Part shown: positions 1 to 64,000 of the stretch, one piece after another
How positions within the stretch are numbered: the first letter of the stretch is position 1
Layout of the letters: each line of letters begins with the position of its first letter
DNA from: a virus
IMG/VR virus record: IMGVR_UViG_3300024301_000013
Location: 7,758-71,757 of that record
Strand: one strand, 5' to 3'
Length of the DNA: 64,000 nucleotides
Translations under genes and position numbers: made by a program
The notes under the pieces: generated by a model
Told to the model about the DNA's origin: nothing
Databases searched by the model: none
What the model saw: only the letters and a program-made list of their open reading frames with translations

Positions 1-3000
1 GTATCTCTGGTTTAAAGCAAACGAAGAGTGGGTGGACGGCGGAATTAAACTTGTTAATGTATAAATCCGTGTTATAATTAATCCCTTGGCTGTCTTGGTA
101 ATTATCGACTATAGAACAGTTAATAACATATTCAACTTTTATAAAGTCAACAAAAATCCCCTTTTTTAAATTTCTAACCTTTGTCTTAATATTCTTCCAT
201 TGTTCAATATCATCCAGAATGGCAAATATATCGCCGTCCAACACCTTCTGATTAACTGTAAGCAAACTTTTACTATCAAGCCCTAAAAGAAAGTTTTTAA
301 TAAGGGTTTTATTCCTTGTTTTCATCACGTTGTTAATCTTAGACATATCAACTTCACCGATTTCACAAGTAGCAAAAGTAGTTGTAGGACTTAAACTATC
401 TTTATCGTCTTTAGACTTACCTGTATTAACATAATAAACAGTATCACCTAATTCAATATCCAAGTTATTATTAATTAACAATTCCATGTGTACTTGTCTA
501 TTCAGTGGAGCACCGTTTTTATTTGTGCCTTGAATATGTTGCAAATATTCTGCTTTTGTCTTTTTAATCTTTGCCTTGGATGCTATCAATTTAAGATCAA
601 TTCTTTTCTCTTCAATCTTCCGAATATAATCCCAATAAGCGTTAATAAAGTCTAAAGGTTTATTTTGCATCAACTTCACTACTTCTTTTTCAACAAATTG
701 AGTAATATATTCAGATTGTGTTTTCTTAATAATTGCTCCACCGATGATTTCCACTTTATTAGTTACTTCACCTGTCTTTTTATCTTTAGCTTCTTTAAGA
801 TAAATGTAATTACCTTTAGAGAAATTAATTACAGATTCTACAATCTCATCAATATCTAAACCCATAATACCTTTCATATACAAATCATTATATTCAGCTA
901 CGTGAGCTGCAATACCTGTATATTCTTTCCCTTTAGTTACCAACCAGTTAATACCTTTTCCTATATATTGATATTCTAAGTCAGCTGTATTAATTGAAAA
1001 GAATACACCGTCAGTGTGGGCAATAGTAGCGATATAACCTTTCTTAGTAAACCATTTTATCAAATGCCTCAAGTGTTGTCTTCCAGTACAAGTAATACCT
1101 TGAGCCACAACCAAATCAGCAAAAGGAGTTACACCAGCAGCACCCATCATACCATAGAAACTATTGATAAGGATTTTAATAGGTAACTGTCTTACTTCAT
1201 ACTTTTTACTTAAAGACATTTCACCTTTTTCTTTATGCTCATTCATCAACTTCTTATACTTAATCCTAGTGGACCAACCATAATACATAAACAGTTTATA
1301 AACGCCGTACAAATCAATTTTAGGGGAATCAACGTGTACATAGAACTCCGCTGGATACAGTGATGAGAAGTCAGCTTTAAAAGACTTACCGTGGTATCCA
1401 GCTGATAACATAGCTACAAGACCACCTGTAAATTCTCTTGGTTCATCATAATCAGGTACAGCTAAACCATATTGATATGAGTAAGCTGAAAGCAATAGTT
1501 TCCAAACAGATGCACCACCCATAGTTGCAGATCTTTGATAAGAAGTAGGCAACCATTTAGAAATCAAAAAAGTAGCTTGACTATAAAATTCATCTAATTT
1601 ATTTGTTTCCCATAAATCATCAATCAAATACCTTTTAATGATATCTTCACCCGTTGTAATAATGTATTCATTCAAATCCTTTTCAGGGTAGAATAAGTTA
1701 ACATTATTAAGGTTAGACCTCAAATCTTTCAGCTTATTATAAACTTTCTGATAAGTTACAATATCTTCTTTTTCTAACCATTTACCTACAAACTCATTTT
1801 TTCTAAAGCAAAGTTTATCGTAATCTTTAAACTTACTATAAACATTATTAAAGAAACCATCAATATCATCAGGTGTAAACTTCAAAGTATTTACACAAGA
1901 TTCCATAAACATTTTATCATATTCTTCATCCCAAAGATATAAGGTATCTTCATTACCATATACTTGAGTATGTAAAGATTTTCTCTTTACCTTACTTTGC
2001 TCATAAGTATCATTTTCAAATACAATCTCTTTATGGTATTTGAACCAGTCGCCATTATTTACATTCAAATAAAAATCAGCTTTTGAATTCTCAATGTCCC
2101 CGATTTTATTACCTTCTACATAAACACGATTAGGTTTAGCTAATTTGGCGAACTTAATGTTATCTTTAAGTTTGAAGTTAGGGATTGCTTTATTAATAGC
2201 AGCAGCCCTTTTTACCGCAAACATAGTATCACACATATTAATACCTAAGATACTTGTTTGAGTATAACTTTCACTGCTACCACCTACTTTAAGATTACCA
2301 GCCCTCCGATTAAACATTTGATTTTTCGAAATGTAAATTTCTTCGGGGTTTACGTAATATTCTTTCAATAAATCCCTGATACCATTGTAAGTTTGGTATT
2401 CATCTTGGAAATTCTTTAGAATTTCGTAACGTTTAACTATGAAAGGAAAATCAAAGCCTTCGCCGTTATATGTTAAGAACAGGTCAGGGTTTAATTCCAT
2501 TGTCAACTTAAAGAATTCTTCAATTATCTGAAGCTCTTCTTCTTGGTTAGTGGCATTTAATACTTTTTCAAAACCGTTATTACAGTACATACCGATTTTA
2601 AAAATCATACCCATAGTGGGATGAAGAGCAGCATCTTTTCTATGAGAAAATTCAGGTAAACCTTTTGTTTCTATATCCATTGTTAGACTTTTTAACTCTG
2701 GATATTCTTCGAATCCTTTGAATAATCTTTTTCCACTCTGAATCATATATTGTTCAATTGTGGAAATTTTATAAAAGAGACGGTCTTCACCTACAAACAA
2801 ATCAATACCATTTTCTATAAACAAGGCGTTAAGATTTGCAAATCCTTTTTTAGAATCAAAGGAGAATCCATCTTGAATCATCATCATTAACTTTGTATCG
2901 TCAATTTTAAGTTTAAGATGTTTTGCAAATTTATCTGCATGTTGCACCAAGAAATCTAAATCATTGTTTCTAATTTTCTTTTCGTAGAAGTCAAATATTT

Positions 3001-3889
3001 TAGATGCCCTTACATTTTCATTAAAAATGGTAAAGGTTAAATGAATTAATTCTTCGTAATCTATCTCGCTGCTTATTTTAAGAATATCTTGGTCAAGATA
3101 TTGGTTGTCTTCATTATTAGCATCAATGAAAGAAAAGAGAAATGGTTTAGCTGGAAAACCAAAGAAAAAGAGTAATTTTTGGAAATTAGTTGAAGTTTTC
3201 CAAAACTCTTTTAGTTTTTCAGAATCTAAAAATACACCTGACCTTTTCCATATATCTAAACCACCTTCACGGAAAAAATCAATAAGGTTATTGAAGCTAC
3301 CGTTGATTTTTTTTAATTCACCTCTTTTATTATAACAGAATAGGGGGTTATCGTAATTAGTTTCTTTTTCAGGTGCATTAATATGCACAAGATATTTAAA
3401 CCCGTTTTCCATCCGATCGTATTTATCGGACTCGTTGATATGGGTTATCTGTTCTGTTATTTCAATATTGTATTGCTTCATTTTATTGAAGCAAAGCCTT
3501 CTTCTATCTTTAACATCAGATAGAAAGCGTCTTACAATATATTCGTTTTCATCTTGAGATTTGCTTACTATTTCTAATTGATCTTTAATAAGTTCTTGTG
3601 ACTTATTTTCATAAAAGATAGAATTAGTTTCTTCATTGTAATCGGTGTGGTGGACGGCGAAATATTCCCAAAGAAAATCTCTATCAAAATCAAAACCCTT
3701 AAACCACATAAAAGGTCTAAAAGTATCTTTCTTGATCGTAACATCTTCATCATTTTGTTTACGGACGAATATTTTTACTTCATTCGAAAAATTATTAGAA
3801 TCAATGTAACGTATGCCTTCTTCAGGGTCAAACCCGTGTAGTAACGATTCAATATCTTCGATTTTTAATCTTTTTAAATCTCCTTTCAT
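1..3889 (-). CDS. polB: Family B DNA polymerase (T4 gp43-like), 3' end beyond window, >1290 aa
   Basis: Manual translation from ATG 3889 (MKGDLKRLKIEDIESLLHGFDPEEG); same frame confirmed at ExoI MDIETKG (~2680), ExoII TYNGEGFDFPF, ExoIII RYLIDDLWET, motif A DFSSLYP (~1372), motif B KILINSFYG (~1165), motif C HTDG (1007-1018) and at the left edge. Not in the ORF track because it has no stop in the window. Confidence 0.95.
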   Translation of the reverse strand, partial: MKGDLKRLKIEDIESLLHGFDPEEGIRYIDSNNFSNEVKIFVRKQNDEDVTIKKDTFRPFMWFKGFDFDRDFLWEYFAVHHTDYNEETNSIFYENKSQELIKDQLEIVSKSQDENEYIVRRFLSDVKDRRRLCFNKMKQYNIEITEQITHINESDKYDRMENGFKYLVHINAPEKETNYDNPLFCYNKRGELKKINGSFNNLIDFFREGGLDIWKRSGVFLDSEKLKEFWKTSTNFQKLLFFFGFPAKPFLFSFIDANNEDNQYLDQDILKISSEIDYEELIHLTFTIFNENVRASKIFDFYEKKIRNNDLDFLVQHADKFAKHLKLKIDDTKLMMMIQDGFSFDSKKGFANLNALFIENGIDLFVGEDRLFYKISTIEQYMIQSGKRLFKGFEEYPELKSLTMDIETKGLPEFSHRKDAALHPTMGMIFKIGMYCNNGFEKVLNATNQEEELQIIEEFFKLTMELNPDLFLTYNGEGFDFPFIVKRYEILKNFQDEYQTYNGIRDLLKEYYVNPEEIYISKNQMFNRRAGNLKVGGSSESYTQTSILGINMCDTMFAVKRAAAINKAIPNFKLKDNIKFAKLAKPNRVYVEGNKIGDIENSKADFYLNVNNGDWFKYHKEIVFENDTYEQSKVKRKSLHTQVYGNEDTLYLWDEEYDKMFMESCVNTLKFTPDDIDGFFNNVYSKFKDYDKLCFRKNEFVGKWLEKEDIVTYQKVYNKLKDLRSNLNNVNLFYPEKDLNEYIITTGEDIIKRYLIDDLWETNKLDEFYSQATFLISKWLPTSYQRSATMGGASVWKLLLSAYSYQYGLAVPDYDEPREFTGGLVAMLSAGYHGKSFKADFSSLYPAEFYVHVDSPKIDLYGVYKLFMYYGWSTRIKYKKLMNEHKEKGEMSLSKKYEVRQLPIKILINSFYGMMGAAGVTPFADLVVAQGITCTGRQHLRHLIKWFTKKGYIATIAHTDGVFFSINTADLEYQYIGKGINWLVTKGKEYTGIAAHVAEYNDLYMKGIMGLDIDEIVESVINFSKGNYIYLKEAKDKKTGEVTNKVEIIGGAIIKKTQSEYITQFVEKEVVKLMQNKPLDFINAYWDYIRKIEEKRIDLKLIASKAKIKKTKAEYLQHIQGTNKNGAPLNRQVHMELLINNNLDIELGDTVYYVNTGKSKDDKDSLSPTTTFATCEIGEVDMSKINNVMKTRNKTLIKNFLLGLDSKSLLTVNQKVLDGDIFAILDDIEQWKNIKTKVRNLKKGIFVDFIKVEYVINCSIVDNYQDSQGINYNTDLYINKFNSAVHPLFVCFKPEI

Positions 3890-3908
3890 AACATAATACA
3901 ATTTGTCA

Positions 3909-3939
3909 CAAAGGTACGATAAAAAATCAAATAGTCAAA
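3909..3939 (-). promoter_or_regulatory. Bacteroidota sigma70-type promoter upstream of DNA polymerase
   Basis: Minus strand TTTG (3939-3936), 19 nt, TACCTTTG (3916-3909); matches the -33/-7 Bacteroidota consensus. Confidence 0.75.
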
Positions 3940-3944
3940 CTATT

Positions 3945-4298
3945 TTACAAAATAGTTATGTTGAGGGGTTCTCTGATTGGAGCTATTAAAGTAGTTTGGT
4001 CATCATTGAAGGTTATTTCAAACCATCCTTTGTATTTACCTTTTTTCATATTATCTTCACTTGTCCACTTGTATTGTATATAGACTTTTTCGTGACAAGT
4101 GCTACACTCTTGTTCTACTAAAATACAACAAGGAGCACATTGTATAAACGGAATACAACTACCAACCTCTTCCATGTGAAAAGTAATAACAGCGTTCTGT
4201 AAACGCTCATTCATGCTTTTATTAGAAGTAATGCCGTTTTGTATCAACTCCATAGTTAATACAGGTAAATTAGAATGTTGTTTTATATAAAAATTCAT
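3945..4298 (-). CDS. Virion protein, BppU N-terminal/Ig-like baseplate domain
   Basis: FYIKQ..LP.L start and YKWTSED...GKYKGWFEITF end resemble BppU-like domains. Confidence 0.55.
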   Translation of the reverse strand: MNFYIKQHSNLPVLTMELIQNGITSNKSMNERLQNAVITFHMEEVGSCIPFIQCAPCCILVEQECSTCHEKVYIQYKWTSEDNMKKGKYKGWFEITFNDDQTTLIAPIREPLNITIL

Positions 4299-4309
4299 TT
4301 CAAGTTCTT

Positions 4310-5956
4310 TTAAGAGTTGTATATATCGTAATTACATTTTATTACTTGATAATCCAAAGGGACATCATAAAGACAGAAAGATTTTATCTTCCCAATAAAA
4401 GTACCAGCAAAATTTTCTTCTAAAACACCACAAATATTGTTATCTGTTACAAATTTAAAACAGTTAGTTTTATGTAAGGAGTTTTGAGAATAATCAGGTA
4501 AATTAGGGTTACAACAACCCCCTGTTATATCTTCATCAATATCAACAGAATAATATACTTTCTCAAAATCATCTAATACAAATCTATTTGTAAATTCAAC
4601 GTAATGTGAAGTTTCCTTTGTTTGAATTGAAATAAATCTATCATCTAAGAGTGAGCTATAAAAAGATATTATTTCATCTTTTTGTGTGAAATCAAAATCA
4701 GTAACAGTAAAATAATCAACCCCATTAATTCTAACCCCTTTAAAGAATTGATTTTTCTTTAGATAAAATTGATAATCACAAACTTCATATTCAGTTGGTA
4801 CATCAGTTGGCATTTCTAATAAACCTTGAGTTCCGCCACCAATACTGATATTGTAAGGCACACCTAATTGTTTAGAAGGTAAATCATCAAAAGGTTCAGG
4901 TACAATGTTAGGGAAATTATATTCCCTCAATTTCAAAAAGCCATCAACGTATATGCTTAATGTACCAAAAGATTGTTCTTTGGGTTTACATATATGTGGG
5001 TTATCGCTTTGAAATTTAATTGTAACTAAATGATAATTTTCGTCTGTAAATATATTTTCAGTACTATATTTTTCAAATATTAATAAGTCTTCTTCAAATT
5101 TACCATCAACACAAGTACCTGAAGTTGCAAGGTATCTATATCCTATTTTACCTTCATCTGTTATTCTAAAGGCTAAGGCGTTGTATTTTAAGTTATCACA
5201 ACAATCAGGAAGTGTAAAAGTTACTCCAGTTGCATTCAAATAGAAATCACTTAGACTAGGGCAATTAAAAAATAAAAAAGGTGAAGTATCGCTTGGTGGC
5301 TTTATATGTGAAGTTTCTTCTATAATAGAGTTTAAGAATGTTACACCGCTAGATACTTCGTAGGATAAGATATGTTCTTTAAGGGAGCAGAACTTATTTT
5401 CAGCTCTTGTTCCATAGTAATAGAATATACCTTCGTTATTAGGATAAGTTTCATTTAGAGTGGGTAATTCAGAGTCACAAGTACATCCGCTTTTAGCCAA
5501 ATAGAATTCAGCAGTCCAACCGTCCACAAAATGCTCTGGGAGCGTTTGGTACTCATAACCTTCTAACTTATAGAAGCCCTGATAGAAACCCCCGCACAAC
5601 TGAACTGTGGAGCCACTAAGCACATCGTAGCAAAAGTTTTCGCCGTCCACCTGCTTAACAAAAAATCTCTTTTCGCCGTCCAACCCCCAATCAGAATCAA
5701 TACTATCAGAAAATCTATTATCATAACCTGTAATACCAAAATTAGGTATGGTAACACCACTAGCAGATATAGCACCAATCCATTCATTATCGACATATAC
5801 AGTCCCCAATGAATTGAAGTTCATACAAATAATTGGTTCTACTACATCATTACAATTACAAATAGCATCATATTCAGATACCTGTATGTCGTAATAATCT
5901 TTATTAGATAACTTCAAATCTAATAATGTCGCGTATTTTCTATTGATATATGCCAA
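4310..5956 (-). CDS. Putative virion structural protein, LamG/ConA-like segments, Cys-rich
   Basis: Long ORF; YHLVTIKF..GTLSIYVDG and FIGKIKSFCLYDVPL are LamG-like. Start moved to TTG 5956 to avoid overlap with the divergent gene. Confidence 0.55.
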   Translation of the reverse strand: MAYINRKYATLLDLKLSNKDYYDIQVSEYDAICNCNDVVEPIICMNFNSLGTVYVDNEWIGAISASGVTIPNFGITGYDNRFSDSIDSDWGLDGEKRFFVKQVDGENFCYDVLSGSTVQLCGGFYQGFYKLEGYEYQTLPEHFVDGWTAEFYLAKSGCTCDSELPTLNETYPNNEGIFYYYGTRAENKFCSLKEHILSYEVSSGVTFLNSIIEETSHIKPPSDTSPFLFFNCPSLSDFYLNATGVTFTLPDCCDNLKYNALAFRITDEGKIGYRYLATSGTCVDGKFEEDLLIFEKYSTENIFTDENYHLVTIKFQSDNPHICKPKEQSFGTLSIYVDGFLKLREYNFPNIVPEPFDDLPSKQLGVPYNISIGGGTQGLLEMPTDVPTEYEVCDYQFYLKKNQFFKGVRINGVDYFTVTDFDFTQKDEIISFYSSLLDDRFISIQTKETSHYVEFTNRFVLDDFEKVYYSVDIDEDITGGCCNPNLPDYSQNSLHKTNCFKFVTDNNICGVLEENFAGTFIGKIKSFCLYDVPLDYQVIKCNYDIYNS

Positions 5957-5990
5957 GTCATTATATTTATTACATATAAATAAACGGAAA

Positions 5991-6440
5991 ATGAAAATTA
6001 TTGTATCTGAAATTTTATTGAATGAAATTATAAATGCAGATCTATCTATTATAGGAGGAGATATGCCCACATCTAATAAAGAAGTAAAGCTGTCAAGAAT
6101 AAGAAAGACACCACAACCTACTTCAGATGATTTCGTGACTCAAGCAAGTCAATTTACACAAACATACCCTAACGGTTGGTTTGTAAGAGAACAAGAAGAA
6201 AATGAAGAAGAACAAGAAACAAGACCAACAGATAAAATCAGTGAACTTAATATCCTAGACCTATTAAATGAAAAGGGATTGAAACAAGCTACTTTAACTT
6301 TCAAGACTAATCTATTTAATGTAAAAGACGATAACTTAAATGAAGTGATAGCTATTGTTTTAAACGATATTTTTAAAGAAGTTGATTGGAATGAAATGCC
6401 TGAAAATTATAAAAAAGAACTAGCTCAATACCTTAAATAA
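5991..6440 (+). CDS. Hypothetical protein (possible head-internal protein)
   Basis: ORF; likely start ATG 5991 (MKIIVSEILLNE) downstream of ATATTTAT. Confidence 0.6.
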   Translation: MKIIVSEILLNEIINADLSIIGGDMPTSNKEVKLSRIRKTPQPTSDDFVTQASQFTQTYPNGWFVREQEENEEEQETRPTDKISELNILDLLNEKGLKQATLTFKTNLFNVKDDNLNEVIAIVLNDIFKEVDWNEMPENYKKELAQYLK

Positions 6441-6548
6441 AATATATAAAAGTACAAACTTTAGATATATTATTATATAAGAATAGTGAAAAACCAAAAG
6501 TTTAAAAAAACATACCTTAACAACTTATTAATCAATTAATTATATATT

Positions 6549-6980
6549 ATGGCAAATAGTAAATTAATCGGAAAAAACGTTCCATTTCCTGAAAATTTAC
6601 TTCCTTCTATGAGAAGAAATTTAGGGGATAATTTAGAGTTTGCAACCCAGATAAATAACTTCATTGAGGATAGGAATGTTAGTTACGATGATTTAAGGAA
6701 TATAGTTAAAAATTACCATACATATTCTACAGAAGAAAAGTTACAACACGGTGGAGATCTTTTTTATAGATGGGCTGTTGCTACTTTAAATCGTTTAACT
6801 AGGGTTGTAAAAAGAAGTAAAGAAAATTTATCTTTAGCTGGAAAGAATAATGCTTATATAAAGCAACATGAAAAGAATGTTACGGGTAAGGCTAATACTG
6901 AAAAACCCTTATATGAATCACCTAAAAAAATAAAGAAAATATATATATCTGAAACAATCTTTAAAAAATTAAAAAAATAA
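6549..6980 (+). CDS. Hypothetical protein
   Basis: ORF track, co-oriented gene run. Confidence 0.65.
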   Translation: MANSKLIGKNVPFPENLLPSMRRNLGDNLEFATQINNFIEDRNVSYDDLRNIVKNYHTYSTEEKLQHGGDLFYRWAVATLNRLTRVVKRSKENLSLAGKNNAYIKQHEKNVTGKANTEKPLYESPKKIKKIYISETIFKKLKK

Positions 6981-6985
6981 ATATT

Positions 6986-7297
6986 ATGTCAACTTGTTCA
7001 AGATTAGAAGAAATAGCAAAGGCAACTAGAGAAGACCTTTTAATTAAAAATGTTTACCAAGACCAATCAGGTTTGAAATACGATCAGACACATAGAAATG
7101 CTACACAAGCAATGGGTGGCGTAGATGATCCAAATAATTTCAAGGGAAAGGGTACTGGTGGATCTTTTGACACTAGCAATGGCGGTAGTATCGTTGATAT
7201 TAACGGTTTACCATCTGTTATTGGAAGTGGTAGAAACGCCATTTTTAGTGTTAATCAGTATAACCCAGATAACAAATACGATTGTTTTGCGCAATAA
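6986..7297 (+). CDS. Hypothetical Gly-rich protein, probably virion
   Basis: ORF track, 5-nt spacing from previous gene. Confidence 0.65.
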   Translation: MSTCSRLEEIAKATREDLLIKNVYQDQSGLKYDQTHRNATQAMGGVDDPNNFKGKGTGGSFDTSNGGSIVDINGLPSVIGSGRNAIFSVNQYNPDNKYDCFAQ

Positions 7298-7318
7298 TTT
7301 AAAAAAATACCTATATTT

Positions 7319-7753
7319 GTGAAAAGTTTTAAAGACACTGTAAGTGAAATCTTACTTGAAGCCCCTAGAGTCGGTGAAGTTGTAGACACAATATTTGGGC
7401 GTAAATTAGTCAAAATAAACTATCTGGGTGATGAAAATGAACCAGAGGGTGAAAGATTAATTGAACCTTATTTGATTGGTAGAACTGTCACTGGAAAGTT
7501 GGCTATTAGGGCTTATCAAAGAAATGGTTTCACTAAAACAGATCAACCAGATTGGAAGATATTTGTTATAGATAAAATAACAAGGTGGGAACCACAAAAA
7601 GAAAGTTTTGATGTCAGAACAGATTATAATCGTAATGGAGATAAAATGTTCAGATTAATAGATAAGAAAGTTCCTCTAAATAAGAGCGCTTTTATAGGCA
7701 AATACTCTTCAATGGTCAAAGATCTTTATAATAAGATAAAATCTAAATTTTAA
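7319..7753 (+). CDS. WYL-domain protein
   Basis: VKINY..GERLIEPYLIG..AIRAYQ..WKIFVIDKI pattern of the WYL SH3-like fold. Confidence 0.75.
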   Translation: MKSFKDTVSEILLEAPRVGEVVDTIFGRKLVKINYLGDENEPEGERLIEPYLIGRTVTGKLAIRAYQRNGFTKTDQPDWKIFVIDKITRWEPQKESFDVRTDYNRNGDKMFRLIDKKVPLNKSAFIGKYSSMVKDLYNKIKSKF

Positions 7754-7754
7754 T

Positions 7755-8090
7755 ATGGGTATTAAAAAAAATATCAGCGATTTTGAAAATAGTGACTTAT
7801 ATGAAGATGAGGAAGATGATTTAGAATTATTAGAGAACGACGATTTTAAAGACATTAATGATGTTAATATAGACGAGAATTATATTACATCATTAACTGA
7901 TAAAATATCTAATAACGAACTGTTAACAGCTTTTTTAATTCAAGATCGAATGGAGGGTGCTATAAGTTCAAATAAAAAAAGTCAATCACATCCTATTGAT
8001 AGTTATTTAAGGGATTTAATATTGGATGTTCTAGTAAAAGATTTCATGCCTTTATTGGAAAAAAAATTAAATTCAGTAAATAAAAAATAA
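7755..8090 (+). CDS. Hypothetical acidic protein
   Basis: ORF track. Confidence 0.6.
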   Translation: MGIKKNISDFENSDLYEDEEDDLELLENDDFKDINDVNIDENYITSLTDKISNNELLTAFLIQDRMEGAISSNKKSQSHPIDSYLRDLILDVLVKDFMPLLEKKLNSVNKK

Positions 8091-8108
8091 TATAAAAAAC
8101 AATAGACT

Positions 8109-8555
8109 ATGAGTAACATAGATAATTTTCTAGCTAGTATTTCACAAGAAGTTAATATTGATCAAAACGAAAAAATTAACGAGAGTAAGAGTGTTAAAAC
8201 AACTAAGCAGAAGAGTAAAAAAAAGAAAGTAGATGAAGAGATTTCTTTTGATACTAATGATCTTTTTGGAGAAAATAATTATGATAATCCATTACCTATA
8301 TGGTCTACTGTAACTGAAAATAATGAAATAATTAATGAAACAGTAGTTACCACTAATGAATCGGTCATTCAAAATGATAATACAGTAGGTGTAGATATAA
8401 AAACAATAAGAGAGGTTATCAGGGAGGAATTAGATGATTATTTTAAACAGAAAATGGTTTTAGAAGAGTCATCTGCTGGTAATGCTCAAATAATATTTTT
8501 AAAAGTAGGTAATAGTTTATTTAAGGGGAATATGGAGTTTGTAAAAAGTGTTTAA
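8109..8555 (+). CDS. Hypothetical protein
   Basis: ORF track. Confidence 0.65.
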   Translation: MSNIDNFLASISQEVNIDQNEKINESKSVKTTKQKSKKKKVDEEISFDTNDLFGENNYDNPLPIWSTVTENNEIINETVVTTNESVIQNDNTVGVDIKTIREVIREELDDYFKQKMVLEESSAGNAQIIFLKVGNSLFKGNMEFVKSV

Positions 8556-9081
8556 TATCCGTAACATCTGATTCTAATAGGTCATACCATTCTCCATTTA
8601 TTTTTTTGAGTTTAAAAATCGAGTGAAACAATCTTTCTAATTTTTTTGAGTCATCTACTGGAAATATATCTACAAAATACCAATCAAAAGGCAATTTAAC
8701 ATTAAAGATAGCATTTCTATTATCAATATTATTTGTTCTACCTATTTTGTAACCTAGATTTGACTTTATAATATACAGGAATTCTTTTTCCTTGTTTGAT
8801 ATATTAATATTAAGATTTAAGTTGTTAATCTCTTCTTGATATTTTAATTTATACAATTGGTTGTCGGATATAAAAATCCAGCAGCCAATTGTTTTAAACG
8901 CCAAAACTTCCTTTTCTATTTCGCCGTCCAACTCAAAATCAAACTCACTATAGGAATACTTAAACATTGCATTCCAAAGTACAGTGAATTCACCTATACA
9001 ATTTTTACTAAAATTTCTTTTACTAAAATACTGATAAGTAAAGCCGTTTGATAATAGAAATTTTTGAGTTATATTTTGCAA
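8521..9081 (-). CDS. GIY-YIG nuclease, T5orf172/MUG113-like
   Basis: FLYIIK..YKIGRT..R..LERLFH..F...INGEWY signature. Confidence 0.8.
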   Translation of the reverse strand: MQNITQKFLLSNGFTYQYFSKRNFSKNCIGEFTVLWNAMFKYSYSEFDFELDGEIEKEVLAFKTIGCWIFISDNQLYKLKYQEEINNLNLNINISNKEKEFLYIIKSNLGYKIGRTNNIDNRNAIFNVKLPFDWYFVDIFPVDDSKKLERLFHSIFKLKKINGEWYDLLESDVTDIKHFLQTPYSP

Positions 9082-9111
9082 TTTTTACTATATTTGATAA
9101 AAATATATTGT

Positions 9112-10251
9112 ATGTCAGGAAATATAAAGAAAATTTTAGTATTACTTCTAAACGATCCTAGTTCAGGTATTAACAAATATAGAATATCTGATCCACACAT
9201 TAAGTTACAGAGCCTTTTTAAAGACGAGTTTTATATTGAAATAGCTGAAGATAGGGAACTTCTAAATATAGAAAGAGTAAAAAAATTTGACGCTATTTTT
9301 TACCATTCTGTTATTGAACAGATTGATGTGATAGCGAATCAAACAGCTTTGATAAAAAGCATGGGTATAAAATTAATTGTTGATATTGACGATTATTTTG
9401 AATATCATGCTTTACATCCTTACTATAGAATAGCCAAGCAAATTAATTTGAGGGACAAGACTTTGAATGCTATTAGAAAAGCTGATTTAGTAACTACCAC
9501 TTCCGAATTTTTCGTTGAAGTATTAAAGAAATTCAATAAAAATGTAGTTTCAATCCCCAATTCTATAAACTTTAAAGAAAAACAGAATCAAATCAATAAC
9601 ATTCCACATGAAACGGTAAATATTGGTTATGTGGCTGGGTCTTCGCATTTAGAGGATATTAAATTATTGAGGGGAGTTATGTCTTCGACCTTAAATAAGA
9701 ATACACAAATGCACTTATGTGGATTTAACAGTGCTAAGGAAACTGCTTTAAATTCTGTATGGCATAAGATGGAAATTGAATTTACAGATAATTACGCTTT
9801 TAAAGATAACAGGTTTATTGAATATCTACATGAATTTACCCAAGAACCTTATCCATATCAAAGTCAAATGAAGTATAAGCGTGTATGGACTAAACCTATC
9901 AATTCATATTGTCAATCTTATGATGAAATTGATATTGCTTTGGCACCATTACAAGATAATAAGTTTAATTACTATAAAAGTAATTTAAAGATGCTTGAAG
10001 CGGGTGTTAAGAAAAAACCCATTATTGTTAGTGGGGTTCAGCCTTATTTGGACGGCGAACATGGAAAAAATTGTTTAATGGTGGATCCAAAAAAGGAGCA
10101 TAAAAATTGGATGAAGTATATAAAACAGTTGGTTGATTCAGAACAAATGAGGATTGATTTAGGTGAAAACTTACATGAACACGTCTTCAATAACTTCAAC
10201 TTAGAAACAACAACTAAATTACGTGCAGAAATTTATAGAAATATTTTGTAG
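9112..10251 (+). CDS. Glycosyltransferase, GT-B fold
   Basis: VDIDDY, ADLVTTTS, IGYVAGSSH, DIALAPL..NKFN..KSNLKMLE; start taken at ATG 9112. Confidence 0.85.
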   Translation: MSGNIKKILVLLLNDPSSGINKYRISDPHIKLQSLFKDEFYIEIAEDRELLNIERVKKFDAIFYHSVIEQIDVIANQTALIKSMGIKLIVDIDDYFEYHALHPYYRIAKQINLRDKTLNAIRKADLVTTTSEFFVEVLKKFNKNVVSIPNSINFKEKQNQINNIPHETVNIGYVAGSSHLEDIKLLRGVMSSTLNKNTQMHLCGFNSAKETALNSVWHKMEIEFTDNYAFKDNRFIEYLHEFTQEPYPYQSQMKYKRVWTKPINSYCQSYDEIDIALAPLQDNKFNYYKSNLKMLEAGVKKKPIIVSGVQPYLDGEHGKNCLMVDPKKEHKNWMKYIKQLVDSEQMRIDLGENLHEHVFNNFNLETTTKLRAEIYRNIL

Positions 10252-10275
10252 TATCATAAAAGGGTTTTACCTTTG
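10245..10275 (+). promoter_or_regulatory. Bacteroidota sigma70-type promoter
   Basis: TTTG-N19-TACCTTTG, 17 nt before ATG 10293. Confidence 0.75.
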
Positions 10276-10292
10276 CAGAAAATTAATAAGAT

Positions 10293-11192
10293 ATGATATA
10301 CAAAAACAAAAGTGTCTCTGAATTATCCAATTCTACTGAAGTAAGGGGTTTCTTTGTTGATCAGAAAAAGTATCAACCTATTAAACCTGAAGAATGTATC
10401 TTTTTAGACATTGAAACTGTTGCTAATTATTCCAGTTACGAACAATTATCTCCAGAGCTTCAAAAGAGGTTTGAGATTAAACTAAATAGATGGATTAATT
10501 ACGATGATTCTGCAAAGAGTAAAATTATTGATGCTTTCTTTCAGGAGTTAGAAAAGGAAACTAATTTGATGAATGTGTTGGACGGCGAATCGCTTCTAAA
10601 AATTTATAAAAATCAAAAAGCAATTTCGCCTTCCAAGCGCTACATAGAAGTTGCAGGTCTATACCCAGAGTATGGAAAAATCATTTGTATCAGTATGGGC
10701 TTTATGAAAAACGGTGAATTCCAAACCATTTCTTTTGTAGGCAATGAATTAAAACTTCTAATGAATTTCCAATTCGGTATCACTAAACTGTATGAACGAA
10801 TTTCAAAAGAAAACGATGGAAATGTTTGGGTAGTAGGTCACAATATTAATTTCTTTGATGTTCCTTTTATCACAAAGAGAATGTCTTTGAATGGACTGTT
10901 AACCCCTGCATTCTTACACCAACCTTTCCAACAGCCTTGGAATAAGAGAATTATTGATACTGCAAGTGAATGGAGAGCTGGTAATGCAACTGGTGATGCT
11001 ACTTTAGAAACAATCTCCTTGAGCTTAGGATTTGAAAGTTCAAAATCAGGCAAAGTAAATGGAGAATCTATGGGACAATATTATTATTCCAAAGATTTCG
11101 ACGTTAATGAATTAGTCACTTATTGTGAAAGCGATGTTGTAAACGTTTACAAACTTTTCACTTATCTACAAAACTTAAAACAAGTAAAATAA
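10293..11192 (+). CDS. Stand-alone PolB-like 3'-5' exonuclease (DEDDy)
   Basis: FLDIET, GHNINFFDVPF, YCESDV motifs. Confidence 0.88.
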   Translation: MIYKNKSVSELSNSTEVRGFFVDQKKYQPIKPEECIFLDIETVANYSSYEQLSPELQKRFEIKLNRWINYDDSAKSKIIDAFFQELEKETNLMNVLDGESLLKIYKNQKAISPSKRYIEVAGLYPEYGKIICISMGFMKNGEFQTISFVGNELKLLMNFQFGITKLYERISKENDGNVWVVGHNINFFDVPFITKRMSLNGLLTPAFLHQPFQQPWNKRIIDTASEWRAGNATGDATLETISLSLGFESSKSGKVNGESMGQYYYSKDFDVNELVTYCESDVVNVYKLFTYLQNLKQVK

Positions 11193-11651
11193 ATGCAAAT
11201 TAAAGTAAGAAAATTATATCCAGATTCTATTCTGCCTACAAAAGCTAATTTGATGGACGTTGGCTTCGATGTTTACGCTCATTCTTTCGAAACCCAAGAC
11301 GGCTCTCTTGTAATTTATTTGGGAATAGCAGTTGAACCACCTGAAGGATATTATTTTGAATTAGCCCCTAGATCATCAATTAGTAAAACACCTTGGGTAT
11401 TTGCTAATTCAATTGGAATAATTGATCCGAATTATAGAGGTGAGTTACAAGTTAGAATGAAACCTGTTCATGAGATTGATGGTAATACTATTAAATATCG
11501 GAGAATCATTGATCATGGTTTCATGCGAGGAGATAGAGTCGGACAATTAATACTTCGGAAACACGAAGGGCAAAATTTTGAAATAGTAGAAACAGATAAC
11601 CTTTCTCTGACACAAAGAGGTGAAGGTGGTTTTGGTAGTACAGGAAAATGA
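11193..11651 (+). CDS. dut: Trimeric dUTPase
   Basis: GFDV, PRSSI, GIIDPNYRGE, GQLI, RGEGGFGSTG motifs. Confidence 0.95.
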   Translation: MQIKVRKLYPDSILPTKANLMDVGFDVYAHSFETQDGSLVIYLGIAVEPPEGYYFELAPRSSISKTPWVFANSIGIIDPNYRGELQVRMKPVHEIDGNTIKYRRIIDHGFMRGDRVGQLILRKHEGQNFEIVETDNLSLTQRGEGGFGSTGK

Positions 11652-12277
11652 TTATAGAACTATCTAAAATATCAGAGTTTATATCTTCCTCAAAAGAAGA
11701 TTTGTTAATAATAGGCCAACCAAAAGGCATAGGATTAACAACAGAGATTGTCACATTCTTTTGTGATGCCCTCTTCTTTGAGGAAGATTGCTCTATATTA
11801 ATTCTTTGTGATGACACTAAATCTAAAAGCTATATTATTAATTTAGCTAAAGATATTTTAAGTTTAAATTATAGTTATGATGCAACATACGATTATAACA
11901 ATAACTTTATGAAAGTGTATAATAATGTACTTTCAGTTATAGCTTATAAAAAGTATGATAAGTCTAATTTCACAACAGATAAAGTAGATTTTAAATTCAA
12001 ATATTCTTATGTTGATAAAGACGATAATAATGATCTTTTAAACTATTATATTAGTGTTTATTTACCTCCTATAAGTAAACAGATGATTGTAGCTACTTAT
12101 GATACACCAACTAGTCTTTATTATATAGGTGATTTTGAAGGGAAAATTAAGAAAGTTATAGTCAACTCTGAAAACCAAAAAGAAAATATTTCAAAGATGT
12201 ATGACAATGAAGTTTATACATTAGAATACGAAACTATCTTAAAAGGAAAATTTAACAATGAAATTCACAATAAATAA
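11648..12277 (+). CDS. Hypothetical protein, weak degenerate P-loop-like N-terminus
   Basis: ORF; LLIIGQPKGIGLTT only loosely resembles terminase-type ATPase starts. Confidence 0.55.
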   Translation: MIIELSKISEFISSSKEDLLIIGQPKGIGLTTEIVTFFCDALFFEEDCSILILCDDTKSKSYIINLAKDILSLNYSYDATYDYNNNFMKVYNNVLSVIAYKKYDKSNFTTDKVDFKFKYSYVDKDDNNDLLNYYISVYLPPISKQMIVATYDTPTSLYYIGDFEGKIKKVIVNSENQKENISKMYDNEVYTLEYETILKGKFNNEIHNK

Positions 12278-13145
12278 GGATTCGAGCATTATCAAATATA
12301 AGTTATCAGATGTAGTTAAGGCTGTTAAAAAGGATACCTTTGAAAACCCCCAATTCGACTTTGATAGCAACTACACTCTTATGATGTTTTTTAGTTATTT
12401 TATTGATTTAGCTGAAAAAGAGAATGATGAACAAAGTGTAAATATTTTAAAAAGTTATATACTAAACCAAGTATCAAAATTACCAGTAGAATATGAAAAA
12501 ATTGTTGATAAATGTTTAGATTTGTTGGAGTACGACAAAGACTTGGAACAGATGTTTAAAAGTTCTTCAGTTGAAGTAATAACAGCATTCTTTTATCATC
12601 CTTTTTCTAGTTTTATCTACGACGAGTTGTTTTTATTCTACGATAAAGCACCTATCACTGAAGTTCTAAAGGAGAAATTTAAGACAGATAATTTTTCACA
12701 AATTACTTATGAATTGAATTTGGATGTATCCAAAAAAATTAAAGAAAAGTTAGGGGAAGAAAAATATAAAAGTGTGATAACAGACGAGGAAATAAAAGAA
12801 TATGAAGAAGCTCTAAAAGAGCAAAAGAAGTCGAAATCAGAGTTAGTAATTAATCGTAACCCTAACGACTTAAATGAAGCAGTGGAAGTTTTAATTGATA
12901 TGTTTGATAATAACGATTCTTTAAAACAGGTGGATATTAATTTGGAGGAATCAACTGAAGTCTTTACTAGCATGTTATTTTTCCATATTTACGATGTTTT
13001 ACTATTTAGCTTTAAATTATATGATCCGAAAACAAAACTAGTCAAATATTTTAAAAAGGAAAAAAACATTGAAGATCCATACACAATGATTTTTATAATG
13101 TTGAAAACCTTTGTTAATTATGTAAAATTGAAAAAATCAATTTAA
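12258..13145 (+). CDS. Hypothetical protein
   Basis: ORF track, overlaps previous stop. Confidence 0.65.
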   Translation: MKFTINKDSSIIKYKLSDVVKAVKKDTFENPQFDFDSNYTLMMFFSYFIDLAEKENDEQSVNILKSYILNQVSKLPVEYEKIVDKCLDLLEYDKDLEQMFKSSSVEVITAFFYHPFSSFIYDELFLFYDKAPITEVLKEKFKTDNFSQITYELNLDVSKKIKEKLGEEKYKSVITDEEIKEYEEALKEQKKSKSELVINRNPNDLNEAVEVLIDMFDNNDSLKQVDINLEESTEVFTSMLFFHIYDVLLFSFKLYDPKTKLVKYFKKEKNIEDPYTMIFIMLKTFVNYVKLKKSI

Positions 13146-13148
13146 CTG

Positions 13149-13180
13149 AAAACCGCCACTTTTAATGGCGGTTTTTATTT
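13149..13180 (+). terminator. Rho-independent terminator
   Basis: AAAACCGCCA-cttttaa-TGGCGGTTTT followed by T tract. Confidence 0.85.
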
Positions 13181-13217
13181 ATTATCACTATATTTAAAAC
13201 GAAAAAGTTTTGTTAAT

Positions 13218-13826
13218 ATGACTTATATCTTAGATGAAAAAAATACCAATACTACGTATGATAGCTATTTTAGCGTCGTAGGTAAAAAAAATATGCCTAC
13301 AAATCAACTAGACGAAATTCAATTATTAGATGTTTCAGAATCGTTTCAAAAATTGAAAAAGTATTTTTCAAAAGTTACTTACGAATACTTTTCGATTAAT
13401 GAACGTAAAACAATATTAGAATATCTTATTTCTAATTATGCTTCTAAACAATTAAATGTTTTTGCTGAATACAGGGATTTAGATTATAAAATAACAGATA
13501 AGAAAGAACTACTAAAATACTTTTGTTATCATTTGATTATTTTATATTCCGATTACAAATATCAAGAAGATGAGAGCTACAATCCTTTAAAAGTTATTAA
13601 TGAATTGGAAACAGCATTTCTTTCTGATAAAGAGAATGGGTATAAGATGGCTGATTTTTATTTGCAGTCAAAAAAGATTTTTTCAAACTTACCTATGTCT
13701 GAAATAGTAAAGATAAGATTGGAAGATTCATTGATATTAATATCTTTAAAAGAGGATCTTAAGATTCAATTTAATTTAGTAATATATTATTTGATTTTAC
13801 TAAATAATTTTGACCCCTTTTTGTAA
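13218..13826 (+). CDS. Hypothetical protein
   Basis: ORF track. Confidence 0.65.
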   Translation: MTYILDEKNTNTTYDSYFSVVGKKNMPTNQLDEIQLLDVSESFQKLKKYFSKVTYEYFSINERKTILEYLISNYASKQLNVFAEYRDLDYKITDKKELLKYFCYHLIILYSDYKYQEDESYNPLKVINELETAFLSDKENGYKMADFYLQSKKIFSNLPMSEIVKIRLEDSLILISLKEDLKIQFNLVIYYLILLNNFDPFL

Positions 13827-13864
13827 AAAAAAGCCGCAACATAATAATATGCTGCGGCTTTTTC
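13827..13864. terminator. Bidirectional terminator between convergent genes
   Basis: AAAAAGCCGCA...TGCGGCTTTTT stem with A and T tracts. Confidence 0.85.
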
Positions 13865-13878
13865 ATTTTTGTCAAATT

Positions 13879-14112
13879 TTATTTCTTAGAAGTAGGCTTT
13901 AATTCTTTAAAACTTCTAACTTCCTCCTTCAAACTTCTAACTTCTTCTTGTACGGCGCTGTGATCAAAAAGTTGCCATACAGCACCAGCTACCGACATAA
14001 GAATACCGATTAGCATATTTACTGATTCTTGGTCTTTCCAACCCATACCTACTGCGATAGCACCAGCTACCATTAAAATTTGACGCAAAATGTCAAGTGT
14101 GAACCATTTCAT
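13879..14112 (-). CDS. Small two-TM membrane protein, putative holin
   Basis: Two hydrophobic helices plus charged tail with EEVRS[LF]K tandem; resembles Pam3 gp28-type putative holins. Confidence 0.55.
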   Translation of the reverse strand: MKWFTLDILRQILMVAGAIAVGMGWKDQESVNMLIGILMSVAGAVWQLFDHSAVQEEVRSLKEEVRSFKELKPTSKK

Positions 14113-14177
14113 AGTTAAAAAAAAATTTTTTGATTATATTTGTGTGAGAACTTCATATAGATTACTCGTATATAAAT

Positions 14178-15704
14178 ATGCTATACTTTTACAGTACAAG
14201 AAAAAAATCAGAAGAAAATAGAAAAAAAATTTTCCATTCTCTAAAATCAGATGTAAAAATCGTTGAATTTGAAAATAACGGTCAATATTCTTTAACACAG
14301 GCTTATAATAAGGCATTAGATATGTGTGAAGAAGATGAGATATTAGTTTTAGCTCATGATGATATAAATTTACCCTCTGGCTGGGATTTAAAAATAAGAG
14401 AATTATTTGAAACAACAGATTATGGTATTATAGGTATGGCTGGTTCAGCTTCTTTACCTAAGAGCGGTGTTTGGTGGGAGAACAGATCAGACTTAGCTGG
14501 TATTGTTTCACATGAAAGAGTAGTAAATGGTAAATTAGTAAAGTACGATTCTGAATTTTCTAGTAACCATGATTTTGTTATGAATGTTTGTGTGTTGGAC
14601 GGCGTTTTTATTGCTCTAAAAAAAGATAGGATAAAAAAACGCTTTAATGAAGACATTAAAGGATTTCATTATTACGATGTTAGTTTTACAGTTGATAATT
14701 TCTTAGAAGGTGTTAAAATAGGTGTTACAACTGCCTTTAAAATTCACCACAAAAGTGTAGGTGAGGTTAACAATTCTTGGCATTATAATAGAAACGTGTT
14801 TACTCAAATGTATGCAGATAAACTACCAATAGAAACTAAACCTATTTTGTCAGAAATAGTAAAAGTAAATCCCGTACAAGTTGCAGCTATATCTGTTGGT
14901 GTAATCATCTTAACAAAAGATAAAATCAATTATCTTACTAAATGTATTGATTCTTTAATAAAGAAAACTAATAAAAATATTTCTTTGAATATCGTTGTTG
15001 GGGATACAGGTTCTTCTGAAGAATCCTTAAAGTCCTTAGATGAGTATTTTAAAACAATAGAAGAAGAGCAACATAAAAATGTTAAATTAACTCTACATAA
15101 ATTAGAGTTTTACAATTTTGCCAAAAATAATAATGAAATAGTAAAAAAATATTTTACAGACGAAGAACTTCTCTTATTTTGCAATAATGATATTCAATTA
15201 ATAAATAATGCCTTAGATTTGATGGTATTAACTTACCAGAAAAATAAGCAGAGATGCGGTACAATTGGGTGTAGATTGCTTTATCCTAATTTGAAAGTTC
15301 AACATGGAGGTATTATTTTGTATGTAGACAAAAATAAACGTTTAGGGGCATCACATTATGGTTTGAAGAGTTATTATTCTTTTAATAGTAGATTATCTTC
15401 TAATATGGTTGGATGTACAGGTGCTTTTTTACTAATGAATAAAAAGTCTTTTGAAAAAGTTAATGGTTTTAATGAAAACACCGTGGAATGTTTTGAAGAC
15501 GTTGTTTTAAATATAGACGCAATAGCTAAACTAGACAAAACAAACTTTTATCAAGGCGACGCTGTTTGTTATCACTATGAATCTTTAACTAGAGATGAAT
15601 CCCCAGATAAATTTGAAAGGATAGGTAAAGATTTTATAAATGTTTTACAGCCAAAAATTTTAGAAAATAAAAATAAATTAAAAAATTATATCGTGATACT
15701 ATGA
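14178..15704 (+). CDS. Double GT2-domain glycosyltransferase
   Basis: N-domain LAHDD, LDGVF, FHYYD; C-domain VIILTKD, GDTGS, FCNND, GCTGAFL, FEDV. Confidence 0.88.
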   Translation: MLYFYSTRKKSEENRKKIFHSLKSDVKIVEFENNGQYSLTQAYNKALDMCEEDEILVLAHDDINLPSGWDLKIRELFETTDYGIIGMAGSASLPKSGVWWENRSDLAGIVSHERVVNGKLVKYDSEFSSNHDFVMNVCVLDGVFIALKKDRIKKRFNEDIKGFHYYDVSFTVDNFLEGVKIGVTTAFKIHHKSVGEVNNSWHYNRNVFTQMYADKLPIETKPILSEIVKVNPVQVAAISVGVIILTKDKINYLTKCIDSLIKKTNKNISLNIVVGDTGSSEESLKSLDEYFKTIEEEQHKNVKLTLHKLEFYNFAKNNNEIVKKYFTDEELLLFCNNDIQLINNALDLMVLTYQKNKQRCGTIGCRLLYPNLKVQHGGIILYVDKNKRLGASHYGLKSYYSFNSRLSSNMVGCTGAFLLMNKKSFEKVNGFNENTVECFEDVVLNIDAIAKLDKTNFYQGDAVCYHYESLTRDESPDKFERIGKDFINVLQPKILENKNKLKNYIVIL

Positions 15705-16378
15705 AAAAAAAGGTAGCAATAACAATAAATGATGTTATTAGAAGATATTATGATACTTTTAAAGAGGTTTATAATGTTTATTTAGATGAAGAGGATCAAT
15801 TTAATGATGAAAAGATTGAAAGAAAAGAAGACTTTGAGTTTGGAATTTTAGATGATGAAGGTGATATTCAAGAAATTACGGAAAATAAAATCGAAAAAAA
15901 AATCCTAAATTTGGAAGGTAAGGTTGATCCGATGTATATAACATCTAAAATCGAGTTTGAGTCAAAGGACTTTTTTCTTAGATTTTTATATGAGCAGATG
16001 AGTTTTGAAATAGGTGCTAAAACTAATGTAACTTACAAAGATGTCATTAACGACTTTCATGAACTGCAAAATCATTTTAATTCAAAAGGCATAGTTTTGG
16101 ATTTGGTTTCGATGGAAGTGGGTAATAGTAAACCAGCTACTTTATTCTTTTTATCGAGAGAAAAATGCAAATTAAATAATTTGAGGTTTGTTAGTTCTTA
16201 TGAAGAAATTTGGGAAGATTATAAAATGATTATTACAGCTGATAATTTTATAATTGAGAAAAAACCTAAAAATAAAAAACTCCTTAGAATAGAAACTGAA
16301 AATAATAAAGAATTAAAACAAGGAAAAAAATTCAATAATTTAAAAGAAATAGTAAACTATTTAAAAAATGGAAAATAA
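15701..16378 (+). CDS. HAD/5'(3')-deoxyribonucleotidase-like protein with degenerate motif I
   Basis: KVAITINDVIR in place of xGIDIDGVL; overall layout similar. Confidence 0.5.
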   Translation: MKKKVAITINDVIRRYYDTFKEVYNVYLDEEDQFNDEKIERKEDFEFGILDDEGDIQEITENKIEKKILNLEGKVDPMYITSKIEFESKDFFLRFLYEQMSFEIGAKTNVTYKDVINDFHELQNHFNSKGIVLDLVSMEVGNSKPATLFFLSREKCKLNNLRFVSSYEEIWEDYKMIITADNFIIEKKPKNKKLLRIETENNKELKQGKKFNNLKEIVNYLKNGK

Positions 16379-17471
16379 AGAAATAATAGAAAAATTGGTG
16401 GAATTAAAAGGTAAAATCCTAGACAAGAAAGGTAGGTTATTTTTCTTTGTTGCTGACACCAACGGCACACCAATGGCTTCAATTGAATATATCTATAGAG
16501 TAGCTGGTATCATGAGTGATGAGGGTTACGATGTAATTATGTTACACGAAAAAGAAAAATTCATCGGGGTTCAAAATTGGATGGGTGAAAAGTATTCAGG
16601 TTTGAAACATATTTCACTTGAAACTATGAATCAAAACCCAGAGTACCAAATAAACGGTGCAGATACTTTTTTCATTCCTGAACTGTACGCGGATTTGATT
16701 AAAAAACTATGGGAAACTAAATTACCATCTGATACAGTTGTTATTTGTCAATCACATAGTTTCATTTTTAAATATATGAATGCTGGGGAAAGTTGGAATT
16801 TTTACGGTGTGGATCATGCGATAACTACATCAAATAAAATGAAGACTTTTTTGAAGGAGTACCAACCAGTAAAAAATATTCATGTTATAAATCCCTTTAT
16901 ATCTGATGTTTTTTCGCCGTCCACCACCCCCCAAAAACCTATTATTTCAATTATTAGTAGAAATCAAGAGGACATAGAAAGAGTAGCTAAATTATTTTAT
17001 CAAAAATATCCAATGTATTCTTGGATATCATTTAGAACTCTCGGTAATATGCCTAAAGAAGACTTTGCTAATACTTTAAAGGAAACATGTTTATCTATTT
17101 GGTTAGACGATTATGCTACTTTTGGTACGTTTCCTCTTGAGTCAATGAAATCTGGTGTACCAGTTCTAATTAAAATTCCTGATCTAATACCTGAATGGGC
17201 TGAATCAATAGAAGAAGATAGAATCAAATTAAGTGATAATGCTATCTATGTTTCAAATATATTATCAATCCCAGATTATATTGCCCGTTTCATGGAAACT
17301 TGGTTGTTAGGTGAAGTTCCTCAAAAGATGTATGATAACATGCAGTCAACTGTTGAACCTTACACTGAAACTAATTTTATAGAACAAACAAAAGCAGTAT
17401 TTGGAACTATCTTTCAAAGCAAATTAGAAAAAGTAAATCAAACAATTAAAAAATACGAAGATGAGCAATAA
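16368..17471 (+). CDS. Glycosyltransferase, GT-B fold
   Basis: FIPE; FGTFPLESMKSGVPV donor-binding motif. Confidence 0.75.
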   Translation: MENKEIIEKLVELKGKILDKKGRLFFFVADTNGTPMASIEYIYRVAGIMSDEGYDVIMLHEKEKFIGVQNWMGEKYSGLKHISLETMNQNPEYQINGADTFFIPELYADLIKKLWETKLPSDTVVICQSHSFIFKYMNAGESWNFYGVDHAITTSNKMKTFLKEYQPVKNIHVINPFISDVFSPSTTPQKPIISIISRNQEDIERVAKLFYQKYPMYSWISFRTLGNMPKEDFANTLKETCLSIWLDDYATFGTFPLESMKSGVPVLIKIPDLIPEWAESIEEDRIKLSDNAIYVSNILSIPDYIARFMETWLLGEVPQKMYDNMQSTVEPYTETNFIEQTKAVFGTIFQSKLEKVNQTIKKYEDEQ

Positions 17472-18240
17472 ATTAACAGTAATAATACCAATACATAAAG
17501 TAGACATAGATGAAAGCTATTTGATTAGTATGTTTGAATCTTTGTCTGTGCAGGACAATAAAAACTTTGATGTTTTAATTGCTACATTTCCTGATTTACA
17601 AAGTCAGATTAATTTAGCTAATAAATTCGATGTTAAATTGTCTTTTTTGGATTTACCAGAGGAATTGAAAGATATTTACCCCAATTATACAGAGGTAATT
17701 AATTTCGCCGTCCACTCCGTAAATACAGAGTACTTCACAATATTACAATACGATAATGTATTAAATAATACGTTCGTTCATTTCGTAGAAGAATACTCAA
17801 CAGCATATCCAACAGTTTCAGTTTTTATGCCTATCACACTAGAATTCGACGGAGAAACCTTTGTGAGAACTGCAAACGAAGTAGCTTGGACCGTCAATTA
17901 CACCGAAAAGCAAGGGTATTTAGATTTTGAAACCCTTAAAAAATTACCTATATTCTCTTTTGTTTCTGCTATATACAAGACTGAAACGTTCCTTGAAAAT
18001 AACGGCTATAAACATAGCATAAAAAAGTATTTTGAATACGAATATTTTTTGAGAATACTTAATCAGCTAGCAGAAGTAATGGTTATTCCTAGGTTTATGG
18101 TGAGACATACCGTTAACAGACAAAATAGCTTATCTACTTATTATGATGATCAAGATAAACTTGAAATGAAGTTTTATCAAGATCTAGCAAAAAAAGAATA
18201 TTTCTTCCCTGAAGATAGACAAATTACATACGAAGGTTAA
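17461..18240 (+). CDS. GT2-family glycosyltransferase-like protein
   Basis: LTVIIPIH, INFAV..VNTEYFTILQYDN, YEYFLR. Confidence 0.7.
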   Translation: MSNKLTVIIPIHKVDIDESYLISMFESLSVQDNKNFDVLIATFPDLQSQINLANKFDVKLSFLDLPEELKDIYPNYTEVINFAVHSVNTEYFTILQYDNVLNNTFVHFVEEYSTAYPTVSVFMPITLEFDGETFVRTANEVAWTVNYTEKQGYLDFETLKKLPIFSFVSAIYKTETFLENNGYKHSIKKYFEYEYFLRILNQLAEVMVIPRFMVRHTVNRQNSLSTYYDDQDKLEMKFYQDLAKKEYFFPEDRQITYEG

Positions 18241-18267
18241 CTCCTTTTATTTTTTAATCTAAATTAA

Positions 18268-19041
18268 ATGGCAAAAAGAGGACGTAAACCGAAAAACGAA
18301 AATGTAGAAGCAAATCCACTTTCAGGGTACTTTTCAACCGAACAAGAACAGGCTGTTGTAAGATATTTAAAGTCTACTTCAGAGGAAGAAAAGAATCAAA
18401 TTTATAACGATTTATTAAAGAAACCTTTAGAAAAAATGACGGAATCAATAATAAATCGTTATAAATTGTATAGCGCTAAAATGTCATACAAAGATTTATT
18501 TGATGATACTTTATCGTTTTTACACATGAAGATACACATGTTTGATCCTGATAGAGGTAAAAAATCATTTTCGTATTTCGGAACAATAATAAAAAGACGG
18601 CTCCAAAATAATCGTAAAAAAGAAACGAAAGATAAAAAGAAAGTTATTCTTTATGATGATGTTTATAGGACCGTTTCAGAGGGTCAAGATATCGTAGATG
18701 AAGAATACACTGAAGATTCTTTGATGCACCAATTTTTTAACCTAATAGTTATTGAAATAGAAACATTGCTTGAAACAACTACTTTAGATGTTAATATTGA
18801 AAAGTATGGTTTGAAAGAATCAGATATAAAGGTTGGTATAGCTATAATAGAGATAACAAAGAGTTGGGATAAAATCTACTTAGACGATACAAAGAAATTC
18901 AAAAAGAATTTCATTTTGGAATGTATCAGAAACATGACGTTATTAAATACAACACAAATTAGTCAAAGTTTAAAATTTTATAAAAACTTCTATAATAAAA
19001 AGAAAAAGAAATTTCTAAAAGAGTTGGAAGATGATTTGTGA
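18268..19041 (+). CDS. Sigma-like late transcription factor (T4 gp55-like)
   Basis: YF..EQEQAVVRY and FDPDRGKKSFSYFGTIIKR resemble sigma region 2 of gp55-type factors. Confidence 0.65.
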   Translation: MAKRGRKPKNENVEANPLSGYFSTEQEQAVVRYLKSTSEEEKNQIYNDLLKKPLEKMTESIINRYKLYSAKMSYKDLFDDTLSFLHMKIHMFDPDRGKKSFSYFGTIIKRRLQNNRKKETKDKKKVILYDDVYRTVSEGQDIVDEEYTEDSLMHQFFNLIVIEIETLLETTTLDVNIEKYGLKESDIKVGIAIIEITKSWDKIYLDDTKKFKKNFILECIRNMTLLNTTQISQSLKFYKNFYNKKKKKFLKELEDDL

Positions 19042-19062
19042 TATTTATAAAAAAACAATACT

Positions 19063-19455
19063 ATGAAAAGCAAGGTACCTGCAACACTAGATGGTTTACT
19101 GGAAAGAATCCAGCTTACTTTCAATGATCTGGAAAGACAAGAAAAAAGAGCTTTAAGTATGCTAAGGAAAAGAGAAGAAGAAATCCTTGCTAAGAAAGAA
19201 GCTGAAGATTCTTCTGATTTATCAAGATCCTTGAAAGAAATTGAAATTTTAGATTCACTTTCCAATAAAACCCTTGATATTATCAACACCAACAATAAAA
19301 ATAAAATTGATTTGGTGAAGTTTTACGGTAATGCTATTCTCAACCGAAATGATGAAGTTAAATCAAAAGCTGAAGATTCAGAAAATGAAAATGAAGCAAT
19401 CTTAACTGATAAGGAAATAGAAAGCATTCGTAACAACTTAAAATTAAAAATCTAA
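19063..19455 (+). CDS. Hypothetical coiled-coil protein
   Basis: ORF track. Confidence 0.65.
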   Translation: MKSKVPATLDGLLERIQLTFNDLERQEKRALSMLRKREEEILAKKEAEDSSDLSRSLKEIEILDSLSNKTLDIINTNNKNKIDLVKFYGNAILNRNDEVKSKAEDSENENEAILTDKEIESIRNNLKLKI

Positions 19456-19485
19456 ATAATCAATAGAAATTATCTTTGAGTTAAA

Positions 19486-20802
19486 ATGCCCATAAATTTA
19501 AAAAAGGATTTACTTCAAAAAATAGAAAATCTGAAAGCAACTAATGAGGCTTTCTCTAAGATAATTTCTTTTGATTCTTTGTCTTCTGTATCCAAAGAAA
19601 ACTCTTTGAGTTTTGTTATGGATTTATTTGTATCTATGTACGGTGGTAAAAAAATGAAATCAGAATTTATAAAATTCTTGGTTTCAGAACTTAAAAGTTT
19701 AGGTGATGACTTGTTTAAATATTTTAAGGAAAATATTGTTAAATACTATCAATGTAAAACAGATACTATATTACCAGCAGCTTTTTTTGAATTTAAGACT
19801 TATAAGGTTAAAGAGTTAGATTTCTTTGGTTTACTTAAAATAAATCCAGATAGTGATTTAGGTAAAAATTTTTATGTTAATCACATTTATAATTTAGATA
19901 AAGTACTTTACCAAGCAATTAATGATGAAGGTATTGAATATAATTGGCAATCAATTTTAATTGTCAAATATGTTAACCAAGAATTATATGTCAAATTGCA
20001 CCCATCACTACAAGGTAAAACAATTTACGATTTTGTAAATGCTTATCTTAGTAACACCGTTTTCTTTGACGACATTAAAATAATTTCAGATATAACTGAT
20101 AGCATCTTTGGCGTTGTTACTTCTAAACTAAAAGATACAATTTCTAATTTTTCTAAAAAGAATTTATCTAATCAAATTGAGTTAGAATTAATATTGGATA
20201 ATATTTTAGATAACTTAACTGTAGATGATTCTTTCTTCACTTTTGATACGGAAGATATAAATGATAGAATTGAAAAAAGAAAAAGTGGTTTTTATGAATT
20301 TGTGGATTGTGATATAAATTATGTCAAATACGATTATAATTTATTACAATCTTTTATTAGTGATTTATCTAACGTTTCACAGTATAATGAAGAGATTTAT
20401 ACTGTTAATTTTGATTATATGATAAATCAAACTTCAGGTACGGTTTTACCTTCTGATAAGCAAGCCTATTCAGATAACTTATTTAAGACGTTCTTTAAGA
20501 CACTTATTAAATCGGTATCTGGAAGTATATTGAGCCCTAAAACAATTTTATTTATTAGATTGTTTGCTAATATGTCTACGAGTGTCACCTTATCACCTGA
20601 CTTTAAGGAATTTTTTAAAGAACATAAAAATTTCTTAATAGAAATAATTAAAAAACATATAATTCAAGCGGTTATTAAATATTTGATATTCATTATTATT
20701 AGAGAAATAAATGAATTAATCAGAGAAAATAATTTAAAAAAAGAACAAGAACAGCTTAGATTATATATCTTACAAATTAGATCACTATTATCAATATTAT
20801 AA
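19486..20802 (+). CDS. Hypothetical protein, probably virion-associated
   Basis: 438-aa ORF next to baseplate genes. Confidence 0.65.
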   Translation: MPINLKKDLLQKIENLKATNEAFSKIISFDSLSSVSKENSLSFVMDLFVSMYGGKKMKSEFIKFLVSELKSLGDDLFKYFKENIVKYYQCKTDTILPAAFFEFKTYKVKELDFFGLLKINPDSDLGKNFYVNHIYNLDKVLYQAINDEGIEYNWQSILIVKYVNQELYVKLHPSLQGKTIYDFVNAYLSNTVFFDDIKIISDITDSIFGVVTSKLKDTISNFSKKNLSNQIELELILDNILDNLTVDDSFFTFDTEDINDRIEKRKSGFYEFVDCDINYVKYDYNLLQSFISDLSNVSQYNEEIYTVNFDYMINQTSGTVLPSDKQAYSDNLFKTFFKTLIKSVSGSILSPKTILFIRLFANMSTSVTLSPDFKEFFKEHKNFLIEIIKKHIIQAVIKYLIFIIIREINELIRENNLKKEQEQLRLYILQIRSLLSIL

Positions 20803-21209
20803 TGGAGAACATTGATTTTACAGATATAGAACAACTATTAGCATATCTAAATTCATTTTTAGATAAAGGTATTAGTAAACCCGCTAATGTACCTCCACCT
20901 TTAATATTATTAGGTGCGGAGAATAAAAAGGGATTGTCTGTTAGAGATATTACTAAGGAAATATTAAATAAAAGGCAAAAGCTAGGCTTACCTGTTAGTT
21001 TATTACCAGATGGAAGTGAATCTTTAGCAGATAAGGGGTTGTACGTTATTGTTGAAACTATTGTTGAACATATTATAAAAAATGCCAAAGTAACAGTTGT
21101 TATACCTGCTGGCGTTCCAGTAACAAGTAATGGCTTTGCTGGTGCTATCCCTGTAGTTACCCAAGGTATAACTACCACTTATGCAATAGGAAAAGGAATA
21201 ATTCAATAA
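20802..21209 (+). CDS. Hypothetical protein, probably baseplate-associated
   Basis: TAATG coupling to previous gene; beta-rich C-terminus. Confidence 0.6.
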   Translation: MENIDFTDIEQLLAYLNSFLDKGISKPANVPPPLILLGAENKKGLSVRDITKEILNKRQKLGLPVSLLPDGSESLADKGLYVIVETIVEHIIKNAKVTVVIPAGVPVTSNGFAGAIPVVTQGITTTYAIGKGIIQ

Positions 21210-21223
21210 ACATATTTATCAAT

Positions 21224-21697
21224 ATGAAAAGAATAATATTACCAGAAGCCTTTGCCACTTTCCACTTTGATGAAAGATATTTGGAAAGAGTTGTAGGTAA
21301 GAGATTACCTGAATCTTTATCTCAAGCCATTGTTAACAGGGTTGATATGTTAAAAGCACTTATTTTACCTAAAGGCGACTTTATAATTAGTATATTTTAT
21401 TTCAGAAAAGATCAAAAACATTTAACTGTTATTGTAAGAAATTATGTTATGATAACAACATATTTCAAGGAAAAAGTTAAATCTGATGGATGTTTTAGTG
21501 TTTCTGATTTTATGAAATTTAAAAAAACATTACAATATCTTAGATTTTCACCTGAAGTTCCTAAAAAAGGTTCTTTTTATTATAAGTACGATGATTATAA
21601 TGCACCCTTTTGTATTTTAGTTAAAGACAGAAAGCTAGAAAAAGCTGTTAGTATAGAGGATGTTGATAATTACCCTGAATACAAACCTTTAAATTAA
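21224..21697 (+). CDS. Hypothetical protein (HFxER motif, possible RNase fold)
   Basis: ORF; TFHFDERYLER. Confidence 0.55.
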   Translation: MKRIILPEAFATFHFDERYLERVVGKRLPESLSQAIVNRVDMLKALILPKGDFIISIFYFRKDQKHLTVIVRNYVMITTYFKEKVKSDGCFSVSDFMKFKKTLQYLRFSPEVPKKGSFYYKYDDYNAPFCILVKDRKLEKAVSIEDVDNYPEYKPLN

Positions 21698-21705
21698 AAA
21701 AAAAT

Positions 21706-22920
21706 ATGCTTGCGTCTGAATTTAGTAGTAGCAGGAATGACATTATCTACAGTAAGAATATCTTTGAAGGAGAGGTTGTTGATTTGTTGGACGGCGAAGA
21801 GAATGGAATAATTAGGGTGAGAATACCCGAATTAGATAAAACTGTTGATGATAAAGACTTGCCACTGTGTTTCCCTTTATTTAATTTTTCTTTTTTTAGG
21901 TTGTTACCTAAAAAAGGGGAAAGGGTGACATTAATGTTCAGAAACATTTACAACACGGCTAATAGTAACAGTAAAGATATCAGGTATTGGATTAGTGTAA
22001 TACATTCAGATGTATCGAGGATTGATTTTGAAAAGTATTATTATGAGAGTAATAGACATTACCCAGATTCTCCTTTAGCAGCTTCAAGTAAGTTATCAGC
22101 TAAAGCTGAAAGTAAAGGTATCTTTGCTAAGAAAGATGAAATTTCTATTAACGGTAGAAATAATGTAAATATATTTTTAAAAAACAGACAGTTGTTATTA
22201 AGGGTTGGTGGACATCAAAATAACGAACCTTTAAAATTTAATAAAGTAAATCCCTCTTATGTTTTATTATCTTTTCCTGAACAGAAAGATAAGAAGTTAG
22301 GTCGTAAAACGGTAAACACAAAAACTTTTAAAGAGCCAACCCACGAATTCGCCGTCCAATTCACCACTGATCTAATAGCTATAATTACAGTTAGGGATAT
22401 TGCTAATAATAAGGTATTATCATCTACAAGAATCGTAAGATCAACTAAAGATGCTGTAGTCTTAGATATAAAAACTCAATTGTTATCTTTACAGTCAACG
22501 TTCCCTTTGTGGAGACTTACAGCTACAGATAGCTCCTTAGCCGCTCTCCCAAAAATATATCCTAGTACCCTATTGAATACGAGTATTCAAGAAACAGTAT
22601 TAGTGGAAAAGTCTTTGGATTTTTCAAGTTCTCTTACGGTAGCTGATAAAATATTTTTAGTTAGTCACTTAAACAATGAATTTTCTTTAAAAAAACAACC
22701 TGATTTGGTTACAGATGAAAATTTAGTTGAATTAAGTGAGAAAGCTCATCCAGTGCCTTATGGTGACAGGCTTGTCGAACTTTTGAGCTTGATGCGTGAT
22801 GTTTTATCTACACACGTTCATCCTGAACACGCTATGGAAGCAGTTAAAGAAGAAAAGCTACTGAAGCTATTAAATTTTGATTTACAGCGTCTTTTAAATA
22901 AAAATGTATTAACTGGGTAG
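21706..22920 (+). CDS. Baseplate central spike/hub protein (gp5/gpV-like OB fold)
   Basis: GEVVD..GIIRVRIPELD..LPKKGERV OB-fold start; C-terminal HVHP (HxH spike-tip motif). Confidence 0.7.
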   Translation: MLASEFSSSRNDIIYSKNIFEGEVVDLLDGEENGIIRVRIPELDKTVDDKDLPLCFPLFNFSFFRLLPKKGERVTLMFRNIYNTANSNSKDIRYWISVIHSDVSRIDFEKYYYESNRHYPDSPLAASSKLSAKAESKGIFAKKDEISINGRNNVNIFLKNRQLLLRVGGHQNNEPLKFNKVNPSYVLLSFPEQKDKKLGRKTVNTKTFKEPTHEFAVQFTTDLIAIITVRDIANNKVLSSTRIVRSTKDAVVLDIKTQLLSLQSTFPLWRLTATDSSLAALPKIYPSTLLNTSIQETVLVEKSLDFSSSLTVADKIFLVSHLNNEFSLKKQPDLVTDENLVELSEKAHPVPYGDRLVELLSLMRDVLSTHVHPEHAMEAVKEEKLLKLLNFDLQRLLNKNVLTG

Positions 22921-23400
22921 GTCTTTAGGTAAAGTCATTCTAGTGGGCCAATCTGGGTGATTTAGCTCTACTAGCATAATAACGTCTTTTCTACCTAATC
23001 TTTGATAAGGTTGGTACATTTCAACTTCGGTATTTGATTCGAGTATTTTTAATTCTTTATCTTTTGAACTTTCTTTGAATAAATTATAAGCGTCTTTTCT
23101 GCTTTTAATTAACCAACAATTTTTAGATTCAATAATAAAGAAATCTAAATTCTTTTTACAAATAGATCCTTTGTTCCCCTGTACGTTCTTGTACTCAATC
23201 CACATTTTATCGTAGGATACATTTGGATCTTTTCTTCTAATTTTCCTTGCCTTTTTTACATCAAATGTTAAATTTAGTGTTAAATCGACTCCATTTATAT
23301 TTTCATTAAAACTTGAAAATAAAAAACGTTGAAACAAGGCTTGAAACTTTTCTTCTACATCCCTACCCATTAGTAGGAAATCACCATAATCAAATGCCAT
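22909..23400 (-). CDS. Putative PD-(D/E)XK endonuclease
   Basis: E..F, GVD..TFDVK, WIEYKNVQGNKG; has its own TATATTTG promoter at 23432-23425. Confidence 0.55.
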   Translation of the reverse strand: MAFDYGDFLLMGRDVEEKFQALFQRFLFSSFNENINGVDLTLNLTFDVKKARKIRRKDPNVSYDKMWIEYKNVQGNKGSICKKNLDFFIIESKNCWLIKSRKDAYNLFKESSKDKELKILESNTEVEMYQPYQRLGRKDVIMLVELNHPDWPTRMTLPKDLPS

Positions 23401-23497
23401 ATATTAAAGATATAATTTAGAGTGCAAATATATGGAATATTTTCAAACGAACAAAAAAAATCATAATTTTTGATATTTATTTTAATATTTGTAAAAA

Positions 23498-25315
23498 ATG
23501 GAAAAGAAGATAAACTATTATAGCAGAGACTTTCGCTCAATTAGGTCAGAACTAGTAACATTTGTAAAGAATAATTACCCAGATTATTATGTAGATTTTA
23601 ATGATGCTAGCATAGGTATGATGCTAATAGAGTTAAATGCTGCCGTAGGTGATATGTTATCTTTTAATACAGATAGAGCTTATCAGGAGAATAATATAGA
23701 TTATGCCCAAGAAAGAAGGTCTCTTTATGCTATGGCTAGAACTCTGGGATTAAAGATACCATCCAGAGCTCCATCAGTAACAATTTGTGATATATCTGTA
23801 GATCTACCTGTAAGCGGAAACAGTTTTGATTTACAGTATTGTCCTTTGATTGTTAGGGGTGCTCAAATTTCAGGTGCTAACTTAATATTTGAAACTTTAA
23901 ACGATATTGATTTCGCATCACCTTTTTCTCAAACTGGTGTGCCAAACAGAACTGTTGTACCTAATATAGATAATACGGGTAATATAGTTTCATATACATT
24001 AACAAAAAGAGAGATTGTTAGTAACGGTGTTACTAAATTTTATAAGAAGGTAATTACTTCATCTGATACAACACCTTTCCTAGAAATTATCTTACCAGAT
24101 AATGATGTGTTATCTGTTGATAGGATTATCACTTTGGATGGAACAGATTACGCTAGACTTCCAACACTAGTTGAATGGGAGACTGAAGCTAATAAATGGT
24201 ATCAGGTAGATAGTTTAGCTGAAAAGCAAGTGTTTATGGAAATGCCTCAAACTTTATCGGACAATAGTGCTATTAAAGTAGGAGAATGGAAGACTGTGTA
24301 TAACAAATATATGACAGAATTCACTGATAAGGGTTATTGTATTGTTAGATTTGGTAATGGTAATCAAGATACTTCTTTCTTTTCAGATTATACTTCCGAC
24401 ACTGATTTGTTATTTAAGCAGTTGGACGGCGAAATAAATAATCTTAGTTTAGGGGCTATCCCTAGAACAAATACTACTATGTTTATTCAATATAGAACAG
24501 GTGGTGGTTTAAGAACTAATATTGGAGCAAATGTATTAAACACTGTTAACAACATTAATATTATAGTTAATGGACCTAATCAGACTAAAAATGCTTTAGT
24601 TAAAACATCTGTTTCTGTTAATAACCCGTTACCTGCTTTAGGTGGTAGGGATCAGCTTTCTATCGAAGAACTTAGAAACTTAATTAAATTTAATTTTTCG
24701 GCTCAAAATAGATGTATTACTTTGGAGGATTATTATAACAGAATCAATTTAATGTCAGGTAATTTCGGTGCTCCTTATAGAACTTCTGTTGCGAAGAGAG
24801 ATAACAAAATAGAAGTGGTTATTTGTGGGATTGATCAGAGTTCTAAATTGACAAATGAATCAACAACAACATTAAAACAAAACATAGCCGACTATCTATC
24901 AAAATATAAATCCTTGAATGATTATATATTGGTTAGAGATGGTAAAATAATCAATATCGGTTTGGAGTTTACTTTATATGTGACAAAACTATCAGATAAG
25001 GTAGAAATCCTAAGAAACGCCGTCCAACAAATAACATCCTACTTCTCAACCCAAAACTATTTTGGTAATAACATATATCTTTCAGATTTAATCGAGTCAT
25101 TAAATAATATAGCTAATGTATTAAATGTTACTCAAATTAAAATCTTCAATAAGGTAGGTGGTAATTATTCTTTGAATCAAACTACTATGCCTTTTGCTGA
25201 TTCAATAACAAAAGAAATTGATTTAAGTCAACACCAAACTTTGTTTGTTGAATACGATGAGATATATGAAATAAAGTTCCCAGATATGGATATTAAGATT
25301 AATTTTGCCTTTTAA
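23498..25315 (+). CDS. Baseplate wedge protein (T4 gp6/baseplate J-like)
   Basis: YYSRDFRSIR, DFNDASIGMMLIE, GDMLSF..D, FGNG, GGRD, AQNRCITLEDY. Confidence 0.88.
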   Translation: MEKKINYYSRDFRSIRSELVTFVKNNYPDYYVDFNDASIGMMLIELNAAVGDMLSFNTDRAYQENNIDYAQERRSLYAMARTLGLKIPSRAPSVTICDISVDLPVSGNSFDLQYCPLIVRGAQISGANLIFETLNDIDFASPFSQTGVPNRTVVPNIDNTGNIVSYTLTKREIVSNGVTKFYKKVITSSDTTPFLEIILPDNDVLSVDRIITLDGTDYARLPTLVEWETEANKWYQVDSLAEKQVFMEMPQTLSDNSAIKVGEWKTVYNKYMTEFTDKGYCIVRFGNGNQDTSFFSDYTSDTDLLFKQLDGEINNLSLGAIPRTNTTMFIQYRTGGGLRTNIGANVLNTVNNINIIVNGPNQTKNALVKTSVSVNNPLPALGGRDQLSIEELRNLIKFNFSAQNRCITLEDYYNRINLMSGNFGAPYRTSVAKRDNKIEVVICGIDQSSKLTNESTTTLKQNIADYLSKYKSLNDYILVRDGKIINIGLEFTLYVTKLSDKVEILRNAVQQITSYFSTQNYFGNNIYLSDLIESLNNIANVLNVTQIKIFNKVGGNYSLNQTTMPFADSITKEIDLSQHQTLFVEYDEIYEIKFPDMDIKINFAF

Positions 25316-25353
25316 CAATAAAAAAGATTTCCTTTTTCATATATTTAAGATAT

Positions 25354-27788
25354 ATGGATAAATCTATTAGAGTTAAGGCGGATCTTAATGCGAACAGTGC
25401 TAATTTAGTTGTAAATCTATCGCAAAATTTTGATTTCTTAGAAGTTCTGTCTTTGAGATTAAATTCAGATGAGGTGTATAGACTTCATAATTCTAACTAT
25501 GGAGTTCTTGTTGGTAGAGTCAGCACTAATGTGGCTTCGGTATTCCTAATGCAAAAATATCCGTCTTTATCCCTATAACAGATGAAGATGATTCAAATAT
25601 CTATCTTAAATCTTTTTATAATTTTAAAACCCCTTACGATAAAGGGGTGGACGGCGTTAGATACAATCTTCTACCAAAAGAAAAACAAAGTACTTGTCAC
25701 ACACCAGTAGGGACATTCCCCGACAAGATAGAAATTTTAGATAATGAAATATGGGTAGAAGTTTACGAAAAGTATTACAAGTATAACACTGTTACAAATA
25801 CTAGCGGGGATTATATGATTGTAGGAATCCCCGTTGGTTCTCAAAATATACACTTAGACGTTGATTTGAGTGATATAGGCTTTGTATCATTAAGACCTTA
25901 TGACCTTATAGCTCAAGGAACACCTCCCAGCTATTTTAACTCTTTCAATAAATTCAAACAAGGTAAAGATTTAGATGCTTTACCACAAATTCAAAGTGTT
26001 AACCAAGGTATTAATATTATACCTTTTTGGGGTGATAAAACAATCAATGAAATAGGTATCACTCAATTAAATTTTAATTTACCTTTAGACATAACACCAC
26101 ACGCTACTTTCTTTGGTGCTATTTTTACAGATGATGAAGGAAAAAGAATAAATAGGAGATGTAGGCCCAATCAAAGGGTTGGAGACAATTGTTCTTTGAA
26201 ACCTAGTAAAGGTAACATAGAAATGATCAGAAAGGTTTCAGATACAATTGATGGTATCGAATATTTCCCTATAAACAGTGAAATAGATGAAAACGGTAAT
26301 TTTACAACTCTTATCCCAATGAATTTGAAAAGAGTTGTAACTGATGAGTTAGGTAACATAGTTCTTAGTTCTGACCCTAATAAAGGATTACCGACTAGCT
26401 CAAAGGTTAGGTTTAGAATTAGCAGCGATAACTTTAATTATAAATTTTTTAAAGGAGTATCAAGAGCTGGTTCTTTTTTAGTTCCTAATTTATATAATCG
26501 TTTTCAATTCGGAGCAGAAACGCATGATGACGATTTCTTTGAGGTTTTTTGGAAAAAAATATATACTGTATCACAATATATACCTAATTATGCTAGAGGT
26601 AATTTTAATAACCTATCAATTAAAAATGTTGAACAGTGCGATTCTAATTACCCTTTCCCTTACAATAGGGTAGAATTAAGACAGTCGCCCCTATTTACTA
26701 TTCTTTCAGCTTTTGTGAGTATTTTTTCAGGTGTGGTTACTTTTCTTAATTTACTTATAGCTAATGATATTACTTTAGTTTGTAACGGTGAAGAATTAGA
26801 CCCTGAAACTTGGTCTGATTGTCAAAAGAATAATTTGGCAAATGCTTTAGGGTTAGTGAATTATTCTTTTTTCAATGATTGGGTATCTGGTTGTTTATAT
26901 GCACCTGCATTTGCTTATAAGGTTAAAAACACTAACGGCGATAAAAAATGGGAAAAGTATTGTGATTTTGATTGTGATGGTCAGAGTAGTGACAATCCTC
27001 TAAACAATAAAAACAAATGTAGAAATGCTGTTATATTAGAATCAACGTCTTTTAAAAATTCAGGTAAAATAGATGATTTAGATTTAGGTTTAATATTCAA
27101 ATACGATGAGTTTTTTTATTATGCTGCAAGACATGATATTGCAGCTAACTTGGAAGATTCAGTTGAACTAACTCCTTCTGAAAAGAGGAAGTTGCTGTTG
27201 GCAACAAATTTAATGGAATTAGGATCTATGGTTTCTTGTGATCTTGATAATGTACCTTACATAATAAAAGATTTTTCTCCTACGACATACGACGAAAATG
27301 ATGCTGGGGATTTGTTGTTTAATGTTGAAGGGGTTGGACCGCGAAATGTTAATAGGAATGCTCTTCAATTAAAAAGTCAAATTTCTACTGAAGAATATTC
27401 TAGTTTTAACAATTATGAGTTACAAGGTAACTTTAGTTCTTTCCCTGAATACGATAGTAACACAAACGGTAACACTGAACCTGTAGGTTACAATAGATTG
27501 AATATTGAATTAAGAAGGTATTTGTGTGAAAATTGGAAATACTTCGATAATATTTTAGAATATAATAATTACATAAACAACGACTTAGACTTGTCTTATT
27601 TTAGAGAATTCGATGATGAAACAGGTGATTTAGAAGATGTAGCTGAATTTAACTACGATGAATGTATTCCTTGCACACAGAATGAACAACACAAGAAAAT
27701 TCACCCTTATTATTTTTACTTTGGTTTAGTCAGAGGTAGTAATGCCTTAGATAACCTTTTAAAAAAATATTTTAACGACTGCGATTAA
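25354..27788 (+). pseudogene. Large virion protein split by a 1-nt frameshift at ~25531 (ORFs 25354-25578 and 25647-27788)
   Basis: ...GRVSTN continues as (G)GFGIPNAKISVFIP in the frame of the downstream ORF, which is open from 25533; may be a sequencing error. Confidence 0.7.
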
Positions 27789-29305
27789 TGGAAAATAAAA
27801 TATTATTACCTTCAAAAAGGTTTCTTTTAGCATCTGATGAGGATGTTTTCTTGGATGTTAATTTGGAACAGAACCATAAATTAATGCCTATAGATACGTT
27901 ACAAAAAACAGTATCTAGTTATGAAGTTTATTTGGATGAAAGAAGTAAATCATTTAACTATAGGGTTTACGGAAATATTTTTCTTGTAGGTACTAATATT
28001 TTGTGTGATTTTGATGGCATAAATGGTTATGAATCAGTCGTTGAAGCACAATATTATGATCCAGAAACAGAGTTATATAGATTTACTTTGGATCAAGTCT
28101 TAATCAATGATAACGGTTGGTATTTTTATAAGGATAATGTTTTACCTTGCAATAGAACTGAATTAGAACCAAAGAAGGAAAGATTTGATTTAATCAAGAA
28201 AGATGAATGGAGTCTATTTGTAACCTACGCTGCTGAAAAAAATGTGCAACCGTTATTATTTAATGGTATAGACATAAAAGATGGCATAGCTTTAATGGGT
28301 GCTGCTGATGCAGAGGTAGACGGTAAAGTTCTTTCTTTCTTTGCTTGCCCTTTAACTCATAACTTAGCTGCTGGTGATAGTGTGAACATTTATAACCAAA
28401 ATGGTTTTGTAAAGAAGTGTACTGTATATCAGGTTGGGACAGCAGATAACGGTTATAAAAAGAATGTGTTTTTTGTAGATGAAAAATTAGACTTCATCTC
28501 AAACGTTATGATTGACAAATATAGGTTTAAGAAAGTAGTCGGAGAGGTTGAATCAGAGTATTATTCAAGATGGTATAAAAAATTAACCTCCTTGGATGAC
28601 TACGATGCCTTCAGAACGTCTTTTTCTAAAAACATATACAATGACACCAATGTTTCTTTTGTTTACCCTGAAGGAGTGGATATAGAAGGACTGGTGGATA
28701 ATTTGAATAGACCTTTAACAGAATTATTTGTAACGGTAGTTAAAAACAAGTCAAGTGATTTCTGGGGTGAAACATTGAGTGCTATTAATGTTTCCATATC
28801 AGATATTAATTACGATTTTAATAAGGTATATCAAGGAGGTATTTTAAACCCTGTTGAAACATTAACCGCAACTCAAGATTTATTCTTTGGGGATATAGTT
28901 GAATACAATAAAATAGATATGTTAGAAGTGGAGCTTAATTTCGCCGTCCACCTCTTCAACACCCAAAACAGATTGGATAATACACTATACGAATCATATT
29001 ATTATAAACCACATTATAGATATCAAATAAAAGATTTATCTGAAATAATATTTAAAGAAGATGGTCTATTAACCCCACCAGATTACGCGGAAACAATTAA
29101 TCTTATTAAACAGTGGAGGGCAATTACAAATACTGATGGATACCCTTATTTGAATAAACATCATTATGTATATTGTAATTTTAATGTATTCATAAAAAGA
29201 CAAGATCCCTGTGATAGATACGATATTGGAAGTAATGCTTTGATTGCAGGTAAATGTATAGATTTAACACCTAGCAAGATAACTAATATTGAAAAGATAT
29301 GCTAA
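27788..29305 (+). CDS. Putative tail/baseplate structural protein
   Basis: Coupled ORF in structural operon. Confidence 0.65.
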   Translation: MENKILLPSKRFLLASDEDVFLDVNLEQNHKLMPIDTLQKTVSSYEVYLDERSKSFNYRVYGNIFLVGTNILCDFDGINGYESVVEAQYYDPETELYRFTLDQVLINDNGWYFYKDNVLPCNRTELEPKKERFDLIKKDEWSLFVTYAAEKNVQPLLFNGIDIKDGIALMGAADAEVDGKVLSFFACPLTHNLAAGDSVNIYNQNGFVKKCTVYQVGTADNGYKKNVFFVDEKLDFISNVMIDKYRFKKVVGEVESEYYSRWYKKLTSLDDYDAFRTSFSKNIYNDTNVSFVYPEGVDIEGLVDNLNRPLTELFVTVVKNKSSDFWGETLSAINVSISDINYDFNKVYQGGILNPVETLTATQDLFFGDIVEYNKIDMLEVELNFAVHLFNTQNRLDNTLYESYYYKPHYRYQIKDLSEIIFKEDGLLTPPDYAETINLIKQWRAITNTDGYPYLNKHHYVYCNFNVFIKRQDPCDRYDIGSNALIAGKCIDLTPSKITNIEKIC

Positions 29306-30027
29306 AATATAAAATAAAAAGATTAGACAGCGATTTCATCATTCCTTTAGATTTATCTTTTGATGTAGCAGATAAAGATGAAGCTGTATCGGAGTCTTTT
29401 ATTCAAGAGCAAGTAATAAAATCTTTACCTCCACAAGAAGATTATGAAATTACAAGATATTTCCCTTTAGGTGTAGATGAAATACAGATAGCTTTGTATA
29501 AAGAAGAAGGTGTGCCAATGACTTATGCTGATATGGGTTTCAGTGATGCCGATTTATTTTTCTTTTATAATAGATTAAGATATTCTTTTTTGAATGTTTT
29601 TTATTATGATTTTCCAGATAAATTACAACAAAGTCTAAAGTTTCAGAGTGATTTGTTTGTTCAGAGGGTTAATTTAGTTGATTCAAATGCTTTGTATAAA
29701 ACAGCTGATGATTGTGAAATTGTCTTCAAGATAAAAAACCCTAAAACAGCTTTAAATGAAACAGAAGGCTTTTTTATTTATTTGCCTAATAATCAATATA
29801 ACTCTCCCTTTTCCTTATATGTTACATTTAATTTTAATAATGCTTTAGATGGTATTTCCTATAAGTTTTACCCACATAAAAATTTAACAAACGCTAATGT
29901 TACAAATTTAGATGAATACGTAAAAGTTAACTTTGTTGATAAAAATTTTGTTTTTGATACAACAGACAATACATTAGTGTATGACACAAACATTTTGAAA
30001 ATAGATTTATATGCGCTTATTGTATAG
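29299..30027 (+). CDS. Putative structural protein
   Basis: Overlapping ORF in structural operon. Confidence 0.6.
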   Translation: MLKYKIKRLDSDFIIPLDLSFDVADKDEAVSESFIQEQVIKSLPPQEDYEITRYFPLGVDEIQIALYKEEGVPMTYADMGFSDADLFFFYNRLRYSFLNVFYYDFPDKLQQSLKFQSDLFVQRVNLVDSNALYKTADDCEIVFKIKNPKTALNETEGFFIYLPNNQYNSPFSLYVTFNFNNALDGISYKFYPHKNLTNANVTNLDEYVKVNFVDKNFVFDTTDNTLVYDTNILKIDLYALIV

Positions 30028-30835
30028 AAAAGTTAGCTTAGAATCCCTTTTAGATAGAAATGTTGGGGATATAACTCAAGATTTGGATTTAAAGGTGAAC
30101 CAAACAGAATGTAAACCTGCAACGGATTTACATATTGACGGTAAATATGTTAAAAACCCTAACTACGGTAGATTTAAAAGTAACTACGTATATTTCACTA
30201 TACCTTTGACTACGACACATATAGACATAGGTTTATATGATCAGCAACCTTTTATACAATCTGCTTCGACTTCTAGTGCGGATCCAGATCCGATAGTCAG
30301 AAAAAGCGGTGTTCCTTTAGAAAGCTACTTAACTACAAATAATTACATTTTATCGGGTCAAACGCTTTCTAGGTTAGATGAGTTAGAATATTACGGTGCT
30401 CCACAAGTAAATGTAAATTACTCCACTGATGAAAATAGTTACAGTGGTATATTACAAAAATCACCTGCTTTTATTAATTATGTAATAAATGCTGCTGATG
30501 GAACTCAATATGTTTTAGGTACTGGTGTAAAGTATTTTGAATCATTTGTTCAGCAAAGGGTAGTATATGATAAAAAAACAGATTCTTTCATAACTATAAA
30601 TTTAGTTAATTTTGAAGCTAAGGGTCAGGGATGGACTGAAAACAACACTTCTTTAGAAGAATTAGTTAAAGATGATAAGTTGATGGGTATTGCATCTATG
30701 ACTGAAATTCAAAACGACATAAATATAGATAGAGGGGGTTATGATGTTTTCCAAAATCATTACATATTAGGTGAGGTTAATACCTTAGATGATTTAGCAA
30801 CATACAGAAACAACTATTTTAAATTAACAGTATAA
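30011..30835 (+). CDS. Putative structural protein
   Basis: Overlapping ORF in structural operon. Confidence 0.6.
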   Translation: MRLLYRKVSLESLLDRNVGDITQDLDLKVNQTECKPATDLHIDGKYVKNPNYGRFKSNYVYFTIPLTTTHIDIGLYDQQPFIQSASTSSADPDPIVRKSGVPLESYLTTNNYILSGQTLSRLDELEYYGAPQVNVNYSTDENSYSGILQKSPAFINYVINAADGTQYVLGTGVKYFESFVQQRVVYDKKTDSFITINLVNFEAKGQGWTENNTSLEELVKDDKLMGIASMTEIQNDINIDRGGYDVFQNHYILGEVNTLDDLATYRNNYFKLTV

Positions 30836-31737
30836 TGGCAACAGGAACATTTGGAAGTATAAGACCAGCAGATATTAATATTGCAACTGACGTTGAAGCG
30901 TATTACACGTATATACCTGATAGGACTGTTGCACCTACGCTTGTGAATACTTTAAACCCCAATGAAATTTTGTTTAAGTTGGACCATCCAACACAAGCAA
31001 ATAGAATACTTGGAGGTCTTTATAATTTAAGACTTCCTACTACAACTTTTAATCAGTTAGGTATATACACTGTATATATTAGACCTAAAGAGATTAAACT
31101 AAGAATATTGGATTGTGGTGTTTTGGCTGCTAAACCTGATATTAAAGGTATAATAATTGATTTGAATACGGTCCCACCTGAAGATTTGTTTATGTTTGAA
31201 AACAACGGTTTAATTGGGCATCGTGTTGAATACATTAATACTTCTTTGAATATAGCAGAAAAGAAGGTGCAGAATTTATTTAGGATAGTAACTTCTTGTT
31301 TCAGAGTTGAACCTATTTCAGATAATTTGAATACGACTACTCAAAAGTCTATCAAGTATAGATTGAATGATGCTTCTACTTTACTATTTTGCACTGTTAC
31401 GCCGTCCACCTCATTCAACGTAAAGCCAAGTGCTTTCCCTTTTATTGGTGTACCGAATCAGGAAATTATTATTTCTAATACTTATTTTGACCCTATAGCT
31501 ATGGAGATTGAATTGGTGGAACACGATATTGATACGTTAGCTATCGGTATATTTGGAAACCAAGTTAAGAATATTCAAAATGGTACTAGAACATATTATA
31601 ACAATGATAATGAAATTTATAAGCAATATAACGAATATGTTATTAAAGATGACTTCGGTAACGAAAGTTTATATGAAGTTAAAGAAAACAGAACGGATAT
31701 TGACTTCACACAAGAATTTGATTTAATAACAGGTTAA
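30835..31737 (+). CDS. Putative structural protein
   Basis: TAATG-coupled ORF (MATGTFGSIRPAD). Confidence 0.65.
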   Translation: MATGTFGSIRPADINIATDVEAYYTYIPDRTVAPTLVNTLNPNEILFKLDHPTQANRILGGLYNLRLPTTTFNQLGIYTVYIRPKEIKLRILDCGVLAAKPDIKGIIIDLNTVPPEDLFMFENNGLIGHRVEYINTSLNIAEKKVQNLFRIVTSCFRVEPISDNLNTTTQKSIKYRLNDASTLLFCTVTPSTSFNVKPSAFPFIGVPNQEIIISNTYFDPIAMEIELVEHDIDTLAIGIFGNQVKNIQNGTRTYYNNDNEIYKQYNEYVIKDDFGNESLYEVKENRTDIDFTQEFDLITG

Positions 31738-31747
31738 GTGATATAAA

Positions 31748-34339
31748 ATGAAATACATTTATATTCCATTCAATGAACACAAGACAAACACTTTAAATCC
31801 CTTTGTATCTTATTTAGTACAGCTTGGGGATTTCAGTGTTACGTCTAATTTGGAATCCACTAAGGTGACTAATTCTTATAACGTTTTTCAAAATGTTATA
31901 AGCTACACTTTAGCTGATGTTCAGAATATACCTGTACTTCCATCTGTAAATAACGAGAATTTTAAGAATGTAACTCTGCAAATAAACAAAAAGGATATAA
32001 CGAGCTTTATGAAATATGGCTCTGTTGAAAAAAGTGTTTTGCAGGCATTAGATTACATTTACTATAATTACCCTGCTGCTATCATTATTGAAGATAATGT
32101 TGGTGGTAATACTGGTTTTAATATATTAAATGCTGGATATAATCCCATAACTAATAGAACTAGTTTTGTTGTAAATACTAATTACCTTTACAATCCTTTA
32201 GATATTAATTATTTGGAGGTTGATTTATTAAACAGGGATAAATTTTCTAAGTATAGAAATTTAAAAGATTGGTATGGGGATTATGAGTTTGAGGTGGACG
32301 GCGTAAAATACAAAATAACCAATTTTCAAGGGGCACCTAAATTTAAAAACACCTTTATTTCAATCCAAGTTGAAGGCAAGCCTTTTGAAAATGGCAACCA
32401 CAGTAAATTATGTTACATTTCGCCGTCCACCACAATAAAAAAAGCATACACCGATAACGCACCACTATTCGTATCTATACTAACTAGAGATGAAAGAGAA
32501 GATGGATTCTATCTGCAATTCAAAGATAGAAAAATAACAGATAACAATTATATTCTTAATTATAATCTTACAATAATATTTCCCAAAACAGACAAGTATA
32601 ATGTAGACTTGAACACTTATAAGTTCAATACATTTAAGGAAATATTATTGGAGTACGCTAAAAAACAAGATGAGTACGAAACAAACCTCATAATAAGAAA
32701 ATATGTAGAACCAAATCTATTTTTACCTATTTTAGAAGGGTTTGAAACAACGGAAAATCAAGGAGATAAATTAGAAGTTCTATTATCAATTTATGGTTTT
32801 GGCTTTGATGAACAATATAAGTTTGTCAACAGCCTAAAAAATATTAACATATTAACCTACGACGGTGAAGATAATATGCCAATAGAATTATTGGACTATT
32901 TTATTTCATCTCATGGTATTAACATAAGTGAAAATTTACCATTAGAGAAAAAGAAACAACTGGGTTTAGTTCTGTCTTGGTTAGTTAAATCCAAAGGTAC
33001 TAGAGCAGCAGTTGAGTTTGTCTTTGATTTCTTTAATATTCCTAAAGAGTTAATCAACTTTAAGGAATACGTTAAGAAAATTAATAACCCAATTAATGTT
33101 GCTGTTTTAAAACAATATCTTGAAATTATTTACGGTGATAACGATATTAGCACTCTTTCAGTAGATAATGAAGGTTATCCAAAATATAATCCTAATTTTA
33201 TATTTGAAGATTCTAATTATTGGTCACAGTTTTATGTGTTAGATGAAAACCTAAACGGTAAATATCAGAGCATAATTAGAAAGTCGGTAACTCAAACTGA
33301 CCTTTATAATTATGGTTTTGAGGGATCAGGTTCCACTTTCAATTACGCCTTACCTTATGATTCTTGTTATCTTACTCAAAGTGGTATAGTTAATGACCCT
33401 TTGAAGCAGGTTTTATTTGATGAATGCGGTTGTGAGATAGATTATGAAGATAAAGCCTTAGAAATATCTTTGGACCCTAAAGTATTATATTCTGGTTGTA
33501 CAGCACCTATTTTAGATGTTTGGCAAGAATGTATAGGTGTAGATCAAATAAGATTAAACGTAAAAGGGTATGGAGGTATTCAACCCTATACTTTCTATGG
33601 TGCCAATGATGGGGATGTGTTTCCAGCAAATCAAAATTATTCTGTATATATCGTTGATAGTTTAGGTTGTGAGTCAGTAATTTTAACTGGAACAACCTAT
33701 TGTTACAATGTTAGTTGTGTTGAAAATCCAATTGTGGTTTCTCTTAACTATGCTTGTAATTACGATTTGAATGGAGATTTAACAGGTGATGCTACAGTAT
33801 TCTTATCTTATAGTGGAGGAACAGCTCCGTATATTGTTAACGGTAATGAAAACGGAGATTTATTACCTAACGGAGAAATTATAGCTGTTGAAGTTGTGGA
33901 TTCTTTAGGCTGTAGTAGTGGCATCATAACTAGATTGATTGAATGTAACGAAGCACCTGTAGAATGTGATTTTATTCAATTAGATTCTACTGGAGAATGT
34001 GTTTCTAATTTGAATATTGCAAATACAAGAATTAATGTTACTTATTCACTGGATAATATTCCTTTTGATGCAACTGTTGAAACAGTTATAATGACTATAA
34101 CTAAGGCATCTGGTGGAACAGGTATATTAATAGGGGATGTGATAACTGAAGCCTTTAACAATGAAAATGGAGTAAAATCAGTATTTGTTGACTTTACACC
34201 TAGATTGAATACTATTAACTTAAATGTTGATATTCAAATAATTTTATCAAATGGATGTGAATACACCGATAATTATATTTTGACAGTAAATTGCACACAA
34301 GTAAACGTACCTGATTCTTACAGTAACATATTAACATAA
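31748..34339 (+). CDS. Baseplate/tail protein with two SprB-like repeats
   Basis: KSKGTRAAVEF (tail/baseplate-type motif); GGIQPYTF..YIVDSLGC and GGTAPYIV..VVDSLGC. Confidence 0.65.
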   Translation: MKYIYIPFNEHKTNTLNPFVSYLVQLGDFSVTSNLESTKVTNSYNVFQNVISYTLADVQNIPVLPSVNNENFKNVTLQINKKDITSFMKYGSVEKSVLQALDYIYYNYPAAIIIEDNVGGNTGFNILNAGYNPITNRTSFVVNTNYLYNPLDINYLEVDLLNRDKFSKYRNLKDWYGDYEFEVDGVKYKITNFQGAPKFKNTFISIQVEGKPFENGNHSKLCYISPSTTIKKAYTDNAPLFVSILTRDEREDGFYLQFKDRKITDNNYILNYNLTIIFPKTDKYNVDLNTYKFNTFKEILLEYAKKQDEYETNLIIRKYVEPNLFLPILEGFETTENQGDKLEVLLSIYGFGFDEQYKFVNSLKNINILTYDGEDNMPIELLDYFISSHGINISENLPLEKKKQLGLVLSWLVKSKGTRAAVEFVFDFFNIPKELINFKEYVKKINNPINVAVLKQYLEIIYGDNDISTLSVDNEGYPKYNPNFIFEDSNYWSQFYVLDENLNGKYQSIIRKSVTQTDLYNYGFEGSGSTFNYALPYDSCYLTQSGIVNDPLKQVLFDECGCEIDYEDKALEISLDPKVLYSGCTAPILDVWQECIGVDQIRLNVKGYGGIQPYTFYGANDGDVFPANQNYSVYIVDSLGCESVILTGTTYCYNVSCVENPIVVSLNYACNYDLNGDLTGDATVFLSYSGGTAPYIVNGNENGDLLPNGEIIAVEVVDSLGCSSGIITRLIECNEAPVECDFIQLDSTGECVSNLNIANTRINVTYSLDNIPFDATVETVIMTITKASGGTGILIGDVITEAFNNENGVKSVFVDFTPRLNTINLNVDIQIILSNGCEYTDNYILTVNCTQVNVPDSYSNILT

Positions 34340-36852
34340 TGTCTTGTCCGATAATAAAAATAGATATTTCAAAACAATACGACAATAACGGTGGGGGAAT
34401 AAATCCTATTTATTCCTACAACTCACAGTTATCTGTTTCTGTTGTAAGTGGTATATCTTCTACTCCTATAACAGGTTATATGGAATTAGAAGATTCTTCC
34501 CAAAATATAACGACTGTACCGATTTATAATCCAACTAATTCAACTATTTTAGCTAGTTTTCAATTAAATGGAAACGCCTTTTATGTTAATAATCGAGTTA
34601 GAGTAGTAATAGAATTAAATAATGGTACTTGCATTTACGATAAAACAATTTACCCTAATAATCAGTCAGATTTAACTTGTAGGACAATCAACTATCCAAA
34701 TCCTTCAGGTGAACCTTCAATTTATGAAAATTGTGTTAATGAGTTTATAGTTGAATCTTCAGCTGTTTTAGGTTGTACTAACCCTAATTCAGCTAATTAT
34801 AACCCTGAAGCAACAGTTGACGATGGCTCTTGTAGTTGTGATTGTAATGTAATAGAGTTAAATGTTCTTAGGGAAGCTAATTATATAGCTGGTATTGTTC
34901 GCCCTGTTTTATCTCAAATATCTATTAATCTTGTAGGTGTACAAAATTTCTTTCCTATTAATGGATATGTTGAACTAACAAATAATTCTGAAATAGTAAC
35001 TGTATTACCTTTCAGTAATCCTAGCAATGAAACAACTTCTTTAGATGTTTCATTTACAAGCGGTTATTTTTATAATAACTATAAAGGTAAGTTTGTAATT
35101 TTATTAGGAAGTGGTAGTTGTAATTATGAGCAAGAGATTTTCTTTGAAGATTTACCTTGTGAATACGAATACGATATTGATGGAACTATTTCAAATGAAG
35201 TATGCCAAGATACTTTCACAATAGGTGGCGACATTTATGGTTGCACTGATCCAAATAGTTTAAATTTCAATCCTTGTGCCACAATAGATGACGACTCTTG
35301 TGAATATCCTATTTTATCTGGTTGCACTGACCCAAATAGTGTAAATTATAATCCACTAGCAGTTATTGATGATGGTAGTTGTCAATATGTCCCCGTGTTT
35401 ACCCCTATTTTGGGTTGCACAAATCCCTTTGCTAGTAACTATAATCCTAATGCTAACTTCAACGACGGGAGTTGTATTTTTATTAGTGGATGTACTAATC
35501 CCCTAGCCGACAATTACAACCCTAACGCTGTTGTTGACGATGGCTCTTGTGAATGTAGTGAAGCAGACTTCACCTTTAATTTGAATGGAAATGAAGATTT
35601 CTTTTTCTTGAATAGTGGAACGACTGTGTGTGATTACTATTTTGAGTTCAAATATAGATTGATATTGAGCTGTTCTGATATAATTGAATATTTTAATGAT
35701 AAAACAGATGCTACAATTTTATCTATTTTAGATAATCTAAATTTATATAGTCAAATTAAAAATGATACAAGTAACTATCGTCAATTAGAGTTAGATATTA
35801 ATCCGAGAACAGATAAGTTATATTTTGAATTGTCTGGTTCAACTGAAGATTGCTTTACTTTAAAGGAATTGATTAGACTTGAATTAGGAGAGCAATGTCC
35901 TGATGATATAAATGACAATTTCGACATTAATTGGAGAACTGCAAATATTAAAGTGCCTGCTAACTTGTTGAATACAGAGGTTAAGTTAGGTATGTTTATG
36001 TCGGGTTTTGGATTTGGTGGAACAAAAATTTTATTAGATGACGTTAAGTTGTATAAAGTTTGTTATACTGATGTTACTGAATGTGTAATAATTCCTTACA
36101 ATTTTGGCTTTGATTTAGAATTAATAGAAGACAATATTAAGGCAACATACGATTTAGATACTAATAAAGATATTCTTAATACTAAAGAATTAACTTTAAG
36201 GGTTGATATACCTAATTACGTTAAGACTGATGTTGTTGCGTTCTTGAAAAAATATGAAGATTTATTCCATAAGATTTTCAAGGGAATGTCTTTAGATAAG
36301 ATAGAAAAAGAGTTTTTACCTGTAAGAAATTTGCTTACAAGTGAATCTTATTATTATTATTGTCATCTATATGAATTATATTTGAATAGCTTTGATTATT
36401 GTTCAGCTAAGAGTAAGGAATTGGATTATGAATTTATGTTTAAAGTCCTTTCTAAGGTAAATAATTCTTGGTTAGATTTAATTAAACAAGTAATTCCTGA
36501 AACTGTTATATGGAAGGATCATCATAAATTCTACAGTAACTTCTTGTTTCACCAACAAAAGTTTCAGTATAAGAATTATGTTATTACTTACGGTGCTGAT
36601 GAAAATGAGGTAATAATAGATTGTGAACCCAAGGCTTTTGATTTGTGTGATAATCCAATACCTTATGTATCGAAGATAGATCAGTTTTACAGGGATACTA
36701 CTGGTGATTGTTTAATTGAATCTTTCGCCGTCCCAACAAACATAAGTGAATCTAATTATGGTGCAGGTAGATTCTTACAATATGACAAGACTACCAATGA
36801 ATACACACAACGATATGATTATCCAAATCAAAATTTTGAAATCTGTATATGA
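34339..36852 (+). CDS. Structural protein with five GCT[DN]PxAxNYNPxAxxDDGSC-type repeats
   Basis: Five Cys-bounded repeats plus a duplicated ~130-aa N-terminal domain. Confidence 0.7.
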   Translation: MSCPIIKIDISKQYDNNGGGINPIYSYNSQLSVSVVSGISSTPITGYMELEDSSQNITTVPIYNPTNSTILASFQLNGNAFYVNNRVRVVIELNNGTCIYDKTIYPNNQSDLTCRTINYPNPSGEPSIYENCVNEFIVESSAVLGCTNPNSANYNPEATVDDGSCSCDCNVIELNVLREANYIAGIVRPVLSQISINLVGVQNFFPINGYVELTNNSEIVTVLPFSNPSNETTSLDVSFTSGYFYNNYKGKFVILLGSGSCNYEQEIFFEDLPCEYEYDIDGTISNEVCQDTFTIGGDIYGCTDPNSLNFNPCATIDDDSCEYPILSGCTDPNSVNYNPLAVIDDGSCQYVPVFTPILGCTNPFASNYNPNANFNDGSCIFISGCTNPLADNYNPNAVVDDGSCECSEADFTFNLNGNEDFFFLNSGTTVCDYYFEFKYRLILSCSDIIEYFNDKTDATILSILDNLNLYSQIKNDTSNYRQLELDINPRTDKLYFELSGSTEDCFTLKELIRLELGEQCPDDINDNFDINWRTANIKVPANLLNTEVKLGMFMSGFGFGGTKILLDDVKLYKVCYTDVTECVIIPYNFGFDLELIEDNIKATYDLDTNKDILNTKELTLRVDIPNYVKTDVVAFLKKYEDLFHKIFKGMSLDKIEKEFLPVRNLLTSESYYYYCHLYELYLNSFDYCSAKSKELDYEFMFKVLSKVNNSWLDLIKQVIPETVIWKDHHKFYSNFLFHQQKFQYKNYVITYGADENEVIIDCEPKAFDLCDNPIPYVSKIDQFYRDTTGDCLIESFAVPTNISESNYGAGRFLQYDKTTNEYTQRYDYPNQNFEICI

Positions 36853-38885
36853 GTTTTTTGAATAAAATAAACGTTCCTTTAATAAATTCCAAGATTACAG
36901 CTCTTGGACGGCAAAAGATTGCAGAGGGTAACTTGAATTTTAAGTATTATTCTTTTGGTGACAGTCAAGTTGATTACAACAATACTGGTTCACAGTATGT
37001 ATTGAAACCAAAGGATAAAAACCCAAATATTAAAACACATCTTACTACCGAAGATTGTAATCCTTTTCACTTGTTGGACGGCGTAAAGGTGCTGGAATGC
37101 TGTATCCATAACCCAGCTAAAGAAAGAGGTTTCTTTGATGAAACAAAAGGGTATTCATTGAAGATGGATAGTAAGTTTGTAAAGAAACAAGGTAATGTTT
37201 TCTCACAGCAATTGAATGGTACTAAATTCATTGACCTCCAGAACACTGATTTTGAAGATGGAGATATAATCATGTTCAAGATAGCTAATGCTACTACAGG
37301 TTATATTGTACCTTCTAGTTCAACTGAACCTATTCTTTATCTTTTCTTTAAGATTTATAAAACACCTACCTCCACTATAATCGAGTTGGATAGGAATTTA
37401 CCTTACCTTAACTATAATGATATTCTAATTGAATACTTCATTTACGATAAAGATATTGAGTATTATAAATCAACAAACGTAAATACTTTATGGGATTATG
37501 AAAACTTGAATTTCAAGTTGGAGTGCTTGAATGAAGATACTTATGTTTGGAACTTCAATATTATTTGGGGTGAAAATGTTATTGGAACACAAGCTGATCA
37601 GCAGCAATTCAATGAATATTGTTCTTACAATTACATAGGGCAAAAAGAGTATTTAGGTTTCAATGTTGATTGCCCAGACGAAGTACCAAATCCAAATTGT
37701 GAAGATAAATTGTTTGCTATAGATGATGACTTTATTAAATCTATTGGGATTATTCACTATAGCAATACAAATAAAACAAATTTATACGGAGAGCATTTTT
37801 ATATAGCTGAACCAAACGACTTTAAGCTACAATTACAACATGTAATGTGGCATAGGAGATATGCCTCTGGTGGAACTGGTACGGGAACTGTCTTGGGTAT
37901 GACCTTTGTTGCAGATACAACTAAGAAGTATGTTGGTAGCGGAAATACCAATATTGAATATTATGATTTAGTTGAAGATAGCACATTAATTGAGCCTAGC
38001 GGATCCCCTTTAGTTGTTGGAAGGATTTATAATACTTTACAGACAGTAGTAATACATAATCCCGATTTATTGGCTGCTTTGAGTTACAAATCCAACCGTA
38101 ATTTTACTTTACCTAAATTAGCGGGAAAAATGATTTCGCCGTCCACCTCTGGTCAAGGAATATTACCTAAAGGAAAAACAATGTATATGACCTATACATT
38201 AGAAGCAGATACAGTAGTTCAACATATATTACCACAACAACAGTATCTAAAATTCGTTAATACAACTAATTCAAATAAAGACGTTGAGTTCTTCCTTGAA
38301 AGAACAGGTTTCTTACCTTATATGCGTCAAAGAGAAGCTGTAGGATACGATGGATTAGGTTTCAGTTTTCATAGATTTAAAATACTATATCAAATAGTAG
38401 ATAATGGAGCAAGACCTGTTTCAAGTGATTGGAAAGCTATTGATTTCACTAATAATTTCTTGGTTGATTTAATCGGTAACACAATTAACCCCCTTAAATT
38501 AGAAGTTCAAAATTCAGCTCAAACAGGTTTTATAGTTAATGCAGCTAGAATTGCAACTGAAACTCCATATAACTTAAATGTATTGAATGTTCCAGATGTT
38601 AATTGCCCTAATGTTATGGGATTTGGATGTGAATATTTTTTGTATGGTAATATAGCGGTAGAGATAGGTGCTTGTGTTTACAAATCAATATTTGAATTAG
38701 TTTTAGATTCAGATTATATCAATAGATCAGATAACCCTACTTGGAACACAAACCAGAATTTGAAGTTAACTGAAATAGGTATCTACGATGACAAATATAA
38801 TTTAGTTATGATTAACTCATTATATGAGCAAATAGAAATACAAGAAAATACTAAGTCGTTAATAGAGATACAGATGGATTTTTAA
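36849..38885 (+). CDS. Tail-fibre attachment/baseplate protein
   Basis: KITALGRQKIA..F.YYSFGDSQVDY start and TEIGIYD..LV end, typical of fibre-anchor domains. Confidence 0.6.
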   Translation: MSFLNKINVPLINSKITALGRQKIAEGNLNFKYYSFGDSQVDYNNTGSQYVLKPKDKNPNIKTHLTTEDCNPFHLLDGVKVLECCIHNPAKERGFFDETKGYSLKMDSKFVKKQGNVFSQQLNGTKFIDLQNTDFEDGDIIMFKIANATTGYIVPSSSTEPILYLFFKIYKTPTSTIIELDRNLPYLNYNDILIEYFIYDKDIEYYKSTNVNTLWDYENLNFKLECLNEDTYVWNFNIIWGENVIGTQADQQQFNEYCSYNYIGQKEYLGFNVDCPDEVPNPNCEDKLFAIDDDFIKSIGIIHYSNTNKTNLYGEHFYIAEPNDFKLQLQHVMWHRRYASGGTGTGTVLGMTFVADTTKKYVGSGNTNIEYYDLVEDSTLIEPSGSPLVVGRIYNTLQTVVIHNPDLLAALSYKSNRNFTLPKLAGKMISPSTSGQGILPKGKTMYMTYTLEADTVVQHILPQQQYLKFVNTTNSNKDVEFFLERTGFLPYMRQREAVGYDGLGFSFHRFKILYQIVDNGARPVSSDWKAIDFTNNFLVDLIGNTINPLKLEVQNSAQTGFIVNAARIATETPYNLNVLNVPDVNCPNVMGFGCEYFLYGNIAVEIGACVYKSIFELVLDSDYINRSDNPTWNTNQNLKLTEIGIYDDKYNLVMINSLYEQIEIQENTKSLIEIQMDF

Positions 38886-38916
38886 AATCCAAAAAATTTA
38901 TTTATATTTAATCCTA

Positions 38917-39684
38917 ATGGAGAATAATAATTTAATATTAGGATTGGACGTTTCTACTTCTACCGTCGGTATCAGCTTGTTTGCTGCCGACGGTAGACTT
39001 TTAGAGTTAAACCACATTTCACCGATAGTCAAAGACGAAACCTTTTCAAAGGAAGATATTCTTTTGGAGAAATGTAATTTAATTGTAAACTTTTTAGTTG
39101 AAAATTATAATATCCCAGACATTGCTGAAGTTATTTTGGAAACACCTTTAATTAGTTCTCAACAAACTGATACAGCAGCGTTATTGAATTATTTTGGTGG
39201 AATGATTTATGCCACTTTGAGGATGAATTTCAAATGTAAAATTAACTATATAACGGTAGATGAAGCTAGACGTTTTGGATTACCTGAATTAGTTGGAGGT
39301 AAGACTAGATCTTTGTTTGGAGTTTTTAATGGGGTTTTAGATCGTAAGATTATTTCAGAATACAAGAAGTTGATTGTGCTTTCCTTAATTGCACAAAGAT
39401 ATCCTTCTATTGTATGGTTAATGAATAATAATTTATCTATTGACAAGAAAAACTTTGACAGAGCGGATTCAATCACTGTTGTTTTAGGGTATAAACAAAA
39501 GAATGGTGAGTGGGGAGCTAATATTCAAGATATTAATTCTACTATTGAATTAATAAAGAAGAACATAGAATACGAAAAATTCTGTAAAAGTTTAACTGGA
39601 ACAAAAGCTGAAAAAGACAAAGAAAAGTATCATTATTTAAAAAATACTTTTGAAATCGAAAAATATATTAACATTGCCCTATAA
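38917..39684 (+). CDS. RuvC-like Holliday junction resolvase
   Basis: ILGLDVSTSTVG, VILE, DRADS acidic triad. Confidence 0.75.
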   Translation: MENNNLILGLDVSTSTVGISLFAADGRLLELNHISPIVKDETFSKEDILLEKCNLIVNFLVENYNIPDIAEVILETPLISSQQTDTAALLNYFGGMIYATLRMNFKCKINYITVDEARRFGLPELVGGKTRSLFGVFNGVLDRKIISEYKKLIVLSLIAQRYPSIVWLMNNNLSIDKKNFDRADSITVVLGYKQKNGEWGANIQDINSTIELIKKNIEYEKFCKSLTGTKAEKDKEKYHYLKNTFEIEKYINIAL

Positions 39685-39688
39685 TTTA

Positions 39689-39720
39689 TTTGATTATTAG
39701 AAAAAAAGTTTTTACCTTTG
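39689..39720 (+). promoter_or_regulatory. Bacteroidota sigma70-type promoter
   Basis: TTTG-N20-TACCTTTG upstream of ATG 39742. Confidence 0.75.
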
Positions 39721-39741
39721 TAGAAATTTTTACTAATAATA

Positions 39742-41052
39742 ATGGATAAAATAAATTTATTTAAGAAGTATTCAGAATCAGAGGTTTATCTTGAAGAAGT
39801 AAATCACGTTTATGTTCACAAGAAAACTGGAACACTATATAACTCTGTTACGACCGCGTTATCTCTGTTAAAGAGCGATTTTGAAAAAGATGGTATCATT
39901 GATGCAATTATTAAACAGTACAATAATTTTGTATCTTGGTATTTGAAATCTGGTGCAGACAAATCCCTTATGAAGGATTTGCTTTTTGATTATATCATGT
40001 ATGGTAAGCTAAGACCTTACGAAAGATATAATGATAAAAAGATTTATAAGGCTTTAACAAAATATTCCTCACCGAACGAATTAGCTGCTGAATTGAAAAT
40101 AATTAAAGCAGCTAACCCTAATATTCTACTGAAGGGTTTTTATTTGAATGATGATAATACTATCATGAATAAAGAACAAATCCTTCAAATTTGGGAATCT
40201 ACCAATATGTTGTCACGACATTATGGTCACATGATCCACGAGAGCATTGAATTGCATTTCTTGGATGTTCAGGGATTTTCTGATCCTTCATTTAAAATGA
40301 AAAAAATTAAGGGGATACAAGAAAAGTATGCTGAACTTAATGAAATCCTTGAACAAGTAGGCAAAGGAAATAACAAAGAATTCTTCTCCATTTATAATAT
40401 GGATTTATCGCCTATTCAGTTTATGGAATGGATTGTTTATAAGTTTAACGAAGTTAGACCCTACAAAGGAGAGGTCATTGTTCCAGAAAAAGTAAACTTT
40501 TCACCTACCTATGAAATTTGTGGTACAACTGACGTCGAGGTTGTTTTCGACGATGTTAATTTTGAAATTGAAGACCACAAAACAAATAAGTCTTTTACTT
40601 TTGAGAATGAGTATGGGAAGAATTTAAAAGAGCCTTGTGATGACATGCCTGAAACTTCTTATTCAACTTATGGTTTACAGTTGAACATATACGGGCATAT
40701 ACAAGAAAAGGAGTTTGGACGGCAATTTAAGGGGGCTAGAATCACTTATTTTGATAGGCAGAAGAAGGAATTTGAATTAATTGAATTACCTATTATGTTG
40801 GATCGAGCTGAAGCTGTCTTGAAACACTTTTTAGAATTTCAAAACACATATAAGGAAAGGTTTTTAACATCGGGTATCTTTGATGGTATCCCTAAAAATC
40901 ATCATAATGTGTTAACCAAACTTCTTTATGAAGATATTGAAAAACGTAGAAAGAGTGGTAAGATAGACTTTGAAGATAAAGAAGCTAATAGACAACATTA
41001 CAAGGCGTTTGTAAAAAAAATCAGTGATAATTTAAGTCAAGCTATTAAATAA
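39742..41052 (+). CDS. PD-(D/E)XK exonuclease (RecB/Cas4-like nuclease domain)
   Basis: SVTT, GHMIHESIE, ICGTTD, IEDHKT, YGLQLNIY. Confidence 0.8.
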   Translation: MDKINLFKKYSESEVYLEEVNHVYVHKKTGTLYNSVTTALSLLKSDFEKDGIIDAIIKQYNNFVSWYLKSGADKSLMKDLLFDYIMYGKLRPYERYNDKKIYKALTKYSSPNELAAELKIIKAANPNILLKGFYLNDDNTIMNKEQILQIWESTNMLSRHYGHMIHESIELHFLDVQGFSDPSFKMKKIKGIQEKYAELNEILEQVGKGNNKEFFSIYNMDLSPIQFMEWIVYKFNEVRPYKGEVIVPEKVNFSPTYEICGTTDVEVVFDDVNFEIEDHKTNKSFTFENEYGKNLKEPCDDMPETSYSTYGLQLNIYGHIQEKEFGRQFKGARITYFDRQKKEFELIELPIMLDRAEAVLKHFLEFQNTYKERFLTSGIFDGIPKNHHNVLTKLLYEDIEKRRKSGKIDFEDKEANRQHYKAFVKKISDNLSQAIK

Positions 41053-41054
41053 TA

Positions 41055-41861
41055 ATGATAAAAAAGATATTTCACACAGCCGATTGGCATTTAAGGAATT
41101 TTGATAGGCAAGGTGAATTTATTGAATCTATAGATTTGCTTTTGGATTCGATAAAGGGATACAATTTGGGATTTGAAGAGGGGATTATCTGTATTACAGG
41201 TGATCTCTTCGACACCCAAGAACAAGTATCGAATGAAGCAAATTTAATAATGGTTAACACCTTGTATAAGTGTGCTGATATTCACCCTGTGATGATTATA
41301 TTGGGTAATCACGACTTACCTAAGAACAGAACTAGAATGGATGCTATAAGCCCTATAATTGCTGCTATGGGTAATCCTAATATATGTTATTCAAAAAAAT
41401 CAGAAATTATAAAATTTCATGAAATAAATTTTGTGCATTACTGTTTTTTAGATAACTTTGCGGTGAAATTAGCTGAAGAAGATAAGGGTGGTCAAAAGTT
41501 TATTGGTTTATACCATGCTCCTTTAAGGAATTGTAAGAACCCTTTGAACCCTGTTTTCGAGAAAAAAATGCAAGAATATGATACTACTTCTAATATTTTT
41601 GAAAATTGTGATGTGGTATTAATGGGTGATATACATTACCCTCAAAAGATAAGCCACAAGGATTATGAATGTTACTATTGTGGTTCACTATATCAACAAA
41701 ACTTTGGGGAATATGTGAATTTTCACGGCTACGGTGTTTTAGATTATGAAACCTTGGATTATACTTTTGTAGAATTAAATAATAGTTACGGAAAATATAA
41801 AATTAAAGTAAAAAGTTTTAACGAGAACGTTAAAAACATCACTATAACAAATTTAAAATAA
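41055..41861 (+). CDS. sbcD: Mre11/SbcD nuclease (gp47-like)
   Basis: HTADWH, GDLFD, GNHD, MGDIH, GSLYQQNFGE. Confidence 0.9.
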   Translation: MIKKIFHTADWHLRNFDRQGEFIESIDLLLDSIKGYNLGFEEGIICITGDLFDTQEQVSNEANLIMVNTLYKCADIHPVMIILGNHDLPKNRTRMDAISPIIAAMGNPNICYSKKSEIIKFHEINFVHYCFLDNFAVKLAEEDKGGQKFIGLYHAPLRNCKNPLNPVFEKKMQEYDTTSNIFENCDVVLMGDIHYPQKISHKDYECYYCGSLYQQNFGEYVNFHGYGVLDYETLDYTFVELNNSYGKYKIKVKSFNENVKNITITNLK

Positions 41862-41865
41862 AAAT

Positions 41866-44349
41866 ATGAAACCTTTTTCACAAGTAGTAGTCGAAGTTGA
41901 AGATTCAATTTCTGAACTTGAAAAGATTGAATTGGAGAAAAGTATTAAGAGTGAATACGGCTCTAATTTAGAAGTTAAAATTAAAGGTCGAAAAATTAAA
42001 AACGAAGCCTTTGAAGATGGTAGAGTTAATGTGTTGAATAACAATTTAAAATCTGTTTACGAGAATTATTTGACGGAGAATTATCCAGATGTTAATTTGG
42101 ATTCTTTTTTTGAGTTGGACGGCGAAATATCAAATCTAATCCCAGATCAAAATGATGGAGCTAAACAATTCAGAGTAAAGCGATTTGCAGGTAAGAACAT
42201 CTTATCCTTTAATGAGTTTGAAGTAGAATTAGAGAATCGTGGTATTCTTAGGATTTTTTCTGAACCTCATAATATGGGTGGTAAATCCAATTTGATTAGG
42301 TCTTTGAAGATTCTTCTATTTGGTGAATTCTATCGCTCTAATCAGGAAAAAACAACCCTATCTACCATTGTTAATAGATTTTCTCCACTAAACATCGCTT
42401 ATGTTGAAGGAGAAATTGAAATTGAAAACAAAACCTATTTCATTAGAAGGGATTTTACAAGAAACAATAATAACAAGGTTTCCCAGCGGGTTACTATTTC
42501 TTGTGATGGTGTAATGATTGATGTTGCCCAGTTTGAGAAAATGATAGGTAAGATTAAGGATTTCTTATTTATCTCTTTCTTTGACAGTTTTTCCATTGAA
42601 AAATGGTTGAATACAAAGCCAACAGAACGCTACAGAATGTTCCTCAACTACTTTGGCTTGGGTAATATTGAAGAGAAAGCAAAGACAGCTAAAAAGCAAT
42701 ATGATATTTTCTTGAAAAATTCTATTGCGAAAAAGTATGAAGGTGTAGATATTGATTTTGAAATAGTATCTTTGAAAAATCAAATTAATACCTTAAAGCG
42801 TGAAAATGCAAATTATCAGCAAGATTTGAACGCAAAAGTATTAGCTAAAGATTCTTTGAAAGAAGAAATTAAAAAGCTAAGTAATCTTCTTAAAGGTGTT
42901 CCAGATTCTTTGTTAGGTGAAACACCTGAATCCTTGGAGGGCTTGATTAAACAGAATAAAGCAACAATAGAAACGAACGAGAAAACTATTATAAACCTTG
43001 AGAACTCTATTGCTGTTATTAATTCAACTAGCGAGGAGTTAAATGCTAAAATAGCTGATCTTCAAAATGAAATTTCTAAAGTTGAAGCTGATAAATCTTT
43101 GTTGGATGACTTACAATTGCAGAACTACATGTTGTCTAATTATGTTGTTCCTGCTACTCGTCTAAGTGAAAAGGCTTCTATAGAGAAAGAAATAGACAAT
43201 CTAAGAACTGAATATATTAGTATCACATCAGATAAAAAGAATAAGGAAGAGTTATTGGAAAACACACCTGACACAGTAGTTTGTAATTTATGTAATGGTG
43301 TTAGTGATAATAAGAAAAAGAAAGCTGAAATCACAGAACAAATTGCGGCCTTAATTGCTAAAGCTGAAGATGTAAAACAAAAAGGCATACAAGCTAAAAA
43401 CAATTTGACTGCTTTAGAGAATAATATTAAAGGTGAAGAAATTGATTATAAGAAGGAGATTAATAAAAAAATTGAAGAGTTAAACACAAAAATTAGAGAG
43501 AATAAAAGCGGAAAGATTGAAAAGATTAAATCTGAAATTTTAGTGTTTCAAAATGATTTATCTAAAATCTTAAACAACGAAAAAATAAAGGCTAATATCA
43601 GAATGATTAAGAGCGAAATAAATAGCCTTGTTACTAGGAATTCAGAGTTAGAGGAACGGTTGAAAAATATTAGCTTGTTTACCAACGATTTAGAAACAAA
43701 TAAAAAAACTAATGAACAAATATCAATTAAGGAATTAGAAATTGAAGACATTCAAAATGAAATTAACAATTTTAATGTTAAGATTTCAATTAATAATGAT
43801 TCTCTTTCAAAATTTCAAGAGCAGATTGATTTCTATTTGGAAAATAAAGATTTAATTTCTGATGAATTAAGTAAAGACAAGAACTATAAGATTTACATTG
43901 ATGTTCATAGTAAAGGTGGTTTGGCAATGAAAATTTTGAGGGATTTAGCTGACGATATTAATCAGGACTTGAGAGCTGTACTTTCTGAAGATGACTTTTC
44001 GCCGTCCATCAAAATCGAAGATGATGCAATTGAATTCTATTTTGAAAGAAACGGTATAGAGTTCAATATGTCTGAAGGTAGCGGTTATGAAAAAACAGTT
44101 CTTCTATTAGCACTTCACTATCTATTGCTTTCAAAAATGGTTGTGCCTATCTCAAATATATTCATCCTAGATGAGGTGTTTGTAGCAGTTGCATCACCTT
44201 TCTTACCTAGAGTATATCGAGTAGTAGAGAAATTATTAAACATCTTTGAAACAGTAGCTCTTATAACCCATAACGAAGAAGTTGCTGAATGGTGTAACGA
44301 TAACATTAAAATCATTAAAAATAATAATATTTCAAAAATAGTAGGATAA
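41866..44349 (+). CDS. sbcC: Rad50/SbcC ATPase (gp46-like)
   Basis: Walker A HNMGGKS, coiled coil with CNLC zinc hook, signature SGYE, Walker B FILDE, ITH. Confidence 0.9.
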   Translation: MKPFSQVVVEVEDSISELEKIELEKSIKSEYGSNLEVKIKGRKIKNEAFEDGRVNVLNNNLKSVYENYLTENYPDVNLDSFFELDGEISNLIPDQNDGAKQFRVKRFAGKNILSFNEFEVELENRGILRIFSEPHNMGGKSNLIRSLKILLFGEFYRSNQEKTTLSTIVNRFSPLNIAYVEGEIEIENKTYFIRRDFTRNNNNKVSQRVTISCDGVMIDVAQFEKMIGKIKDFLFISFFDSFSIEKWLNTKPTERYRMFLNYFGLGNIEEKAKTAKKQYDIFLKNSIAKKYEGVDIDFEIVSLKNQINTLKRENANYQQDLNAKVLAKDSLKEEIKKLSNLLKGVPDSLLGETPESLEGLIKQNKATIETNEKTIINLENSIAVINSTSEELNAKIADLQNEISKVEADKSLLDDLQLQNYMLSNYVVPATRLSEKASIEKEIDNLRTEYISITSDKKNKEELLENTPDTVVCNLCNGVSDNKKKKAEITEQIAALIAKAEDVKQKGIQAKNNLTALENNIKGEEIDYKKEINKKIEELNTKIRENKSGKIEKIKSEILVFQNDLSKILNNEKIKANIRMIKSEINSLVTRNSELEERLKNISLFTNDLETNKKTNEQISIKELEIEDIQNEINNFNVKISINNDSLSKFQEQIDFYLENKDLISDELSKDKNYKIYIDVHSKGGLAMKILRDLADDINQDLRAVLSEDDFSPSIKIEDDAIEFYFERNGIEFNMSEGSGYEKTVLLLALHYLLLSKMVVPISNIFILDEVFVAVASPFLPRVYRVVEKLLNIFETVALITHNEEVAEWCNDNIKIIKNNNISKIVG

Positions 44350-45575
44350 TGGCTAACGCAGAAGAATTTACAGGATTTGTAGAGAACAACACTTTTTGGA
44401 CTCAAATTGTCACAAAAAAAGCTAGAAGGTTAAAGAGAGAGAATATTGAAAATCCCTTTCTTTCTCATGATGAAAAATCAAGATTGTTCCTTGATTGGAA
44501 AGACAACGGAAATGTGAAGAGTAGGGATAAATTATTAGATACACTTTATCCCTTAGCATTACAATTAGTCAATAAGTTAATCTTAAAGACAGGTAGTAAT
44601 AAAGTAGATGTTAAAGACTTACAGCAAGAGGCAAATTTGGCGTTAGTTCACGTTTTAGAGGAATCAGATTATAACCCTAGCTTAGGTACTTTACCTACAT
44701 ACTTTAGAAGTAGATTACCTATGTATTTTTATCGAGCGTTAAAGGATTATGGGAATTTCATAAGAATTCCAGACAATATCTTGAAAGACTTATCAGCTGA
44801 ATCAAAAGCCTTTGATCAGTTTGTTAAAGAAAACGGTAGATATCCTGAAGTAGGGGAAGTGATACACTACAATAAAAAAGAGTTTATATTTGGAGAAAAA
44901 AATAGAATAAACCAAGTTTTCTCTGGGAATAATACTGTAGGTGAAGATGGAGAAGAAACGATTGAGTATTTTGATTTAATCGGTGGAGATGAAGAAATTA
45001 ACTTTGACTTTGTTAATCAAAACGATGTATTAAATCAAGTTGTCAATTCTTTAAGCAAAAGAGAAAGAGAAATAGTTTATTATACCTTTTACACAAATAT
45101 TGATATATCAGAGATTATATATTTGTTGAAACCGTATAATCAGCAAGACAAAAAAAGGTTATATAAAAGAGCTGAAAATCTTTTGAAGATAGAAACTGAC
45201 ACTGGTACATTTACTTATAGATTTTTTGTACACAGATATGCAAAGAATAAAAAGTTAACTGAAATAGAAACAGATGTTATTAGACCTATTTCTCATACAT
45301 TCGTCGAAAATCATCAAACAAATGATACAGTTGAAGTAATTTTTGGGGCTAAAAATGTAAAAGCTGTCTATTTAGGTAATAAGGATATAACTGGAGAGTT
45401 GCAATTAATAGAGAACGAAAGTTTCAATAATTTAAGAACACAAGATAATCTGTATAAAATAAAAACAGAGTTAAAAGTAGGTACGGTTTATAGCTTTCAA
45501 ACATATAACAAATTAATTAAAGTAATTAAAGACAAAATCAGAAAAAAAATTGTAAAGTATGAAATTTTTAAATGA
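44349..45575 (+). CDS. Sigma70-family factor with insertion in region 4
   Basis: Region 2 DLQQEANLAL..YNPSLG.L.TY..IRIP; region 3 GRYP; region 4 LSKREREIV. Confidence 0.78.
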   Translation: MANAEEFTGFVENNTFWTQIVTKKARRLKRENIENPFLSHDEKSRLFLDWKDNGNVKSRDKLLDTLYPLALQLVNKLILKTGSNKVDVKDLQQEANLALVHVLEESDYNPSLGTLPTYFRSRLPMYFYRALKDYGNFIRIPDNILKDLSAESKAFDQFVKENGRYPEVGEVIHYNKKEFIFGEKNRINQVFSGNNTVGEDGEETIEYFDLIGGDEEINFDFVNQNDVLNQVVNSLSKREREIVYYTFYTNIDISEIIYLLKPYNQQDKKRLYKRAENLLKIETDTGTFTYRFFVHRYAKNKKLTEIETDVIRPISHTFVENHQTNDTVEVIFGAKNVKAVYLGNKDITGELQLIENESFNNLRTQDNLYKIKTELKVGTVYSFQTYNKLIKVIKDKIRKKIVKYEIFK

Positions 45576-45834
45576 ACATTTTAAACTCATCAGCTTGTCT
45601 TTACAAGCACTTATTCTTTTACTTGTATTCAGTGTAAAAGTAAATTCTTGTCAACTATCAAATGACATGAGAACAACTAAGAAGAATACAAAAACATTGA
45701 ATGAAAGTATCATTACTAGGGAAGATCTTGAGCAACAAACAAAAGATATGTTGATTAAGGAAAAAGAATTGGATAAAGTTAAAGATATCCATTCTTATCT
45801 TAACGGCACTGATACTACAAAAACAAAAAAATAA
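45559..45834 (+). CDS. Small membrane-anchored protein
   Basis: N-terminal TM helix plus coiled coil. Confidence 0.55.
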   Translation: MKFLNEHFKLISLSLQALILLLVFSVKVNSCQLSNDMRTTKKNTKTLNESIITREDLEQQTKDMLIKEKELDKVKDIHSYLNGTDTTKTKK

Positions 45835-45839
45835 TATAG

Positions 45840-46919
45840 ATGCAAAATTTTTTATCTTTTTTCAAAAGCATAAAAAGTGAATTTGAAGAGAATCATAAAG
45901 TTGCGGACTTTATATTCACAGTCATCATCTTATTTGTTAGCTTAACGTCCTTTTTTCACGTAATGGAATATTGGACGTTAACCAACAAAGCCCCTTTTTA
46001 TGTTATCACAGCTATTGCAACTGAACTTTTCATTTTGGGTTCTATGTTGGCAATTAGATACACTAGTGTAGCTTGGATCCCCTTCATATTTGGCATATTC
46101 GTTCAAGGTATAGGTAACGTATTTTACAGTTATATTAATATTCAGGTAGATTCAGTTTACTTCTTAGCTTTTCAGGAATTGTTTAAGCCAATGTTTGAAA
46201 TAGCTTATGGGGATGAACTTGAATTAGCGAATTACAAAAGGGTACTTGCATATTCAAACGGTTTATTTTATTTGAGTCCGATTGTGTTTCTTTGGGCAAA
46301 ACTTTCTTTGAAAAGTCAAACTAAGAAATTAAATTTAAAAACTCTGAATGATTTACCTATTGAAAAGAGCGGAGGTGATACACCCCCTGAACCAGATGAT
46401 TTAGGGGATATAAAGCCACTTAAATCTAAGGAGCAAGAAGAACCTCTAGCAGAAGAAGTTTCGCCGTCCACCCAACCATCACAACAAATAGATGTAAAAG
46501 AAGTACAGGTAGAAACTAATGAAATAGTAGAAGAAGTTCTTAAGGAAGAAGAACAAGCTATTAAGGAAGTAGAACAAGTTGTTGAGAAAGAAGCAGAAGA
46601 AGTTATTAAGGAAGAAAAAGAAATTATTAAGGAAGAAGAAGAGCAAGAAGAAAAAATACAAAACACTCCAACAAAAAGAGTTTTTAGTTTTAACCCTGCT
46701 ACTCCTCCATTAATTGAAAAAAAAAAGTTAGAACAAAAACCAGACAAAGATGATGGTATTCAAATTTGGACTAACATTTTACACGAAGTAGCTAGAGATA
46801 ATGATTATGAGCAAGATAATGAAAAGGTCTTAAAAGTTAGAGAAGTAAAGCGCCCAGTTGGTAATGTGAAAATTACAGACAAATTTACTATTGCAGGTTT
46901 AAAACCTGAAAACAAATAA
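45840..46919 (+). CDS. Multi-TM membrane protein with Glu-rich tail
   Basis: About four hydrophobic segments, then low-complexity EEVxKEE repeats. Confidence 0.65.
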   Translation: MQNFLSFFKSIKSEFEENHKVADFIFTVIILFVSLTSFFHVMEYWTLTNKAPFYVITAIATELFILGSMLAIRYTSVAWIPFIFGIFVQGIGNVFYSYINIQVDSVYFLAFQELFKPMFEIAYGDELELANYKRVLAYSNGLFYLSPIVFLWAKLSLKSQTKKLNLKTLNDLPIEKSGGDTPPEPDDLGDIKPLKSKEQEEPLAEEVSPSTQPSQQIDVKEVQVETNEIVEEVLKEEEQAIKEVEQVVEKEAEEVIKEEKEIIKEEEEQEEKIQNTPTKRVFSFNPATPPLIEKKKLEQKPDKDDGIQIWTNILHEVARDNDYEQDNEKVLKVREVKRPVGNVKITDKFTIAGLKPENK

Positions 46920-46922
46920 AAA

Positions 46923-46958
46923 ATATCGCTAACAGCTGAAATATGTTGTTAGCGATAT
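46923..46958 (+). terminator. Hairpin, possible terminator
   Basis: ATATCGCTAACA...TGTTAGCGATAT inverted repeat after stop. Confidence 0.6.
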
Positions 46959-46982
46959 ATTTATATAATAAATTAAAAATCT

Positions 46983-47399
46983 ATGTTAGATAGTGTATCT
47001 AGGAATATATTGAATAGTATAAGAAACGGCTTGTTGCTTGAACAAGAAGAAGAAGTTACTGAAAAAACAAGTGACGAAAAACAAACCTTAAAAAGTGGTG
47101 ATGAGCAATACGATACTTTCAAACAAGAGTTATCTTCTAAGTTACTTAACACACCTTTAAAAATAGAATATTTTAATTTCACTAAAGATTCAGATAAAAA
47201 CCTTACTATTGTTGAAGTAGCAGGTACAATTGAAGAATCTATAAATTTCGTTTACAAGTACGGTGGTGGCTCTGGTGTATTTATTAGTGCTAGCAACTTT
47301 GAAATGAAAGAAAATACAGCAGAATCTTTAAGAGTGTTATATGTATATTATAATACTGGATTCCAAAAAATTTGCAAAAACTTATCTGAAGGAAAATAA
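46983..47399 (+). CDS. Hypothetical protein
   Basis: ORF track. Confidence 0.65.
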   Translation: MLDSVSRNILNSIRNGLLLEQEEEVTEKTSDEKQTLKSGDEQYDTFKQELSSKLLNTPLKIEYFNFTKDSDKNLTIVEVAGTIEESINFVYKYGGGSGVFISASNFEMKENTAESLRVLYVYYNTGFQKICKNLSEGK

Positions 47400-47400
47400 A

Positions 47401-48822
47401 ATGAATAAGAAACAATTAAATAGAGTTACGTTTATTGGAGAGAGTAAGATGGTGGTGGACGGCGAACATACAGTATCAGTTGAAAGAAATGCAGCTGGTA
47501 AGACATACGTCTATGAAAAGAAAGATGGATCAAAGAGAAAATTCGATGATGAAAATCTCCTCTTTGATTACCTAGATGAAATGACAAGCACAGGAAGTGT
47601 TGGTGGAGGTATGGAATTACCATTAGCTACCCCAAAAAACAAAGGTGCTTTTATGCGTAGAACAATCAGCCCTTATACTGATGTTGTTGATGTAAACGAC
47701 TTGGAACTTATGAGTGAAGAGTTAAAAAAGCTGACTACAGAGCTTTTGAAAGAAGAAGCTAAAGCACACCCTAACTATAACCTTATCGAACGTTATAGAA
47801 AGACAAACGGTGAAGGTAGTAAGAAGAACGTCAAAGAAGTTGAAGATAAAATTAATATTGTTTATCAAGATATACTTAAAGCAGCAGAACCTAATTACTA
47901 CAATGATAATAACGATTATAATGGTGATGGTATACCGAATCAATTTAAAGAAAATAACACTAATTTAGATTTGATGTATGACGGTATTACTGATGAGTTT
48001 AAAGAAAGAATTACAAAAGAACTTTCAAAAGATCCAACTGGTGTTAAGTTAATGCAAGCCGCATTGGCGAAAGCAAAAGTTAAAGAACAGAATCCAACAA
48101 ATACCAATTTATTCCAATTAGGTTCAGATATTGAAACTCTAAAAGTAGGTATCAAGGATGCAGATGTAATTAAAAACCCTAAAGGACACGCTAGACATGG
48201 TGTAGCAGCTCTTGGATTTAAAATAAATGAAGGTAAAATGGTAAGATTTAACTTTAATTCAGAAAAATACGATTTTGAACATAATAAAAAACAATTGGAA
48301 GAGTCTATTCCAAACAAAGTAAAAAACGAAGGTACTCGTTTTGAAATGAAAGATAGCAAAGGTAATTTGTATCTGCTTGAATGGAACAACGGTGAACCAA
48401 CAATCCTTGAACATAGAAACTTGATTGCTGAAGAAAAAGCCAATCAAAAATTGAATATGTTATTTGAATATAAGAATTGGGATAAACCTGTAAAATCTAA
48501 AAAAATAGAATTTGATTTCTTCACGAAAAAATCTTTAAATGAAGAAGTTGAAGAGGATGATATGGTTGAATACTTGGTTCCAGAATGGTCTTTGTCTGCT
48601 CTAGTAAATGGTGATTTCTCTGGATTGTCTGATGAAGATGAAGCTAAAATTGAAAAGTTTATAAAAGAAGTAACTAGCCATTATGGTAATGCACATTTCA
48701 TGGTAGGTGATTTGGAAGGCGAAGATAACTTAGGTTTCAAATATAGAAACGATATTGATAATCTAGGGAGCAATGTTTATAGATTGTATATCAAACCTCT
48801 GAAATCGAAAATGGAACAATAA
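47401..48822 (+). CDS. Hypothetical multi-module protein, possibly head-internal
   Basis: Start ATG 47401; several L/I-x-E sites between modules. Confidence 0.65.
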   Translation: MNKKQLNRVTFIGESKMVVDGEHTVSVERNAAGKTYVYEKKDGSKRKFDDENLLFDYLDEMTSTGSVGGGMELPLATPKNKGAFMRRTISPYTDVVDVNDLELMSEELKKLTTELLKEEAKAHPNYNLIERYRKTNGEGSKKNVKEVEDKINIVYQDILKAAEPNYYNDNNDYNGDGIPNQFKENNTNLDLMYDGITDEFKERITKELSKDPTGVKLMQAALAKAKVKEQNPTNTNLFQLGSDIETLKVGIKDADVIKNPKGHARHGVAALGFKINEGKMVRFNFNSEKYDFEHNKKQLEESIPNKVKNEGTRFEMKDSKGNLYLLEWNNGEPTILEHRNLIAEEKANQKLNMLFEYKNWDKPVKSKKIEFDFFTKKSLNEEVEEDDMVEYLVPEWSLSALVNGDFSGLSDEDEAKIEKFIKEVTSHYGNAHFMVGDLEGEDNLGFKYRNDIDNLGSNVYRLYIKPLKSKMEQ

Positions 48823-48844
48823 ATTTTAAACCTCTTTAAATAAA

Positions 48845-49105
48845 ATGAAAATACAATCTTATAATAGCAACCGATATATCCACGTTACAGAAGGTAGAAA
48901 TGTAGACTTCTGGTGGGATAATTTATTACAGCAAATCGTACAGAGAAACGTTATTCAACAAATGGTATTAGTTGAAGATGGTTTGCAATTAGAATGTGCA
49001 ACTGTTTGTGTAGGAAGCCCTATAAACTGTTGTGATGACAATTTATTGGCAAACAACCTCGACTGTTTGTTCTCAAACGATTATGTTTGCTTGACCTCAA
49101 ACTAA
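48845..49105 (+). CDS. Hypothetical Cys-rich protein
   Basis: ORF track. Confidence 0.55.
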   Translation: MKIQSYNSNRYIHVTEGRNVDFWWDNLLQQIVQRNVIQQMVLVEDGLQLECATVCVGSPINCCDDNLLANNLDCLFSNDYVCLTSN

Positions 49106-49118
49106 AAACAGTTAAATA

Positions 49119-49535
49119 TTATTTTTGATTATCCGTTAGGATTTGCTTTGCAATTTCTAACGGATTTTCTATTATTAATTCGTTTTTTAATTCGATTTGG
49201 GTTGTCTTGGCATCAAGATTAGAAATCAACAAATGAATGATCCAATTAATACCTGAAGAAAAGCTACCATGAATCAAAAACAAAAAAGCAACTTTAACGT
49301 TTGTATTTTGAATAAAAAAATCACTTAAATCTGATATTTGTAGTATAGGGAAAAAGAGAGAGATAAATAAACCAACCCAAAACCCCATGCAAGTAGGACA
49401 GGTAACTAGAACACCCCAGAAATCAGGAGAGTAGTTTGTAACTTTATTTCTTATTCTCTCGAATATAGTAGTCCCTGTAATTATATGTGTCATTCCAATA
49501 GAAGACATTATCCAAAATAGAATAGTAAAAATCAT
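49119..49535 (-). CDS. DUF1360-like membrane protein
   Basis: IFERIR..LVTCPTCMGFWVG with TM helices; start ATG 49535. Confidence 0.65.
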   Translation of the reverse strand: MIFTILFWIMSSIGMTHIITGTTIFERIRNKVTNYSPDFWGVLVTCPTCMGFWVGLFISLFFPILQISDLSDFFIQNTNVKVAFLFLIHGSFSSGINWIIHLLISNLDAKTTQIELKNELIIENPLEIAKQILTDNQK

Positions 49536-49545
49536 AGTTAATATT

Positions 49546-49776
49546 ATGTTAGATAACAAATATAAGGAACTTGAAGAACAATTAGCAAGTGTAGAGGAAG
49601 ATGTTAAATCAAACGCATCCATACTAGAAGTTCAAAAGAAAAAAGATTTTCAAGAACTTATAAAATACAGAGATGAAATTAAAACTAAAAAAAGACACCA
49701 TAAGGTATCTTTTAGTGGTTACGGATATAAAATAAAAATGTTTTTTTGGAGGATCCTGTGGTGGTTGTATAATTAA
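49546..49776 (+). CDS. Hypothetical protein
   Basis: ORF track. Confidence 0.5.
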   Translation: MLDNKYKELEEQLASVEEDVKSNASILEVQKKKDFQELIKYRDEIKTKKRHHKVSFSGYGYKIKMFFWRILWWLYN

Positions 49777-50384
49777 TGTCTTGTTTTATTCCTTCTAAAT
49801 TGGAAATGAGATAACCCAGTTAGTTTAACTAGCTTGTCTATTAACTCTCTTTTTATTTCTGTTGGAGTATCAGGTACTTTACCTAAGAATAGAAAGGAGA
49901 TTATTTTTCTGGATTTAAAGGCTGAATTGAGGTAAGTATATAGTCTTTTACACTCATATAAATTTTTAGTTAATATACATTCAATTTTATCACCTGATTC
50001 AAATACAATTTTATTTTTAAACATTCTAACTGTTGTAAAATGTTCGTAGAATTGTGGAACGATTTGTTCGAATATTTCTGCTACAGTTAATCTTTTTTTT
50101 GATCCGTAAAGATAGAATTTTTCTTCTACCAAATATTCTTCTTGTTTAAGGATTTCCTTGTTGCCATTTTTATCTTCCTTAATCAAAACTAAAAAATATC
50201 TTTCTAAGGTAACATCTACTTTGTTAGATTTATATCTTAACTGATATATTGTGTTTTTTTTATTTTCTTCTATTTCTTCTTTAAAAAAATTCAAAGTTTC
50301 CCTATATTTGCCTGAAACAAATAACGGCCTCTTTTTCAATCTGTTATTAACAGTTTTATACACACTAAATACAAAATTACTCAT
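49773..50384 (-). CDS. Hypothetical basic protein
   Basis: 203-aa ORF. Confidence 0.65.
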   Translation of the reverse strand: MSNFVFSVYKTVNNRLKKRPLFVSGKYRETLNFFKEEIEENKKNTIYQLRYKSNKVDVTLERYFLVLIKEDKNGNKEILKQEEYLVEEKFYLYGSKKRLTVAEIFEQIVPQFYEHFTTVRMFKNKIVFESGDKIECILTKNLYECKRLYTYLNSAFKSRKIISFLFLGKVPDTPTEIKRELIDKLVKLTGLSHFQFRRNKTRH

Positions 50385-50407
50385 AACTTAAATTTAATTA
50401 TAACTAT

Positions 50408-50704
50408 ATGCAATGGATAAAAAAAATATTGGAAACTAATCCTAAAAATAGAAAAAAGCACGTGATCAGAGGGATAGCTTTAATTGGAGAAAAATACTAC
50501 TATTTGGATTATATTGTTTTCACTGGGTTTAATTGGTGGGCGGCACTTGAAGTTGAAAATATTGATAATTATGACGTTAATAAATTAAAAAAACAAAAAT
50601 GTGAATTATTTTATGAATCAAATGAAAATAAGTTCGTATCTTTGCAGCAGTTACCAGAAAATATACTGAATAACTTTATAAATTATAAAAACGTCGAACT
50701 TTAA
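50408..50704 (+). CDS. Hypothetical protein
   Basis: ORF track. Confidence 0.5.
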   Translation: MQWIKKILETNPKNRKKHVIRGIALIGEKYYYLDYIVFTGFNWWAALEVENIDNYDVNKLKKQKCELFYESNENKFVSLQQLPENILNNFINYKNVEL

Positions 50705-50723
50705 CAATTAAAATTTTCAAATT

Positions 50724-51203
50724 ATGGAATTAACAAAAGTATCCGAATTCACTGAAGCACTATTCGAAAACCGTTTTGGGAAAACCTCTCTTCACCAAGT
50801 TTGTACGTATTCATTGCTACATAACCCAAAGATGAAATTTAATCCAACTGGATTATGTGGTAAAGTTTACAAAACAAGTGAAATTGTAAAACAAGCTGCT
50901 TATGAAACGAATTCAAAAGTACCTGACTTTATTGTTGTAATTAATGATGATATATTCAATATGATTCAAGATCAAGAATTGCAAGAAATTGTCATTGACA
51001 AATTGTTTGCTCAAATGAGCTTCGATTTTGAAAAAGATACAACAGAAATAGTTAAACCTAATGTTCAGGAATTTAGTGGTATTTTGCTGAAGTATGAATT
51101 TAGCAAGCTAGAGGCTTTGAACTTGCACGTTGAAGGTTTATATGAGGCGCTTGATGAAATGAATGCAGCTCCTAAAAAGAAAGTAAAAATGTCAAGTAAT
51201 TAA
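50724..51203 (+). CDS. Phage metallopeptidase-like protein lacking HExxH
   Basis: GKVYK, PDFIVVIN, IVKPNVQEFSGIL.KY layout; IDKLFAQ where IDHELxH is expected. Confidence 0.5.
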   Translation: MELTKVSEFTEALFENRFGKTSLHQVCTYSLLHNPKMKFNPTGLCGKVYKTSEIVKQAAYETNSKVPDFIVVINDDIFNMIQDQELQEIVIDKLFAQMSFDFEKDTTEIVKPNVQEFSGILLKYEFSKLEALNLHVEGLYEALDEMNAAPKKKVKMSSN

Positions 51204-51206
51204 ATT

Positions 51207-51245
51207 AGAAAACGGAAAGCAAAACTATTTGCTTTCCGTTTCTTT
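51207..51245. terminator. Bidirectional terminator
   Basis: AAACGGAAAGCAAA-acta-TTTGCTTTCCGTTT between convergent genes. Confidence 0.85.
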
Positions 51246-51406
51246 TACCTTGTGGCATTCGCAATTCTGCGTCTTAGTTCAGCCAAAAGTTCCTCTCTTG
51301 TTTTTTTAACATTATTGTTAGATGCACTAACTGTATTATTAGCTACAAAAGATTTTTGGTTGTTATTCAAGGATTTTATATTTTTGTTTTTATTACAGCT
51401 ACACAT
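51245..51406 (-). CDS. Small protein (MCSCNKNK...)
   Basis: ATG 51406 preceded by ATATTTAT on the minus strand; ends at terminator. Confidence 0.5.
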   Translation of the reverse strand: MCSCNKNKNIKSLNNNQKSFVANNTVSASNNNVKKTREELLAELRRRIANATR

Positions 51407-51553
51407 AATCTTATGTTTTTTATATAAATATAATAAAACCTTAAAAAAACAGCAAATGTCATTTTGTCTTAATAAATTTATAAATTTGGAAAAAATGTCA
51501 GAAAAATAATATTGGAACAAGAATTGATGATTTATTTAAAAAAATAAAGACTT

Positions 51554-51991
51554 ATGAACAGCGTATTTGAACAAATTTTGAAGTATTTAGAACAGATGGA
51601 AAACAACAGTAGTACAAGCAGACGTAACTTGTATACGTCGCCTTATTATTTTGCATACGTTACTACTTATTCTTCAAATCCAGATGAAGATTTTAAAAAA
51701 TCTGAAGGTACTTTATCATTAGAGAAACAAATTTCAGAAAAGAAAATTGAAATGAAAAAGTTAGCTGAACAGGAGAAATTTGAAGAGGCTATTGTGTTAC
51801 AAAAGGAAATTGCTGGATTAAAAGCTGAATTAGAAATAGCTATCGAAACTGATAAAGAGAACCATGAAAAGAACAAAACTGCTCAAGAAATGTTAACAGA
51901 TTTAAGCGTTAAACTTAAAGAAGCTGTTGACAATGAAAATTATGAGGAAGCAGCGAAGCTAAGGGACCAGATTAAAGCTATCTCTAAGTAG
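51554..51991 (+). CDS. Protein with two UVR (UvrB/UvrC) coiled-coil motifs
   Basis: MKKLAEQEKFEEAIVLQKEI and LKEAVDNENYEEAAKLRDQI. Confidence 0.85.
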   Translation: MNSVFEQILKYLEQMENNSSTSRRNLYTSPYYFAYVTTYSSNPDEDFKKSEGTLSLEKQISEKKIEMKKLAEQEKFEEAIVLQKEIAGLKAELEIAIETDKENHEKNKTAQEMLTDLSVKLKEAVDNENYEEAAKLRDQIKAISK

Positions 51992-52095
51992 GAATGTAAG
52001 CGGGGGAAATGAAACAGTTACAATTTATTTAAACTTTAATTTACATATTTAAACATTTTTATTAATTTTTTTATAAGTTGTGTATATTTATATAT

Positions 52096-52695
52096 ATGGT
52101 AACAATAAAAGAAGCTAGTAAATTACTCGGTGTAACTCAAAAAACATTAAGACTTTGGGAAAAAGAAGGTAAAATCACCTCAAAAAGAACAGAAGGTGGG
52201 CACAGAAGATATGAAATATCTGATTTATTAAAAAACAATAAAGGTAAAGAATTAACTATTGTATATGCTAGAGTGAGTTCAATAGATCAAAAAGACGATC
52301 TAAAAAGACAAGAACTCGTGCTAGAAAGTTATTGTGCAAGTAAAGGCTATCAATATGAATTAATATCTGATTTAGGATCAGGTTTAAATTATAAAAAAAA
52401 GGGACTATTAAGATTAATAAAATTAATTTGTAGTCATGAAGTCGATAGACTAGTTCTAACCCACAAAGACAGATTATTAAGATTTGGTAGCGAGCTTATT
52501 TTTTCACTTTGTGAGCATTTTGGAGTTGAAGTTGTAATCATAAATAGAAGTGAAGATTCTTCATTTGAAGAAGATTTAACAAAAGATATTATGGATATAA
52601 TAACTGTATTTTCAGCTAGAATGTATGGTAGTAGAAGCCATAAAAATAAACAGATTGTAGAGCAATTAAAAAACATAGCTAATAATGCAATATAA
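52096..52695 (+). CDS. tnpA: IS607 transposase (MerR-like HTH + serine recombinase)
   Basis: IKEASKLLGV..TLRLWE..GGHRRY; YARVSS..QK.DL.RQ; HKDRLLRFG; start ATG 52096. Confidence 0.95.
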   Translation: MVTIKEASKLLGVTQKTLRLWEKEGKITSKRTEGGHRRYEISDLLKNNKGKELTIVYARVSSIDQKDDLKRQELVLESYCASKGYQYELISDLGSGLNYKKKGLLRLIKLICSHEVDRLVLTHKDRLLRFGSELIFSLCEHFGVEVVIINRSEDSSFEEDLTKDIMDIITVFSARMYGSRSHKNKQIVEQLKNIANNAI

Positions 52696-53908
52696 ATCAT
52701 ATAAAATAAGATTGGAACCAAATAATAAACAAGAAACCTTGTTTAATAAACATGCGGGCGTTGCCCGCCATGCTTATAATGTTGGTTTGGCTTATTCGAA
52801 TGATTATTATGAATTGAATAAAAAAACACCAAGTGCAATAGATCTTCATAAATGGTTGGTCGCAACCATAAAAAAAGATAACCCTTGGTATTACGAGGTT
52901 TCAAAGTGTGCTCCGCAAAAGGCTTTAATAGACTTGGAGACCGCTTTTAAAAACTTCTATCGCTTGCAAAAGAAAAACAGTTACAAATTAAAAGATAAAA
53001 AAGGTCGCTTGCAAGGATTACCGAAATTCAAAAAGAAAGGGATTAGAGATAAATTTTATCTTGAAGGAAGTGTAAGAATCCAAAACAACAAAATAAAATT
53101 ACCAAGAATTGGTTGGGTTAAATTATCTGAAAACACACCTGCAACAGCAATAAAAAATTGCACCGTTAGTAGAGTAGCAAACGAATGGTTCGTATCATTC
53201 AAAACAGAATACACCACAAAAACAACCCCTAAAAAATTCAAATCGGTTGGTGTGGATTTGGGGGTTAAAACACTTGCAACATTAAGCAATGGTGAAACAT
53301 TTCAAAACTTAACCCCATACAAAAAAGCAAAGAGTAAATTAAGAAAGCAACAGAAAGAAGTTAGTAGAAGATTTGTAAGAGGTGCCAAAAACCAAAGCAA
53401 CAATTACAAAAAGTCTGTACTAAAACTTGCAAAAATACATGCCAAGGTAGCAAATGTAAGGAAAGACTCCTTGCATAAACTAACCTCATATTTGTCAAAG
53501 AACTTTGAAACAGTTGTCATCGAAGATTTGAAACCAAAAAATATGGCTAAAAATCATAATTTGGCTTCAGCAATTCTCGATGGGGGATTTTTTGAGTTCA
53601 AGAGACAACTGTTATACAAAAAACAGTGGTATGGTGGTTCGATTATAATTGCAAACACCTTTTACCCAAGTTCAAAACTTTGTTCTTGTTGCGGAAACAA
53701 AAAAGAAAAGTTAAAACTTTCTGAAAGAGAATACACTTGTTACAATTGCGCTGTCACTTTAGACAGAGACTTAAACGCAAGTGTTAACCTAAATAATTTG
53801 GCGGTGAGCTTCACCGCAACAGCCTTTGGAGATGAGAGTACAAACCCTTTAGGGTTTCAGCTTGTCGATGAATTAGGAATCAAACATCAAATGTTTACAT
53901 TTGTATAA
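52685..53908 (+). CDS. tnpB: TnpB RNA-guided endonuclease
   Basis: RuvC GVDLG / VIEDL / DRDLNA all intact; zinc finger CSCC..CYNC. Confidence 0.95.
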   Translation: MQYKSYKIRLEPNNKQETLFNKHAGVARHAYNVGLAYSNDYYELNKKTPSAIDLHKWLVATIKKDNPWYYEVSKCAPQKALIDLETAFKNFYRLQKKNSYKLKDKKGRLQGLPKFKKKGIRDKFYLEGSVRIQNNKIKLPRIGWVKLSENTPATAIKNCTVSRVANEWFVSFKTEYTTKTTPKKFKSVGVDLGVKTLATLSNGETFQNLTPYKKAKSKLRKQQKEVSRRFVRGAKNQSNNYKKSVLKLAKIHAKVANVRKDSLHKLTSYLSKNFETVVIEDLKPKNMAKNHNLASAILDGGFFEFKRQLLYKKQWYGGSIIIANTFYPSSKLCSCCGNKKEKLKLSEREYTCYNCAVTLDRDLNASVNLNNLAVSFTATAFGDESTNPLGFQLVDELGIKHQMFTFV

Positions 53909-54093
53909 GTTTTGAAGAGCGGATATTTGAACCCCCGCTTATTTATTAATAATGAAACAAACAAAAATTAAGTCACAAATTCTACGAATTTTCACTCCCA
54001 ACGCTTTAATATATTATTATGAAAACTGTATTAATGATCAGGTTTGTGCGTTGTTAGGAGCTATTTACATAACATTTAAAGAAAACAAAAAAA

Positions 54094-54543
54094 ATGGTAA
54101 AAAAACTAGCAGGCTTATTAGCCACGATTTTATTAGTAGGTTGCTTTTCGCCGTCCACCCCAAAAACAGAAAATCCCTCCTTAGTAAACTTCAAAGGTCA
54201 GGTTTACTCAAGTAGCCAAGGGTTAAAAAAATATGGTGATGATGTTCAACATATAGATGAAGCAGAAAGCCTAATTTATGTTTCAGATTCTACTATATAT
54301 GTCAAACTACCATATAATCTGTTAGCCTTTTCAAGTTTAAATAAAGAAGAATATGAAGGCTTGGTTGTAAAGCAGCAACTATACAAAATAGATAGTTTAA
54401 GCGATATAACAGAAAAGGTTTATCGTAATAATGCTTATCTGTTAATATCTGAAAAAGGTCATTCGACCCCTAACCCAAATACTACAATTTCTTTGTCTAT
54501 CCCAGATACAACCTATTTCTTTTACGATTGCGTAAAAAAATAA
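54094..54543 (+). CDS. Putative lipoprotein
   Basis: MVKKLAGLLATILLVG-C lipobox. Confidence 0.7.
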   Translation: MVKKLAGLLATILLVGCFSPSTPKTENPSLVNFKGQVYSSSQGLKKYGDDVQHIDEAESLIYVSDSTIYVKLPYNLLAFSSLNKEEYEGLVVKQQLYKIDSLSDITEKVYRNNAYLLISEKGHSTPNPNTTISLSIPDTTYFFYDCVKK

Positions 54544-54552
54544 CAAAAAAGT

Positions 54553-54584
54553 TTTGATAAATGTAAATAAAAGCCGTATCTTTG
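54553..54584 (+). promoter_or_regulatory. Bacteroidota sigma70-type promoter
   Basis: TTTG-N20-TATCTTTG before ATG 54596. Confidence 0.7.
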
Positions 54585-54595
54585 TAGCAAAAGAT

Positions 54596-55129
54596 ATGGC
54601 TTTTATGTTAGATTATATTTTATTATTTATATTGATATTATTTTTTTTATTATTCGTATTACAGAATGAGTTTAAATTAAAACTGTTTGATACTTTAGTT
54701 GATAATATTAAAGTATCTATATTTCCTCCTTCTTTTGTATCTGAAGATAATCTTTATTTTTATAAAGGTTATTTTCATTTAATTTATGAAAGGGATATAT
54801 CTTCTAAAAACAGAACTAGGTCTTTAATTTTATATTTTAGTAATAAAAAATATCAACCAGATAACTTAGTAAAATGCCTTAGTTTTCATCAAAGTTTAAA
54901 CAGCGTTACTTTAGCTTGTTTCGAAAATGATAAATTAGATCACTTAGATCTGCTTCTTTGTATAGATGAATTAAAGAAATGGATGGAGAACAACAAATAT
55001 GAAGATGCGTTTATTTATATACCGTTAAATGAATCCTTCGAACCATCTCACATAACAGACGAAGCAAAAGAAATTATTTATTCAGAATTTAAACGAAATT
55101 TTACAAATAAAATCCACATTATCAATTAA
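54596..55129 (+). CDS. Membrane-anchored hypothetical protein
   Basis: N-terminal TM; start ATG 54596 after promoter. Confidence 0.6.
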   Translation: MAFMLDYILLFILILFFLLFVLQNEFKLKLFDTLVDNIKVSIFPPSFVSEDNLYFYKGYFHLIYERDISSKNRTRSLILYFSNKKYQPDNLVKCLSFHQSLNSVTLACFENDKLDHLDLLLCIDELKKWMENNKYEDAFIYIPLNESFEPSHITDEAKEIIYSEFKRNFTNKIHIIN

Positions 55130-55133
55130 TATT

Positions 55134-55475
55134 ATGAAAGTATTTAATTTATTGTTAGCCATTGGCTTTGCTTATATGTTTTTATCTGAATGGAATGATT
55201 TGGATATGCGTTTCAAAAAAGAGCAAGAATTAAAATATGAAATAGTATCAGTCTCTAAAGCTGAAGGTGATTTAGCTAAATTGACTATAAAAGATTTAAA
55301 AACGAAAAAAGAATATGACTTGAGAGTGGATTATTCTTATAAGGATATTAAGAAAATGAATCTTTCAAATAAGAATATTAAAGTGGTAAATTCCTTATAC
55401 GCTAACAACTACGGTAAGAAAGAATTAAAGTTTCAGTACGTTGTAATTAAAGATAAAAAAGTAGATGTTTTATAA
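55134..55475 (+). CDS. Hypothetical protein with N-terminal signal/TM
   Basis: ORF track. Confidence 0.6.
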   Translation: MKVFNLLLAIGFAYMFLSEWNDLDMRFKKEQELKYEIVSVSKAEGDLAKLTIKDLKTKKEYDLRVDYSYKDIKKMNLSNKNIKVVNSLYANNYGKKELKFQYVVIKDKKVDVL

Positions 55476-55508
55476 TTTGGAATATTTATCAAAAAAGCTA
55501 TTTTTTTA

Positions 55509-56378
55509 ATGAAATTACCAGATAACTACGAGGATTTAATAAAATCAATGCCTTTAGACCTGAAGGAATTGTTATTTAAGCAATGGGGTGCAAAACAGAA
55601 TCCAAAATACCATCCAGAGGGTAACACCTTGAAACATATAATCTATGTTTTAAGAAGGGCTTACAGGGATTACCCTGATGAGCCCAATGTTATTTTAGCT
55701 GCATTATTCCACGACTTAGGTAAAATGGATACCTACGAAATTAGTCCTAAAACAGGTCAACCAACGGCTTACAAACATGAAAAGGTTTCAGCTGAAATAG
55801 TTGATAAATTTGCTTCTTGGATTAATTCTTTTGAGGATACCGATGCGGATGAAGTAAACTATTTGGTTCGTAACCACATGTTAATGAAGCCTGAAACTTG
55901 GGGCCAAATGAAGGACAAGAAAAAGAAAGTGGTAACAGATGATCCAGCGTTTTCTAAGTTAGAAAAATTTGCTAAGATTGATAAGGGAGGTGTTGATGAG
56001 AGCATGCACTTTTCGCCGTCCAAAGAAATAACCCTCACAGAACGCTCTGTAATAGAGAATTTAATTGAGTATTGTAATATGATGCAAGATGAGGTAGAAG
56101 TCCTCACAGAAGCAGAATATAAAGGAAAGAAGGTATCTCTAAACAAACCTATGAGAGGAGATGTAAAGAAATACAAGGTTTATGTGAAGAACCCTAAAAC
56201 AGGAAAGATTATCAAGGTTAATTTCGGGGATAAAAATATGGAAATCAGAAGAGACAACCCCAAAAGAAGAAAGAGCTTTAGAGCAAGACATAAGTGCGAT
56301 ACTAGAAAAGATAAAACAACTGCAAGCTATTGGAGTTGCAAATTTTGGAGTTCAAAACCTGTTAGTGACTTATTATGA
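55509..56378 (+). CDS. HD phosphohydrolase fused to a basic phage domain
   Basis: QNPKYHPEG..H, AALFHDLGK, HEKVSA, NHM; C-terminal KKYKVYV..VNFGD..RRKSFRARH.C..YWSC. Confidence 0.8.
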   Translation: MKLPDNYEDLIKSMPLDLKELLFKQWGAKQNPKYHPEGNTLKHIIYVLRRAYRDYPDEPNVILAALFHDLGKMDTYEISPKTGQPTAYKHEKVSAEIVDKFASWINSFEDTDADEVNYLVRNHMLMKPETWGQMKDKKKKVVTDDPAFSKLEKFAKIDKGGVDESMHFSPSKEITLTERSVIENLIEYCNMMQDEVEVLTEAEYKGKKVSLNKPMRGDVKKYKVYVKNPKTGKIIKVNFGDKNMEIRRDNPKRRKSFRARHKCDTRKDKTTASYWSCKFWSSKPVSDLL

Positions 56379-57151
56379 AAAAAATAATATTAGAAGCCAC
56401 CTACGAAATATTAAACGACGTTGAATACATATTTAACAAGTCAGGGTATGCTGATTTTTTAGAAAAATTTAATTCAACAGAAGATTTAGATGAAAAAAGG
56501 GAGTTAGCCGATTCCTTTGACGGAGCTGAAATTAAAAGTTCTGATTTACCCTCTGAAGAAGCAAAAAGAGCGGATAAAATTAATCCGATAGTTATAACAA
56601 ATAATATAACATATCGGGGTAACTATTATAATACACTAGAAAAAGTCATTAATATTTCAGCAAACAAAAATGTAATTGATATTATTGTAGAAGATGAAGT
56701 TGATTCGTTGCATCCATCAAGTTTAACTACTTTTTGGAATGAATTAACTCCAACTAGAATAAAAGCATCTATCTACCACGAATTAACTCACTGGTTAGAC
56801 GATACGTTTAATAACCAAGTTATATATAGGCAAATCAAAAAAACAATAGATACTGGAAAAAGTAAATATAAAAATCTGAATAAAAAAGATGTAAACATGA
56901 CGCATTACGAAGTCAATGCTCAAATACATGCAATAAAAATGTTTAAAAAAGAGCATGAAGAAGAATGGGACGAATGGGATTTGAAAGATTTGTTTGTGAA
57001 ATATACATCTTTGAAAAGTATATATGATAAAATCAAATCTAACTATGGAGAGCATGAATTAAAAAAGTGGTTGAAAGATTTATTAAGTAGGATGAATAGA
57101 GAAAACTTACTCGGTGAAAAAATGAAAAAGTCTGTTTTAAATTTTTATTGA
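56375..57151 (+). CDS. HExxH zinc-metalloprotease-like protein
   Basis: IYHELTHWLD and downstream EVNA. Confidence 0.6.
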   Translation: MKKIILEATYEILNDVEYIFNKSGYADFLEKFNSTEDLDEKRELADSFDGAEIKSSDLPSEEAKRADKINPIVITNNITYRGNYYNTLEKVINISANKNVIDIIVEDEVDSLHPSSLTTFWNELTPTRIKASIYHELTHWLDDTFNNQVIYRQIKKTIDTGKSKYKNLNKKDVNMTHYEVNAQIHAIKMFKKEHEEEWDEWDLKDLFVKYTSLKSIYDKIKSNYGEHELKKWLKDLLSRMNRENLLGEKMKKSVLNFY

Positions 57152-57169
57152 TAATTTTTTAAAAAAATA

Positions 57170-57202
57170 TTTGGAATTTAGAATCGAATAGTCTTATCTT
57201 TG
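57170..57202 (+). promoter_or_regulatory. Bacteroidota sigma70-type promoter
   Basis: TTTG-N21-TATCTTTG before ATG 57210. Confidence 0.75.
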
Positions 57203-57209
57203 CATCACT

Positions 57210-58163
57210 ATGAAAGATACAAAATTACTATTCGAAGCCATTAGTGGTAGCATCAGTTACAATACTGATATTCAAACATCAGATATTGACAAGAAATTCG
57301 TTTACGCTCAACATCCTGAAGAAGTCCTTGGATTCAACTATGTCGAACAGATGAATGTTGATAAGGATACTACGGGGTATGAGGTACGTCGTTTCTTGGA
57401 GCAATTGGAAAAAGGTAATCCCAACTTGCTTGAGCTTTTATTTACTAGCGACAACTTTATTTTACACATGGATCCTGCTTTCAAATTACTGATTGAGAAC
57501 AGGGATAGATTTCTTACAAAGAAAATTAAAAATTCTTTCTTAGGTTTCGCAGTCCAAAACCTAAAAAAACCTAACGTATCTAATATAATAGATAATGCTC
57601 TAAACTCTGCTTATGTTATTACAGAAAAGAATTCAGAGAAAATACCCTTTTTAAATCTATTAGATGGCGGCAAATATGCTTTAGAAAACTTTGGTATTGT
57701 AAAATCCGAATCAATCCATCCTTATCATACAAAGATATACAATATATACTTCAAAAAAACGAAGATGTATAAAGGTTTTTTTGATAGTGATGGGAAGATT
57801 ATTGAGTCTTATATACCTTTAGGTGAAAAACCTTTGGGGGTAATTCATTTATCTAATAATAGGGTTGTAATAGACAATGATGGATATTTGGTAAACGGGA
57901 AATATATTATGCACTCTAAACGCCTTTTAGATATGGTAGATGAGATGTTAAATAAAGGTGAGTTTTCTGTTTACAGAGAGAATAGAGATGAATTATTAGA
58001 TATACGATTTGGTAATTTTCATGTTGATAAATTAATTAATCAATTGGAAAAGCAGATTAAGAGGTTGGACGGCGAATTCGAGAGGGCTAATCTTCCAGAA
58101 GTAGTAGATAAAGAATTTTTACATAAAATCCTTATACAAATAAGAAATAATATAAATTGGTAA
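57210..58163 (+). CDS. Pol-beta superfamily nucleotidyltransferase (YcgL/RlaP-like)
   Basis: SGSISY..TSDID, YEVRRF..GNPNLLELLF, H..RLL, LLDIR.G. Confidence 0.8.
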   Translation: MKDTKLLFEAISGSISYNTDIQTSDIDKKFVYAQHPEEVLGFNYVEQMNVDKDTTGYEVRRFLEQLEKGNPNLLELLFTSDNFILHMDPAFKLLIENRDRFLTKKIKNSFLGFAVQNLKKPNVSNIIDNALNSAYVITEKNSEKIPFLNLLDGGKYALENFGIVKSESIHPYHTKIYNIYFKKTKMYKGFFDSDGKIIESYIPLGEKPLGVIHLSNNRVVIDNDGYLVNGKYIMHSKRLLDMVDEMLNKGEFSVYRENRDELLDIRFGNFHVDKLINQLEKQIKRLDGEFERANLPEVVDKEFLHKILIQIRNNINW

Positions 58164-58166
58164 TAT

Positions 58167-58982
58167 ATGGATCACAAAGCATTAAGGTACAATCTAGGGA
58201 AACTAAGATATGACTTAGTTAGCCCACAAGCCTATGAAGGTCTTGTTAGGGTTATGACAAAGGGTGCAGAAAAATATGAGCCCCGTAACTGGGAAAGAGG
58301 ATTCTCTTGGAGCTCCGTTTTAGCATCTTTAAAAAGACATTTAGCAGCTTATGAATCAGGTGAAGATTACGACCCTGAAACAGGTGAACTACACATTGAT
58401 CACCTTCAAGCTAACGCACATTTTTTAAGCGCATTTTATCATATCTATCCTCAAGGGGATGATAGACGCGCTTGGTACAAATTACCCTTTAAAAGGGTTT
58501 ATTGTGATTTGGACGGCGTATTGGCTGATTTTGAAAAACACTTTCTAAGTTATCTTAAATTAGATTTAGATTCCCCTACGGATTGGAATGACCCTCGTTT
58601 CAGGGATAACTTTGCTAAAATTGCTAACGACGATGAATTTTGGCTCACGCTACCAACAATTATTGACCCTTCGGAAATATCATATCCTATATCTGGATAT
58701 GTAACGTCACGACCATGCAGCGATGAAGTAATTCAAAAATGGCTTGATGTTAATGGATTCCCAAAGGTTCAAATGATTAATGTTAATGGCGATAAAAAAT
58801 CAATTGTTTTAAAGGATATTTGTGATGTCTTCATTGATGACTCCATTTATAATTTTATTGATTGCCATTCTAACGGTATTACTTGTTTCTTAATGACCAG
58901 ACCACATAATCAAAAGTATGAAGTGGGACATTACAGAGTGAATAACTTCAGCGAATTTCTAAAAAAACTTAAACATGGATAA
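58167..58982 (+). CDS. dATP/dGTP diphosphohydrolase (DUF5664-like) fused to HAD 5'-nucleotidase
   Basis: GKLRYDL..GAEKY..RNWERG..RH..DPETGELH..H; then DLDGVLADF, VTSR, FIDD. Confidence 0.85.
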   Translation: MDHKALRYNLGKLRYDLVSPQAYEGLVRVMTKGAEKYEPRNWERGFSWSSVLASLKRHLAAYESGEDYDPETGELHIDHLQANAHFLSAFYHIYPQGDDRRAWYKLPFKRVYCDLDGVLADFEKHFLSYLKLDLDSPTDWNDPRFRDNFAKIANDDEFWLTLPTIIDPSEISYPISGYVTSRPCSDEVIQKWLDVNGFPKVQMINVNGDKKSIVLKDICDVFIDDSIYNFIDCHSNGITCFLMTRPHNQKYEVGHYRVNNFSEFLKKLKHG

Positions 58983-59205
58983 TAAAATTTTAAAAAATCT
59001 TGCAATTATAGGTTTAGTTATTGGAATTATTTACCTATATTTCGAATTATTACCTTACATAACAATCTTTGTATCTTGTTTGCTTTGGGGTTTGTTGCTT
59101 TATTTCTTAATTGAAATATTCAATCAGCGAAAGACTGTTAACGATTGTTTAAATCAATGCAAAGAATGGGGAGGTAATGTAAAAACCTTTTTTTTTGGTA
59201 AATAA
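58975..59205 (+). CDS. Small membrane protein
   Basis: Two TM helices. Confidence 0.6.
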   Translation: MDNKILKNLAIIGLVIGIIYLYFELLPYITIFVSCLLWGLLLYFLIEIFNQRKTVNDCLNQCKEWGGNVKTFFFGK

Positions 59206-59220
59206 ACTTTTCGCCGTCCA

Positions 59221-59598
59221 ATGCCAAACAACAATATTAAAAATATTCTATTAATAATAAACTTTGGCTTAATAGCAATATCCCTATTCTTATTTAATAA
59301 TTTCGCTTTCCTTTATGTTTTTATATTCCTAACAATACTCTCATTATCGTTAGTAGAATTAAAAAAACAAGATAAATTGATTATAAACCATCAAATAAAT
59401 TTTATTAAGATTGATGATGACTTATATGAAATCAGAGAAAATGAAATCAATAAATTGGGCACCCTAATCAAAAAAGAAATAAATGAATTCTTCTTTTGGT
59501 TTTATTGTGGAGATAAAGATATAATATTAAGCCCTTTACAAATGGATTATATTAACCAAAAATTAAAAATTTTAAACAATACAAATTATGGAAATTAA
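59221..59598 (+). CDS. Membrane protein
   Basis: Two N-terminal TM helices. Confidence 0.55.
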   Translation: MPNNNIKNILLIINFGLIAISLFLFNNFAFLYVFIFLTILSLSLVELKKQDKLIINHQINFIKIDDDLYEIRENEINKLGTLIKKEINEFFFWFYCGDKDIILSPLQMDYINQKLKILNNTNYGN

Positions 59599-59860
59599 CC
59601 TCATTACAGCATTCTTATCAGGCATTCTTGTCTGCTTCATCGTTGGATTATTTATCCACATTTTACTTAAATTAAAAGAATACGGAATCAAACTTAAAGT
59701 GCATGAACAGACTTTAGAAGCAATAAATGAAAATGTAAATTATAATCGTCTTGATGCAAAAGAAGTTGAGAAGGATCTTTTGGATTTACATAGACAAACC
59801 CATGAAAGGATTTCAACCCTTGAAGAGTTGATAAAATCACAGAAACAAATAATTATGTAA
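59588..59860 (+). CDS. Membrane-anchored coiled-coil protein
   Basis: N-terminal TM plus coiled coil. Confidence 0.6.
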   Translation: MEINLITAFLSGILVCFIVGLFIHILLKLKEYGIKLKVHEQTLEAINENVNYNRLDAKEVEKDLLDLHRQTHERISTLEELIKSQKQIIM

Positions 59861-59870
59861 AAAAAATATA

Positions 59871-60407
59871 ATGAAAATGGAAAATGAAAAAACAATGTCC
59901 GCTATAACGGATCCAATTAACCCCAGAGTTTTAGATAACAGTATCGTTGAACTCTTGACAAAAAGAATTGCTGATGAATTCGTAGCACACTATTTTTATC
60001 TTTGCGCCTCTAATTGGTGTAATGAACGTGGATATGTGAAAGCTGGTGCATTCTTCAAAAACGAAAGTGATTCAGAACTAGCACACGCACAAGGAATCAT
60101 GGATTATTTGGTGCAATGGAATGTTATACCAACCATCCCAACTGTTAAAACAAATTATGAAATCAGTGATTTGGTGGATATTATTAACTTTGCTTATAAT
60201 CTGGAATATAATTTGTTCTTGGCTTATAATGACATTTCAAAGAATATTCTTCTTAAAGATGTTGCAACGTTTGATTTCTTGCAGAAGTATAGAGAAATTC
60301 AAAATGACAGTGTTAAAGAGTACTCTGATTTGTTAAGCACATTGAGATTGATTGATTATACAGACAAGTATCAATTGCTTTATTTTGAAAATAATTTCTT
60401 CAATTAA
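59871..60407 (+). CDS. ftnA: Non-heme ferritin
   Basis: E..A.YFY, FF..ES.SE..HA, LE, FLQ.Y...Q....E ferroxidase-centre pattern. Confidence 0.8.
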   Translation: MKMENEKTMSAITDPINPRVLDNSIVELLTKRIADEFVAHYFYLCASNWCNERGYVKAGAFFKNESDSELAHAQGIMDYLVQWNVIPTIPTVKTNYEISDLVDIINFAYNLEYNLFLAYNDISKNILLKDVATFDFLQKYREIQNDSVKEYSDLLSTLRLIDYTDKYQLLYFENNFFN

Positions 60408-60439
60408 TTTGCAGATATTGGAAATTGTTCCTATCTTTG
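60408..60439 (+). promoter_or_regulatory. Bacteroidota sigma70-type promoter
   Basis: TTTG-N20-TATCTTTG before ATG 60462. Confidence 0.75.
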
Positions 60440-60461
60440 CATAACAAAATTAAATACATTT

Positions 60462-60707
60462 ATGAAAAAAAATGAATTGAAAAAGGGCTTGGAAACAATG
60501 CCTTCCGAAACAAAACCAACAAGAACCCGAAAGAAAACAGTTGAAGCACCCGTTACAGAAGCAGAACTCCGATCGGCTGAAATTGTTTACGAAAGAAAAG
60601 GGGATAAGTTCCTCAAAACAACGCAAGAGAGGATTGGAAATTTCGGAAATTATATAGTTGAAAACTATATCCGACCGATTAAGATGATTTTCATCAGTCA
60701 AAAATAG
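60462..60707 (+). CDS. Hypothetical protein
   Basis: ORF between promoter and terminator. Confidence 0.55.
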   Translation: MKKNELKKGLETMPSETKPTRTRKKTVEAPVTEAELRSAEIVYERKGDKFLKTTQERIGNFGNYIVENYIRPIKMIFISQK

Positions 60708-60715
60708 TAAATAAG

Positions 60716-60745
60716 AAAACGGCACATCAATTGATGTGCCGTTTT
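60716..60745. terminator. Bidirectional terminator (perfect 30-bp palindrome)
   Basis: AAAACGGCACATCAATTGATGTGCCGTTTT between convergent genes. Confidence 0.88.
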
Positions 60746-60752
60746 TTATTTG

Positions 60753-63700
60753 TTAGCCTAAACTCATTACGTACCAATTTGTTCCGTCTGAAACCAAAGT
60801 ACAAGATGTTTCATCTGCACCTAATATTGCTGTACCAGCACCAGCGAATTTTACAACATTAGCAGATGCCGATGCAACTGTCGAGCTACTTGTTCTTATA
60901 ATCATAATTTCTCTTCTTATCCAAGCTGTTGCATCTGGTAAAGTTAAAGCAACTGTTCCAGATGCAGTACTTACTCTAATCCAAGTATCGTTGTCTCCTA
61001 CAGTATAAGAAGAAGTACTTACTTGCACCAAAGACCCCCTACCAAAAGAACCACTTGTTTCCAGTTTGTTTTTAGGGTTTGTTTCACCTGCACTTACATT
61101 ACCATGTATAAGTGAAATAGTGGTACCAGTATTACCTATAACAGTGGTATTAGAACCAAGACCTCTACCTTGATGACCTATAACAATTTGATTTGTTTGA
61201 CCTGTTGCAGGTACTCTTGTATCGTGACCAATTAAAATTGAGTTATCTAATCTAGTATTTATAGTACCAGCTGTTATGTAATATCCAGCTAAAAATCCTA
61301 TTGATACATTTAAACTACCGTTTGTATTATTAAAACCTGAAGCAGATCCTTGAAAAACATTCCAATTACCAGTAGTATTTGAATGACCCGCTCCAGCTCC
61401 TACAAATGTATTAGAACCACCAGTAGTATTTGAATAACCAGCTCCAACTCCTTGAAAAACATTTTGACTACCCGATCTATTAGTGTAACCTGCTAGATAA
61501 CCTTGAAAGACATTACTATCTCCATTAGTGTTAAAAAAGCCTGTTAGACTTCCTTGAAATGTATTATAGGAACCACCAGTGTTGTAAAGACCGCTATTAA
61601 ATCCTTGAAATAAATTATTACTTCCAGTTGTAGTATATTTTCCAGCGTCAGTTCCCTGAATTAGGTTAGTACCATTAGAATTAAATATTTGCTGGTAAAT
61701 AGTATTATTTGTGCTAGCTCTAACTACAAATAAAGGACTAGTTGGTGAAATAACTTTTACACTTGCAGTAACAGTACCAGTAAAATTATTTGATGGTGTA
61801 ATTACTAAAGCAGATGTATTAATTGTTATACTATCAAAAGTTATTGTTGTATTAGAAGTAATTGTTTGATCTAAAACTCCTCCAAAAGTAACTGTGATAT
61901 TTTGACCGAATATAAGATTTGTAGTAGTTACTACAACCCTATAAATTTGACCATTTAAAGGTGTAAATGCACTAGTTAAAGCTGCGGTGCTACCAGTAGT
62001 GTGTGTGTATCCACTAGCAAAACTTGTTCCAGTCCAGTTTGTACCTGCACCTGTAGTTAACAGTTCAGATCCAAAAGACGGGGTGTCAAAAGCCGCCGAT
62101 GGATTTTGAAATTCAACCGTACCCACAACATCAAGTCTTGATGATGGTGCATTCGTTCCAATACCCACATTACCGTCATCTCTGATCATCAAAGAGTTGC
62201 TGTTTCCAAGAGCATTATGGAATTGCGCCGTCCACGTTGTCGTTCCACTTGGTTGAGAACCAACCACCGCCAATCTAGCTGTTGATCCTGTTGTACCCAC
62301 ACTTAAGTTACCAGCTAAATAGTTATTTGCTGTACCTGCTCCATAAAGGCCCCAACCAGAACTATTATTCCATTCAATTGATCTCCAGTCAAAAGCAGAT
62401 GTTAGTGTGGGATTTACAATGAGCCCTCTTGTTATTCCATTTGCAGTTCCAGTTTGACTGATTATTGGAGCAACGTTTAATACCCTCAACAAAGCCCCCC
62501 CACTTGACGGTGAAAATGTAGCTCCATAAGAAAAAACGTTGAAGGCACCAGAATTACCGCTAAAACCGTTGTTTGACTCTATGACACTTCCAGCTACCCC
62601 ATATCCCCCCTGTAAAAATAAACTTCTCCCTGTAAATGCAGTGTTATTAATATTGCCGATATTATTTGAAATAACTGCTCCAGATCTTGTTATATTAAAC
62701 ACACTGCTACCCCCAACTTGTAAATCCATTAATAAACTATTTGCATTACTAGCAGTATTTGTTATATTAGCTTTAATGAGAGTAGGTGTACCAGCTGTAT
62801 TCCAAGTACCAGTAATATCAATCACACTTTGATCACCAACACCAACAATATTATAACCAGTTATAAAAACACCTCTTTGTCCTTGTTTAGGATTAATTTG
62901 TAATCTAGCATCAGGGCTAGCAGTTCCAATTCCAATATTTCCGTCATTTCTGATCATCAATGAGTTGCTAAGGCCAAGACTGTCTTGGAATTGAGCTGTC
63001 CAATTTGAATCAGATGTATCAGCACCTCTTACATAAAATTTAGCAAGCGGAGCATCTGTATTAACCCCAATATTCCCATCATCCCTGATCATCAGGGAAT
63101 TGCTTGTACCACCGCTATTATGGAATTGTGCGGTCCATCCCGATGCTGTAATACCAGAACCTATGACATGAAGACGAGCATTAGGAGAATCAGTATTAAC
63201 ACCCAAATTTCCAGCCCCATTCAAACGAAAAAGACTTGCTGTTGTTGTACTTCCAGATGGACTTCGTGCAATATCAAAAAAATCTGCACCAGTTCCACCT
63301 CCAAATCTCCACAACCAAGAAGGAATAGCTGTATTGTCTTGAGATACAGGGCTAAAAGGTTGGTAGTTATGAGAAAATAGCACAACTGAAACACCAGCAT
63401 TTATTCTAAACAAAGAATCAGTACTACCATCAATTCTAATTCCCGCATCAGAAGCGCCACCATTAAATCTGCCTCCTCCATTGACATCTAATTCAAAAGC
63501 TGGAGCAGCTCTTTTGATTCCCAATCTACTATTTGTGTTATCCCAAACAAAATTTGAATTACTTGACTGTGTTTGAGTCCCTGTCCAAAAAGTAACCCTA
63601 CCATTAACTCCGCTTCCGCTTAATGGTGTGACATATTGCAGGGCGGTTCCCCCCGAATTAACGGCAAGCACCTGATTTGCGGTTCCCAAGGTATTAAGCC

Positions 63701-63986
63701 CTGTTCCGCCTTTATCAATGGATATTGTGGATCCCGACCATGTTCCTTGGGTGATGGTTCCGAGGGTATTAATATTTGTTGAACCTGTCCATGTTGATAA
63801 TGCGACATTTTCAACATTATTTAACGCCAATATTGCTTTTGCGGTGGCTGCATTTAATTCTTCTATAAGCCCCGCTCCTGCTGTATTTCTTCCCAATAAT
63901 AGATTATTATTGGATACGTTTTGTATCTTCGCATAGGTTATTTGCGAATCAACAATATCTTCTGTTCTTATTTTATTTTGTGGCAT
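60753..63986 (-). CDS. Tail fibre / receptor-binding protein
   Basis: Gly/Asn/Thr-rich; GNVGIGT..P repeats, three WTAQF..NSLMIR.DG repeats, 14-aa NTTG..N.FQG..AG beta-roll repeats, C-terminal LTLPDA..SDGTNW module. Confidence 0.8.
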   Translation of the reverse strand: MPQNKIRTEDIVDSQITYAKIQNVSNNNLLLGRNTAGAGLIEELNAATAKAILALNNVENVALSTWTGSTNINTLGTITQGTWSGSTISIDKGGTGLNTLGTANQVLAVNSGGTALQYVTPLSGSGVNGRVTFWTGTQTQSSNSNFVWDNTNSRLGIKRAAPAFELDVNGGGRFNGGASDAGIRIDGSTDSLFRINAGVSVVLFSHNYQPFSPVSQDNTAIPSWLWRFGGGTGADFFDIARSPSGSTTTASLFRLNGAGNLGVNTDSPNARLHVIGSGITASGWTAQFHNSGGTSNSLMIRDDGNIGVNTDAPLAKFYVRGADTSDSNWTAQFQDSLGLSNSLMIRNDGNIGIGTASPDARLQINPKQGQRGVFITGYNIVGVGDQSVIDITGTWNTAGTPTLIKANITNTASNANSLLMDLQVGGSSVFNITRSGAVISNNIGNINNTAFTGRSLFLQGGYGVAGSVIESNNGFSGNSGAFNVFSYGATFSPSSGGALLRVLNVAPIISQTGTANGITRGLIVNPTLTSAFDWRSIEWNNSSGWGLYGAGTANNYLAGNLSVGTTGSTARLAVVGSQPSGTTTWTAQFHNALGNSNSLMIRDDGNVGIGTNAPSSRLDVVGTVEFQNPSAAFDTPSFGSELLTTGAGTNWTGTSFASGYTHTTGSTAALTSAFTPLNGQIYRVVVTTTNLIFGQNITVTFGGVLDQTITSNTTITFDSITINTSALVITPSNNFTGTVTASVKVISPTSPLFVVRASTNNTIYQQIFNSNGTNLIQGTDAGKYTTTGSNNLFQGFNSGLYNTGGSYNTFQGSLTGFFNTNGDSNVFQGYLAGYTNRSGSQNVFQGVGAGYSNTTGGSNTFVGAGAGHSNTTGNWNVFQGSASGFNNTNGSLNVSIGFLAGYYITAGTINTRLDNSILIGHDTRVPATGQTNQIVIGHQGRGLGSNTTVIGNTGTTISLIHGNVSAGETNPKNKLETSGSFGRGSLVQVSTSSYTVGDNDTWIRVSTASGTVALTLPDATAWIRREIMIIRTSSSTVASASANVVKFAGAGTAILGADETSCTLVSDGTNWYVMSLG

Positions 63987-64000
63987 TTTTTATGAAAAAG

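Follow-up and report, generated by a model that had tools for sequence, protein, structure and literature searches.

Why should a low-GC phage genome keep one short GC-rich word scattered through unrelated genes, in both orientations? In the window, by which we mean the whole 64,000-nucleotide stretch analysed, part of a record that is a fragment of a far-T4-like jumbo phage, our recount matched that of an earlier note, with 32 exact copies of CGCCGTCCA/TGGACGGCG (18 on the plus and 14 on the minus strand) spanning positions 33-62234, 22 of which extend to the full TTCGCCGTCCA, also as claimed. The density is about one per 2 kb, both strands counted, and the 71.8-kb record holds 34 copies of CGCCGTCCA. 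Where the note had counted at least five near matches, we found six further sites with the TT intact and a single core mismatch. The sites are listed below, with the peptide read at each copy and its fate in two related contigs, G001 and G002.

33..41, minus: sense in the PolB gene (FNSAVHPLF); lost in G001, kept in G002
232..240, plus: antisense in PolB (KVLDGDIFA); kept in G001, not in G002
3651..3659, minus: sense in PolB (EYFAVHHTD); kept in G001 and G002
5641..5649, plus: antisense (KQVDGENFC), first of a direct pair 33 bp apart; kept in G001 and G002
5674..5682, plus: antisense (WGLDGEKRF), second of the direct pair with 5641; kept in G001 and G002
8922..8930, plus: antisense (FELDGEIEK); kept in G001 and G002
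10049..10057, minus: antisense (PYLDGEHGK); kept in G001 and G002
10579..10587, minus: antisense (NVLDGESLL); not kept in G001
14596..14604, minus: antisense (CVLDGVFIA); kept in G001 and G002
16915..16923, plus: sense (VFSPSTTPQ); kept in G001 and G002
17706..17714, plus: sense (INFAVHSVN); kept in G001 and G002
21788..21796, minus: antisense (DLLDGEENG); kept in G001
22350..22358, plus: sense (HEFAVQFTT); not kept in G001, 4 core differences
24423..24431, minus: antisense in a baseplate-wedge-like gene (KQLDGEINN); kept in G001
25018..25026, plus: sense (LRNAVQQIT); kept in G001
25648..25656, minus: antisense at the extreme start of an ORF (KGVDGVRYN); not kept in G001
28942..28950, plus: sense (LNFAVHLFN); kept in G001
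31400..31408, plus: sense (TVTPSTSFN); kept in G001
32295..32303, minus: antisense (FEVDGVKYK), divergent pair with 32421; kept in G001
32421..32429, plus: sense (YISPSTTIK), divergent pair with 32295; kept in G001
37075..37083, minus: antisense (HLLDGVKVL); kept in G001
38137..38145, plus: sense (MISPSTSGQ); kept in G001
42116..42124, minus: antisense in an SbcC-like gene (FELDGEISN); kept in G001
44000..44008, plus: sense in the SbcC-like gene (DFSPSIKIE); kept in G001
46462..46470, plus: sense (EVSPSTQPS); no aligned region in G001
47456..47464, minus: antisense (MVVDGEHTV); kept in G001
54149..54157, plus: sense (CFSPSTPKT); kept in G001
56014..56022, plus: sense (HFSPSKEIT); kept in G001
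58066..58074, minus: antisense (KRLDGEFER); kept in G001
58510..58518, minus: antisense (CDLDGVLAD); not kept in G001
59212..59220, plus: sole intergenic copy, abutting the ATG at 59221; kept in G001
62226..62234, plus: antisense, frame 0 (TTWTAQFHN), without the 5' TT; not kept in G001
10625..10635, plus: near match TTCGCCTTCCA, one core mismatch
27335..27345, minus: near match TTCGCGGTCCA, one core mismatch
36724..36734, plus: near match TTCGCCGTCCC, one core mismatch
36905..36915, minus: near match TTTGCCGTCCA, one core mismatch
48713..48723, minus: near match TTCGCCTTCCA, one core mismatch
57546..57556, plus: near match TTCGCAGTCCA, one core mismatch

CGCCGTCCA was the top enriched word at every k from 6 to 12. 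Dinucleotide-preserving shuffles of the window gave a mean of 0.02 copies and a maximum of 1 (n = 100) against the 32 observed, the same expectation that the note had estimated; its GC content of 28% needs correction to the measured 30.4%. With up to one mismatch allowed, the total was 35 versus 0.18 expected. The enrichment also survived shuffling of synonymous codons, with 33 copies observed in ORFs against a mean of 0.085 (global shuffle) or 0.18 (within genes) and at most 2 in 200 runs. An adapter or assembly artefact was rejected because contigs assembled independently of one another, with 22-33% divergence in the flanks, have the same word at orthologous places. Our literature search found the word in no paper, and we agree with the note that it is none of Chi, KOPS, the DNA-uptake sequences, HIP1 or matS.

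The copy list bears out a genome-wide word lying within unrelated genes. About 95% of all copies are intragenic, and orientation is weakly tied to transcription (52 sense, 78 antisense). The window copies fall in the frames that had been described, 16 being read as LDGE/VDGV, 8 as SPST-like, 6 as FAVH/Q-like and one as WTA, with one intergenic. The codons that the word forces are indeed rare here, GGC making up 9% of Gly codons (18 of 111 inside the word), CCG 6% of Pro codons (8 of 43 inside the word) and GCC 9% of Ala codons, and peptides compatible with the word were 3-7-fold over expectation, DNA polymerase included. The pressure to hold the word is strong enough to alter amino acids and has changed protein sequences. 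The codon shuffles, the peptide excess, the conservation of position and the third-position composition of the tail (both below) support the proposal that it is the DNA, not the encoded protein, that is under selection. Since protein sequences have been changed to hold it, the word looks like an undescribed cis-acting signal in the copying or processing of the DNA of these phages.

Comparison of orthologues, one of the checks that the note had proposed, revealed that most sites are held in place while some turn over. In G001 (78% nucleotide identity), 27 of 33 sites were exact, against a background of 15.5% for all 9-mers and 20.4% for GC-rich ones (P about 7e-14), and in G002 9 of 10 were exact against 5-13%. 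The word occurred in all 12 related low-GC contigs examined, at 0.3-0.74 per kb, and was carried neither by the outgroup phage nor by four more distant phages; with this one outgroup, no dialect of the word was found. It is private to one lineage of uncultured far-T4-like jumbo phages.

A word spread through the host genome (a host Chi, an uptake sequence or some other element) might have been taken over by the phage, and the note had hinted at a Bacteroidota host. Phages of Neisseria, Haemophilus and E. coli carry host DUS/USS or Chi. Phage enrichment for host Chi also has a precedent in the available part of one report (PMC3784561). The bacterial genomes nevertheless make this origin highly improbable, and the hint found no support: in each of 401 evenly drawn Bacteroidota genomes the 11-mer occurred 0-15 times, on a par with the reversed-word control (maximum in G121, 8+7), and the five genomes with the closest TnpB relatives (four Cytophagales-type, one Phormidium) had 0-4, so that no enrichment was found in any of the 406 genomes searched.

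The element is longer than first described and strand-asymmetric, comprising a T-run, the core and a G-poor tail: 5'-WTTT-CGCCGTCCA-MCNC-3', with a stretch of about 25 nt after it on that strand in which C (and A) are abundant and G and T scarce. Conservation is confined to positions -4 to +9, and at -2 T stands in 103 of 123 copies, C or G in none. Across +9 to +33, C ranged from 0.22 to 0.47 versus 0.13-0.18 in controls, with G at 0.05-0.14. This bias is present in sense as well as antisense copies and, regardless of the coding strand, peaks at third codon positions (C 0.33-0.37 against 0.12; G 0.03-0.04 against 0.12; T 0.15-0.17 against 0.35-0.40). When single-stranded, the word strand is predicted to have unusually little structure, with a mean minimum free energy of -2.83 compared to -4.17 for random 45-mers and -6.48 for the word complement.

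Copies per strand are about equal (18/14, 28/39, 20/29), and on each strand they are spaced more evenly than chance, an effect of modest size, with most sites common to G000 and G001: the coefficient of variation was 0.61-0.75 versus 0.91-0.97 for random placement (P = 0.024, 0.052, 0.035, 0.019, 0.15 and 0.046; Fisher P = 0.0018 for G001 and G411 combined). With both strands pooled, spacing was not significantly even. The mean gap per strand, 2.3-4.7 kb, lies within the range of phage Okazaki fragments, and no replication-linked polarity of the word is visible. Assembled contigs of the sequencing runs bridge word sites with no pile-up of ends listed, and among 12 clade contigs 7 of 24 ends lay within 300 nt of a site, not a significant excess (null 16%, P = 0.08); both observations tell against the strand start proposed below.

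The word could be a double-stranded landing site for a phage protein with a role in marking or organising the genome, whether a terminase self-tag for packaging, a protein that condenses or anchors the DNA, or a repressor akin to the stoperator binders of Cluster A mycobacteriophages. In favour are its high specificity and asymmetry (across four records, 44 variants with a single mismatch against 166 exact copies), its dispersal over the whole genome in either orientation at conserved positions, and its absence from the bacterial genomes searched, and self-tags such as DUS/USS likewise occur within genes in both orientations. A duplex binder, however, leaves unexplained both the 25-nt one-strand tail bias at third codon positions and an evenness seen per strand but not pooled, and, in contrast to stoperators, the copies are about 95% intragenic and only weakly oriented with transcription; we regard this reading as unlikely. 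A target of sequence-specific modification (methylation, glycosylation or another base change) protecting against host defences appears improbable. The window does encode a MazG-like pyrophosphohydrolase, nucleotidyltransferases and other nucleotide-metabolism enzymes, but enrichment and conserved placement are not normal for modification targets, proteins would not be bent to create them, and no DNA methyltransferase was seen among the proteins scanned, a subset of the ORFs.

We infer that the word is read as single-stranded DNA, and our preferred reading, at a probability of about 0.35, is that it marks strand starts, at which the phage replication machinery makes either a nick or a primer, every enzyme step of which we infer. 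The phage's own machinery would make a new 3'-OH on the word strand at each site, by a site-specific nick that is then extended or by a primer from a sequence-specific primase that moves along with the DnaB-like helicase. The non-folding tail would offer a single-stranded landing or holding stretch for helicase or loader directly 3' of the site, and copies on both strands would supply starts for forks in either direction in a genome pictured as circularly permuted and recombination-dependent. The phage group encodes a DnaB-like helicase and an AEP-like BT4734_N domain fused to helicase; the records, which are incomplete, showed no primase of DnaG or Toprim type.

The nick form is conceivable, though on balance unlikely; T4-type packaging tolerates nicks poorly. 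Pseudomonas phages carry conserved 9-nt nick-associated words within genes, about one per 3.5 kb of one strand, in the available portions of two reports (PMC3517423, PMC11780129). All published nick words are confined to one strand, and here both strands bear similar numbers. In the primer form, which we consider distinctly doubtful, copying of the template would begin with the T-run 5' of the core. A requirement for 13-14 nt would have no precedent, since about 3 nt suffice for known primases. For one AEP primase, the accessible text describes an 8-nt recognition site with synthesis beginning at the first base 5' of it (PMC8718748).

The main rival to a strand start is a private Chi-like signal, which we hold to be possible but unlikely. 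A processive phage or host helicase-nuclease would degrade linear DNA until it met 5'-TGGACGGCGAAA-3' from its 3' side; the strand would then be spared and the G/T-rich 3' tail just 5' of the word passed to the recombinase, protecting phage but not host DNA and starting recombination-dependent replication. On the opposite strand the tail reads as a G/T-rich stretch directly 5' of the G-rich form, TGGACGGCG, which suits a Chi-like signal as well as it does a strand start. Both orientations occur, each about once per 3.5-4.7 kb, with spacing more even than chance, the window has a run of RuvC-like, exonuclease, SbcD-like and SbcC-like genes, G001 encodes an SF1 UvrD-like helicase, and near-absence from the 406 bacterial genomes suits a self-mark. 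RecA-type recombinases prefer GT-rich DNA, E. coli Chi lies in GT-rich islands and known Chi words are G-rich, but they span 5-8 nt against 9-14 nt here, and we know of no T4-type phage that uses Chi. Host Chi words are enriched in some phages, according to the part of the source available (PMC3784561). Against this reading, a scan of about 50 proteins turned up no RecBCD- or AddAB-like reader, and the conserved A-run 3' of the G-strand word is given no role.

Among known systems, Neisseria DUS and Pasteurellaceae USS resemble the word in length (9-12 nt), occurrence in both orientations, intragenic placement in several frames, density (about 0.5-1 per kb), conservation of position and, for USS, a compositionally one-sided flank; they belong to naturally competent bacteria and are read by uptake machinery, whereas the present word is viral and absent from the sampled bacteria. 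Cluster A stoperators are likewise asymmetric, about 13 bp long and dispersed over a phage genome, each bound by one phage protein, but they sit in short intergenic gaps of temperate phages, oriented with transcription, while here placement is largely intragenic, orientation is mixed and no lysogeny genes were seen. E. coli Chi (GCTGGTGG) and other bacterial Chi words, about one per 4-5 kb in GT-rich context, are also over-represented, G-rich, orientation-dependent and read on one strand; they differ in their shorter length, their reader and replication-linked polarity, and the present word is enriched in no bacterial genome searched. Primase sites are strand-specific and recognised on a single-stranded template, the first base 5' of the site being where synthesis begins, and the core contains GTC, the T7 primase site. 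NrS-1 PrimPol uses 5'-TTTGGTTA-3' and 5'-GTG-3' in the available text (PMC8718748). The conserved T-run before the core and per-strand spacing in the Okazaki range are primase-like; known sites, in contrast, span 3-8 nt and do not form a long exact word that is conserved or enriched across the genome. The nick words of tf/LUZ24-like (TACT/RTGMC + WACTRTGAC), phiKMV-like and T5 phages are one-stranded (14/14 in tf, 13/13 in Rembedalsseter) and clustered towards one genome end, whereas the present word marks both strands across the whole contig; they belong to a 45-kb podovirus, the present word to a T4-like jumbo myovirus, and the available descriptions mention no G-poor tail (PMC3517423, PMC11780129). 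Within the same portions of those reports, nick words are, as here, short (9 nt), asymmetric, lineage-private, far above chance, mostly intragenic, comparable in density per marked strand, and kept at similar positions in relatives with little DNA identity (PMC3517423, PMC11780129).

The window carries 32 copies of the GC-rich 9-mer CGCCGTCCA or its complement (18 on the + strand and 14 on the − strand), 22 of which extend to TTCGCCGTCCA, against a mean of 0.02 and a maximum of 1 copy in dinucleotide-preserving shuffles of the same sequence, so that the enrichment, the strand split and the number of extended copies reported in the earlier note all hold. Six more 11-mers in the window differ from the word by one core mismatch. 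The whole record (71,757 bp, 30.4% GC) contains 34 copies; at every k from 6 to 12, the most over-represented words in it are either fragments or longer versions of this one, and almost all of its 37 GCCGTCC heptamers are part of it. A shuffle of synonymous codons that left the proteins unchanged yielded 0.085 copies when codons were pooled over the genome and 0.18 when they were pooled within genes, with a maximum of 2 in 200 runs, compared to 33 observed in ORFs, and the enrichment thus persists under a codon-preserving shuffle. The same note had claimed that the word forces rare codons, and this was borne out: GGC makes up 9% of glycine codons, with 18 of the 111 GGC lying within the word, and CCG, at 6% of proline codons, has 8 of its 43 occurrences there. 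Across four records, exact copies outnumbered all single-mismatch variants together (166 versus 44), the first core base being the most tolerant of mismatch. Judged from the sequences, the word is neither an adapter nor an assembly artefact, because contigs that were assembled independently and differ in their flanks carry it at orthologous positions.

When IMG/VR was scanned with a single 14-mer form of the word, at least 118 stretches matched; most of the matches listed were single chance hits in GC-rich contigs, and the low-GC stretches with several copies among them all came from this phage group. All 12 clade contigs examined carry the word, at 0.3-0.74 per kb, and copy numbers in individual contigs were as follows.

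Copies of the 9-mer in related low-GC phage contigs, with the reversed word as control
G001, 136 kb: 67 copies; reversed word, 0
G002, 24 kb: 16 copies; reversed word, 0
G003, 13 kb: 7 copies; reversed word, 0
G004, 10 kb: 3 copies; reversed word, 0
G411, 66 kb: 49 copies; reversed word, 0
G412, 47 kb: 19 copies; reversed word, 0
G413, 34 kb: 13 copies; reversed word, 0
G414, 40 kb: 28 copies; reversed word, 0

G004 and the L208 contig are near-duplicates of the window's own record (G000), and G414 is a near-duplicate of G411. At all eight loci found via the polymerase (65-100% protein identity), the word was the top 9-mer (0.42-0.66 per kb), and polymerase identity distinguishes at least four word-carrying lineages. 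More distant relatives of the family-B DNA polymerase (PolB) were not found by an alignment-based search of IMG/VR. The next polymerase relative examined, the 98.6-kb phage contig G410 (catalytic region 50% identical), had 0 copies of the word and no comparable GC-rich word; two AT-rich words are mildly enriched in it (AAAATCTTTTG, 13 versus 0.3 expected; TCAAAAGA, 65 versus 7.8) and may represent a promoter-like element. Likewise, 0 copies were detected in 40-50 kb each of Microcystis phage Mel-JY01, Flavobacterium phage immuto, and the two huge uncultured phages LR756508 and LR756511. An apparent motif in Mel-JY01 proved to reflect collagen-like tandem repeats within two genes; outside the repeat genes, positions 1-50000 of this phage (L216) contain dispersed, over-represented words of another kind, with CCCCCGGG present 10 times in 40 kb (0.07 expected) and the palindrome ATTCCGGAAT 14 times (0.09 expected).

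Bacteroidota, in which the earlier note had proposed to search candidate hosts for the word, gave no such signal, with 0-15 copies of the 11-mer in each of 401 evenly drawn genomes, similar to the reversed control. That the word was borrowed from a host is in our view most improbable, and this reading also explains less. Literature searches for the literal 9-mer and 11-mer returned, among the matches listed, only unrelated primers and constructs, and searches by concept retrieved papers on Chi in phages and on nick motifs and nothing on this word or phage group; neither the word nor the phenomenon was found in print for T4-like jumbo phages.

Nucleotide identity to the record is ~78% in G001 and ~67-69% in G002. 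Among the aligned sites, 27 of 33 were exact in G001 and 9 of 10 in G002, compared to 15.5% (GC-rich, 20.4%) and 5.1% (GC-rich, 13%) of other 9-mers exactly conserved, respectively (binomial P against GC-rich controls, 7e-14 and 9e-8). Identity around conserved sites reached 0.93-0.96 from −4 to +9 versus 0.78, and returned to background beyond. The more distant G411 carries a denser set of sites (0.74 per kb), of which 8/18 are common to G000, 14/36 to G001, and 6/12 to G002, with a background of ~4%. Conservation is therefore strong, and the orthologue comparison proposed for these sites agreed with the expectation that they turn over yet their density is kept or raised.

Crude ORF calls, which cover 98% of the window, contain 31 of the 32 copies and use four of the six possible frames, reading antisense L/V-D-G-E/V (16 copies), sense S-P-S-T (8 copies), sense F-A-V-H/Q (6 copies), and W-T-A (1 copy). 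The sole intergenic copy (window 59212-59223) runs right up to the start codon (ATG, 59221) of the following ORF and is kept in G001. Wherever the protein permits it, the word is nearly always used: [LMV]-D-G-[ADEGV] is encoded by the word at 18 of its 20 occurrences in G000, at 28 of 32 in G001, and at 20 of 25 in G411. The same peptides were 3-7 times as frequent as in residue-shuffled proteins (20 versus 3.7 in G000, 32 versus 7.3 in G001, and 25 versus 3.6 in G411), and the PolB alignment revealed lineage-specific changes from VEGN to VDGG in G411 and G002, from NSTA to NSPST in G411, and from EEYDKM to EKLDGE in G002. These polymerase changes produce word-compatible peptides; the DNA word has thus altered amino acids, even in a conserved DNA polymerase. 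Nine consecutive same-strand copies lie near one end of G001 (positions 1-8000, piece L119), within two very large ORFs of 986 and 1620 aa; a family match was not found for the one scanned. Four of the nine align to a single stretch of G000, and the sequence suggests that some copies in this piece may have multiplied together with a repeated protein domain.

The window encodes a family-B DNA polymerase, a baseplate wedge protein, and a run of RuvC-like, exonuclease, SbcD-like, and SbcC-like genes. G001, a syntenic IMG/VR contig of 136 kb, adds a Gp23-type major capsid protein, a Gp20-type portal, UvrD-like, SNF2-type, and DnaB-like helicases, and a 1367-aa protein that combines a BT4734-like (archaeo-eukaryotic-primase-like, AEP-like) N-terminal domain with a helicase domain and has no PDB or PHROG match. 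CheckV puts completeness at 22% in the case of the window's record and at 41% in that of G001, from which a genome of ~330 kb is expected, which would make the carrier a jumbo phage. Its closest cultured capsid relatives, in Microcystis phage Mel-JY01 and Flavobacterium phage immuto, are only ~40% identical. Public runs with at least part of the stretch carry the labels salt marsh, wastewater, marine, freshwater, and riverine (20 rows, 14 studies), and two of the rows may be the source of the record. Neither tRNA genes nor Rfam families were found in the window. Individual loci are listed below.

Window 2-3901 (−): PolB of 1300+ aa, whose Pfam exonuclease domain begins at residue 396, leaving ~390 unassigned aa before it; clade relatives are ~1360 aa, versus 919-965 aa in most T4-like relatives
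Window 44349-45575 (+): 408-aa protein with no Pfam and no PHROG match (E-value limit 0.001 for both)
Window 52007-53922: IS605/IS607-type TnpB element, without word copies; TnpB ORF at 52685-53908, with OrfB_IS605, Cas12f1-like TNB, and HTH domains
Window 55509-58982: cluster of nucleotide and RNA-end enzymes, comprising a tRNA-nucleotidyltransferase-like protein, a nucleotidyltransferase, and one protein with a MazG-like dATP/dGTP pyrophosphohydrolase part and a polynucleotide-kinase-like part
G001 115985-117265: a second TnpB, located elsewhere
G001 123500-125392 (−) (3500-5392 of its piece L125): HNH/homing-endonuclease-like protein of 630 aa, adjoining the major capsid gene, with a match to phrog_559 (E 2.6e-135), treble-clef zinc fingers, and a GNAT-like part

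The TnpB element of the window sits in a stretch unaligned to G001 (alignment gap, G000 59333-61689), and its placement fits a recent insertion. The closest relatives of this TnpB (46-58% identity) occur in Cytophagales MAGs and filamentous cyanobacteria, too distant for naming a host, and the five genomes with the closest relatives contained 0-4 copies of the word. The HNH-like protein of G001 was considered as a reader of the word and rejected, since the other clade fragments searched lack it and the word-less G410 has a partial relative; it is probably a mobile gene.

A consensus derived from 123 copies places W at −4 and T at −3 to −1 (at −2, T in 103 of 123 copies and C or G never), followed, 3' of the core CGCCGTCCA, by M at +9 (G never), C at +10, any base at +11, and C at +12, with no conserved sequence past +12 in these copies. 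Over a 25-nt tail on the word strand, the frequency of C falls from 0.45 to 0.22, compared to 0.13-0.18, and G and T are scarce. The tail bias is present in sense and antisense copies alike and peaks at third codon positions (C, 0.33-0.37 versus 0.12; G, 0.03-0.04 versus 0.12; T, 0.15-0.17 versus 0.35-0.40), and for both reasons the tail is a DNA-level feature tied to the strand of the word and not to coding. As computed with RNA parameters, the predicted fold of the single-strand core plus tail averaged −2.83 kcal/mol, versus −4.17 for random 45-mers and −6.48 for its own complement. A G/T-rich left flank was not found, the upstream bias being T-rich and confined to −4 to −1.

The position of the word within genes was uniform, and the 130 genic copies comprised 52 sense and 78 antisense. 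The strand split was 28/39 in G001 and 20/29 in G411. Neither orientation runs nor a switch were observed in the records examined, which are fragments of 22-41% completeness; polarity could be invisible there, because a permuted genome would show none. Spacing with the strands pooled did not differ from random, whereas within-strand spacing was more even than random (CV 0.61-0.75 versus 0.91-0.97), with P values of 0.019 to 0.15 in six per-strand tests and a Fisher P of 0.0018 for G001 and G411, part of whose sites are common to both. The mean per-strand gap was 2.3-4.7 kb.

We read these combined features as a single-strand transaction carried out by the phage's own replication/recombination machinery, because the 13-14-nt core is asymmetric, the tail is strand-tied and predicted to fold poorly, the word lies on both strands without visible polarity, per-strand spacing is even at Okazaki-like distances, and the word is lineage-specific and absent from the sampled bacteria. 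In the form that we favor, at a probability of roughly 0.35, the word would be a strand-start signal, either a site-specific nick at the word that is then extended, or the site of a sequence-specific primer made by a primase riding on the DnaB-like helicase. The T-run would supply the first template bases, and the tail, directly 3' of the site, would offer a single-strand stretch to a helicase or loader. Known primases, however, need only about three bases, which speaks against this reading. Precedents exist in the nick-associated 9-mers of Pseudomonas phages (PMC3517423, PMC11780129) and in an AEP primase that recognizes an 8-nt site and begins synthesis at the base immediately 5' of it (PMC8718748); published nick words, though, are all confined to one strand, which weighs against a strand start here.

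Sequencing runs bear on this reading as well. Twenty-four runs are represented by assembled Logan contigs; in four of them, contigs bridge word sites over window 24001-44000 (907 variant places, 198 contig pieces), and no pile-ups of contig beginnings or ends occurred at the word among the best 32 of the 198 pieces. The few contig ends near sites (run X3 at 32424 and 38152, run X17 at 37098) are anecdotal. Ends of clade contigs fell within 300 nt of the word in 7 of 24 cases versus 16% under the null (P = 0.08), with similar medians, and thus lend no support. Over the same 20 kb, a strain diverged by 3-6% is represented by long contigs in runs X15 and X17, both labelled as metatranscriptomes; word depth was 56-128 in X15 and 1-13 in X17, values that expression or carried-over DNA could produce alike.

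The main rival to a strand-start signal, a private Chi-like signal that stops a nuclease, we regard as unlikely. The complement of the element reads 5'-[G/T-rich]-TGGACGGCG-AAA-3', an arrangement that, with a nuclease halted at Chi, would present a recombinase with a GT-rich 3' tail, and the window does carry a block of recombination-nuclease genes; on the other hand, the ~50 proteins scanned from these incomplete records included no RecBCD/AddAB-type reader, the nuclease and helicase candidates being an SF1 helicase, an exonuclease, and SbcCD-like proteins only, and no known Chi is as long as this word. A tag bound as duplex DNA, which is quite unlikely, and a target of DNA modification, which is improbable, each explain less of these features than a strand-start signal. 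More broadly, we propose with considerable doubt that the phage's replication/recombination machinery may need a private word of ~14 nt to begin strands or stop a nuclease, and that the word would thereby act as a self/non-self tag.

If true, the phage would label its DNA as self through sequence and not through a modified base, under selection intense enough to alter amino acids, those of the DNA polymerase included. Orthologous positions are kept at 67-78% nucleotide identity, and amino-acid sequences are pulled towards LDGE/SPST/FAVH, with lineage-specific changes in the DNA polymerase. Because sites are conserved, the strand-specific tail is maintained at synonymous positions, and amino acids are pulled, the data point to what may be an essential and highly specific reader, one revealed by no annotation. 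By extrapolation, each genome, of roughly 330 kb, would carry ~160 copies; this lineage of T4-like jumbo phages is widespread in aquatic and wastewater settings, and the word offers a handy signature for spotting its fragments in metagenomes.

Few DNA-level signals shape genomes across gene boundaries; Chi, uptake sequences, and nick motifs belong to them. Like the nick-associated words of T5, phiKMV-like, and tf/LUZ24-like phages, it is short, asymmetric, enriched, and conserved in one lineage, but those words have their copies on one strand, whereas both strands are used here. Chi is enriched in the host chromosome; our word stands at chance level in the 401 Bacteroidota and the five additional genomes, which may not include the host. 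DNA uptake sequences (DUS/USS) similarly occur in both orientations, inside genes, in several frames, and at about 0.5-1 per kb, although they reside in naturally transformable bacteria, while the present carrier is a T4-like phage with a Gp23 capsid, a Gp20 portal, and a baseplate wedge. The stoperators of Cluster A mycobacteriophages are intergenic and oriented with transcription, in contrast to a word found almost entirely within ORFs in both sense and antisense. The T-run at −3 to −1, the GTC in the core, and the per-strand gaps of 2.3-4.7 kb are at most indirect signs of a primase recognition site. What the word has in common with nick motifs, Chi, uptake sequences, and stoperators is that it is a selected, dispersed recognition word.

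Follow-up and report, generated by a model that had tools for sequence, protein, structure and literature searches.

A short asymmetric DNA word with a G/T-rich 5' flank in a lineage of large tailed phages and its possible roles

Genes and element copies in the window

The window analysed here, a 64-kb stretch of virus DNA taken as a whole (64,000 nt), carries the following context genes on its plus strand: (i) a RuvC-like Holliday-junction resolvase at 38917..39684 (phrog_159, E = 6.7e-6), (ii) an exonuclease at 39742..41052 (phrog_298, E = 9e-13), (iii) an SbcD/Mre11-like nuclease subunit at 41055..41861 (phrog_100, E = 5.9e-16), and (iv) an SbcC/Rad50-like subunit at 41866..44349 (phrog_77, E = 1.4e-31). 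The exonuclease probably belongs to the PD-(D/E)XK superfamily, as predicted from a language-model lead (score 0.96; 29 of 30 matches in PDDEXK_1-bearing clusters); it has no Pfam match at E<0.01. Relatives of the phage encode a UvsX/RecA-like recombinase, a second exonuclease, and a DnaB-like helicase, which adjoins the recombinase and exonuclease in the lineage. Searches of five contigs (4-41% complete) for a RecB-type PDDEXK_1 Pfam domain, a DnaG zinc ribbon, and Prim-Pol each yielded matches in 0/5.

Dispersed over the window are 32 copies of TGGACGGCG (15 on the plus and 17 on the minus strand) versus 0.06 expected from shuffles. In G000 and G001 together, this 9-mer occurs 101 times, whereas a third-order Markov model predicts 0.47; every other enriched k-mer is a sub-word of it, and its orientation is balanced, with no regional polarity. 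Copies are spaced about every 1-2 kb on both strands, irrespective of gene orientation. The six related contigs contain 214 copies (114 forward and 100 reverse), which lie in sense (102), in antisense (92), or in noncoding DNA (20). The motif uses only frames with tolerable peptides: LDGx 87 times, SPS 50 times, FAV 42 times, and RRP never. The carriers form a lineage of large tailed phages of about 320 kb (CheckV estimate). TGGACGGCG is a real, selected DNA word. At the DNA level, it belongs as the core to an asymmetric element of about 32 nt, which opens with some 20 nt of G/T-rich sequence devoid of C and continues with the 9-nt core and AAA. Each copy given below accordingly comprises the 20-nt 5' tract, TGGACGGCG, and 3 nt.

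The exact core is conserved in G001 at 26 of the 33 aligned sites, at a local identity of 70-86% (~78%) and a chance expectation of about 0.11 per site; one further core is present beside an alignment gap. Between the two clades, which are ~67% identical, the motif is exact at 47 of 98 aligned sites. In the following description, the core is conserved in G001 unless another state is given.

The PolB gene contains three copies: 13..44 (plus strand, antisense; core not conserved in G001), 229..260 (minus, sense, in the frame xTG GAC GGC Gxx encoding LDGD), and 3631..3662 (plus, antisense, FAVH frame). Further sense copies on the minus strand are 5638..5669 (VDGE) and 5671..5702 (LDGE), a direct pair 33 nt apart. 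The sense copies on the plus strand encode (i) LDGE at 10029..10060, 10559..10590 (absent at the orthologous position of G001), 21768..21799, 24403..24434 (in a baseplate-wedge-like gene), 42096..42127 (in the SbcC-like gene), and 58046..58077, (ii) LDGV at 14576..14607 (5' tract 14569-14595), 37055..37086, and 58490..58521 (absent at the G001 orthologous position), (iii) VDGE at 47436..47467 (5' tract 47430-47455), and (iv) VDGV at 32275..32306 (5' tract 32248-32294).

The remaining antisense copies are all on the minus strand. The SPS frame is used at 16912..16943 (5' tract 16924-16956), 32418..32449, 38134..38165, 43997..44028 (in the SbcC-like gene), 46459..46490 (5' tract 46471-46490; in a stretch without G001 alignment), 54146..54177, and 56011..56042, and the PST frame at 31397..31428. 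The FAVH frame is found at 17703..17734, where the G001 core is present beside a 3-nt alignment gap, and at 28939..28970 (5' tract 28951-28970), and the FAVQ frame at 22347..22378 (absent at the G001 orthologous position) and 25015..25046 (5' tract 25027-25063). The copies 32275..32306 and 32418..32449 form a convergent pair 126 nt apart, a spacing also kept in G001.

Other positions relative to genes are taken by the copy 8919..8950 (minus), between the main ORFs 8109-8555 and 9064-10251, by 25628..25659 (plus), at the start of the ORF 25647-27788 (absent at the G001 orthologous position), and by the intergenic copy 59209..59240 (minus), just upstream of the ORF 59221-59598. One core copy, 62223..62254 (minus), lies in a higher-GC tail-spike-like gene in an unusual WTA frame, has a poor 5' tract, and is absent at the orthologous position of G001.

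The 5' tract and the long wake

A first-pass annotation had described the motif as sitting at a local switch of strand composition, G/T-rich to its left and A/C-rich to its right, on the basis of seven example intervals. Recounting reproduced the lengths and base counts of all seven, which are the 5' tracts with coordinates listed above, exactly, and the observation as such is confirmed. However, "after CGCCGTCCA" and "before TGGACGGCG" both denote the 5' flank once the motif is read in its own orientation, so the examples, which all come from that flank, demonstrate a one-sided tract and not a two-sided switch. Within the window, the median length of the C-free run on the 5' side is 11 nt beside the motif and 4 nt beside 5000 random positions (Mann-Whitney p = 7e-7); for the G-free run on the 3' side, the medians are 5 and 4 (p = 0.007). 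Comparison of a stack of the 34 copies of the contig with 1000 sets of random positions gave G+T z-scores of 7.7, 3.8, 4.7, 2.6, and 2.0 in 5-nt bins to -25; the 3' side of this stack is A-rich in the first 5 nt only.

A pooled sample of 184 non-redundant copies from the six related virus contigs, representing two clades, was compared with the composition expected for the same gene strand and codon position. The comparison confirmed both the local bias beside the motif and its claimed polarity, the motif strand being G/T-rich 5' of TGGACGGCGAA. At third codon positions, G+T reaches 0.94, 0.88, 0.87, and 0.71 in successive bins to -20 versus 0.50 expected, and the excess over -20..-1 is +0.35 (bootstrap interval excluding 0). 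The tract has a 3-nt periodicity that tracks codon phase. Codon positions 1 and 2 are also shifted (G+T of 0.71, 0.59, and 0.58 in three bins to -15), the enriched base is G rather than T, and noncoding copies carry a G/T-rich tract too, with the periodicity absent. Since positions 1 and 2 are shifted, G is enriched, and noncoding copies share the tract, the first 20 nt look like a part of the element that is itself under selection. The extended degenerate recognition or loading tract that the first-pass annotation had offered as its alternative fits these 20 nt, from which most of its examples were drawn.

Beyond the tract, the same 184 copies show a long, decaying wake on the 5' side. The third-position G+T excess is +0.094 at -50..-21, +0.072 at -100..-51, +0.043 at -300..-101, and +0.015 at -1000..-301, each with a bootstrap interval that excludes 0, so that the bias extends well past the first 10 flanking nucleotides. 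To the 3' side of the motif, it is about 0 over +14..+108, beyond which lies an opposite, smaller lobe (-0.029 at +109..+308, CI -0.039 to -0.018). The wake is described by a single exponential (A = 0.088, lambda = 298 +/- 47 nt, chi2 17.5 for 17 df), which supplies the decay length that the first-pass annotation had proposed to measure, and it is positive at 134 of the 184 sites. Unlike the tract, the weak tail is confined to third codon positions, where its direction at synonymous sites is T over A and C; at fourfold sites in the long tail mainly T goes up and A down, and G stays flat. The A-rich look that the first-pass annotation saw over 100-300 nt beyond minus-strand copies matches this T-over-A tail on the motif strand.

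An artefact of codon usage, gene-strand bias, hand-picking, or neighbouring copies was considered and is refuted by the controls, which leave it a negligible probability. The periodicity of the tract does track codon phase, and the earlier examples were hand-picked and all one-sided. Nevertheless, (i) the skew survives conditioning on gene strand and codon position, separately in sense and antisense copies, and is found in all six contigs and in each clade on its own, (ii) it persists when neighbouring copies with up to 2 mismatches are masked, and isolated sites show it as well, and (iii) the two flanks of the same site differ. Moreover, at 45 orthologous positions without the motif in the other clade, the same genes show no detectable tract and no detectable tail to -100. 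The 47 orthologues that bear the motif retain both the tract (+0.392) and the tail at -50..-21 (+0.103); their -100..-51 bin is +0.028, itself not significant. The skew is tied to the motif.

Tails are equally strong at clade-conserved and clade-specific sites. The wake shows no sign of accumulating with site age, which weighs against the explanation preferred below. Sites classed as clade-specific may reflect loss rather than gain.

Occurrence in cellular genomes

The word is phage-private, being enriched in none of the bacterial and archaeal genomes searched. In the five genomes with the nearest TnpB relatives, the core is not in excess over the reversed control. Among 401 genomes of one phylum, KTGGACGGCGAA has at most 9 matches per genome, which does not exceed the reversed control. 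When 185,579 species genomes were scanned completely with an extended pattern, which catches 13 of the 184 phage copies, 37 single matches resulted, about 30 being expected by chance. Six copies lie on one contig, a 3.9-kb fragment of a MAG that as a whole shows no excess (62 copies versus 51 in the control).

These results bear on the explanation that the word is a Chi or uptake sequence of the host, accumulated by the phage to be spared by RecBCD/AddAB or to exploit it. The word is indeed Chi-like in being over-represented, asymmetric, and G/T-rich with a polar flank, but neither the genome sets above nor the MAG behind the only 6-copy contig shows any enrichment. Known Chi sequences are 5-8 nt long, and we know of none that attains the length of the phage element, with its 9 nt, 20-nt tract, and AAA. 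Over-representation of host Chi is known in some phages: an excerpt of Bobay et al. 2013 (PMC3784561) describes it for lambdoid phages without recombinases, and the same excerpt has phages with their own recombinase and nucleases, such as the present one, avoiding host Chi. A borrowed host signal is therefore very improbable.

Possible roles of the element

Our preferred explanation, advanced tentatively from these sequence patterns, is that the element is a phage-private polar signal and that, on the 5' side of every copy, the motif strand repeatedly becomes single-stranded or is synthesised anew. Its reader would be the phage-encoded DNA-end-processing or replication machinery, and each copy would mark the point where the 5'-side motif strand becomes exposed as single-stranded DNA or resynthesised. 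In the most likely form, a 3'-ended recombination tail would terminate at the GC-rich core, with 5'->3' resection of the complementary strand from the site or a Chi-like attenuation of a nuclease at it. Recombinase could then load at the G/T tract, and the core would give recombination-dependent replication a stable 3' end to prime from in a genome of 30% GC. The 20-nt tract would be selected, and the 300-nt wake would be a mutational or weakly selected shadow of the process. According to an excerpt of PMC3763553, RecA is most stable on TGG/TG-rich single-stranded DNA.

The first-pass annotation had read the skew as a mutational footprint of recurrent single-strandedness. Polarity, decay, and the link to the motif agree with that reading; the selected first 20 nt do not, and neither does the spectrum of the tail, since T up, A down, and G flat is not a plain signature of C-to-T plus A-to-G deamination. 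Its interpretation as a whole is partly supported. Given the T-over-A spectrum, a single-stranded intermediate needs an extra assumption, for which the candidates are depurination with A inserted opposite the lesion, a biased polymerase, or selection that favours T-rich single strands. In single-strand folding predictions, the 5' flank with the core folds no less strongly than random sequence with the core (p = 0.13), which leaves the idea of an unstructured landing pad unsupported.

Comparison of the proposed polar signal with Chi of RecBCD/AddAB reveals several common features: (i) both are short, asymmetric, G/T-rich, over-represented words present about once per few kb per strand, (ii) the action of Chi is polar, and Chi is thought to mark self DNA, and (iii) Chi leaves a recombinase-loaded 3' tail ending at the site, and the phage wake occupies the place of that tail. 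Besides its length, the phage element differs in that it occurs in no cellular genome searched as an enriched word, its strands are balanced with no replication-linked orientation bias, and an enzyme of RecBCD/AddAB type was not found in the five partial contigs searched for RecB-type PDDEXK_1. The GT-rich islands around E. coli Chi have been attributed to codon usage (Biaudet et al. 1998, Colbert et al. 1998, as excerpted from PMC3763553), whereas the phage skew survives the codon-usage control. The skews of replication origins and mitochondrial genomes are likewise G/T excesses on the strand that is single-stranded for longer, graded with exposure; the phage has hundreds of local, word-anchored switches that each fade over ~300 nt, not a single one for the whole genome, their polarity is the reverse of a bacterial origin's, as the first-pass annotation had remarked, and the spectrum is dominated by T over A.

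Orientation of neighbouring copies is constrained. Among pairs at most 200 nt apart, none of 31 is divergent, 14 are convergent, and 17 are direct; three convergent distances appear twice in the pooled list and may represent the same pair in two related contigs. The nearest convergent pair is 24 nt apart, whereas the minimum for divergent adjacent pairs is 210 nt (0 of 58 closer). The lack of divergent pairs below 210 nt argues for functional constraint or interference and not for a purely passive footprint.

An unlikely alternative is a priming site, recognised on the lagging-strand template by a phage primase or primase-polymerase that starts at the element. The primer would begin in the GC-rich core, as a stable hybrid in an AT-rich genome, and become A/C-rich by copying the G/T tract; errors left when the primer is extended with low fidelity or replaced would produce the wake, whose decay would follow patch length. 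T7 primase starts primers at (G/T)(G/T)GTC, and on this reading the phage element shares with primase and ssi sites (T7 gp4, plasmid ssi, phage G4-type) strand specificity, reading on a single-stranded template, a G/T-rich template 5' of the start, and Okazaki-like spacing. The 1-2 kb spacing on both strands matches Okazaki-fragment size, synthesis from the site would head to the template 5' side where tract and wake lie, and the helicase beside the recombinase and exonuclease fits this role. Some convergent pairs have AT-rich spacers of 15-28 nt and would fire outwards, as at an origin. However, known primases read about 3 nt, and an element of 9 nt plus a 20-nt tract is far longer and far more conserved than such trinucleotide sites; it also differs from ssi in having no hairpin, as folding shows no special structure. 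No primase was found by the DnaG zinc-ribbon and Prim-Pol searches, which weigh little at 4-41% completeness of the five contigs. A wake due to template exposure would be expected to be weakest just 5' and strongest just 3' of the site, the reverse of what is observed, and, converging synthesis being normal in replication, the avoidance of divergent pairs is left unexplained.

Equally doubtful is a self-tag bound as duplex, in which a phage protein would recognise the double-stranded site for packaging, genome compaction, or as an uptake-sequence-like kin tag. The G/T tract would be an extended contact, in line with the constraint on codon positions 1 and 2, and the wake would reflect weak selection for DNA shape or flexibility (T-tracts) with no single-stranded intermediate; avoidance of divergent pairs would fit a steric or compositional conflict between two bound sites. 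But binding sites do not normally impose an exponential, strand-asymmetric synonymous bias 100-300 nt away, nor an opposite lobe, and we know of no description of uptake sequences with a strand-asymmetric wake of 300 nt. Selection per site at such a distance would be extremely weak and yet consistent in two clades, and no candidate reader protein was identified. The statistics themselves resemble those of uptake sequences (Neisseria DUS, Pasteurellaceae USS), with a core of about 9 nt (9-12 nt in DUS and USS), a degenerate flank, about one copy per kb, and balanced orientations, although the word is here carried by a phage instead of by a naturally competent bacterium, with no part for an uptake receptor. 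Preferred frames in genes and a lineage-specific word are further features common to both, and uptake sequences form inverted pairs just after genes, in terminators. The close convergent inverted pairs of the phage resemble the latter: there are seven within 70 nt, of which 4 closely follow the end of a gene and another (G004 63-104) lies in intergenic DNA where its contig begins.

A nine-nucleotide word with a G/T-rich 5' tract

In the window we counted 32 occurrences of the word TGGACGGCG (15 on the plus strand and 17 on the minus strand), compared with 0.06 expected from shuffled sequences; the whole contig has 34. G000 and G001, the latter a 78%-identical relative, together carry 101 copies versus 0.47 expected. 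In five other virus records, which share 67-97% identity among themselves or with the window's contig, we found 67, 42, 49, 10 and 12 copies, a density of one copy per 1-2 kb, and no occurrence of the reversed control. The related contigs fall into two clades that are about 67% identical to each other. The six contigs contain 214 copies, of which 184 are non-redundant; orthologous copies of related contigs are not fully independent, although the flank skew described below holds in each clade alone. All strongly enriched 8-mers and 9-mers are sub-words of this motif. The copies are divided into 114 in the forward and 100 in the reverse orientation, and runs tests on these incomplete contigs detected no regional orientation blocks (z from 0.4 to 1.4).

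Within genes, 102 copies are sense and 92 are antisense, while 20 copies are noncoding. The reading frames used are xTG-GAC-GGC-Gxx, encoding LDGx (87 copies), SPS (50 copies) and FAV(H/Q) (42 copies), and the RRP frame is never used. The copies are restricted to frames whose peptides can be tolerated, and the word is a DNA-level element sited wherever proteins can bear it. Among the 33 sites aligned with the 78%-identical relative, 26 are identical, against a per-site chance of about 0.11, and one more adjoins an alignment gap; between the two clades, 47 of the 98 aligned sites are identical. This retention indicates that the word is under purifying selection. Copies of the core with one mismatch number 61 in the six contigs versus 17 for the reversed control word, and the excess suggests decaying or nascent sites.

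The position matrix of the 184 copies extends the core on both sides (positions are given in motif orientation, with negative numbers on the 5' side). From about -20 to -1 the matrix is G/T-rich and C-poor: G occupies position -2 in 132 copies, while at position -1 we counted 180 copies with G or T and none with C. On the other side, the core is followed by AAA at +9 to +11 (A in 129, 145 and 112 of the 184 copies). The G+T fraction at third codon positions in successive 5-nt bins out to -20 is 0.94, 0.88, 0.87 and 0.71 versus 0.50 expected, and codon positions 1 and 2 are shifted only to about -15. The enriched base within this tract is G, both at fourfold sites (0.41 versus 0.12) and at twofold purine sites (0.80 versus 0.30). 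Codon phase accounts for the 3-nt periodicity of the tract: the peaks are displaced by one position in the FAV-frame copies, and the 19 noncoding copies, which are G/T-rich from -13 to -4 and C-free from -9 to -5, show no periodicity.

The first-pass annotation had described a two-sided switch in strand composition at the copies, G/T-rich on the left and A/C-rich on the right. Its base counts are exact for all seven example intervals, and the skew is real; however, all seven intervals belong to the 5' flank, and hence a single tract had been viewed on the two strands.

A polar compositional wake

For a stacked analysis of the flanks, ORFs were called mechanically in all six contigs (coding fraction 0.72-1.00), and the expected composition was derived from the base frequencies of each contig per gene strand and codon position. 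The third-position G+T excess 5' of the tract is +0.094 at -50 to -21, +0.072 at -100 to -51, +0.043 at -300 to -101, and +0.015 at -1000 to -301. All four bootstrap intervals exclude zero, in agreement with the skew step proposed in the first-pass annotation. This tail is described by a single exponential with an amplitude of 0.088 and a decay length of 298 +/- 47 nt (chi2 17.5, 17 df), and the integrated excess is positive at 134 of the 184 sites. The 3' flank begins with five A-rich positions; its skew is then about zero up to +108 and reaches -0.029 in a lobe at +109 to +308.

At fourfold sites beyond -20, T is increased, A is decreased, and G is flat; the T excess in successive bins out to -300 is +0.13, +0.09, +0.054 and +0.039. 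Some excess of T over C was also observed in the tail at twofold sites. T is lowered on the 3' side, by about 0.04 up to +300 and by about 0.02 at +309 to +508, and C on this side is slightly increased. Since G is the base enriched in the tract, whereas beyond it T rises at the expense of A, the two are distinct in nature: the tract belongs to the recognised element, and the tail is a T-over-A/C gradient.

Several controls bear on the possibility that the wake is an artefact. The profile is alike in sense and antisense copies, its signs agree in all six contigs, and it is significant in either clade analysed alone. Masking of other copies (up to 2 mismatches, together with the adjoining 60 nt 5' and 20 nt 3') leaves the tail unchanged, and isolated sites, with no neighbor within 900 nt, retain both the 5' tail (+0.089, +0.054 and +0.028) and the 3' lobe (-0.027). 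Neighboring copies are thus ruled out as the cause of the tail. At 45 orthologous positions of the other clade that lack the motif, the tract value (+0.045) and the tail values (-0.027 and +0.004) do not differ from zero, nor is the value for the bin from -300 to -101 (+0.020) significant. In contrast, 47 orthologues bearing the motif show +0.392 in the tract and tail values of +0.103 at -50 to -21, +0.028 at -100 to -51 (not significant) and +0.038 at -300 to -101. An origin in codon usage or gene strand is ruled out by the test conditioned on strand and codon position, the equality of sense and antisense copies, and the motif-less orthologues. The last control also answers the objection raised against the 'GT islands' around Chi of Escherichia coli, for which codon usage is given as the explanation in a passage of PMC3763553. 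Given the conditioned test and the orthologue and masking controls, we regard an artefact as extremely improbable.

Pairs within 200 nt comprise 14 convergent pairs (three of their distances occur twice in the pool and may represent the same pair in two related contigs), 17 direct pairs and no divergent pair. The 58 divergent adjacent pairs are at least 210 nt apart, whereas convergent pairs approach to 24 nt. The seven convergent pairs separated by no more than 70 nt are inverted repeats whose spacers measure 15-57 nt; four of them are located directly after a gene end, and a fifth (G004, a related contig, 63-104) is intergenic, at the contig start. The tail is reduced where a divergent neighbor lies within 900 nt, as superposition predicts. 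Two copies whose 5' sides face one another are apparently not tolerated at distances up to about the range of the wake. Wake strength is equal at conserved and clade-specific sites, the latter class possibly including losses, and the idea that older sites carry a stronger wake was rejected on this basis; a lower content of single-strand structure in the 5' flank was not supported (p = 0.13).

Distribution of the word in viruses and cells

Bacterial chromosomes are known to contain over-represented oriented words, among them Chi, uptake sequences and KOPS. In phages, such words are described in a passage of PMC3784561 as borrowed host signals. The core is not enriched in the five genomes encoding the closest relatives of the TnpB protein found in the window. 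For one of these five genomes, the analysis was widened to 401 genomes of its phylum, none of which is enriched in the extended word (at most 9 hits, similar to the reversed control); the phylum is presumably Bacteroidota, as the genome in question is a Flammeovirgaceae MAG. A full scan of 185,579 species genomes with a 30-nt pattern, which matches 13 of the 184 phage copies, produced 37 single hits, with about 30 expected by chance. The word was rejected as a host Chi or uptake sequence because of this lack of enrichment in the cellular genomes searched, and for the same reason a borrowed host signal is a very improbable explanation.

One of the 37 hits lies on L452, a 3.9-kb contig in a MAG labelled Nitrososphaerota. 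This contig has six typical copies of the element, two of which form a convergent pair, and neither nucleotide comparison nor tblastx matched it to any of the six contigs. Across the entire MAG there is no excess (62 copies versus 51 for the control), and L452 probably derives from a virus of this lineage and was mis-binned.

Among viral loci, the word was found at every locus with a family B DNA polymerase (PolB) at least 65% identical (L330-L338 and L349), and it is absent from 70 distant loci, whose PolB has a best-segment identity of 32-46% to the first protein of the query alignment. Two metagenome scans yielded no intermediate relatives (PolB identity 47-49%), and an alignment-based viral scan for them returned close relatives only. 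Distant PolB loci (L357, L362, L367, L368, L373, L393, L400 and others) contain G/T-rich 9-mers repeated 10-20 times. These 9-mers were rejected as analogues of the word, being almost all on one strand inside long repeat proteins and hence peptide repeats; they were checked in five loci (L362, L368, L373, L393 and L400), two of which have a 45-nt period. A 14.8-kb locus (L004, 49% GC) of a 319-kb record has one copy, and three other large records, unrelated to the lineage, have 1-8 copies. Searches of the literature by sequence and by topic found no description of the word or of a phage-private analogue; among the matches listed for the letters of the word, all appear unrelated by topic, as far as the matched text goes.

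Phage genes and candidate processes

The window covers bases 7758-71757 of a 71,757-base virus record that is 22% complete according to CheckV, which implies a genome of roughly 320 kb. It has a GC content of 30% and, judged from its genes, comes from a large tailed phage: it encodes a family B DNA polymerase, a baseplate wedge protein, SbcC-like and SbcD-like proteins, a RuvC-like protein, an exonuclease and glycosyltransferases. Relatives in the lineage add a UvsX/RecA-like recombinase, a second exonuclease and a DnaB-like helicase; for one of the exonucleases there is a PD-(D/E)XK lead only. The nearest cultured relatives of the PolB, from Salinibacter phages, are just 26% identical.

The data demonstrate a conserved, phage-private and asymmetric element with a polar wake bound to it. 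We infer that a one-directional process begins at each copy and runs about 300 nt toward its 5' side. The first-pass annotation had read the bias as a possible mutational footprint of recurrent single-strandedness; its observation is confirmed and extended here, and its interpretation is partly supported. The explanation that we favor, still tentatively, is a modified version of that idea, in which exposure of the motif strand 5' of the core, or resynthesis of its complement there, recurs. In the simplest form, a 3' recombination tail would terminate at the GC-rich core, and the G/T tract would be the recombinase-loading end; TGG/TG-rich DNA is reported in a passage of PMC3763553 to be held most stably by RecA. 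The nucleases, recombinase and resolvase required by such a process are encoded in the lineage, according to sequence matches. To account for the T-over-A spectrum, one would further have to assume depurination with subsequent insertion of A opposite the lesion, a bias of the polymerase, or selection favoring T-rich single strands.

A possible but rather doubtful proposal is that the element serves as a phage-private analogue of Chi, a 32-nt polar tag that tells phage DNA from host or competitor DNA. Under this proposal, (i) resection by the phage SbcCD-like proteins and exonucleases would stop at the tag, (ii) the leftover 3' tails would have a GC clamp at their end and, before it, a G/T tract for recombinase loading, (iii) such tails would prime recombination-dependent replication, and (iv) repeated exposure would leave the mutational wake of about 300 nt. 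Like Chi, the element is short, asymmetric and strongly over-represented in its own genome. Chi also stimulates recombination or attenuates the nuclease with polarity from the 3' side; of the observations made here, only the compositional wake on the 5' side is consistent with such an action. Unlike Chi, the element has no replication-linked orientation bias in these partial genomes. A reader of the RecBCD/AddAB/AdnAB type was not detected (PF12705 in 0 of 5 contigs, which are 4-41% complete); candidate processing genes in the lineage are the SbcCD-like genes, the two exonucleases and the DnaB-like helicase. If the proposal is true, the element would represent the first self-marking hotspot system encoded by a virus, and the first whose sites can be recognised by the compositional shadow they cast.

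Initiation of synthesis at each copy would have the same direction as the wake and would explain both the spacing of copies and the GC-rich start. Such a priming site is nevertheless unlikely: it predicts the opposite gradient of exposure, and no primase was found in the contigs, which are incomplete (PF01807 and PF09250 each in 0 of 5). We consider it similarly improbable that the element is a self-tag bound as duplex DNA. Its statistics do resemble those of the uptake sequences DUS and USS, with a core of about 9-12 nt plus a flank consensus, about one copy per kb in both orientations, preferred frames, and inverted pairs behind genes. However, duplex binding does not easily produce an asymmetric gradient of 300 nt. 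DUS and USS themselves belong to naturally transformable bacteria, whose uptake machinery reads them, whereas the carrier here is a tailed phage with a baseplate wedge and none of the cellular genomes searched is enriched. Nick sites of the T5 type are restricted to one genome strand, whereas the element is about equally frequent on both. It also differs from replication-origin skew, which has one or few switches per replicon and a leading strand that is G/T-rich away from the origin: here a switch occurs about once per 1-2 kb, with the opposite polarity and a range of 300 nt, and the window-wide cumulative skew tracks gene strand.

Among over-represented polar genomic words, the element seems to be a new variant that is owned by a phage and has an unusual compositional wake. 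Unlike borrowed signals, the word is proper to the phage lineage rather than to any cellular genome searched, and it has been retained through deep divergence at a cost to protein sequence. The strand-specific gradient at synonymous sites comes and goes with the word. Computation rarely offers such access to a polar DNA transaction (resection, priming or nick processing): the direction and approximate range, about 300 nt, can be read from the gradient without experiment. Confirmation of the mechanism would reveal how the DNA of a large phage is marked and processed by the phage itself, and similar systems could then be found elsewhere by sequence alone.

Other features were observed in the lineage. 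A 408-aa ORF directly downstream of the SbcC-like gene (window positions 44349-45575) has no Pfam or PHROG match; a very high-scoring lead from a language model and structure comparison points to sigma-70-like factors (TM 0.5-0.65 measured on the hit and about 0.4 on the query), and the product may be a phage sigma factor. An IS605-type TnpB gene (52685-53908), with Pfam OrfB_IS605, a Cas12f1-like TNB domain and an HTH, has its closest relatives in Cytophagales MAGs (53-58%) and filamentous cyanobacteria (about 52%). The 1946-nt segment around it (51986-53931) is missing from G001, has no copy of the word, and looks like a recent insertion. In G001, the large subunit of ribonucleotide reductase (74639-78026; L117:14639-18026) is split into two ORFs of 387 and 391 aa; between them is a 344-aa ORF with a weak match to HNH endonucleases, which may be an intron or an intervening mobile element.

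A tail-spike-like gene on the minus strand (60753-63986, 1077 aa, phrog_4636) lies in a region of 37-40% GC compared with 30% in the rest of the window. Its sole copy of the word is read in the rare WTA frame, is preceded by a poor 5' tract and has no conserved counterpart in G001. Finally, contigs nearly identical to all or part of window positions 31001-41000 occur in metagenome runs from salt marsh, wastewater, freshwater, marine, lake and riverine samples (20 entries from 14 studies, two entries being possibly the source sample). The contigs of four of the DNA runs are fragmentary and yield about 330 SNPs across 20 kb, too few for comparing substitution rates between the two sides of copies. 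The region is also represented in three metatranscriptome runs, with shares of 0.22-0.34.
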